DNA from: a virus
Reading direction: 5' to 3' (one strand)
Virus record (IMG/VR): IMGVR_UViG_3300045988_078245
DNA: 31,432 bases
The notes under the pieces were generated by a model. The model ran no database searches. It was not told the DNA's origin and saw only the letters and a list, made by a program, of their open reading frames with translations. The position numbers were made by a program, and so were the translations under genes. Below are positions 1-31,432 of this stretch, in pieces. How positions within the stretch are numbered: position 1 is the first letter of the stretch; each line of letters starts with the position of its first letter.

Positions 1-99
1 CGCCGGGGGACGAAAGCCTGATGGAGTTTCTGGGCATTCAAACATCCGGCAAACGGCCACAAAACGATGTGACCTATTACATTTGCCTGAAAAAAAAAG
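1..99. repeat. Terminal overlap: bases 1-99 are identical to 31334-31432, marking a circular contig closure
   Basis: Direct comparison of both ends, from cgccggggga to ctgaaaaaaaaag. The portal reading frame is continuous across the junction. Confidence 0.95.
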
Positions 100-1205
100 C
101 AGAGACTTTGGGGTCAATGCCGCTGAAGTTTTACCGAAAGTCCGAGGGCAAGATCGAAACGGCAAAAAAGGACGATATGGCGGTGCTGCTGACAGAGCGG
201 CCCAACCCATATATGACACCGGCTACATTTTGGAGCAGCGTGTCGGCGAACCTGGACCACTACGGAAACGCCTATGTGTGGGTGCAGCAAGATTTCACCC
301 GACAGAAGTATGGCGGCTCCGTCAAGGCCAAGGGCCTGTGGATCATGCCATCTAATCAGGTCAATCTGCTTGTGGACGACGCCGGTATCTTCGGGACGGA
401 CGGTGGTGGGCTGTACTACTGGTACCAAGACCGCTATACCGGGCACAGCTATATCTTCGACCCGGACACCGTGCTGCACTTCAAAAACTTCTTTACATTC
501 GATGGGTACCGAGGGGCGTCTGTATTGGAACTGCTGCGGTCCACCGTAGACGGCCAAATTGCTGCACAGGAATACCAAAACAAGCTGTTCAAGAACGGTA
601 TGACAGGAAAGGCCGTGCTGAATTACACAGGCGAGTTGAGCGAGGGCGCCAAAAGAAAAATGATTGCGCAGTTTGAAGAATTCGGTGCAGGTGCCAGCAA
701 CGCCGGACGCATTATCCCGGTACCGCCGGGCTTCAAACTGGAGCCAATCGACTTTAAGTTGTCAGACGCCCAGTTCTTGGAGTTGAAACAGTACGGTGCT
801 TTGCAGCTTGCGGCAGCGTTCGGGATCAAGCCCACGCAGATCAATGACTACTCCAAAAGCAGCTATGCAAACAGCGAACAACAGCAGTTGGCATTTCTGA
901 CCGAGACAATGCTGTTCCCAATTTCCCAAATTGAGCAGGAACTGAACTATAAATGCCTGACAGATCCACAGCGGGCAACTGGATTTTATTACAAGTTCAA
1001 CGATAAAGTGCTGCTGCGGACCGACAGCAAGACGCAGACAGAGATCTTTGCGCAAAAGGTGGACAAGGGCATTGCCACCATCAACGAGTGCAGAGAGCTG
1101 GAAGACAACCCGCCGGTACAGGGCGGAGACAACCCCATTGTCAACGGAACATACATTCCGCTTGATAGAGTTGGTGACCAGTATGGCACCAACAACACAG
1201 ACTGA
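21..1205 (+). CDS. Portal protein, HK97 family (3' part; the true start is at 31264 across the circular junction)
   Basis: 394-aa ORF directly after TerL. Its frame is open to base 1 and in phase with the ATG at 31264. Position and size are typical of a portal. Confidence 0.88.
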   Translation: MEFLGIQTSGKRPQNDVTYYICLKKKAETLGSMPLKFYRKSEGKIETAKKDDMAVLLTERPNPYMTPATFWSSVSANLDHYGNAYVWVQQDFTRQKYGGSVKAKGLWIMPSNQVNLLVDDAGIFGTDGGGLYYWYQDRYTGHSYIFDPDTVLHFKNFFTFDGYRGASVLELLRSTVDGQIAAQEYQNKLFKNGMTGKAVLNYTGELSEGAKRKMIAQFEEFGAGASNAGRIIPVPPGFKLEPIDFKLSDAQFLELKQYGALQLAAAFGIKPTQINDYSKSSYANSEQQQLAFLTETMLFPISQIEQELNYKCLTDPQRATGFYYKFNDKVLLRTDSKTQTEIFAQKVDKGIATINECRELEDNPPVQGGDNPIVNGTYIPLDRVGDQYGTNNTD

Positions 1206-1221
1206 CGGAAAGGAGGATCGT

Positions 1222-1971
1222 ATGAACAAGGTATTGAATTTTGAGCGCTTTAACCGAGTGAGCAACAAGCGAGAAAAAGTCGGCTACTGCGCCCTCTATA
1301 ATGAGGCGGACAGAGCTGTGCTGAACTTCTACGGCGATATTTGCATGTACGATTGCAGCGGTTATGGCGGCGAGTATGCCAACGACAAGTGCCCACAACA
1401 GGTTGCAGACTTTTTTAACCAGATCGAGCCGGACAAGCCTGTGGAAATTCACTTCAACTCCGGCGGCGGCGATGTGTTCGCCGGGATCGCCATTGCCAAC
1501 ATAATCAAAGCACACGCAGGAGAGACCGTCGGATATGTGGACGGTATTGCCGCCAGCATTGCCTCCGTCATTCTGTGCGCCTGCGACCGAGTGGTCATTC
1601 GCACCGGTGCCCAGGTGATGATCCACGACCCGATGACGGGTTGTTGGGGCAATGCTGCTGACTTTGCCGCTGTAATTGGTCAACTGAATACAGCCAAGAA
1701 CTCCATTCTGGAACTGTACAGCACAAAAATGTCCGATAAAGTGGACAAAGAAGCGCTTGCCAACCTTATGACGGCCGAAACTTGGCTGACTTCGCAGAAT
1801 ATCGCCGAAGTGTTCAACTTCGAGGTGGAGAACGCAGAGCCGATGGTGGCCTGTGCAAGCACATTCTACGACAGGTACACCAGCCTGCCGCCCGGTGTCA
1901 ACACCGACACCGCCAAAGACACCAAAAAGGACAAAATCCTGGCGGATTTATACCTTTACGGAACAAAATAA
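1222..1971 (+). CDS. Prohead maturation protease, ClpP-like (S14)
   Basis: ATG 1222 follows RBS aaggagg. Motifs read: FNSGGGDVFAG and VDGIAASIASVI. The gene lies between portal and capsid. Confidence 0.85.
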   Translation: MNKVLNFERFNRVSNKREKVGYCALYNEADRAVLNFYGDICMYDCSGYGGEYANDKCPQQVADFFNQIEPDKPVEIHFNSGGGDVFAGIAIANIIKAHAGETVGYVDGIAASIASVILCACDRVVIRTGAQVMIHDPMTGCWGNAADFAAVIGQLNTAKNSILELYSTKMSDKVDKEALANLMTAETWLTSQNIAEVFNFEVENAEPMVACASTFYDRYTSLPPGVNTDTAKDTKKDKILADLYLYGTK

Positions 1972-1994
1972 AAAATTTTTAGGAGGAAAAACAC

Positions 1995-3176
1995 ATGAAC
2001 AAAAAGCTCAGAGCCCTGCTGGACAGCATTAACGCAAAGAAGCAGGAAGTGCAGGACCTGGCCGAAGCCGGCAAGCTGACCGAGGCCCAAACCGCAAAAG
2101 ACGAATTGCAGCAGTTGCAGCAGAAATTCGATCTGCTGGCTGATGTGATGGACACCAAGCAGGCCAGTGCAGGTACAGAACCGCACCAGGTCATTGATCA
2201 ACAGGAAGTCACACCGAAGCAGCGCAGAGCTGCATTAGCGGCGTACTTAAAAGCAAATTTCAAGGCTTTGAAGAATAAGGGTACTGTCCCGCAAGACTAC
2301 CTTTCCGAACAGCAAAAACAAATCCTGAATGTAATGTCCGAGGGCTCAGATGAAGACGGCGGCTTGACCGTACCGCACGATCTGCAAACGGAGATCAAGG
2401 AGCTGAAACGAGGCCATATTGCATTGGAGGACCATGTCAACATTGAAACCACTGCGGTTAACGAAGGCACGCGTGTGATCGAGGTTGACGCTGAATACAC
2501 GCCCTGGCCGGAGATCGACGAAGCAGCAGAATTCGATGAAGTTGGCACACCCAAAATGCGTTCGATCAAATACAAGATCAAAAAGCGCGGCGGTATCATT
2601 AAGCTGACTTTCGACTTGCTTCGTGATACCGCAGAAAACATTATGTCCTTCCTGACCGAATACTGCGCGAAAAAGAGCATTGCGACACGAAATGCCGCAA
2701 TCTTAGCAGCATTTGACGCAGCAGTTGGTGAAAACACAGTCACCATTGCAGATGTGGATGGGCTGAAAGATGTATTTAATGTCACATTGGATCCAGAAAT
2801 CGCACGAGGCGCGGAGGTAATCACAAATCAGGATGGTTTCAACTTCCTTGACAGACTGAAAGACAAAAATGGCGACTACATTTTGCAGCCGGACCCGATG
2901 AAGAAGACCGGGAAACTACTTTTCGGCACTTATCCGATCACTCCGTTATCAAACAAGACCCTTAAGACAGACGCTTCCAAGGGCGCACCCATCTATATGG
3001 GTGACGGCCACGAGGCAGTAACCCTGTTTGATCGCGAGAAGATGACCATTGAGGCCAACCCCAATGTGTACTGGACTTCTGACACGATGGGTTGCAAGGT
3101 GCGCGACCGCTTTGATGTACAGGTGGTTGACGGCGCGGCCATGGCCAAGGGCTTCTTGAAAGCAGCAGCGGGCTAA
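1995..3176 (+). CDS. Major capsid protein, HK97 fold
   Basis: 393 aa with RBS aggagg 8 nt upstream. N-terminal coiled-coil delta-like region followed by a capsid body. Position after the protease. Confidence 0.88.
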   Translation: MNKKLRALLDSINAKKQEVQDLAEAGKLTEAQTAKDELQQLQQKFDLLADVMDTKQASAGTEPHQVIDQQEVTPKQRRAALAAYLKANFKALKNKGTVPQDYLSEQQKQILNVMSEGSDEDGGLTVPHDLQTEIKELKRGHIALEDHVNIETTAVNEGTRVIEVDAEYTPWPEIDEAAEFDEVGTPKMRSIKYKIKKRGGIIKLTFDLLRDTAENIMSFLTEYCAKKSIATRNAAILAAFDAAVGENTVTIADVDGLKDVFNVTLDPEIARGAEVITNQDGFNFLDRLKDKNGDYILQPDPMKKTGKLLFGTYPITPLSNKTLKTDASKGAPIYMGDGHEAVTLFDREKMTIEANPNVYWTSDTMGCKVRDRFDVQVVDGAAMAKGFLKAAAG

Positions 3177-3194
3177 TTTGCAGTCAACTGCAAA
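3177..3194. repeat. Palindrome TTTGCAGT-CA-ACTGCAAA, copy 1 of 3
   Basis: Perfect 8-bp arms. Starts 1 nt after the capsid stop and ends 16 nt before the next ATG, just 5' of the GGAGG Shine-Dalgarno. Confidence 0.9.
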
Positions 3195-3210
3195 AGAACG
3201 GAGGTAAGCA

Positions 3211-3492
3211 ATGGAACTGAACACGGTTAAAAGCTACCTGCGGGTGGACTATGCGGACGATGACGAGTTGATCCGGTTGATGATCGACGCCACGGCGGCA
3301 ACGCTTGGCGAATTACTCCCCGGCTATAATGCAGCCGCACCGACCGCACGACAAGATCTGTTGCTGCTGATGTCCGTTAAGGACCTGTACGACCACAGGG
3401 AGAAGTACGGCACAAACACGCAGCTTCTCAGCGGTCACGCCTCCACATTTCTGTACAGCGAGATCTACGGAGGTGCCGGTGATGGAAATTAA
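3211..3492 (+). CDS. Head-tail connector (gp6-like)
   Basis: 93 aa starting LKSYLRVDYADDDELIRLMIDAA, a typical gp6-like N-terminus. Position after the capsid gene. Confidence 0.72.
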   Translation: MELNTVKSYLRVDYADDDELIRLMIDATAATLGELLPGYNAAAPTARQDLLLLMSVKDLYDHREKYGTNTQLLSGHASTFLYSEIYGGAGDGN

Positions 3493-3814
3493 AATCAATA
3501 TTCGCAAGCGTGTTTTTTCCACCACCGGCGGCCGACAGATCGAAGATAAGGCAGGCGCCCCACACTATATGAATGTTTGGGCAACGCCGGCCGATCTGTA
3601 CGGCGAAGAACTGTACCAGGCAATGGCCGCCAAGCTGCATGAAGTGCTGGCGTTCAAACTGCGTTACTGCAAGACCCTGGAAGATATGCGAGGACATGCC
3701 AAGGACTACTTTGTGGAAGAAGTAGCCACAGGCGCACGCTATCGGATCTACCATATCGACTATTCAAGAGGCAGCCGCGAGTTCGTTACGCTCAAGTGCG
3801 AGCGTACCACATAA
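3482..3814 (+). CDS. Head-closure / head-tail adaptor protein
   Basis: ATG 3482 lies 6 nt after GGAGGTG. The ORF-track start at 3473 is a GTG. Assignment is by synteny. Confidence 0.6.
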   Translation: MEIKINIRKRVFSTTGGRQIEDKAGAPHYMNVWATPADLYGEELYQAMAAKLHEVLAFKLRYCKTLEDMRGHAKDYFVEEVATGARYRIYHIDYSRGSREFVTLKCERTT

Positions 3815-3825
3815 GGGGTGATCTT

Positions 3826-4287
3826 ATGATCGTCAATATGGAATTTCAAGGTATGGAGCAACTGCTAAAGAACCTGCAAGAGGTAAGCTCTTTAGATGTG
3901 GTGGGCCAATGCACCCGCCACATCATCAATCTGTCCAAGCTGGAAACACACAGGACAATGAAGCGGAATGTGCCAAGGTCGAGGGATCACAGCAAAACCG
4001 GTCGGTATCTCGGCCACAGGTTCGTGCAGTACTCACCTGCCCACGCCGCTGATGTGATCCCTGTGTCAAACACAAGGACAGACACAGACGGCCGCTCAAA
4101 CGCAGAGGTAGGCTGGAAGCTCAGCGACAACAGCCCACAGTTTTATATGAAGTTCGTTGAATGGGGAACATCAAAAATGCGCCCCCGAGAATTCATTAAC
4201 CAAACAAACAAGCAGTGCGAGGGCATGTACCGTCGCATTGCCGAAACGACGCTACAGTCATACGCAAACAAGTATTTAGGCGATTAA
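3826..4287 (+). CDS. HK97 gp10-like neck/tail component
   Basis: ATG 3826 after aaggggtg. The N-terminus MIVNMEFQGMEQLLKNL resembles the gp10 family. Synteny agrees. Confidence 0.6.
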   Translation: MIVNMEFQGMEQLLKNLQEVSSLDVVGQCTRHIINLSKLETHRTMKRNVPRSRDHSKTGRYLGHRFVQYSPAHAADVIPVSNTRTDTDGRSNAEVGWKLSDNSPQFYMKFVEWGTSKMRPREFINQTNKQCEGMYRRIAETTLQSYANKYLGD

Positions 4288-4297
4288 GGAGACCGAT

Positions 4298-4672
4298 ATG
4301 TTAGATGTGATCAATGAAGCCAGTATTGCACTGTTGCAGATCTCCGGCCGGGGTATTCCGGTCCGAGAGGGGTGGTATGACCCGGATATAACAGATACGC
4401 ATATCTCTCTCTGGCCGCTCAGCTATGCGGAGGATGACCACAGCGACGATGACAGCGAGAGCGAGACAGCTACGGTTCAGGTGAATATTTGGAGCCTGGT
4501 GGACGAGGTGGCGCTGGCCGCCGAAGTGCTGGCTCTGATGAAAGCCTATGGCTTTGACTTTCTGGAGGCCAATAACGCTTACGAGGACGATACAGAGCTA
4601 TATGTCAAACAGCTGCGCTTCTCACTGACAGTTGAAAAGAACAATGCCGCCAATCAGGCGGAGAGAGGATAA
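4298..4672 (+). CDS. Tail terminator / completion-like protein (assigned by position)
   Basis: 124 aa with RBS aaggag, immediately upstream of the major tail gene. Confidence 0.5.
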   Translation: MLDVINEASIALLQISGRGIPVREGWYDPDITDTHISLWPLSYAEDDHSDDDSESETATVQVNIWSLVDEVALAAEVLALMKAYGFDFLEANNAYEDDTELYVKQLRFSLTVEKNNAANQAERG

Positions 4673-4676
4673 GTAA

Positions 4677-5297
4677 ATGAACGAGGAAAGAAATGTACAT
4701 AGCCGCCGTGTCGGTCTGAAAGACATCTATGTGGCGCTTGTCACCAAAAACGACGCAACCGGCTACACCGCCGGCACTCCGACCAAGTTGGCAAGAGCCA
4801 TCAGCGCAAAAGTGAGTGACAAGTTCTCCAGCGAGAAGCTGTATTCCGATGACGCGGTTGAAGAAACAGCGACAAACTACGAGGGCACGGAGATCGAGCT
4901 GGATGTCAACGCCCTGACCCCGGCAGAAAAGGCTACGCTTTTTGGCCATCTGTATGAAAAGGGTTTTCTTGTGAAAGGTGAAGACGACAAGCCGAACGAG
5001 ATCGCAATTGGCTATCGCGTCAAGCGCCTAAACAATAAATACGAGTTTGTGTGGTATTTCTGCGGCACAGCCAGCGAGGGTATGGAGGAGACGAACGAGA
5101 CCAAGGCGGACAAGGTGTCTACACAGACCGACACGGTAAAACTGTCTTGCTATGCGCGTAAGCACGATGGTAAGTTTAGCTGCTCCGTCGATGAAAGCAA
5201 TCTGATCACAGAAGACACGGACGCTGCCAGTGCTATTGAAAACTGGTTCTCCAAAGTTCAGGAGTGGCCGACAAGCACAGCAGCGGTCGGCGGTTAA
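4677..5297 (+). CDS. Major tail protein (phi13-like)
   Basis: 206 aa. The N-terminus VGLKDIYVALVTKND resembles the phi13 major tail family. Followed by the chaperone pair and the tape measure. Confidence 0.75.
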   Translation: MNEERNVHSRRVGLKDIYVALVTKNDATGYTAGTPTKLARAISAKVSDKFSSEKLYSDDAVEETATNYEGTEIELDVNALTPAEKATLFGHLYEKGFLVKGEDDKPNEIAIGYRVKRLNNKYEFVWYFCGTASEGMEETNETKADKVSTQTDTVKLSCYARKHDGKFSCSVDESNLITEDTDAASAIENWFSKVQEWPTSTAAVGG

Positions 5298-5307
5298 GGA
5301 GTAAAAT

Positions 5308-5646
5308 ATGGACGCAATTATGGACAAGGCTCCGGCTGCACAGCTGGAGCTTAACGGTAAGACTTACACCATCAACCACATGGGCACGGCTACATACCTG
5401 CGATACAAACAGGCGTGCGAAGCGGTCAACTTGGAGGAGGACACAATCGACGCTCCGACTTACACCGCCATCATTAACGCTTTGGCTATTGCTTTTGGTG
5501 AACAGTTCACACCCGAAGAGCTGGCAGAGAGCGACACCGATGTGGCCGATGTGATCGTGGCTTACATGGCGGTGGATCTCAATCTGGCACAACGGATTGA
5601 ACAAAAGATCGACGCCATGACAGCAAATTTCAAGACTGGCAGCTGA
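5308..5646 (+). CDS. Tail assembly chaperone (G-like)
   Basis: 112 aa between the major tail and tape measure genes, with RBS aaggag. Confidence 0.75.
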   Translation: MDAIMDKAPAAQLELNGKTYTINHMGTATYLRYKQACEAVNLEEDTIDAPTYTAIINALAIAFGEQFTPEELAESDTDVADVIVAYMAVDLNLAQRIEQKIDAMTANFKTGS

Positions 5647-6146
5647 TCCCGGATATAACGGTCAGTTGCCACGGAACAATCTACCGTTCCACGGCGTCCC
5701 TGGAATTCTACCGGCGGTACTGCACCTATATGCGTGCCGTCGGTACGGATGAACCACCGGGACTGCAAGCAACGATCCGCCTTGTACAAGCAGTGCTGCC
5801 AACAGCAGCGGGCTATGTACTGAAAGCCGACATAGAGGAAGTGCTGGTGGCGGGCAACACCGCCCACTTTTTGGCACAGCGGATCACGGAAGCAATCAAC
5901 CGGCTGAGTCCGGAAGAACAGGTGGAACGAGTAAAAAGTCTATTTGATGAATACGACAGAGAGAACGGCTACACGGACGAAGAGGACGAACAAGACTATT
6001 GGAGCGCGCAGTTGGAAGTAATCAACAGCTTACTGGATGTGGCAACCCAATGCCTGCGCTGCGATTTGCAATACGCCCTTACCGGTGATGTGTTTGCCAT
6101 ACTCTCTTTGACCAAGTATAAGCTGGAACACGCAGATGAGCGATAG
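5308..6146 (+). CDS. Tail assembly chaperone GT-like fusion, made by a -1 frameshift at 5625-5631
   Basis: The -1 frame is open from 5601 to 6146. The downstream ORF (ATG 5730) has no RBS. The slippery site lies 13 nt before the G stop codon. Confidence 0.65.
5625..5631 (+). promoter_or_regulatory. -1 programmed frameshift slippery heptamer A_AAT_TTC
   Basis: Fits X_XXY_YYZ in the zero frame of 5308-5646 (codons aat ttc). After slippage it reads aaa ttt in the open -1 frame. Confidence 0.6.
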
Positions 6147-6160
6147 AAAGGAGGACGACA

Positions 6161-9151
6161 ATGGCAGTAGCGTCTATACGACTGACGGCCAGCGCCAACA
6201 GCTATACAGCTGTGATGAAGCAGGCAAACGCCCAAATGCGGCAACTACAGCAGGAGTACTCCTTAGCCGCCCAAAAAGCTAAGCTGATGGGTCAGTCTCA
6301 CCAGGAGGTTGGCGCCCGGGTACAAATGCTCACAGAGAAGATCAAAGCCCAGGAGGAGAAGATCTCCTCCAACAGCAAGCGGGTAGCCGAACTGACAGCT
6401 GAAGACAAGAAACTGTGGCAGCAGCACTCAGAGTTGCAAAACAAGCTCAATCAGACCAAAACCGCCTATGACAAATCGGCCGAGGCAACAGGCAAGAACA
6501 GCAAGGAAACCAAAGCCTTGCAGAAAGAAGTCAAAGCGGCTGAAAAGGCCCTGGCTGAGAATGAAAGCAAGCTACAGAGCAATGCCAATAAACTGGCTAA
6601 GGCCAAGAACCAAGGCACGCTGTTTTCCAAAGAATTGGAGAACATGAAACTGAAGCTGAAAGCAGCCAACAAAGAGCTTTCCTCCGCCAAGCTGAAAGAA
6701 TATGGCGACAAAATGAAAAACGCCGGAGATAAGGTGTCAGCAGCGGGCAAGAAAATGATGGGCATTACCGCCGCCGTCACAGGTGTGGGTGTTGCTTCCG
6801 TCAAGACCGCTTCGGACTTCGACAGCGAGATGTCGCGCGTTAAGGTGATCGCCGGTGCGACCGATGGCGAATTTGAGAAGCTGCGCAAGCAAGCCATCCA
6901 GCTGGGTGCCGACACGGTGTTCTCCGCTTCCGAGTCCGCAGCCGGTATGGAGAACTTCGCAACGGCAGGATATAACGCCAAGGAGATCATGGCAGGTATT
7001 CCCGGCGTACTAAACCTGGCGGCTGTGTCCGGCGGTGATGTAGCAAATGCGGCCGAAGTAATGGCAACCACCATGCGGTCCTTTAATTTGGACGCCAGTG
7101 CGTCTGTACATGTGGCGGACGCATTCGCAAAGGCGGCGGCCGACACCAACGCAGAAGTGGCAGACATGGGCGAGGCCATGAAGTATGCTGCACCCATCGC
7201 TTCCTCATTAGGTATTTCTCTTGAAGAAACAGCAGCTGCGATCGGCATTATGTCCGACCAGGGTATTAAAGGCAGCCAGGCTGGTACATCGCTTCGCGGC
7301 GCATTGTCACGACTGGCAGCGCCCACCAAAGCAATGAGCGCAAAAATGAAGGAATTGGGTGTGGATTTCTTCGACGCAAAAGGGAATATGGTTCCGCTGA
7401 GTGAGCAGGTCGCGCAACTCCAGTCTAAGTTTAAGGGTATGACCCAAGAACAGAAAGAAAACGCCATCGTTACGCTATATGGCAAAAACGCCTTGTCAGG
7501 TATGCAGGCGTTGATCGATCGAGGGTCCGGCGCACTTACAAAAATGACGAACAGCTTTAAGAACGCAGACGGCGCCGCACAGGATATGGCAGACAATATG
7601 CTGGACAACCTGGCCGGCGATGTGGAGAACATGAGCGGTGCTTTTGAGTCTGCTGGTATAAATTTAGCCTCACAGTTTACTCCAGAGATCCGCTCCATCA
7701 CACAAGCTGTGACCAACGCTATAGACAAGTTCAACGGACTAAGCGACAGTCAACAGAAAACGATTGCAGTCATAGCTTTAATTGTGGCCTCCATCGGACC
7801 GCTGCTCCTTGGAATAGGCAAAATTATAGGCACGGTCGGTAGCGCAATATCCGGTATTTCCAAGATCAAGAGCGCAGTGTCCAGCCTTGGCCTGGTCAGC
7901 AAGATTTCAAGCGGAGCCGGGAAGATAGGTAAGGCTATCACAGGTGTGTTTTCGACAATTGGCCTTAAAGGCGTGATTATTGCCGCCGTTGTGGCTGCTG
8001 TCGTAGCCGGTATCGTGCTGATCATTAAGAACTGGGACAAGATCAAACCGGCGTTGGAAAATGTGTGGAATAAAGCGAAAGCCATATTTCAGACAGCCTG
8101 GAATTGGATAAAGAACATCTTCACGACATTGTGGAATTTCATTAAGACAGTATGGAACGGAATAAAGAACGGCATACAGGTGGCCATTATGTTCGTTGCC
8201 AATCTGTTCAGCGCTGCATTTAACATTATAACGCTGCCATTCCGCTTTATATGGGAAAATTGCAAGCAATATGTTTTCGCCGCGTTCAATGCTATTAAGA
8301 CCGTTATTTCAAGCGCACTGCAAGTGATCCGCACCATCATCTCGACTGTCGGTAATGCGATCAAGCGAGTCTGGACCGCTGTGTGGAACGGTATTAAGGC
8401 TGTCCTGACGCCAATTATCAACGGCATTAGGAATATAATCACCAAGGTGTTCACTGCAATCCGTGTTGTGATCGTAACTTATGTGACGATTTGGAAAAAA
8501 ATCATAACCACTGCCTGGAAAGCGATTAAGACCGTAGTTACCACAGTGGTCAACACCATCAGGACTGTTGTATCGACGGTATTCAATGCGCTAAAGAACA
8601 TAATCAGCGTACCGCTGAACTGGATTAGGAACCTGGTAGCGCGAATTTTCGGCGGGATCAAAGACAGCATATCAAACAGTATTAACAATGCGAAAAACAT
8701 TGTGAGCAAAGGCTTGGCTGCCATTCGGGGCTTCTTTAATAAGCTAAAATTGAAATTTCCGAACATTAAGTTGCCGCACTTTAGTATCACCGGCGGCTTC
8801 AGCCTGGATCCACCATCTGTACCCAAACTGAATATCGACTGGTACGCCGGCGGCGCCATTATGCGCGGGCGACAGATCTTTGGCGCATACGGCGGCACAC
8901 TGCTGGCAGGCGGTGAACCCAGCACCGGCGGGGAAGCAATTCTGCCGTTGAGTCCGTTCTATACCGCACTAAATAAAATGCTGGACAACCAGCTCCAGCG
9001 GCTGATCGCCTGTGTTCGTCCGACAGTGATCGTACATACTTACCTGGACGGTAAGGAGATCGGCAGCAAGGTCGTGCAGCAAGTCACAGACGAGGTCACC
9101 AAGGACCAACGAAATTATGAAATGGCAAAGGGGTTGGACACAGATGGATAA
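6161..9151 (+). CDS. Tape measure protein
   Basis: 996 aa: coiled-coil N-terminus, a hydrophobic segment, then periodic W-x2-IK repeats. Canonical position. Confidence 0.9.
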   Translation: MAVASIRLTASANSYTAVMKQANAQMRQLQQEYSLAAQKAKLMGQSHQEVGARVQMLTEKIKAQEEKISSNSKRVAELTAEDKKLWQQHSELQNKLNQTKTAYDKSAEATGKNSKETKALQKEVKAAEKALAENESKLQSNANKLAKAKNQGTLFSKELENMKLKLKAANKELSSAKLKEYGDKMKNAGDKVSAAGKKMMGITAAVTGVGVASVKTASDFDSEMSRVKVIAGATDGEFEKLRKQAIQLGADTVFSASESAAGMENFATAGYNAKEIMAGIPGVLNLAAVSGGDVANAAEVMATTMRSFNLDASASVHVADAFAKAAADTNAEVADMGEAMKYAAPIASSLGISLEETAAAIGIMSDQGIKGSQAGTSLRGALSRLAAPTKAMSAKMKELGVDFFDAKGNMVPLSEQVAQLQSKFKGMTQEQKENAIVTLYGKNALSGMQALIDRGSGALTKMTNSFKNADGAAQDMADNMLDNLAGDVENMSGAFESAGINLASQFTPEIRSITQAVTNAIDKFNGLSDSQQKTIAVIALIVASIGPLLLGIGKIIGTVGSAISGISKIKSAVSSLGLVSKISSGAGKIGKAITGVFSTIGLKGVIIAAVVAAVVAGIVLIIKNWDKIKPALENVWNKAKAIFQTAWNWIKNIFTTLWNFIKTVWNGIKNGIQVAIMFVANLFSAAFNIITLPFRFIWENCKQYVFAAFNAIKTVISSALQVIRTIISTVGNAIKRVWTAVWNGIKAVLTPIINGIRNIITKVFTAIRVVIVTYVTIWKKIITTAWKAIKTVVTTVVNTIRTVVSTVFNALKNIISVPLNWIRNLVARIFGGIKDSISNSINNAKNIVSKGLAAIRGFFNKLKLKFPNIKLPHFSITGGFSLDPPSVPKLNIDWYAGGAIMRGRQIFGAYGGTLLAGGEPSTGGEAILPLSPFYTALNKMLDNQLQRLIACVRPTVIVHTYLDGKEIGSKVVQQVTDEVTKDQRNYEMAKGLDTDG

Positions 9152-9878
9152 GTTTGACTTTACTTTCGGAGGCAAAAATGCCTCCGAACTGGGAGTTAAA
9201 GCAACCCAGCGGCCCAACATGCCCGCAGCTGTGAAGAAGATCGAAGAAACCAATGTAGCGGCAATGGATGGCAGTTACTATCTGGACCAGGGCACCTATG
9301 AAGACATACAGGTGCCTTACTCCTGCAACTTCCTGGTACCGGACGGCACAGAATGGGACGAGAGGGTGCGCGAGATCAAAGACTGGCTATTCCACCCGAC
9401 CGGCCCCAGTCGGTTGATAAAAAATGACGACCCGGAGTATTACCTCCGGGTACGAAAGGTGGAAACTTCCGAGTTCACCCGCATATATCGGCGGCTGGCG
9501 CAGTTCACGGTCACATTCACCTGCACGGCGTACCAGTACCTGGTGCGCGGTGGCACAAGAGTGCCGTGCCCGGAGGTCGTAAACAACCAGTATGAGACAG
9601 CGTACCCGGTCTTTTATGTAACGACCAAATACCCAAAAGGCAATACGGCAACGATCACAGTCAACGGTAATGCAGTGACCGTACAGATCACAACGCCAAC
9701 CACCATTATAGATGTGGAAAGGCGCATGGTCTACACAGGCGATTACAAAATCGTCAACGGCAATGCCACCGGAGACTTGGACGGCCTGGTGTTGGTTAAG
9801 GGCACAAATACGATTAAATTCGGCGGAACGAAGAACCCTGCAACACTGGAGTATGTGCCCAACTGGAGGCGCCTATGA
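9144..9878 (+). CDS. Distal tail protein (Dit-like)
   Basis: ATG 9144 overlaps the tape measure stop. The start MDKFDFTFGGKNASELG resembles siphovirus tail component proteins. Confidence 0.68.
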   Translation: MDKFDFTFGGKNASELGVKATQRPNMPAAVKKIEETNVAAMDGSYYLDQGTYEDIQVPYSCNFLVPDGTEWDERVREIKDWLFHPTGPSRLIKNDDPEYYLRVRKVETSEFTRIYRRLAQFTVTFTCTAYQYLVRGGTRVPCPEVVNNQYETAYPVFYVTTKYPKGNTATITVNGNAVTVQITTPTTIIDVERRMVYTGDYKIVNGNATGDLDGLVLVKGTNTIKFGGTKNPATLEYVPNWRRL

Positions 9879-11404
9879 TCGAAGTATATTCTAAGCAGAA
9901 CTTCACTGGAAAAGCGGCACTGAAACATAATGGCGATATGGTGTTGACGCCTTATTCCTGCACCGTCAGCATTGAGCTGGGCGGCGCCATAGTGGTGGAG
10001 ATGGAGCACCCGGTAGACACACTGGGCCGGTGGAAGTACATTGCAGAAGAAAATGTGTTGGTGGTGGACACACCATGGGCGAAACGCCAAGCATTCAGAA
10101 TATGGCAAGTGATTACTTCTGACACCAAAGTCAAAGCCTCGGCGCAGCATATTATATTCGACTTGAAGCGGACGCTACCAGGAGAATGTGGGGATGAGCA
10201 ATCAAACTGTTACGGTTTTGCAAGCACGGTGTTGAACACATCCGACTTCAGCCCGAGTGTAACCGGACTCGACACATTCAAGTCGTTTTCCTGCTATTAC
10301 TCAGACGCCAAGAGCGCATACGACGCATTGCTTGGGGACGATGAGAGTGTGATCCGCAAATGGTCAGCCGAATGGCTACCGGATAATTTTAACATTCAGA
10401 TTATGAAACAGTTGGGAAAAGACCGAGGACTTGTCCTTAGAGATGGAGTCAATGCCTCTGGAGTGGAATTCACGGTAAACACAAACGATGTGGTCACAAG
10501 TATTCTTCCAACCACGACAGAGGGCATATACAATGACGAGCTGGTGGTAAGCGAAAAAGAAAAGGAGTTCAGCTACCCCCATATCGCCATCAAGTCGTAT
10601 TATGTAAGTCCAAAGTATACGCCGCAGCCGTTCTCTATATACCCCGGACGCCTACAGCTGAGCGGTAAAAAGGTGATACGCGTAAACGAGAAGAACTGCT
10701 TCTACGGTGTAGCGGCAGTGTCCGCAAACAGTAGTTACAGACTGACAAGTCGATATAGAAACGACTGCCCCTTTTTTTACGCGCACAAAGACGGAGATCT
10801 GTGGGCGACGGCTCCTGCACCATTTGCGACAAGCGACTGGTGGAGGAACAGCTTTGCTTACAGCTTCACGGTACCTAAAGGGGTAACCAAAATATGGTTC
10901 AACATTGTAAGACGACCGGGCAGCGGCATGAACCCTTTTAAGCACTCGATCCGCAGGTTGACCAATAACGACGCGGCGTTTACGGACATCGAAGATGTGA
11001 TTAAGGAGATCCGGCGGTTAGCCGCTTTGGAATTTTCGGTGGATAGAATAGACGAGCCAAAAATCAATGTGGCCGTTGACTATCTGGATCTGCGAAAGGA
11101 TCCAGCGTACCAAATGTTCCAGGAGCTGGAGCACATAGAGCTCGGAGACACCGTTACCATCGCTCTGAATAAGTTGGGTCTGTCAGCCAAGGCGAGAGTA
11201 ATAAAGCTGGAATATGACTGCTTAAAGCACGAATTGACCGGGTGTGAGATCGGGTCGTTCAAACGCAACTACTATCGCAGAGTGACCCAACGAAGCTACA
11301 AAGCCATGCAGGGCATTCACCAACTGAACAGAGACAGCATGACAGCGGACAACACTCTTGACTTGATCAAAGCCTATACCGAAACGGAGGATGATATTGA
11401 ATGA
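9875..11404 (+). CDS. Tail-associated / prophage tail endopeptidase-like protein (Tal)
   Basis: 509 aa, start overlapping the Dit stop (ATGA). Assigned by synteny. Confidence 0.62.
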   Translation: MIEVYSKQNFTGKAALKHNGDMVLTPYSCTVSIELGGAIVVEMEHPVDTLGRWKYIAEENVLVVDTPWAKRQAFRIWQVITSDTKVKASAQHIIFDLKRTLPGECGDEQSNCYGFASTVLNTSDFSPSVTGLDTFKSFSCYYSDAKSAYDALLGDDESVIRKWSAEWLPDNFNIQIMKQLGKDRGLVLRDGVNASGVEFTVNTNDVVTSILPTTTEGIYNDELVVSEKEKEFSYPHIAIKSYYVSPKYTPQPFSIYPGRLQLSGKKVIRVNEKNCFYGVAAVSANSSYRLTSRYRNDCPFFYAHKDGDLWATAPAPFATSDWWRNSFAYSFTVPKGVTKIWFNIVRRPGSGMNPFKHSIRRLTNNDAAFTDIEDVIKEIRRLAALEFSVDRIDEPKINVAVDYLDLRKDPAYQMFQELEHIELGDTVTIALNKLGLSAKARVIKLEYDCLKHELTGCEIGSFKRNYYRRVTQRSYKAMQGIHQLNRDSMTADNTLDLIKAYTETEDDIE

Positions 11405-13359
11405 CAACATTGCAGGAAATATTTATTGACATCAACGGTGCCAACCGCTATGTGACCGTGAGTGCCAAAGCCGAAGACGACGCCGGGCGCATTATTCTGA
11501 TAAACCTCCTGGACAACGGCGCACTGTACGCACTCCCGGCAGACGCAGAAGCCAGGGCGGTCATGATCCGGCCAAACGGTACAAAAGCACTGATCACCGC
11601 CCAAGTGATTGATGGCAAAGTACAGCTGACGATGAAGAGCAGTATGCTCATTCTGGGGACAAGCCAAGTAGAGATCCTTCTGTCCGCTACGGACGGAAAG
11701 GTCATTACAACGGCAAAATTTGCCATTAAAGTGCACGGTACCCAGAGCACCGCCGGTATGGAACAAAGCGACGACTGGGCCGCCCTCCGGGACGCACTGT
11801 CCAAGCTGTCCCAAGTGCCGGCGGCCGAAGATGTAGCAACGCTCAAGGCAGCCGTAGCGCTTGTCAATGGACGGTTGCAAAAGCAGGCGCAAACCACACA
11901 CATCCAGGCGGTCCTTGCCGCCAAATTCACGCCAACAGCCGAGGGAACATACGAGGCGCCGGTGTACCTAAATCTTACATTGGCCGCACGCCAATACGGC
12001 ACAGCGCTCACGCTGGCTGACGGCGGCGTAAAAATAGGCAAAGGTGTAAGCAAAGTGAGGATCACCGGGCAGGCGTATATGTATGAGTCCACCGCTCTAA
12101 CGCTGTGTGAAATGGACTTGTACATCGTCAAGGCCGACGGCACGGCAACACGCATTGAGCGGTGTAGATGTACAAGATCCGGTAAGTATGAGACCTACAT
12201 TACCGGGCAAATCGTTACAGCAGTCAGCGAGGGTGACGTCATTAAGCTGGCATACATCGGAAAGCCGGACACCTCATTCATCAACTATAACGACGCCACC
12301 ATGCTGAATGTGACTGTTGAAGAGTGGGATCTGTCCACGGCAGCGGGCGCAGATCTTTCCGCAGATGATGTGCTGCTTAACAAATGGCACACCGGCACCG
12401 CCATTGATGGTGCAGCGGGCAGTGAAACAACCTACCCGGCTTCCGGGATCAGCTCCGCATTCATCGGTGACCTGTACCTCAACCTGAGTACCGGTACAGT
12501 TTACCAATGCACGACCACCGGTACGGCGGACAAAGCCACCTGGAAGTATATGGCAGTGCTGTCAAATGTAGGTGACGGAACAGTGCAGGCCAAGCACCTG
12601 GCAGAGGGTGCGGCGCTTGGAAACATCGGCCTGAATTCAATTCCAAGCGCAAAAATAGCAGACAGGGCAATCACGAGCGCCAAAATTGGCTACGGCGCCG
12701 TAGAGCAAGATAACATCAAGGACGGCGCGGTGACAACGCCTAAGATAGCCGGGAAATCTGTCCGTGCCTGGCACATAGCTGATAGCGCAATCACAAAAGG
12801 GCTGCTTGCAGACGCCCTGGCAAAGGAGATCACAGACGCCACGGCGGGCATTGCCGAGGTGAAAGAGGAACTGGCAGCCGCTGGTGAGACCTGGGAGACC
12901 GTGTTCACCAAGACATTTGATGCTGACACCACAGCGAGCCAAAGATGGGATTTAGCTAAGCCCTGTCGTAAGATCAGACTGCGTATGGCGGTGGCCGGGA
13001 GTGCTGCCAATTCCGCCGCTGGCGATCAGACCGTGTACATCAACTCATACACAAGCAAGTGCTTCTTGCCAAATGCATTCCGGTTTGAGACTGCAACTAC
13101 TAAGGGCTCCTTCGCCGTTGCTGAGGTAGAGATCACCGAGGATATGGTGCGGGTGCAAACAAACAAGAGCAACATCGCCAGCAAATTCAACGCGGCCAAC
13201 TCTATGGACGGCGGCTCCATTTGGCTCGCCAGCGGGATCACATTCAACATTTTTAGGGATGTAGAAAAACATGGTGCGATCAAAGCCCTGTCGTTCCCAA
13301 CGAACGGCAAGACGATTGGTGCGGGAACGATTATAGAGATATTGGGGGTGGCAAAATGA
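11401..13359 (+). CDS. Receptor-binding / baseplate upper protein-like tail fibre
   Basis: 652 aa with a BppU-like N-terminus (IDINGANRYVTVSAKAEDDAGRII). A central block has reiterated AKI / AIT / GAV motifs. Confidence 0.62.
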   Translation: MTTLQEIFIDINGANRYVTVSAKAEDDAGRIILINLLDNGALYALPADAEARAVMIRPNGTKALITAQVIDGKVQLTMKSSMLILGTSQVEILLSATDGKVITTAKFAIKVHGTQSTAGMEQSDDWAALRDALSKLSQVPAAEDVATLKAAVALVNGRLQKQAQTTHIQAVLAAKFTPTAEGTYEAPVYLNLTLAARQYGTALTLADGGVKIGKGVSKVRITGQAYMYESTALTLCEMDLYIVKADGTATRIERCRCTRSGKYETYITGQIVTAVSEGDVIKLAYIGKPDTSFINYNDATMLNVTVEEWDLSTAAGADLSADDVLLNKWHTGTAIDGAAGSETTYPASGISSAFIGDLYLNLSTGTVYQCTTTGTADKATWKYMAVLSNVGDGTVQAKHLAEGAALGNIGLNSIPSAKIADRAITSAKIGYGAVEQDNIKDGAVTTPKIAGKSVRAWHIADSAITKGLLADALAKEITDATAGIAEVKEELAAAGETWETVFTKTFDADTTASQRWDLAKPCRKIRLRMAVAGSAANSAAGDQTVYINSYTSKCFLPNAFRFETATTKGSFAVAEVEITEDMVRVQTNKSNIASKFNAANSMDGGSIWLASGITFNIFRDVEKHGAIKALSFPTNGKTIGAGTIIEILGVAK

Positions 13360-13538
13360 GCATTGAAATCGAAAGCCGTATTGCGTTTTTGAAGTCTGAG
13401 TTGGCGGAGACCGACTACCTGTGTTTGAAATTTACAGACGGTGCTTTATCTGAGGATGAGTACGCACCGATCCGCCGGCAGCGGGCTGCGTACCGTGCGG
13501 AGATTAACGCCCTACAAGGGGGTGAGTCCGATGTATAA
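13356..13538 (+). CDS. Small XkdX-like protein (assigned by position)
   Basis: 60 aa, start overlapping the fibre stop, lying between the fibre and lysis genes. Confidence 0.45.
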   Translation: MSIEIESRIAFLKSELAETDYLCLKFTDGALSEDEYAPIRRQRAAYRAEINALQGGESDV

Positions 13539-13887
13539 CGCATTCGTCACCGCCGCCCTGACTGCTGCCGTGTCAACGGTGGTAGGCAGTGCCGTGTCTG
13601 CCGTTATCGCTTCGTTGATTGCAAAGAAAAAGAGCAAGAAAGCAATGGACGAAGTCACCACAGCCAGGTACATAGCCATCGAAAACGGCTTGCAATCCAT
13701 ATTGCGCGCCGAGATCATACGGCAGCACGAAAAGCATACTGAGCGGCGCTACTGCCCGCTCTATGCCAAGGAAGCTATGGTCAAGGTCTACGACGCCTAT
13801 CATGCGCTTGGCGGCAATGGAATGATGACCAGATTTTATAATGAAATTATCGCGCTCCCGGAGGAGCCGCAACAAAAGGAGGACTAA
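13531..13887 (+). CDS. N-terminally membrane-anchored protein of the lysis module
   Basis: ATG 13531 overlaps the previous stop. One N-terminal transmembrane (TM) segment is followed by KKKSKK. Confidence 0.55.
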   Translation: MYNAFVTAALTAAVSTVVGSAVSAVIASLIAKKKSKKAMDEVTTARYIAIENGLQSILRAEIIRQHEKHTERRYCPLYAKEAMVKVYDAYHALGGNGMMTRFYNEIIALPEEPQQKED

Positions 13888-13890
13888 AAA

Positions 13891-14157
13891 ATGAAAGTAA
13901 CCGCAGGAACCATTGCAAGAACCGCCGTTCTGGCGGTATCTCTGCTGAATGTATTGCTCAATGCCTTTGGCAAGAACCCCTTGCCGTTCAGTGACGATGA
14001 GGTGTACACCGCCGTGTCAACGGTGGTAGCCGTGGCGGCTTCCCTGGCCGCATGGTGGAAGAACAACAGCTTCACCAAGGCCGCTTTGAAAGCAGATGAG
14101 ACACTGGCGCTGGAACGGACGGAGACGGCAGAAAGCGAGGCTGTACACCATGAGTAA
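13891..14157 (+). CDS. Holin (phi LC3-like)
   Basis: 88 aa with two hydrophobic helices and the motif AAWWKNNSFTKAA. RBS aaaggagg upstream. Confidence 0.75.
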   Translation: MKVTAGTIARTAVLAVSLLNVLLNAFGKNPLPFSDDEVYTAVSTVVAVAASLAAWWKNNSFTKAALKADETLALERTETAESEAVHHE

Positions 14158-15067
14158 GCTGTATTACTGCCGGCAGACCACCGAAAAGTGCAAATCTATC
14201 AGATACCCCAGCAAGACCCACCCCTATAAATACGGCGCTTCCGGCTGTATCTACACCAGCGGCTGCGGGGTGTGTGCCAGTCTTATGGTTTTACATAACT
14301 TTGGTTTTACCGGCTTGGACACCGCTGCTTGGACACAGAAGTGCCTGCTGATGGGCGCACGGTCCGCAGATGGCACCAACATGGATAAGGTGGCGGCGTT
14401 CATCGAGAGGCATTTCTCCATCGTAAGCAAGCGAGCCAAGTCTGTTGCTGATCTGAAAGCCCACCTGAAAGCAGGCGGCAAAGCCATTGTATGCGTCAGC
14501 GGTGGCGGCAAGCAGCTGTTCAGTAATGGCGGCCACTATATCTATATTGGCGGCCTGGACAAATCCGGTAACCTGATCGTGCTGGATCCGTACTGGTATG
14601 ATGGCAAGTTCACCATGACCGCCAACCGCAGGAAGTACACCAAAGTCAAAAACGCCAGAGAAGTGTATGTGCAACCTGCCGCCCTTGCGTCAGACATCAG
14701 CGGTATTTGGCTGTTCACAAATGCCAAGGGTGCTAAGACGGTTTACGCGGCAAGCGATGTGAACTACCGTAAAGCAACACCCAAGGCGCCTACCGTAAAG
14801 CCGGGTAAATACACCACCACGGCGGTGCGGGGGATTTACAAGGGCGCAGGTGCTGCTGCCGGACGCAAGAAGGTCAAGGATTTGACCACGGACGGCCGGC
14901 ACCATGCCACCAGCAGCAAGAAGAACGCAGACGCTATGTTCCGAGCAGGCACCACCATCACCGTGCTGGAGACAAAGCTGCTCTCCACCGGCAACCTGTG
15001 GGCACGCTGCCCCTCCGGTTGGCTGTGTGTGTGGGAAAAAGACGGCAACAAGAAGTTTGTTAAGTAA
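14150..15067 (+). CDS. Endolysin: papain/C39-like cysteine peptidase domain plus a C-terminal SH3b-like domain
   Basis: ATG 14150 overlaps the holin stop. Candidate catalytic residues: Cys in SGCGVCASLMVL and His in GGHYIYIGG. The C-terminus (LWARCPSGWLCVWEKDG) looks SH3-like. Confidence 0.68.
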   Translation: MSKLYYCRQTTEKCKSIRYPSKTHPYKYGASGCIYTSGCGVCASLMVLHNFGFTGLDTAAWTQKCLLMGARSADGTNMDKVAAFIERHFSIVSKRAKSVADLKAHLKAGGKAIVCVSGGGKQLFSNGGHYIYIGGLDKSGNLIVLDPYWYDGKFTMTANRRKYTKVKNAREVYVQPAALASDISGIWLFTNAKGAKTVYAASDVNYRKATPKAPTVKPGKYTTTAVRGIYKGAGAAAGRKKVKDLTTDGRHHATSSKKNADAMFRAGTTITVLETKLLSTGNLWARCPSGWLCVWEKDGNKKFVK

Positions 15068-15078
15068 AGGAGACCAAA

Positions 15079-15330
15079 ATGGCAGAAGCGAAGAAACCCG
15101 CCACCAAGGCGGCCAAAAAGGATAAGGCATTCCAGATCAAGGTAGTATTCCAAGGATCCGTCAGGGTCCACAGCCGCCCGATCTTGGGAGACGAGGATGT
15201 GCTCCGGCTGGCCAAGACCGGCGATGTGCTGATGGCAAGAGCTGTTGACGGAAGTACGGACACGCCGTTTTACGAATTGGTGGACGGCGGCTATATTGCC
15301 GCCGATCCGGCACTGATCGAAAAAGCATAA
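15079..15330 (+). CDS. Stand-alone SH3b-like small protein
   Basis: 83 aa with RBS aaggag. Lys/Ala-rich N-terminus followed by VRVHSRP...GDVL...YELVDGGYIAAD. Confidence 0.5.
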   Translation: MAEAKKPATKAAKKDKAFQIKVVFQGSVRVHSRPILGDEDVLRLAKTGDVLMARAVDGSTDTPFYELVDGGYIAADPALIEKA

Positions 15331-15344
15331 GGCATAAGAAAAAA

Positions 15345-15373
15345 GACCCGGCGGGGAGTAATCCCGCCGGGTC
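15345..15373. terminator. Bidirectional intrinsic terminator between convergent operons
   Basis: An 11-bp GC-rich stem (GACCCGGCGGG / CCCGCCGGGTC) with a 7-nt loop, flanked by AAAAAA on the 5' side and TTT on the 3' side. Confidence 0.8.
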
Positions 15374-15380
15374 TTTGCTA

Positions 15381-15833
15381 TTAAATTTTGTTTTCGTGTT
15401 CCAATTTGTAAGCCATTAGATCCAGTACATAACCGGGGCACTGTCGATTGCCGTAGATCCAATCTTGAACAGTTCGTAGCGGTATGCCAAGTGTGCCAGA
15501 AAATGCGCTTATGCTCAGTCCGCTGGCGTCGTACAGATCTCTTACGCTGTCAAAAGATCCAGGCGAAACAGTTGGCCGGCTTTGGCGGAGCGCATACGCC
15601 AAGAGTTGACCCAAAGTCATACTTTCAAGCCATTCATCCTCGGACAAATGGAAGCGTTTTTCTTCTTCTTGATCAAGTGCATAATCAAACACGATCTTGA
15701 CTCCGGCCTTGACCCTGCAAGCTACGCTTACCTTTTTGGTGCGGCGCAGGTGCTGTATATCCTCCCGCACATCCTTGATCAAGTCCGCACATTCAAAGGA
15801 CACTTGCTGCCCCAAGTTATTTAATATGGCCAT
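15381..15833 (-). CDS. Cargo protein with a C-terminal HTH (antitoxin/regulator-like)
   Basis: 150 aa with RBS gaggtga. The C-terminus reads GLSISAFSGTLGIPLRTVQDWIYGNRQCPGYVLDLMAYKL. Confidence 0.6.
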   Translation of the reverse strand: MAILNNLGQQVSFECADLIKDVREDIQHLRRTKKVSVACRVKAGVKIVFDYALDQEEEKRFHLSEDEWLESMTLGQLLAYALRQSRPTVSPGSFDSVRDLYDASGLSISAFSGTLGIPLRTVQDWIYGNRQCPGYVLDLMAYKLEHENKI

Positions 15834-15842
15834 GTTTTCACC

Positions 15843-16070
15843 TCACTTTTCTTCAAGAACATTGTAATCCCAGCTGTCTCCGTCCGGATCGAAATCTTCC
15901 CACATCTGACGAAGCTCAGTCTTGTAGCCTTTGCTGGCCCGCTCGCCGTCAAAAGCATTTTTGGCGGCTTCAATATCCGTTCCCAAATAATATTCCCATT
16001 CATCACCGGGTTCTCCGTTTTTCCGGATCTGATAGGTGGCCACTTGATAGTAAGTGTTGTTTTCTTTCAT
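15843..16070 (-). CDS. Small acidic protein of unknown function
   Basis: 75 aa with RBS aaagga, 9 nt upstream of the HTH gene on the same strand. Confidence 0.5.
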   Translation of the reverse strand: MKENNTYYQVATYQIRKNGEPGDEWEYYLGTDIEAAKNAFDGERASKGYKTELRQMWEDFDPDGDSWDYNVLEEK

Positions 16071-16253
16071 TTTCGTATCCTTTCTGTAATAGTGGTGAAT
16101 GCAGTTTGCTTTATTAGGTTCACTTTAGAGTGGTCACCAATGCCGCGACGCTCAAAGCAGCAGCAACGCACAAAGACAGTATTTTGATCGGTTCTGGAAA
16201 AACCGTAAATGCCATGGTGCAAAGCAAACCAGATGTGCAGATAAATAAAAGTG

Positions 16254-16282
16254 TTGACTTTTTCATAAATAACGCATATACT
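16254..16282 (+). promoter_or_regulatory. Near-consensus promoter (TTGACT-17-TATACT) pointing antisense into the toxin gene
   Basis: -35 at 16254-16259, a 17-nt spacer, -10 at 16277-16282. No credible + strand CDS lies downstream. Confidence 0.5.
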
Positions 16283-16333
16283 AAAGATGTGCCGGGATCA
16301 GAGGGCGTTTCCGCCCTCCGACCTTGGCTACCG

Positions 16334-16465
16334 TTACCGTTTTTTGTTGTGTGGATTTTCGGTGGCGGTATTTTTTTGCTTTTTCACAGCTACGATGAAA
16401 GAAGCAGTTGCGATAATGTTGGCCCACAGGCCAATCAATATCTCGATAACATCTTTAGCTTTCAC
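16334..16465 (-). CDS. Type I toxin-like hydrophobic peptide (Hol-Tox/Fst-like architecture), 43 aa
   Basis: GTG start 7 nt after AAAGGAGGTG. Sequence: MKAKDVIEILIGLWANIIATASFIVAVKKQKNTATENPHNKKR, with one TM helix and a basic tail. Confidence 0.5.
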   Translation of the reverse strand: MKAKDVIEILIGLWANIIATASFIVAVKKQKNTATENPHNKKR

Positions 16466-16489
16466 ATTATCACCTCCTTTCTGTCTATC

Positions 16490-16518
16490 ATTATAGCACG
16501 CATTGCGTGCTAAGTCAA
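16490..16518 (-). promoter_or_regulatory. Consensus promoter (TTGACT-17-TATAAT) for the toxin peptide
   Basis: Reverse complement reads TTGACTtagcacgcaatgcgtgcTATAAT. The spacer contains the palindrome AGCACGCAATGCGTGCT. Confidence 0.6.
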
Positions 16519-16548
16519 GAGAAATTTGCAAAAAAATAAAAAAATTTT

Positions 16549-16576
16549 AGCCGGGCAGTTACTTGTCCGGCTTTTT
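16549..16576 (+). terminator. + oriented intrinsic terminator
   Basis: A 10-bp stem (AGCCGGGCAG / CTTGTCCGGCT, with two G-T pairs) and a TTAC loop, followed by TTTT. Confidence 0.55.
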
Positions 16577-16595
16577 CTATACCTCGCATTACCAA

Positions 16596-16620
16596 GTACT
16601 GCAATAAGTACTGCAACGCC
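16596..16620 (+). repeat. Direct repeat pair GTACTGCAA-taa-GTACTGCAACGCC (candidate integrase arm-type sites)
   Basis: Copies at 16596-16604 and 16608-16616. The pair recurs at 16791-16814. Confidence 0.8.
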
Positions 16621-16657
16621 AAAAGTTTTTTATTTTCTCTCATTTTTTACGCAAGCG

Positions 16658-16680
16658 GAAATTTGGCTTAACTAAGCCAA
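16658..16680. repeat. AAATTTGGCTTA-ac-TAAGCCAA palindrome
   Basis: TTGGCTTA at 16663-16670 and TAAGCCAA at 16673-16680. A third direct copy, AAATTTGGCTTA, lies at 16757-16768. Confidence 0.8.
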
Positions 16681-16700
16681 AAATGGAAACAGAAAGAAAT

Positions 16701-16727
16701 AAAGGACGGCTGAAAAAGCCGTCCTTT
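16701..16727. terminator. Bidirectional terminator-like hairpin downstream of the integrase gene
   Basis: A 10-bp stem (AAAGGACGGC / GCCGTCCTTT) with a 7-nt loop. T-rich on both outer sides. Confidence 0.7.
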
Positions 16728-16756
16728 TTGGTCGGAGTGACAAGAATATAGGCGTA

Positions 16757-16814
16757 AAATTTGGCTTAGCAGCGGGCTTTTTGCAAATCTGTACTGCAAC
16801 AGTACTGCAACGCC
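16757..16814 (+). repeat. Second repeat set: AAATTTGGCTTA, then GCAGCGGGC, then GTACTGCAA-c-a-GTACTGCAACGCC
   Basis: GTACTGCAA at 16791-16799 and 16802-16810. The order mirrors the first set, but every unit is in direct orientation. Confidence 0.8.
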
Positions 16815-16846
16815 GTTGCTGCCAGGAAGGGAGCGCTTCTCTTTTC

Positions 16847-18040
16847 TTATCCCCGGGCAGTATTTTTCTGCGGAGCATTCGGGGTAAGCTGTTGCATATA
16901 GGCGTCTGCGGCCTCTGTGTACTTGTTCTCGTAATCGGCGAACACATCGCAGTAGGTGTTCAGGGTGGTCTCAATATTGGCGTGCCCAAGGCGCTTCTGG
17001 AGCACCTTAACAGGCATACCGCTCTCAATGCAGCGGGTGGCGTATGTATGCCGCAGGCTGTGGAGGGACACAACACCGGGCACGGTAGGATCCAGCACAT
17101 TATATTTTTTCAAAATTCGTTGAAATTGCATGTTCACTTGACTGGTGGTCAGTACCTTGTGCCCTTTGAAGTCGTAGAACAGCAGATCAAAGCGGTTTGG
17201 CTGCCACTGTTCCATATATTCGGACAGAATACAGAACGGTGCGTCTGTCAGGCTCAAAAGCCGCTGCCCGGCGTAGGTCTTAGTCTTGGTGCCTATGACG
17301 GCGTGGTCCGTCTGGTCCTTGGTCACCGTGCGCCGCACATTCACGGTGCGGAAAGTCAGGTTGACATCATGCACATCTAAGGCGTTGATCTCGCCCATAC
17401 GCATGCCGGTGCACAACATCAACATCATCTGCTCCCAATATCGGCAGCCACGCTCTTGGTCGTTCATGACCTGCACAAACCTGGTCTGCTCCTCTACGGT
17501 CAACGCACGCACCTTGCGGGTGGCATTGTTGCTCTTTGGCTTTTTCATGCCACGCATAGGATCCTTGCGGATCAGGTCATTGTCAAGGGCTGTGCGAAAG
17601 CAGCGGGCAAGCAGGGCATAGTCCTTGGCGATCACTGAATTGGAACAACTGGTGATCTCTATAAGGTATTGGGTCACTTGCGGTGGCCGCACAGCTTGCA
17701 GTGGGCGGTCGCCTATGGAGCTGGCGGCGATCCGCTTACAGCTGGCCAGCTTGCGCAGGTAGGTGTTGTCCCCTATCTGGTTTAGCGCCCGGTCTGTCTC
17801 GACAAGCGATAAGATATACTTGGCAACGGTGATCTTGTCCGGCTCTATTACCGACCCGGTGGCAAGTTCATTTTTCAGCGCGTCCAGCTTTGCCCGCACA
17901 TCTGCCTGCCGCTTGCCGTATATTGTCTTTCTTTTCGGCTTGCCGTTGGCGTCCACGCCTATAGTCAGCTGGGCAGCCCATAGGCCTTTGCTTTCCATCT
18001 TATAGATGGTTCCGTCACCGTTTCCTCTTTTTCTTGGCAT
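16847..18040 (-). CDS. int: Tyrosine integrase with an N-terminal arm-binding domain
   Basis: Motifs read: HSLRHTYATRCIESG and LGHANIETTLNTYCDV at the C-terminus, and GDGTIYKMESKGLWAAQL at the N-terminus. ATG 18040 is preferred over GTG 18049. Confidence 0.9.
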   Translation of the reverse strand: MPRKRGNGDGTIYKMESKGLWAAQLTIGVDANGKPKRKTIYGKRQADVRAKLDALKNELATGSVIEPDKITVAKYILSLVETDRALNQIGDNTYLRKLASCKRIAASSIGDRPLQAVRPPQVTQYLIEITSCSNSVIAKDYALLARCFRTALDNDLIRKDPMRGMKKPKSNNATRKVRALTVEEQTRFVQVMNDQERGCRYWEQMMLMLCTGMRMGEINALDVHDVNLTFRTVNVRRTVTKDQTDHAVIGTKTKTYAGQRLLSLTDAPFCILSEYMEQWQPNRFDLLFYDFKGHKVLTTSQVNMQFQRILKKYNVLDPTVPGVVSLHSLRHTYATRCIESGMPVKVLQKRLGHANIETTLNTYCDVFADYENKYTEAADAYMQQLTPNAPQKNTARG

Positions 18041-18180
18041 TGTACACACTTCTCCTTTGCATATAGCAGCGGGCAGCGCCTAAAAAAGGGCGCAAAAAGC
18101 CCCGCTTGATTTTTTAGCAGGGCTGTGATACAATAACCAGTGTTGGGTGGGTTATGTGCACGCACATCTCCTGCTTATTG

Positions 18181-18215
18181 GCTCTCCCCTGCGCCAACAG
18201 GGGGGAGCTTTTTTT
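18181..18215 (+). terminator. + oriented intrinsic terminator between two - strand genes
   Basis: An 11-bp stem (GCTCTCCCCTG / CAGGGGGGAGC) with a 6-nt loop, followed by T7. The - orientation has no U tract. Confidence 0.6.
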
Positions 18216-18217
18216 AT

Positions 18218-19357
18218 TTATTCGTTATAGTTCATAAGGCAAATAAAGCAGCCCAGTGTTGAGTGGCAGTCGGCCAGCGCTCTGTGGGCAGTCTCGTCCT
18301 GGCAATCAAAGTAGTTGGCCACCGTACCCAGCTTATAATCGGGCAGGAACGGTAACTCCCGCTTGGCGCATTGCATTGTGTCGAATGAGGGAAAAGCCGT
18401 GTCTCCATCGCAGTATAGATTAGCGTTGCGCACAAGGAAGCCCACATCAAAGGACACATTGTGACCCACAAGAGGCAGATCACCGATGAAGTCCAGCACA
18501 TCAGGCATTATATCGGCAGCAGCGGGCGCTTCCTCCAGCATTTCGTTGGTGATCCCGGTAAGCTTGGTAATCCGACCGGATACCGGTTTTTTGGGCCGAA
18601 CAAGTTGCTGATAGCTGTCCACCACATCAGTGCCGCACACCTTTAACATGCCGACCTCTATGATCTCATTTTGAATAGGAGAAAAGCCGGTGGTCTCAAA
18701 GTCAATGACTACAAACTCCTCTGGAAACTTTCGCAGCCGGGAGCCGCGCCGATAAAAACCTTTTTCTTCCTGCTCGTCGTCATCGTCTGCCGAGTCAGGC
18801 TCCGGGTCGGTCATCTCGACGACCGGCAGTGTAACTGTAACAGGCTCCGTATCAATATGCACGGATATGTTCGGTATATTTTCCAGTTCGGGTTCCGTGT
18901 GTTCTCCCTCGTCAGCATACCTGGGATTGACCCACTGCGCCACAGGCTCCACCTCTTTTTGGGCAGCGGGCGGTATAGACTCCGCTTTCGCCACCGGCTC
19001 AGGCGGAACAGCAGCGGGCTGTTCGGCAACGCACTTTTCTGTGTCCGCTTCCGGTCGTTGTGCGGCGGGTGGCTCTGCGACCGGAGGGACAGGTGGAACA
19101 ACTGCCTGTTGTGCTGGCTGTGGTGCAGCGGGCTGCTGCACCGTAGGCGGCATATAGTATGTACCCTGTTGCTCGTGCCGGGCGTTTTCCTGCTCATCTG
19201 CGGGGATCAGTTTTAGCACCTTGGTAAGGATGATGTAATAAATCACCAACAATGCAACAGACACAACCAGGAACGGCGGAAAAGCTGCACAGGCGAGCAG
19301 TGTTGCTACAACCAACGGCGGCAGCGCATACAGTAAAATCTTGTATGATTTTTTCAC
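18218..19357 (-). CDS. Membrane-anchored DEDDh (DnaQ-like) 3'-5' exonuclease with a long Pro/Ala/Glu-rich linker
   Basis: Two N-terminal TM helices and a roughly 170-aa low-complexity linker. Exonuclease motifs: VVIDFETTG (ExoI), LVGHNVSFDVGFL (ExoII) and HRALADC (ExoIII). Confidence 0.8.
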   Translation of the reverse strand: MKKSYKILLYALPPLVVATLLACAAFPPFLVVSVALLVIYYIILTKVLKLIPADEQENARHEQQGTYYMPPTVQQPAAPQPAQQAVVPPVPPVAEPPAAQRPEADTEKCVAEQPAAVPPEPVAKAESIPPAAQKEVEPVAQWVNPRYADEGEHTEPELENIPNISVHIDTEPVTVTLPVVEMTDPEPDSADDDDEQEEKGFYRRGSRLRKFPEEFVVIDFETTGFSPIQNEIIEVGMLKVCGTDVVDSYQQLVRPKKPVSGRITKLTGITNEMLEEAPAAADIMPDVLDFIGDLPLVGHNVSFDVGFLVRNANLYCDGDTAFPSFDTMQCAKRELPFLPDYKLGTVANYFDCQDETAHRALADCHSTLGCFICLMNYNE

Positions 19358-19662
19358 GCTTTGTCCTCCAGGTTGCGATTGATATTTGCAAGCAGCTTAA
19401 TGACGATCCAATTCTGATTGAAAATTGCTTCCTGTATAGAGTTGATATTCAGCAATAACGGACCGTAGTTATCGGACAGCACGCTGCCAACAGTAATGGC
19501 CGCATTCCCCTTAAAGGTCTCTATGATCCGGTTGAGTTCGTGTTCCGGAATATCGTCGGCGTACTCCTCCAGGTGGTACTTTTCGATGAATTCGTCACGC
19601 TTGGCCTTGGCGGCCTCTTGTTTCCTTCTTTCCTTTTCTTCTGCTGATGTAAACAGACCCAT
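19354..19662 (-). CDS. Hypothetical protein
   Basis: 102 aa with RBS aggagg. Its stop overlaps the start of the exonuclease gene. Confidence 0.55.
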   Translation of the reverse strand: MGLFTSAEEKERRKQEAAKAKRDEFIEKYHLEEYADDIPEHELNRIIETFKGNAAITVGSVLSDNYGPLLLNINSIQEAIFNQNWIVIKLLANINRNLEDKA

Positions 19663-19715
19663 TTCTTTTTTCCTCCTATTAAGTTATTACATCTATAATC
19701 ACGGCACGCCGTGGA

Positions 19716-20126
19716 TTATGACATTCCGCATTCAAAGTAGAATTCCAACGCCTTATGGATGAACTCTTCCGTCACATTGAAATGCTCGGCCAGCTCGTAA
19801 GGCTCCAGCCCCTGGCGCAGCTGCGCCTCCAACTCGGCCTTGGGGATCAACTTCTTTACCGCCCACTTATCTGCCCGGCGTTCGTGCTTACTGCGCCGGT
19901 CAAGCGGGGCATATAGGTTGTAGAACGACCCGGTTATGCAGTGCCCGGCTTCGTGGGCAAGGCGGCAGCGGGCCTCTGCGGTGCTCTCCAGGCTCTGCTC
20001 GTCCAATGCTATGTAATAATCATCGCCGATATTGGCCGACGCAGACTTGGCAGCGGGCATACTGCCCAGATACACCTCTATGTTGTTTCGCTCGATCTCA
20101 TCGAACAGGGACTCAGTTGTTTTCAT
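19716..20126 (-). CDS. ImmA/IrrE-family zinc metalloprotease
   Basis: HEXXH motif in LAHEAGHCITG. The gene overlaps the upstream XRE repressor, the classic ImmR/ImmA arrangement. Confidence 0.85.
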   Translation of the reverse strand: MKTTESLFDEIERNNIEVYLGSMPAAKSASANIGDDYYIALDEQSLESTAEARCRLAHEAGHCITGSFYNLYAPLDRRSKHERRADKWAVKKLIPKAELEAQLRQGLEPYELAEHFNVTEEFIHKALEFYFECGMS

Positions 20127-20463
20127 TCTCTCTCTTTCTCTTATCCTTTATGAATTCTACAAACCCTTTAACTTCCTGCCACATCTCGTCGGTGACCTCT
20201 CCGTCACCGCCGAATAAAGCCACTTTCGCTATTTCCTCCGGACTTTGCTGGTCCGGGGGATTTTTTATATCCGTATTTCCCAAAAGGTAGTCCACCGACA
20301 CGCCAAAGTGTTCGGCTATAGCAGTTAAAGCGTCAGCTGACGGTATGCTACCATAGCGCCACCGGCCAACAGTCGCTTTGGAATAACCAAGTGACTGCCC
20401 AACGCCGGTCGTAGTGCCGCCCTCTTCTTTGCAGAGTGCAGTAAATCTCTCGAAAAAATCCAC
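20113..20463 (-). CDS. XRE-family (CI/ImmR-like) repressor
   Basis: HTH read as GQSLGYSKATVGRWRYGSIPSADALTAIAEHFGVSVDYLLG. Divergent from the Cro-like gene. Confidence 0.85.
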   Translation of the reverse strand: MDFFERFTALCKEEGGTTTGVGQSLGYSKATVGRWRYGSIPSADALTAIAEHFGVSVDYLLGNTDIKNPPDQQSPEEIAKVALFGGDGEVTDEMWQEVKGFVEFIKDKRKRENENN

Positions 20464-20523
20464 AATTTTGCCTCACTTTTTTTGTGCATAATCACGAAAG
20501 TACGCAAATGTAGACTTTTGGTG

Positions 20524-20552
20524 TTGACAAGTACACTCTGGCAGCCTATAAT
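20524..20552 (+). promoter_or_regulatory. Rightward (lytic) consensus promoter TTGACA-17-TATAAT
   Basis: -35 at 20524-20529, -10 at 20547-20552, spacer exactly 17 nt. Confidence 0.65.
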
Positions 20553-20611
20553 GGCAACTGTAGTCAACAAATGCGGACTCGCGCTGTTATCTTAGGTCTC
20601 AGAACAGCCTC

Positions 20612-20640
20612 ATTATAGCACGCTTGTACGCATTTGTAAA
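20612..20640 (-). promoter_or_regulatory. Leftward (repressor) promoter TTTACA-17-TATAAT, facing the rightward promoter
   Basis: Reverse complement reads TTTACAaatgcgtacaagcgtgcTATAAT. The -35 overlaps the operator-like repeat TACGCATTTGTA. Confidence 0.55.
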
Positions 20641-20699
20641 CTACAAAATGCAAAAAAGTGTGCATTTGTGCACAAAAGCACAGAAAAGGAGGTAACACA

Positions 20700-20891
20700 A
20701 TGGACGAGTGGATCGCTGAGGCTATCGGAAAAATGCACATCAACAAGATCACACAAGTTGAGCTCGCGCAGTATATGGGTTACACGCGCAGCTACATCAG
20801 CTCAATACTGATTGGCCGACGCAAACCGCCCCAGGCAAAAGAGCGGATCCTCGGCGCGATCAACGAGATCATCGCAGAGCGCAACAACTAA
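20700..20891 (+). CDS. Cro-like small HTH regulator
   Basis: 63 aa with RBS aaaggagg. HTH read as ITQVELAQYMGYTRSYISSILIG. Confidence 0.7.
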   Translation: MDEWIAEAIGKMHINKITQVELAQYMGYTRSYISSILIGRRKPPQAKERILGAINEIIAERNN

Positions 20892-21122
20892 ATACACGGC
20901 CAGCCTTTTGGGCGGCGGCAGAACTAAGCAGGCAGTGGGACCTTTTTTCATTTCTTCTCTTTCTTCTTTTTTTTGTCAAATTTACCCATTATGTTCCTGC
21001 TTCCGGTGCCCGCCCCACCCAACATCACATTTATCGCCAACGGCACTTTTGCCGTACAGCGGGCAGCTTGCGGCTCTGCCGCTTGCCCAAAGGGCTGGCC
21101 TAATCAAGAAAGGAGAATAGCA

Positions 21123-21440
21123 ATGAAAGTACCCATCAATAAGGACAACACCTTGGCAATGGACGACTTTGACGCCGCCGTGCAGCAGCGTATGGAGCGC
21201 CTGCAAAGCTATATTGACCTGATCCGCACCGCCGAAGCTGTAGAGAAAGAGGTCAAGGTAAAGGGTACAAAGCTGTATCTTGGTCCGGAAGATGTGGCGG
21301 CATACCTGAATTGTAGCATTCCGACTGCCAGGCAGTATATGCACCGCCCGGGCTTCCCTCTCATTCAGCTGGGAGAGAACGGCACCAAGTTGGCTGTGTT
21401 CGCCCCGGCGTTCCACGCCTATAATGCAGGCAAATATTGA
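21123..21440 (+). CDS. Excisionase-family (HTH_17-like) DNA-binding protein
   Basis: ATG 21123 after aaaggag. C-terminus reads LYLGPEDVAAYLNCSIPTARQYMHRPGFPLIQLG. Confidence 0.55.
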   Translation: MKVPINKDNTLAMDDFDAAVQQRMERLQSYIDLIRTAEAVEKEVKVKGTKLYLGPEDVAAYLNCSIPTARQYMHRPGFPLIQLGENGTKLAVFAPAFHAYNAGKY

Positions 21441-21441
21441 T

Positions 21442-21459
21442 TTTGCAGTCAACTGCAAA
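21442..21459. repeat. Palindrome TTTGCAGT-CA-ACTGCAAA, copy 2 of 3
   Basis: Perfect copy, 1 nt after the stop at 21440 and 14 nt before ATG 21474. Confidence 0.9.
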
Positions 21460-21473
21460 GAAAGGACAAACCA

Positions 21474-21779
21474 ATGACGAAACGAGAAAAGGCCGGCGTG
21501 GTCCTGGTGATTACCGGCTTTCTGCTGGTGATGTTGGGCTGCTGCCTGGTGGCGGATAATCCGTACTGGTGGATGTCCGTTGTAATCAGCGGCACCGGCT
21601 GCGCATTGATCGCTTTGGCGGTGTTCGTGCTGCCCAAGGACGAGGACGAGCCGCAGCAGGATAAGCGGCTGGTGATCGAGGACGAAAACCACAAGGTGGT
21701 GCTGGTAGCGCCGCCGACAGACTTTGATGTGGCGTATCTACGCGCCTTAAAACTGGGAAAGGACAATGACAATGAGTGA
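21474..21779 (+). CDS. Small membrane protein (2 TM)
   Basis: 101 aa with two hydrophobic helices and an acidic C-terminus. Confidence 0.55.
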   Translation: MTKREKAGVVLVITGFLLVMLGCCLVADNPYWWMSVVISGTGCALIALAVFVLPKDEDEPQQDKRLVIEDENHKVVLVAPPTDFDVAYLRALKLGKDNDNE

Positions 21780-22011
21780 TAAATATATTGATCTGATGAT
21801 CGTGACCAACGGCAGCGTGTACCGGGCCCCCGGGTTCAGCGATGCACAGCCCGGTTACAAAGCGATGGTGCAAGGCGTCATCCACGATGTGCTGGAGGTG
21901 GTGACTGTACCCGTGAGTGAGGCGCTGCTGACGCTGGCCAGGGTGGATAGCGTTATTCATTCGCTGGAATATGATGAATACAGCAGCGGGCAAAAAGAAA
22001 AAGCCGACTGA
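21766..22011 (+). CDS. Hypothetical protein
   Basis: 81 aa, overlapping the previous stop. An alternative start is ATG 21772. Confidence 0.5.
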   Translation: MTMSDKYIDLMIVTNGSVYRAPGFSDAQPGYKAMVQGVIHDVLEVVTVPVSEALLTLARVDSVIHSLEYDEYSSGQKEKAD

Positions 22012-22410
22012 ACGACCAGTCGACTTGAACGCGGCGAAAAGAAAGTAAAACGCCTGCGCTAATTACATTATATATAAGGACCGCAGAGAAGTCAAGGACA
22101 AGCCGTGCGGCAAGGGCGAAAAAAGGGGTCTGTGCTCCTTTTTTGCTCCTTGTTCAAAGTATTATTTTTAAGCACAAAACGCCAACGGCAAAAATATATA
22201 TCGCTTGGCATTCTTCAGCGGGTTCAGGCGCAGGCAGGAGACCGGCGGCAACAGGGTGTGTACCCGCGCCGCATAATGAGGAGCTGTGCTCTGTGGGAAT
22301 GTGAAATACGCCGGTGAACCGGTGGAAAACTTGCTTTTCCACCCGGGAGCCGATCAGCGTTTTTCAGCATTTCCATAGAGTGCCGGTCCGTCAGAAAGGA
22401 GCAAAACAAA

Positions 22411-23163
22411 ATGCCATGGGTGCAAAAGACCACCTACGCAGGTAAATGTATCTACATTCAGCGGCATTACTCCTCACGCTACGGAAGCAAGAATAAATGC
22501 ACCAGGGGTAGCAATTACGGAAAGACAAGCGAGGCGCAGGCGGCAGTCAACAATCGCCAGGCGTGCCTACAGCAGGAGATGATCTTCAATGCGAATTTCG
22601 GACCAGGTGACCTGACAGCTACATTTACATTCCGAAAGGCGGACAGGCCCAAGGACCTGCAAGAGATCAAGAAACTGTGGGCCGCCTATATGGCCAAACT
22701 GCGATATGCCTACAAAAAGGCCGGCGTAGACTTCAAGTGGATGAGAGCCATTGAGACACCGGACAAGAACCCACATGTCCACATGGCGCTGTCCGGTATT
22801 GACTTGACCAAGCTGCCCAGGTGGACATACGGTCGGGTGGAATTCGTGCCAATAGATGATCGAGACCACCACACCTACGGCGGGGACCTGAGAGAGGAGA
22901 CCCACATCAAGCAAGGACACGAGGGCAAGTACACCACGGCCAAGTCCAGGGTGTGTTTTAGCCGGAGTCGCAACCTGGTGGTACCTGAACCGGAATACCA
23001 GATCATCTATAGCGACCACTGGGCAGATGAACCAAGAGCACCAAAGGGCTACTATGTGGTCAAGGACACGCTGAACAACTGGGAGGACGAAGTAACAGGC
23101 TTTAAGTATCAATCCTATGTGCTCTGCCCGATCTCAAAGAACCAACCGCACCGGCGGTGTTAG
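22411..23163 (+). CDS. HUH-type rolling-circle Rep-like protein (pC194/Rep_1-like motifs)
   Basis: 250 aa with RBS aaaggag. Motifs in canonical order: LTATFTF (motif 1-like), KNPHVHMAL (HUH) and EGKYTTAKS (Tyr motif). Confidence 0.5.
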   Translation: MPWVQKTTYAGKCIYIQRHYSSRYGSKNKCTRGSNYGKTSEAQAAVNNRQACLQQEMIFNANFGPGDLTATFTFRKADRPKDLQEIKKLWAAYMAKLRYAYKKAGVDFKWMRAIETPDKNPHVHMALSGIDLTKLPRWTYGRVEFVPIDDRDHHTYGGDLREETHIKQGHEGKYTTAKSRVCFSRSRNLVVPEPEYQIIYSDHWADEPRAPKGYYVVKDTLNNWEDEVTGFKYQSYVLCPISKNQPHRRC

Positions 23164-23173
23164 GAGGGCGACA

Positions 23174-23509
23174 ATGACATACATACAGCAATGGGAACGA
23201 ATGCGGGACAAGGTGCGCAGCTTGGAGCAGGAACGCCAAACGCAGCTGATCTTGGCGCCGCACAACGCATACGGCTTTAAGCTAAACATCAACCACCCGC
23301 TGATCCGGCCAAAGTGGGACGCCTTTAAGAGTGCCAAAGGCCTGGGCCAGTATGGCATGACGGACGATCTGCGCCGGGAGTTTGAGGAGACAGTGATTGC
23401 CAGCAAATATATGCAAAAATGCCTGGAACAGGAGCAGCAGCACATTGGTGCAGTGGAGCACCAGTTCATCCGTATGGCTTACGCTCCTGCGGAGCAGGCA
23501 GCGGGCTGA
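23174..23509 (+). CDS. Hypothetical protein
   Basis: 111 aa with RBS aggaggg. It ends in ...EQAAG, encoded by the polar motif. Confidence 0.6.
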   Translation: MTYIQQWERMRDKVRSLEQERQTQLILAPHNAYGFKLNINHPLIRPKWDAFKSAKGLGQYGMTDDLRREFEETVIASKYMQKCLEQEQQHIGAVEHQFIRMAYAPAEQAAG

Positions 23510-23919
23510 TGGGTACCCAAGAACACTGGACTGCTGCCCAGTACCAGGAGTATCTGCGGCAGCGGGCAAAGGGAAACAACAAATACCACGCCGTAAAGGT
23601 AGAGGTGGACGGCACAGTATATGCCAGCCAAAGCGAAAGCAGGCGCGCCAAAGAGCTGCACCTACTGGAGCGGCACGGGCTGGTGCGCAATCTGCGCGAG
23701 CAGGTGCCGTATGAGCTTATTCCTGCCGGCGTTGGCAAATACCGTAAAGAGCGCTCAGTGGTGTACAAGGCGGATTTCGTTTATGAAGTATGCCAGCCGG
23801 ACGGCACCTGGAAGCAGGTGGTAGAGGACACCAAGGGCGCCAAAACAAAGGAATATATCATCAAACGAAAACTCATGCTGTACATTCACGGCATAAGCGT
23901 AAAGGAGACAGACAAATGA
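23509..23919 (+). CDS. DUF1064-like protein (putative junction-resolving nuclease fold)
   Basis: ATGA start/stop overlap with the previous gene. Motif read: NKYHAVKVEVDGTVYASQSESRRAKELHLLERHGLVRNLREQVPYEL. Confidence 0.65.
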   Translation: MGTQEHWTAAQYQEYLRQRAKGNNKYHAVKVEVDGTVYASQSESRRAKELHLLERHGLVRNLREQVPYELIPAGVGKYRKERSVVYKADFVYEVCQPDGTWKQVVEDTKGAKTKEYIIKRKLMLYIHGISVKETDK

Positions 23920-24449
23920 ACTTTAAGAAAATGTTATCCATTTGCAAAAGAAGCAAGGCCTATTTTCTATATGACCTGCCAGACGGCGAGCAAATGCTCA
24001 GTAATGGCAGCTGCGGGTACATCCTGTACGGCCATCCGGAATACACGCCGGAGACGCTGCGTATGGTCGCTGACTTGGCAGAGGACGACAGCGTAATCAT
24101 GACAAGAATGCAAAAAGCGAATCTGCCGCTGGCAGACCAATGCGCCGATGAAGAATATGCCGTCCCGCTGGACACCTGCATTGTAGCCGCAGGCGCTGTA
24201 TGGCAACCGCTGATTGTAGGTGCGGGCATGACATTCATCAACAGAAGAGCGTTGCAACCTATCGAAAAGGAAGAAGAGGGATATTACCTGTACAAGCGCG
24301 GGAACCTGGTGATCGTTAAGTCCGGACTGATCGTGCAGGGCGTGATCAGCACAATGGATCTGTCCAAAGCAGAAGCTGTATGCAGGGATCTGATCAACCT
24401 GGGCACCGTGGCCGGTATGGCCTTTGAGGAGCGCAACAATGAAGAATGA
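23916..24449 (+). CDS. Hypothetical protein
   Basis: 177 aa with RBS aaaggag and an ATGA overlap with the previous gene. Confidence 0.6.
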   Translation: MNFKKMLSICKRSKAYFLYDLPDGEQMLSNGSCGYILYGHPEYTPETLRMVADLAEDDSVIMTRMQKANLPLADQCADEEYAVPLDTCIVAAGAVWQPLIVGAGMTFINRRALQPIEKEEEGYYLYKRGNLVIVKSGLIVQGVISTMDLSKAEAVCRDLINLGTVAGMAFEERNNEE

Positions 24450-24606
24450 GAACGAAAAAACTACAGTTGCAATCTTGGCGACGATATGCAGAGATGTGTG
24501 TATCTACGGCTCAATCAATAACTGGTGCGGCCTTGACAAGCCGGAACTGGACGAGCACAGCCAGCGTTGCGCGCTGGCGCAGATCAAGGAGGTAACGCTG
24601 AAATGA
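24439..24606 (+). CDS. Small Cys-rich hypothetical protein
   Basis: 55 aa, translationally coupled on both sides. Confidence 0.45.
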   Translation: MKNENEKTTVAILATICRDVCIYGSINNWCGLDKPELDEHSQRCALAQIKEVTLK

Positions 24607-24920
24607 CCGAGAAAATCCAAAAAGCCATTGATAAGATCGACCAGGAGGCGGAGAAGATGGGCAGCGCAACCGTGCGCCTGCTTTGCTCACACATTATAGA
24701 CCACTGCCTGGTCAATGATGAAAACGCGGACAAGGTACTGGCTGAGGGCAAGAGCCTAAAAGCCTGCTGGGATCACATCACCAACAACGCCCGGAAACAA
24801 GCAGCGGGCAACTGCGCAGCCGTGCCGGACGACACCGTGTACGAATGGGCAGCGGGCTATTACGGCTTTACCGCCGAAGAGACCAAGGCAGAGATCATCG
24901 ACCTGCTGGATCTGCTGTGA
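24603..24920 (+). CDS. PcfK-like protein
   Basis: 105 aa. Reads SLKACWDHITNNARKQAAGNCAAVPDDTVYEWAAGYYGF, which I remember as resembling the PcfK family. Adjacent to the PcfJ-like gene. Confidence 0.55.
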   Translation: MTEKIQKAIDKIDQEAEKMGSATVRLLCSHIIDHCLVNDENADKVLAEGKSLKACWDHITNNARKQAAGNCAAVPDDTVYEWAAGYYGFTAEETKAEIIDLLDLL

Positions 24921-24929
24921 GGTGTCGAT

Positions 24930-26606
24930 ATGGGAAAAAAACTGAACACGCTTACGCAGGAACAGGCTCGGAAGATTTGGAACGGCCGCCCGAAACTGCC
25001 GGAGAAAAAGATCAACAAGTTTGCCCACGAAGAGGTATTCGTCAATGAGCAGTACTTTTTCAAACACAAAGAATGCGGTCACAGGTATGGCTATTGTACC
25101 GCTTGCGGCAAGGATGTGCAGATCGACATTGAGAACATGCGACTATGGACGGACAAGCACGCAGCCTGCCGCTCTGCACGGCATAACGACACCGTATGCT
25201 GCCCGGTCTGCGGGCACGAAGTTCAAGTCAAAGACGCCGGGCGTGGCCGTAGTCAGTTGATAAACACGGCAGTGGTGGCGGTAACACAGCGAACACGGAA
25301 CGGCGGCATATTGCTTTCTTTCGTTCGAGTGTATGAGGATTATACGCGCAACTATAAAGCCGCGCCGGAAAGGGGCACACTGCTGTACGCTGCATACTTC
25401 AATCTCGGCCAGCACTTTGTAGCCGAACAAACATACGGTGGAGGGATGTACATAAGCGTAAAGCAAAAGCCAACACGCCGACTGCCATGCACGGTGGAGC
25501 CGGTTAAGCTGGATCACAACAGCTGGAAATGTACAGAGGGAGAGGGCGCAAAACTGCTTGGATTTGAAGAAGCGCTGGAGAGGAGCAATCTGCGCTATCT
25601 TCCATGGGAAGCGTACCACGAGTGTGCGCAGCAACTGTACCGTAGCGCTATGGCCAACTACCCGGTCAACCTGCTTGGGTTACTGTATCAATATAGCCGG
25701 TACCCGGTGCTTACAGAGCGTCTAATAAAAGAGGGCAACGGTGACCTGGTAGCCGAACAGGTGGAGTGGAATTGTACAGCCGGTCTGGACTACAAGCAAG
25801 TGGTGCCTTACAAGGCTATGCGACTGACCAAGCAGGAGTACCGTATGTTAAAGACGCAAGACAACATTTGCTGTTCAACGCTCAAAGCAACAAAGGCATT
25901 GAAAAAATACGGCTGCAAAATGACAGACGAAAATTTCCGCTTTTTTCTTGTTTTTCAGCACAGCTGGAGCCAGCAGAAATGCTATAAGGCGCTTGATGTT
26001 TTGCGGAGACACCTACCTCCGCAAAAGGCGGTGAACTGGGTAAACCGGCAGGCAGCTGGAGGATATGGAACGCCAGCCAATGTGCTGTCAGACTACAGTG
26101 ACTATATGGACCAGTGCAGTAGACTGGGCCTGGATGTTAACCGTAAAGAGGTAGCCGTACCGCAGAATCTGCGAGATCTGCACCGGCAGTATTCCGAAGA
26201 ATTGACACGCCGAGCTAATGAAAAGAAAGCAAAAAAGCAAGCCGAGCGGGCAAAGAAGTTAGCTAAGGATCTGCCAAAACTGAAACGAAAATATACATAC
26301 GCAAGCAGCGGGCTGTTCATTCGGCCGGCCGAGGGACCGGAAGATCTGCTGAAAGAGGGTTGTGCCCAGCACAACTGTGTGTACTCCTGTTACACGGAAC
26401 AATACCTGGACAGAAAGACGGATATACTTTTTGTACGAAAGCAGTCGGACCCGGATCAGTCCTATGTGACCGTTGAGTTCAAAAACGGCACCGTTATTCA
26501 ATGCAGAGCGGATCACAACCGACCTGCACCGCCGGATGTGCAGGAGTTTATGCAAGCCTGGCTTGCCTACCTAAAGTCGAACAGAAAAACGAAAGCAGTC
26601 AGTTAA
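24930..26606 (+). CDS. PcfJ-like protein with an N-terminal Cys4 zinc-ribbon region
   Basis: 558 aa. C-terminus reads EGCAQHNCVYSCYTEQYLDRKTDILFVRK...YVTVEFKNGTVIQCRADHNRP. N-terminal Cys pairs: CTACGK and CPVCGH. Confidence 0.65.
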   Translation: MGKKLNTLTQEQARKIWNGRPKLPEKKINKFAHEEVFVNEQYFFKHKECGHRYGYCTACGKDVQIDIENMRLWTDKHAACRSARHNDTVCCPVCGHEVQVKDAGRGRSQLINTAVVAVTQRTRNGGILLSFVRVYEDYTRNYKAAPERGTLLYAAYFNLGQHFVAEQTYGGGMYISVKQKPTRRLPCTVEPVKLDHNSWKCTEGEGAKLLGFEEALERSNLRYLPWEAYHECAQQLYRSAMANYPVNLLGLLYQYSRYPVLTERLIKEGNGDLVAEQVEWNCTAGLDYKQVVPYKAMRLTKQEYRMLKTQDNICCSTLKATKALKKYGCKMTDENFRFFLVFQHSWSQQKCYKALDVLRRHLPPQKAVNWVNRQAAGGYGTPANVLSDYSDYMDQCSRLGLDVNRKEVAVPQNLRDLHRQYSEELTRRANEKKAKKQAERAKKLAKDLPKLKRKYTYASSGLFIRPAEGPEDLLKEGCAQHNCVYSCYTEQYLDRKTDILFVRKQSDPDQSYVTVEFKNGTVIQCRADHNRPAPPDVQEFMQAWLAYLKSNRKTKAVS

Positions 26607-26615
26607 GGAGGACTT

Positions 26616-27572
26616 ATGGATAACCAAATCACCACAATGCAAGAAGTAACGCCCGCAACCCAGAAAGCCTACGACACCCACGCGAGGATCCTGGCCAACG
26701 GTCAGGTAATGGCCAGAGCACTGGTAGATGTGTGCCACGATCTTAAGACAATGCGGGATGAGGGCCTATACACGGAGCTGGGCTATGACACATTCGAGGA
26801 GTACGCCGAGCAAGCCTGCGGCATTAAGCAGCGGCAAGCCTATTCCTACATATCAGCCTATGAAAAGCTGGGCCAGAAGTATATGGCCGACCACGCCGAC
26901 CTGGGGATCACCAAGCTGGAGTTGATCTCTCAAATCAGCAGTTATGAGCGTGAGGAATTCCTGGAGGATGTGGACGCAGAAAGCGCTACGGTCCGGGAGC
27001 TGAAAGCAGAGGTTGAACGCTACAAGAAGCAGACGGAACAGCTGACCTTCGATCTTGGCCAGGCACAGAGCGAATTAAGCGAAGCACCGGAGCCGGTGGA
27101 CACGGATGCACTCCGTTCTTCCATTGAGCAGGAAGTAAAAGCCAAGTACAGCGCCCAGCTGGAAGAATTGCAGCAGCGGGCCGACGCAGCGCCGGACCCG
27201 GAGGTGATACGAAAGGAAGCGGAAAAGGAAGCCGCCAAGGAATACAAAGCCAAGCTGGCAACGGCAAAGGCAGACGCCGAGAAGAAAGCCAAAGCCGCTG
27301 TAGAAAAGCTGGAGCAGGAAAAGGCAGACCTGGAACGGCAGTTGGACAGCAGCACCACCAAGTTGGACGCCGCTGTTCGGCAAGCCAAGGCAGCGGGCGC
27401 AGACACGGATGTAGCCGCCTGCCGGGTGTACTTCACCGAACTGCAACAAACCGCCGCAAAGGTACAGGAGCTGATCGGCAAGATCAATGCCAAAGACCCG
27501 GCCACCGGAGCCAAGCTCTCCGCCGCCGTTATTTCCGTTTTGCAGTCAACTGCGAAGAATTTGGAGGCATAA
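26616..27572 (+). CDS. DNA-binding protein: ParB/KorB-HTH-like N-terminus plus a long Ala/Lys/Glu coiled coil
   Basis: 318 aa with RBS aaggagg. Reads LYTELGYDTFEEYAEQACGIKQRQAYSYISAYEKLG. Confidence 0.55.
   Translation: MDNQITTMQEVTPATQKAYDTHARILANGQVMARALVDVCHDLKTMRDEGLYTELGYDTFEEYAEQACGIKQRQAYSYISAYEKLGQKYMADHADLGITKLELISQISSYEREEFLEDVDAESATVRELKAEVERYKKQTEQLTFDLGQAQSELSEAPEPVDTDALRSSIEQEVKAKYSAQLEELQQRADAAPDPEVIRKEAEKEAAKEYKAKLATAKADAEKKAKAAVEKLEQEKADLERQLDSSTTKLDAAVRQAKAAGADTDVAACRVYFTELQQTAAKVQELIGKINAKDPATGAKLSAAVISVLQSTAKNLEA
27539..27556. repeat. Palindrome TTTGCAGT-CA-ACTGCGAA, copy 3 of 3 (one mismatch)
   Basis: Lies inside the last 34 nt of CDS 26616-27572 and ends 17 nt before ATG 27574. 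Confidence 0.85.
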
Positions 27573-27573
27573 C

Positions 27574-27828
27574 ATGGAAGACCCTATCAAGAAGAGACTG
27601 TGGAACAAAAGAAAAAGTGAAACGCTCAAGGTGGCAGACCTGCAAGGCTACCTCGCCCAGTTTGAGCCGGCCGCAGAAGTTCAGCTCGGTGTTGTTCAAA
27701 CGCGAGGCACCACAATGTGGCGCCACCCGATCCAAGGGTTCAAGTTTGTTTTCGGCGGAGATGTGCCGGCACTGCTGATCACGGTGGGCAAAGCCAAACA
27801 GATCAAGGACGGTGACCGGAATGGCTGA
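27574..27828 (+). CDS. Hypothetical protein
   Basis: 84 aa with RBS ggagg. Confidence 0.55.
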   Translation: MEDPIKKRLWNKRKSETLKVADLQGYLAQFEPAAEVQLGVVQTRGTTMWRHPIQGFKFVFGGDVPALLITVGKAKQIKDGDRNG

Positions 27829-28027
27829 GTACCTGGCTATGGCTAATGTGCTGCTGTTTCGCCTACTGATCCACTTGTTGCTGTTAGCCGCCACGGCAGT
27901 GGTGGCAGGGGCAATACTGTTGGCACTGTGTCTGCTGGTCATCACGGCTAAACAGACACTGGGCGAGAGGAGGAAAAAATGGCGCACAAGAAGAAAAACG
28001 AAGCGGTCAAGAAAACCAAAGCACTGA
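27821..28027 (+). CDS. Small hydrophobic protein (uncertain)
   Basis: 68 aa with two predicted TM helices and a basic tail. It overlaps the next, well-supported CDS by 49 nt. Confidence 0.35.
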   Translation: MAEYLAMANVLLFRLLIHLLLLAATAVVAGAILLALCLLVITAKQTLGERRKKWRTRRKTKRSRKPKH

Positions 28028-28335
28028 TGGCCAACTACAGAGCAATGCAGGCGTATGTAGACTCACAAGCACAGCCGGAGGACCAGGAGGGTCAAGAGGA
28101 CACGCGCCGCCTGCTCAGCCAGATAGACGCAGCGCTGGAACAGATCTCGCAGGACTATGCGGCGGTCGGCGAAGATCAGAAGATGGTGGCGTTTCGTCTT
28201 AAGTACATCAATGGAAAGACTTACGAACAGATCGCCGAGCAGATGGAAACACACGAGAACACGCCGCACAACTGGATTAACCAAATCAACAAGCGGCTGG
28301 CTGTGTATTTATATGGGGTGCAGGCGTTGCGCTAA
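27979..28335 (+). CDS. ArpU/RinA-like late transcriptional activator (sigma region 4-like)
   Basis: 118 aa with RBS gaggagg. C-terminal HTH reads KTYEQIAEQMETHENTPHNWINQINKRL. It is the last gene before the packaging operon. Confidence 0.58.
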   Translation: MAHKKKNEAVKKTKALMANYRAMQAYVDSQAQPEDQEGQEDTRRLLSQIDAALEQISQDYAAVGEDQKMVAFRLKYINGKTYEQIAEQMETHENTPHNWINQINKRLAVYLYGVQALR

Positions 28336-28344
28336 ACCTTAGGG

Positions 28345-28368
28345 GGGTGGGTATCCACCCTCTTTTTT
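28345..28368 (+). terminator. Intrinsic terminator after the early operon
   Basis: Stem GGGTGG / CCACCC with a gtat loop, followed by tCTTTTTT. Confidence 0.6.
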
Positions 28369-28372
28369 CTTT

Positions 28373-28409
28373 GTTTTTTTCTTGTATTTTTCGTGTTTTT
28401 TTCTTGTAT
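28373..28409 (+). repeat. 15-bp direct repeat GTTTTTTTCTTGTAT, two copies (candidate late-promoter activator sites or a packaging-site element)
   Basis: Copies at 28373-28387 and 28395-28409. A TACAAT -10-like hexamer lies downstream at about 28433, with no good -35. Confidence 0.75.
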
Positions 28410-28460
28410 GGTGTGCCACTAAACTATTCACTACAATGAAATGTAAGGGAGGGCATTGGA

Positions 28461-28925
28461 ATGGCACTGCTTAAAATGTGCCGTTGCGGCAAGATCATTC
28501 CGCAGGCGCTGGAGATGTGTCCGGAGTGTGCACAGCACGCGGCAGACCGTCACAAGGAGTACAACGCAACCAGGAGAGACAAGAGAGCGTATGCGTTCTA
28601 CACCAGCGCCGAATGGCGCAAAGCAAGAGCGCTCCGCTTGCAACACGCCGGAGGACTGGATCTGTATGCACTATATGTGGATAGAGTGATCCAATACGCC
28701 GAGATGGTCCACCATATCGTGCCATTGAGCGAGGACTGGAGTAAGCGCTGCGATCAGCGCAACCTTTTTCCTCTCACCAACGCCAACCACAACAAGATTG
28801 AGGCGTTGTACGACTCCTCTATTGCTAAAAAAAAGCAAACGCAGCAGCTTTTGCGGCGGCTGCTGGAGCGGTTCGAGGCGGAGCAGAGGGGGGTGCAAGG
28901 GAAGTTTGGGGCACCCCGAGGATAG
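28461..28925 (+). CDS. HNH endonuclease (packaging-associated)
   Basis: 154 aa. Reads CRCGK...CPEC, HHIVPLSEDWSKR and NANHNKIE. Directly upstream of TerS. Confidence 0.85.
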   Translation: MALLKMCRCGKIIPQALEMCPECAQHAADRHKEYNATRRDKRAYAFYTSAEWRKARALRLQHAGGLDLYALYVDRVIQYAEMVHHIVPLSEDWSKRCDQRNLFPLTNANHNKIEALYDSSIAKKKQTQQLLRRLLERFEAEQRGVQGKFGAPRG

Positions 28926-29009
28926 TCGCGCCCACTCTTTCTTACGGAGAAAACTCCCCACGGAGGCTCAAAGGCTTACAGACCTGACAGATAGATTATT
29001 TTTGAAGTA

Positions 29010-29025
29010 TTACGGAATTACGGAA
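29010..29025 (+). repeat. Tandem TTACGGAA, two copies (a third copy, TTACGGAG, at 28942-28949)
   Basis: Read directly in the HNH-to-TerS intergenic region. Confidence 0.75.
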
Positions 29026-29038
29026 AGGAGTGACCGGA

Positions 29039-29548
29039 ATGGCCGGAAAAAGGCAGTCAACAGACGCAGTTATCGCCAAAGGCAAGAAGCACTTGACTAA
29101 GGCTGAGATCGAAGAGCGCAAGCAAGCGGAACTGGTTGCTCCGGCTGATCATATTGAGTACCCAAAAGGCGCACCAAGGAAGTATAAACAGCGTTTCGAT
29201 GAGATCGTTGCGGAACTGCGACGGCTTGGAGAGAACACCGTCAGCAACCTGGACAGTCAGGCGCTGTTCCGGCTGGTCGTGGTAGAGCGGGACTTCTTGG
29301 AAGTCACCAAGCAGCTGACTAAAACGCAGATGATGAAAAAAGTCGAACGACCGGACGGCACCGTTACGATGGCGTACAACTCAACCTACGAGAATTTGCA
29401 AATTGCCCGCAGCCGATTATGGCAGCAATGCCGGCAGGGCGCAGCCGACTTCGGCCTAACAATGAGTGCCCGCTTCGGCCTGGTGGCGCCAAAGAAAAAA
29501 GAGCAGCCGGTCAACAAATTTTTGGTCGGTGATGATGTTGCTGACTGA
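29039..29548 (+). CDS. terS: Terminase small subunit (P27-family-like)
   Basis: ATG 29039 lies 8 nt after AAAGGAG. About 169 aa. The C-terminus reads FGLTMSARFGL. Overlaps the TerL start. Confidence 0.78.
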   Translation: MAGKRQSTDAVIAKGKKHLTKAEIEERKQAELVAPADHIEYPKGAPRKYKQRFDEIVAELRRLGENTVSNLDSQALFRLVVVERDFLEVTKQLTKTQMMKKVERPDGTVTMAYNSTYENLQIARSRLWQQCRQGAADFGLTMSARFGLVAPKKKEQPVNKFLVGDDVAD

Positions 29549-31277
29549 TCGCACAACAGACTACGCAAAGCGGGTGTGCAGCGGGCAAGTGGCAGGTGTC
29601 GGGAAAAGAGAAATCCAAGCCTGCCAGCGCCATTTAGATGACCTGAAAAAAAGCGACCTGGCGCCATTCGCCTATTACTTCGATCCGCGTCAAGCGCAAA
29701 TTTTGATCAACTTTGCCGAGAAGCTGACCATTGCCGAGGGTGACGAAGAGACGCCGTTCGTCTGCGCTGACTTCCAGGCGTTTATACTTGGGAGCCTGCA
29801 CGGCTGGCGAACAAAAGACGGCAACCACCGCCGGTACCGGACCTCATATATCCAACTGGCACGGCAGCAGGGCAAAAGCATACTCAATGGGATCCTGGCC
29901 ACATTCTACGGCAACTTCACCAAATACAAATATGCGCAGGTTTACTGTGCAGCCACCAAGACAGACCAGGCAAAGATCGTGTTCAACGAAGTGGTGAAGT
30001 TCATCCGCAGCGACCACGACCTGGAGGCCCTATTCAATGTGCACGAGCACAACTCAACTATAGATTGCAAGCTGACCGGTAGCCACATACGAGCGCTATC
30101 CGGTGACACCAAGCGGATAGATGGTTTCCGACCATACCTGGGGATCGTGGACGAATACCACGCCCATAAGAACAACCAGGTTTATAAGCTGCTGGAGGGC
30201 GGCACAAAGTTTATGCAATCCTGCCTGATCAGCGTTATCACTACTGCCGGGTTCAATCTCAAATATCCGTGTCACAAGATGTATGAGACCTGCTGTAGTA
30301 TCTTGGACGGTACTTTCGATAACCCGACACGATTTGTTTTTATTGCAGAAATGGACCAGGGCGACGACTATTTTGAACCGACCAACTGGCTAAAGTCCAA
30401 TCCCCTGCTGCGAGACAGGCCGGATCTGCTGGGTAACATGATCGCCACAGCCAACGAGGCCCGGCGTGAGGGCGGAGACACCCTCCGTGACTTCGTTGTA
30501 AAGCAGCTGAACTGCTGGATCCAAGCAGCGGGCAACAACTACATCGACAACGCCGAAGAATGGACGGCAGGTGCGTCAAACCGAACCTTAAAGGACTTTA
30601 TCGGTTCCAAGGCTTACGCCGGTTTGGACCTGTCCTCCGGCGGCGATCTGACCAGTCTAAGTATCGTTGTCCCCTACTATGTGGACGGCGAAAAACGGTA
30701 CTTTGTTTTCAGTCACAGCTTCATGCCGTCCAGGCGGCTGGAAGAACATATACAGTCGGACGACGCCCCATACGATGTGTGGGTGCGGCAGGGTCTGATT
30801 ACGGTAACGGAGACCATGGGCGGCGTAAAAACAGACTACCGATACATTCTCAATTACCTAAAACAGCTGATTACAGACTATAACTTGGATCTACAGGTCA
30901 TCTGTTACGACCCGCACAACGCTTCTGCATTTCTGGCAGACCTGGAGGAGATCGCCCCCTGCCTGTCCGTAACGCAAACGCACCGGGTGCTATCAACCCC
31001 TACGGAGGACCTACGGCTGGAGATCAAGGCAGGGCATGTGGAGTATAACGGCGACGACGCCCTTTTGACCCGATCCATGCTGTCCGCCAAGACGGTGGGC
31101 AATTCCTATGGGGAGGTCAAGATCGACAAGGAAGTCAAGACGGACCGTATCGACCCGGTAGACGCGCTGATCGACGCCTGGATAATGGCAATGCAGGAGG
31201 AGCAGGCAGTCAACTTGGACGACGTGGTTGAAGAATATCTTTCACTGATGGGAGCGAAATCAAATGCCATTTTTTGA
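29532..31277 (+). CDS. terL: Terminase large subunit
   Basis: 581 aa. Walker A-like LARQQGKS. Reads IVDEYHA, and the nuclease-domain region contains ICYDPHNA and DPVDAL. Confidence 0.9.
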   Translation: MMLLTDRTTDYAKRVCSGQVAGVGKREIQACQRHLDDLKKSDLAPFAYYFDPRQAQILINFAEKLTIAEGDEETPFVCADFQAFILGSLHGWRTKDGNHRRYRTSYIQLARQQGKSILNGILATFYGNFTKYKYAQVYCAATKTDQAKIVFNEVVKFIRSDHDLEALFNVHEHNSTIDCKLTGSHIRALSGDTKRIDGFRPYLGIVDEYHAHKNNQVYKLLEGGTKFMQSCLISVITTAGFNLKYPCHKMYETCCSILDGTFDNPTRFVFIAEMDQGDDYFEPTNWLKSNPLLRDRPDLLGNMIATANEARREGGDTLRDFVVKQLNCWIQAAGNNYIDNAEEWTAGASNRTLKDFIGSKAYAGLDLSSGGDLTSLSIVVPYYVDGEKRYFVFSHSFMPSRRLEEHIQSDDAPYDVWVRQGLITVTETMGGVKTDYRYILNYLKQLITDYNLDLQVICYDPHNASAFLADLEEIAPCLSVTQTHRVLSTPTEDLRLEIKAGHVEYNGDDALLTRSMLSAKTVGNSYGEVKIDKEVKTDRIDPVDALIDAWIMAMQEEQAVNLDDVVEEYLSLMGAKSNAIF

Positions 31278-31432
31278 TAATCTGCGAAAAAACGCAACGG
31301 CAGTACGAAACGCCTTTGTACTGCCAAGCACTTCGCCGGGGGACGAAAGCCTGATGGAGTTTCTGGGCATTCAAACATCCGGCAAACGGCCACAAAACGA
31401 TGTGACCTATTACATTTGCCTGAAAAAAAAAG
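31264..31432 (+). CDS. Portal protein 5' part (continues at base 100 of the window; 424 aa in total)
   Basis: ATG 31264 overlaps the TerL stop. It reads MPFFDNLRKNATAVRNAFVLPSTSPGDESLMEFLGIQ, in phase with ORF 21-1205. Confidence 0.85.
   Translation, partial: MPFFDNLRKNATAVRNAFVLPSTSPGDESLMEFLGIQTSGKRPQNDVTYYICLKKK

Follow-up and report, generated by a model that had tools for sequence, protein, structure and literature searches.

Arrays of Chi sites in phages that lack recombination genes are already known (Bobay 2013, PMC3784561; Zheng 2025, PMC12315714), and include those of LLS of Escherichia coli, MD8 of Pseudomonas aeruginosa and their relatives, which are Chi-rich lambdoid phages without a Rec module. 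LLS carries one Chi per 1.86 kb with a strand split of 20:3, and in MD8 the split is 32:0 (PMC12315714; PMC3784561). The Chi sites of lambda, LLS and MD8 lie on the top strand and are active for entry from the right end. P1 has one Chi per 1.9 kb. For hosts that use AddAB the Chi words are 5-7 nt long, namely AGCGG in Bacillus subtilis, GAAGCGG in Staphylococcus aureus and GCGCGTG in Lactococcus lactis. Here we describe a polar array in a phage of Clostridiales which, if our reading of it is true, carries into this group a strategy that certain phages of E. coli and Pseudomonas are known to use.

The DNA analysed (the window, 31,432 nucleotides) holds a complete-looking temperate HK97-type cos phage of about 31 kb, with an HNH-TerS-TerL module. 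An exact search of the whole window found CAGCGGGC 27 times on the + strand (one per 1.16 kb) and its complement GCCCGCTG not once, reproducing both the split and the positions given in the initial annotation. Dinucleotide shuffles yielded a mean of 1.79 copies on both strands (maximum 5), and Markov models of orders 1-4 predicted 1.04 (orders 1-2), 1.63 (order 3) and 3.69 (order 4) copies on the + strand. In these comparisons, of which the annotation had recommended Markov orders 3-5, CAGCGGGC is the top octamer of the window, ranking first for strand skew and over-representation as well; its excess on the + strand is 15-25-fold, and the other top-ranked words all overlap it. The preceding base is G in 25 of the 27 copies, as annotated, and A in the other two, the 9-mer GCAGCGGGC occurring 25:0 where 0.35-1.5 copies are expected. 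Beyond this G no conserved flank was found around the 27 copies, and one-mismatch variants (5 on the + strand, 7 on the - strand) are not enriched, in keeping with the proposal of a short word. The runner-up among words of the same composition reaches only 13 copies on both strands summed, so a general excess of GC-rich words is not the cause; no other GC-rich word behaves like CAGCGGGC, which argues against the composition artefact of which the annotation had warned.

As summarised in Table 1, the array traverses the leftward-transcribed lysogeny block without changing strand. In + strand genes the word is translated as AAG (10 copies), QRA (5) and SG (5), confirming that all three frames are used, and seven copies are inside - strand genes (PAA 5, ARC 2). 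The eight copies previously placed in or between - strand genes are those from 17601 to 20051, counting the intergenic one at 18067, and adding those at 16770 and 21057 gives 10 copies in 4.3 kb. Two of the three copies called intergenic clearly are (16770 and 18067); the third, at 21057, sits in a TTG-start ORF that is possibly not a real gene.

Table 1. Features of the phage genome and the 27 copies of CAGCGGGC.
Feature	Position	Strand	Context	Intact in relatives
attP core	16564..16624		Matches the empty attB beside thiF over 53-59 bp (host MAG contigs L172, L173, L174)	
Packaging module	28461..31277	+	HNH endonuclease 28461-28925; TerS (Terminase_4 family) 29030-29548; TerL 29466-31277	
Lysogeny block	16847..20463	-	Integrase, DEDDh exonuclease, ORF, ImmA, XRE repressor	
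Replication initiator	22411..23163	+	phrog_3584; HVH (HUH-like) motif	
Copy	969..976	+	Portal gene, read Gln-Arg-Ala	19/19
Copy	3166..3173	+	Major capsid gene end, Ala-Ala-Gly-stop	14/16
Copy	5806..5813	+	Tail chaperone ORF	16/16
Copy	6741..6748	+	Tape measure gene	15/16
Copy	12341..12348	+	Tail fibre gene	
Copy	12413..12420	+	Tail fibre gene	
Copy	13479..13486	+	Small ORFs 3' of fibre gene	
Copy	16770..16777	+	Intergenic, between attP core and integrase stop	
Copy	17601..17608	+	Antisense to integrase gene (-)	27/27
Copy	18067..18074	+	Intergenic, integrase/exonuclease genes	27/28
Copy	18520..18527	+	Antisense to DEDDh exonuclease gene	
Copy	18964..18971	+	Antisense to DEDDh exonuclease gene	
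Copy	19012..19019	+	Antisense to DEDDh exonuclease gene	
Copy	19126..19133	+	Antisense to DEDDh exonuclease gene	
Copy	19966..19973	+	Antisense to ImmA-like protease gene	31/31
Copy	20051..20058	+	Antisense to ImmA-like protease gene	28/31
Copy	21057..21064	+	Start of early-right region, within/just upstream of HTH ORF	30/31
Copy	21984..21991	+	Small early ORF	9/29
Copy	23499..23506	+	ORFs downstream of rep	28/30
Copy	23560..23567	+	ORF downstream of rep	25/30
Copy	24802..24809	+	PcfK-like gene	
Copy	24850..24857	+	PcfK-like gene	
Copy	26306..26313	+	PcfJ-like gene	
Copy	27174..27181	+	318-aa early gene without assigned function	
Copy	27391..27398	+	Same 318-aa early gene	12/28
Copy	29579..29586	+	TerL start	18/19
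Copy	30526..30533	+	TerL	18/19

A comparison with related phages, as the annotation had suggested, used 47 loci that are about 90-92% identical. In these CAGCGGGC was intact in 85.4% of cases, compared with 60.9% for control 8-mers, and the local control mean was exceeded at 22 of 24 sites. Each of the eight positions is 95-99% conserved and the flanks, which keep the usual codon periodicity, 88-98%, so the eight bases are better kept than their surroundings; polarity was 202:0 in one locus set and 325:5 in the other. Together with the three reading frames and the antisense and intergenic copies, this supports the earlier claim that CAGCGGGC is a polar DNA signal under positive selection, independent of transcription. 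Those frames and copies, and the variable flanks, also exclude an origin as a protein motif or a repeat element.

The orientation of the array agrees with that of the packaging genes. HNH, TerS, TerL and portal are all encoded on the + strand, the strand of CAGCGGGC, and the packaging module indicates packaging in the + direction, the direction of injection being predicted likewise from gene order. From the HK97-type order HNH-TerS-TerL, an established guide to its position, the cos site probably lies in or near 28926-29029. The right 39% of the genome linearised at cos holds 18 of the 27 copies (P=0.003) and the last 22% holds seven, and copies also occur all through the first-packaged half. 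With this geometry CAGCGGGC has the orientation that an enzyme coming in from the right cos end would read, which matches the Chi sites of lambda, LLS and MD8. Searches of the phage proteins against Pfam, PHROGs and PDB sequences found no Gam and no Erf/RecT/Sak-type recombinase, as the annotation had stated. Several early proteins (orf219, a PcfJ-like protein and orf318) have no assigned function, so that "no Rec module" is a prediction from HMM and sequence searches.

Starting from what is directly seen (the array with its polarity and selection, the way it lies with respect to the packaging genes, the fact that no rec or gam gene was detected, and the other words in relatives described below), we think it probable, though far from certain, that CAGCGGGC, mostly as GCAGCGGGC, is a Chi-type word for a host helicase-nuclease acting on double-strand ends, placed in the single orientation read from the right cohesive end. 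The reader would presumably be AddAB, as expected in a Clostridiales host, and CAGCGGGC would then be the Chi of that host. The right end would be packaged last and injected first, and terminase cutting of the concatemer would also leave it free. A helicase-nuclease loading there and travelling leftward would have a few hundred bases to a few kb to go before meeting CAGCGGGC from the 3' side, and would then turn from degradation to RecA loading. This switch would protect the phage genome; a phage that lacks its own recombinase would also gain by it the host recombination needed for making or repairing concatemers. The initial annotation had proposed protection of a rolling-circle tail or of the packaged linear genome, and the former fits the geometry less well than entry at the cos or injection end: after a nick by the HUH-type Rep in the + strand, an enzyme would enter the tail end in the + direction, which calls for Chi on the - strand.

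Relatives carry polar words of their own. In 72 relatives with a TerL 57-61% identical there is a dominant polar word co-oriented with TerL, examples being GGCAGCAG (20-29:0-1), GCAGCAGT (11-16:0) and CCCGGCGG (12-16:0-1). In the 9.4 kb upstream of TerS these words are 3-4 times as dense as downstream of it, a right-end bias that they have in common with CAGCGGGC. The word follows the TerL tree only loosely: GGCAGCAG is shared by two TerL clades with 68-71% identity to each other, the word differs or is missing among members of one clade that are 80-89% identical, and within clades the word shifts together with GC content. In the early regions, which have the highest density of words, sublineages show no homology to one another, and apparently unrelated contigs behave in the same way (L065 and L127 with GCGGGCGG at 11:0 and 9:0, L023 with GCGGGCGC at 11:0), L065 and L127 showing no detectable similarity to the packaging module in the parts retrieved. 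These three observations favour a reader on the host side.

The only proteins common to all sublineages with a polar word are an ArpU-like regulator, HNH, TerS, TerL and head-tail proteins, which leaves room for a reader encoded by the phage. The packaging machinery itself (HNH, TerS, TerL) could read the word, either as a signal to the translocating terminase near the unit end, slowing the motor or priming cos cleavage, or as a T5-type one-strand nicking site for HNH. We consider this unlikely, even though the word always runs along the packaging direction, is densest in the last 9-12 kb packaged and has no clear enrichment in the host chromosome, and HNH enzymes encoded beside terminases are known to nick DNA at short sites. 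The distribution of words between and within TerL clades, the behaviour of L065 and L127 and the copies in the first-packaged half all argue against it, and we know of no terminase or HNH that uses dispersed 8-mers. That the word is a replication signal, marking priming or primosome-assembly sites for complementary-strand synthesis on the displaced strand or the lagging-strand template while the HUH-like Rep initiates unidirectional or rolling-circle replication, is very doubtful. A one-strand polar word would suit unidirectional replication, and besides its HVH motif the Rep matches Pfam REP_ORF2-G2P slightly under the cut-off, but this Rep is absent from most relatives with polar words, whose early regions are unrelated, and it is cos and TerS, not rep, that anchor the density gradient. 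Bacterial primases recognise sites of 3 nt, and the known single-strand origins are structured rather than 8-mers.

The host belongs to the uncultured human-gut Clostridiales genus UMGS824, in which the phage integrates beside thiF, prophage junctions having been observed that support the attP core placement. In a 58-kb sample of its chromosome CAGCGGGC occurs 10 times where 3.9-5.6 copies are expected (1.8-2.6-fold; P=0.006-0.06 depending on the background), and over about 45 kb of contiguous chromosome the strands divide 6:4. It ranks about 200-300 among 22,295 octamers by frequency (top ~1%), 1884 by order-3 over-representation, and 13th of 280 words of the same composition. Neither AddAB nor RecBCD genes were seen in these 58 kb. 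The enrichment and skew that the annotation had looked for in the host are therefore weak, whereas a classical Chi is expected to be more prominent and co-oriented; with a roughly two-fold signal and no polarity, CAGCGGGC is a candidate for the host Chi. This signal would be easier to accept if the reader were not a general repair enzyme, and the word might be read by a host translocase or defence helicase-nuclease other than AddAB and RecBCD, as a self or decoy mark that happens to be polar and has Chi-like action. Polarity, selection and right-end bias would fit this equally, but we judge it decidedly improbable: we know of no system of this kind that recognises a polar word of 8 bp, and the close analogy with Chi-rich phages would make AddAB or RecBCD the economical choice.

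The host data also bear on a passive or trivial origin, which would make CAGCGGGC a KOPS/SRS-type host word, an uptake sequence, the result of Type III restriction avoidance, a dispersed repeat, or an artefact of coding or composition; this is hardly credible and largely refuted. Like the FtsK/SpoIIIE words (KOPS GGGNAGGG, SRS GAGAAGGG), which are read by a DNA translocase, CAGCGGGC is a polar, G-rich octamer, but those are chromosome-wide host signals, about one per 10 kb, that switch strand at dif, and the host flanks here, with low density and no polarity, are not KOPS-like. Phage genomes are not known to use KOPS or SRS or to be enriched in them. Uptake sequences are found on either strand. 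In T7 all sites of the asymmetric EcoP15I word CAGCAG have one orientation, but this avoids head-to-head sites and goes with a mild excess on the used strand; restriction avoidance would account for the missing - strand copies and not for the + strand excess.

Compared with the Chi words of AddAB hosts, CAGCGGGC is likewise a short polar word of the kind that a helicase-nuclease reads from the 3' side. It does contain AGCGG, but the link to B. subtilis Chi drawn in the annotation is a resemblance only. Its presence in the host at about one per 6 kb, close to the density of S. aureus Chi (once per 8.4 kb), speaks for the Chi reading, but those words have 5-7 nt and are strongly co-oriented with replication (89.7% in S. 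aureus), which the host sample is not. The classical temperate phages of AddAB hosts that we checked for arrays (r1t, phi11 and phi105) carry no dense ones, unlike this phage, the host-Chi counts being 0:0, 5:0 and 32:11 (50 and 26 expected for the last), so a Firmicutes precedent is lacking. P1 and its relatives, with 50 Chi sites and RecBCD-dependent growth, resemble this phage in that the word is equally dense outside and inside ORFs; the Chi sites of P1, however, face both ways and cluster at both ends, serving to circularise a terminally redundant genome, while CAGCGGGC points one way.

LLS and MD8 are lambdoid phages of Proteobacteria, and biochemistry or genetics has established their word as the Chi of the host's RecBCD, whereas here an HK97-type HNH-cos phage infects an uncultured Clostridiales host with presumed AddAB, and right-end clustering is weaker (7/27 in the last 22%, against 10/23 in LLS). 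The density of the word, which the annotation had set far above that of Chi in typical hosts, falls within the published range of Chi-rich phages. Otherwise the likeness is close. All three are temperate siphoviruses without a detectable recombinase or RecBCD inhibitor, in which one octamer is the most frequent word of the genome (about one per 1.2-1.9 kb), all or nearly all copies run along the packaging direction (20:3, 32:0 and here 27:0), density rises toward the right end, and the word stands out less in the host genome than in that of the phage (MD8 Chi ranks 43rd in PAO1). By HMM and sequence searches this phage falls in the published class that combines no Rec module with high Chi.

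An exact search of the whole window recovered 27 copies of CAGCGGGC on the + strand, all where the initial annotation had placed them, and none of its reverse complement. By comparison, dinucleotide-preserving shuffles gave a mean of 1.79 copies on both strands together (maximum 5), and the Markov expectation for the + strand was between 1.0 and 3.7 copies (order 1 to 4). The word is the commonest octamer in the window and ranks first for skew and for excess, with the remaining high-ranking words all overlapping it, while its 9-mer form, GCAGCGGGC, is split 25:0 against 0.35-1.5 expected. One-mismatch variants number 5 on the + strand and 7 on the - strand. Since the runner-up among words of identical base composition has just 13 copies, both strands together, GC-rich words are not in general excess in the window, and the similar excess that would have marked a composition artefact was not seen. 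The context of the copies was also as first described: the preceding base is G in 25 and A in 2, and the flanks outside this position are random. Genes on the + strand read the word in three frames (Ala-Ala-Gly in 10 copies, Gln-Arg-Ala and Ser-Gly in 5 each), seven copies lie antisense within leftward genes, and at least two are intergenic. Random flanks, together with copies in three frames, antisense and between genes, led us to reject a dispersed repeat or a protein-motif repeat. Wherever it could be checked, therefore, the earlier description of the array was correct.

The window contains a second fully polar word, CAGTCAAC, split 8:0 against 0.94 expected (shuffle maximum 3), often extended to GCAGTCAAC and spread over the whole genome. 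It is split 4:1 in one relative (L003), has one copy in the host locus L174, and may represent another signal of this type.

We measured selection on CAGCGGGC across relatives averaging 92% identity, represented by 47 loci. In this comparison with related phages, of the kind the initial annotation had proposed, the octamer had survived unchanged in 85.4% of site-by-relative comparisons; the corresponding figure for the remaining 8-bp windows of these alignments was 60.9%, and 22 of the 24 testable sites lay above the local control mean. Per-position identity was 0.95-0.99 within the word and 0.88-0.98 in the flanks, where it followed the usual three-base periodicity; position -1, at 0.889 between relatives, had no extra conservation. 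Polarity was kept as well, with splits of 202:0 in TerL-centred loci and 325:5 in integrase-centred loci, the five minority copies representing one site in an alternative cassette. This conservation and polarity in the relatives indicate that CAGCGGGC is maintained by selection on the DNA itself. The array is thus real, strongly selected and acts at the DNA level. We also weighed coding, composition, repeat elements, uptake sequences, KOPS and Type III avoidance as explanations and rejected each of them, and a trivial origin of the array seems to us extremely improbable.

Two relatives (L147 and L166) carry a 10-kb island of 30% G+C directly past the integrase, encoding a HATPase_c_3 protein together with an ABC-type ATPase for which models of defence ATPases gave matches (mad3, AriA, PtuA and GajA). 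The island is probably defence cargo or a hitch-hiking element, and its single copy of CAGCGGGC fits recent acquisition.

The window is a complete-looking temperate siphovirus genome of 31.4 kb and 52% G+C in which no tRNA gene was found, and among GenBank phages it matches just one human faecal contig, with 91% identity across 8 kb. HK97-type cos phages carry an HNH endonuclease gene beside those for TerS and TerL. Because the window has this arrangement, we place cos directly upstream of TerS, with packaging presumably in the + direction.

Location of the genes, sites and polar words considered here (strand as in the window or contig)
Feature	Location	Strand or direction	Copies (+:-)
Structural genes, in order: portal, protease, capsid, connector and tail genes, tape measure, Dit, Tal, fibre, holin	window		
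Lysogeny block: tyrosine integrase, DEDDh exonuclease, ImmA-like protease, XRE repressor	window	leftward	
Early genes: replication initiator with HVH motif, PcfK-like and PcfJ-like pair, unknown ORFs	window	rightward	
End module: ArpU-like regulator, HNH endonuclease, Terminase_4-family TerS, TerL	window end		
attP/attB core, about 55 bp	window 16564-16624; L172:59-115; L173:3539-3590; L174:3681-3738		
DEDDh (RNase T / DnaQ-like) exonuclease gene	window 18218-19357	-	
PcfK-like and PcfJ-like gene pair	window 24567-26606	+	
Putative cos	window, near 28.9-29.0 kb		
CAGTCAAC copies	window 3181, 7747, 9658, 21446, 22544, 27543, 29054, 31207		
Low-G+C island in relatives	L147:4790-14767; L166:11214-21191		
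Protein repeat with five GCGGGCGG copies	L235:9940-10522		
GGCAGCAG	most 44-47% G+C TerL relatives		20-29:0-1
GCAGCAG	44-47% G+C TerL relatives, e.g. L387		up to 54:1 (8.6 expected)
GCAGCAGT	41-43% G+C TerL relatives		11-16:0
CCCGGCGG	59% G+C TerL relatives		12-16:0-1

All 27 copies of CAGCGGGC share the strand that encodes TerS, TerL and portal and that runs in the presumed packaging direction. Chi is recognised only when the enzyme approaches from its 3' side. The 'top-strand' Chi sites of phages lambda, LLS and MD8 are in the orientation active for entry at the right end (PMC12315714). If cos lies where gene order suggests, CAGCGGGC would have the orientation read by an enzyme entering the right end of the window's genome. 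After linearisation at 28,980, the right 39% of the genome holds 18 of the 27 copies (P=0.003), and the right 22% holds 7, which is not significant. Searches of the window against Pfam and PHROGs gave no match to Erf, RecT, Red-beta, Sak, Sak4 or Gam, and searches of PDB sequences with three early proteins of unknown function returned nothing. In agreement with the initial annotation, then, no recombinase or Gam is detectable in the window by HMM and PDB sequence searches, although three early proteins have no assigned function and the lysogeny block includes a DEDDh exonuclease gene; given these negative searches, the phage fits the published class with no Rec module and high Chi content.

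On balance we lean towards CAGCGGGC being a Chi-type signal read by a host end-processing helicase-nuclease that enters the right cos end. The enzyme would load at this end and read the word, and reading would protect the phage genome and recruit host recombination for a phage without a recombinase of its own. The earlier proposal that the array protects the tail of rolling-circle intermediates fits the geometry less well: if Rep nicks the + strand, an enzyme would enter the tail in the + direction and would require Chi on the - strand. That the word is instead a replication-priming signal strikes us as very unlikely.

Two features of the leftward and early regions deserve mention in their own right. 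The exonuclease gene of the lysogeny block has the densest local occurrence of CAGCGGGC, with four antisense copies, and its product matches the PADLOC model 'DEDDh, cas-associated' and that of the candidate system PDC-S48. The early region includes the PcfK-like and PcfJ-like pair, families named after the conjugative plasmid pCF10, for which we found no relatives among PDB sequences.

A search by TerL alignment identified 72 more distant relatives in IMG/VR (L348-L419), with TerL proteins 57-61% identical to that of the window. CAGCGGGC was enriched in none of them, and nearly all had a dominant polar word of their own, co-oriented with TerL; besides the words in the table, GGCAGAGG was dominant in a further sublineage. 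The 9.4 kb upstream of TerS carried 3-4 times as many copies of these words per kb as the 12 kb downstream (1.65 versus 0.43 and 1.09 versus 0.36). The only genes common to the window and these relatives are ArpU, HNH, TerS, TerL and head-tail genes; the early regions of the relatives, where the words are densest, are unrelated to that of the window.

These observations bear on the main rival to the Chi reading, namely that the words act in cis as a hitherto unrecognised code for the HNH-TerS-TerL packaging module of the phage itself, which we think improbable though worth weighing. Each sublineage would then have its own 7-9-bp word, oriented in the packaging direction and denser towards the end of the genome unit, a scheme to which we give limited credence. 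The word might, again with rather low probability, signal a nearby cos to the translocating motor or direct nicking of one strand. In its favour, no gene set other than the packaging module is shared by every phage with the polar-word pattern. Against it, word choice tracks the TerL tree only loosely. Thus GGCAGCAG is used by two TerL clades that are just 68-71% identical, it is entirely absent from one member (L381) of another clade with 80-89% identity, and within one clade at 85% identity the word moves to GCAGCAGT as G+C falls from 47% to 42%. Moreover, such words also occur in two gut viral contigs whose retrieved parts bear no detectable resemblance to the window. A host-side reader with a specificity that varies between host groups accounts for this distribution across TerL clades and dissimilar contigs more readily than a phage protein does.

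In those two contigs, L065 and L127, the word GCGGGCGG is split 11:0 and 9:0, and the array in L065 extends across long leftward ORFs. L023, whose TerL and portal are distantly related to those of the window (24-36% identity), has GCGGGCGC at 11:0, and the polar octamers of all three contigs have a GCGGGC core in common with CAGCGGGC. Two other candidates did not hold up. L117, at 70% GC the single distant relative in which CAGCGGGC had seemed to recur (6:0), was rejected as an ascertainment artefact, since the remainder of its contig had no further + copies and the split became 6:1 over 14.9 kb. The 10:0 split of GCGGGCGG in L235, from a Christensenellaceae MAG, was discarded because half of the copies fall inside an internal protein repeat: five lie with similar flanks within 600 bp of one 958-aa ORF, where the repeat mimics a polar DNA word. 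Such repeats call for caution in word-based scans, and an IMG/VR scan for two CAGCGGGC copies within 31 bp returned mostly tandem repeats and high-GC chance matches.

A host-side reader directs attention to the bacterium itself. IMG/VR contains many relatives with integrases 94-100% identical to that of the window; no exact match to the protein is on record, and a first genome scan with it gave no match. In several of these relatives the likeness to the window ends at about 16564 and the contig runs on into a thiF-family gene and an alpha-L-arabinofuranosidase gene; they are integrated prophages. When species-representative genomes were searched with the arabinofuranosidase, 'uncultured Clostridiales bacterium UMGS824' matched at 100% and three further MAGs of 49-56% G+C at 96-98%. 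Three of these MAGs have an empty attB, with 53-59 bp matching the attP core of the window. The phage thus integrates beside the thiF-family gene, upstream of the arabinofuranosidase gene, in a UMGS824-like genus, with no tRNA involved. Two of the bins (L172 and L173) are labelled 'Agathobacter rectalis' and 'Bifidobacteriaceae bacterium'; they carry the same locus of 54-56% G+C with 96-98% protein identity to UMGS824, and their taxonomic labels look wrong. Remoter relatives of the locus, in MAGs labelled Eubacterium sp. or Ruminococcaceae (36-45% G+C), essentially lack CAGCGGGC.

The host chromosome was sampled through four MAG loci, one contig retrieved with the host GltX protein and metagenome contigs retrieved with host peptides, 58.3 kb in all after removal of redundancy; a chimeric protein query for several host genes returned almost only GltX homologues, and a chimeric peptide query of metagenomes mostly one permease gene. 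No dispersed repeat was found in this assembled host DNA (~58 kb), which does not include the addAB genes. CAGCGGGC occurs in it 10 times, on both strands (about one per 6 kb), where 2.5 (order 0), 3.9 (order 1) or 5.6 (order 3) copies are expected (P 0.0003-0.06 overall, and 0.006-0.06 against the expectations of 3.9-5.6). It ranks 13th of 280 words of the same composition, which average 3.3 copies; by raw frequency its place is roughly 200th-300th among 22,295 octamer pairs (top ~1%), and by order-3 excess 1884th. The strand split was 6:4 across ~45 kb of contiguous chromosome, a small sample, and three of the four minority-strand copies fall within one gene. For reference, E. coli Chi is found once every 4.6 kb (PMC12315714). 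The S. aureus 'Chi' is found once every 8.4 kb, with 89.7% co-orientation with replication. In the sampled host chromosome, CAGCGGGC is therefore at most modestly enriched and has no visible polarity, and this signal is the weakest link of the Chi reading. In 1.9 Mb of chromosomal loci from related MAGs, which may not be the hosts of the phages with these words, neither GGCAGCAG nor GCAGCAGT was enriched, an observation of little weight.

The same data bear on other host-side roles. A word of the KOPS/SRS type, which orients a translocase, was rejected given the non-polar host flanks (6:4) and a density in the phage 5 times that in the host, and a DNA uptake sequence (DUS/USS) was rejected given the 27:0 split in the phage and the sparse host copies. 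That some other host translocase reads CAGCGGGC we consider unlikely.

If CAGCGGGC is the host Chi, the strategy of combining many Chi sites with no recombinase, documented to date in the RecBCD hosts Enterobacteria and Pseudomonas, would reach AddAB-type gut Firmicutes and cover a large family of human-gut temperate phages. Uncultured bacteria would then have their Chi words revealed cheaply by phage genomes, since a word that is only faint in the host chromosome stands at 15-25-fold excess in a 30-kb phage; CAGCGGGC, GGCAGCAG, GCAGCAGT, CCCGGCGG, GCGGGCGG and GCGGGCGC are the candidates. Chi words bear on recombination hotspots, on the sites of CRISPR spacer acquisition, on host prediction for metagenomic phages and on the design of DNA able to survive entry into these bacteria. 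Were the phage's own packaging module to read the word, this would be a new kind of packaging signal.

A full-text literature search for CAGCGGGC returned only primers and unrelated sequences. Among classical temperate phages whose AddAB hosts have a known Chi, we found no Chi array in r1t, phi11 or phi105 (0:0, 5:0 and, against 50 and 26 expected, 32:11), and neither these phages nor literature searches provided a Firmicutes precedent. The statistical case for Chi in phages was made earlier by Bobay et al. 2013 (PMC3784561), and Zheng et al. 2025 describe in Chi-rich phages the same pattern as in the window: LLS, an E. coli phage, has 23 Chi sites (20:3, 1 per 1.86 kb), and the P. aeruginosa phage MD8 has 'Chi' at 32:0, confined to the top strand and clustered at the right end (PMC12315714). 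Should the Chi reading be true, as we are modestly inclined to believe, the novelty here is that the strategy of LLS and MD8 is found again, but in a Clostridiales phage family, with lineage-specific words and only a faint signal in the host chromosome.
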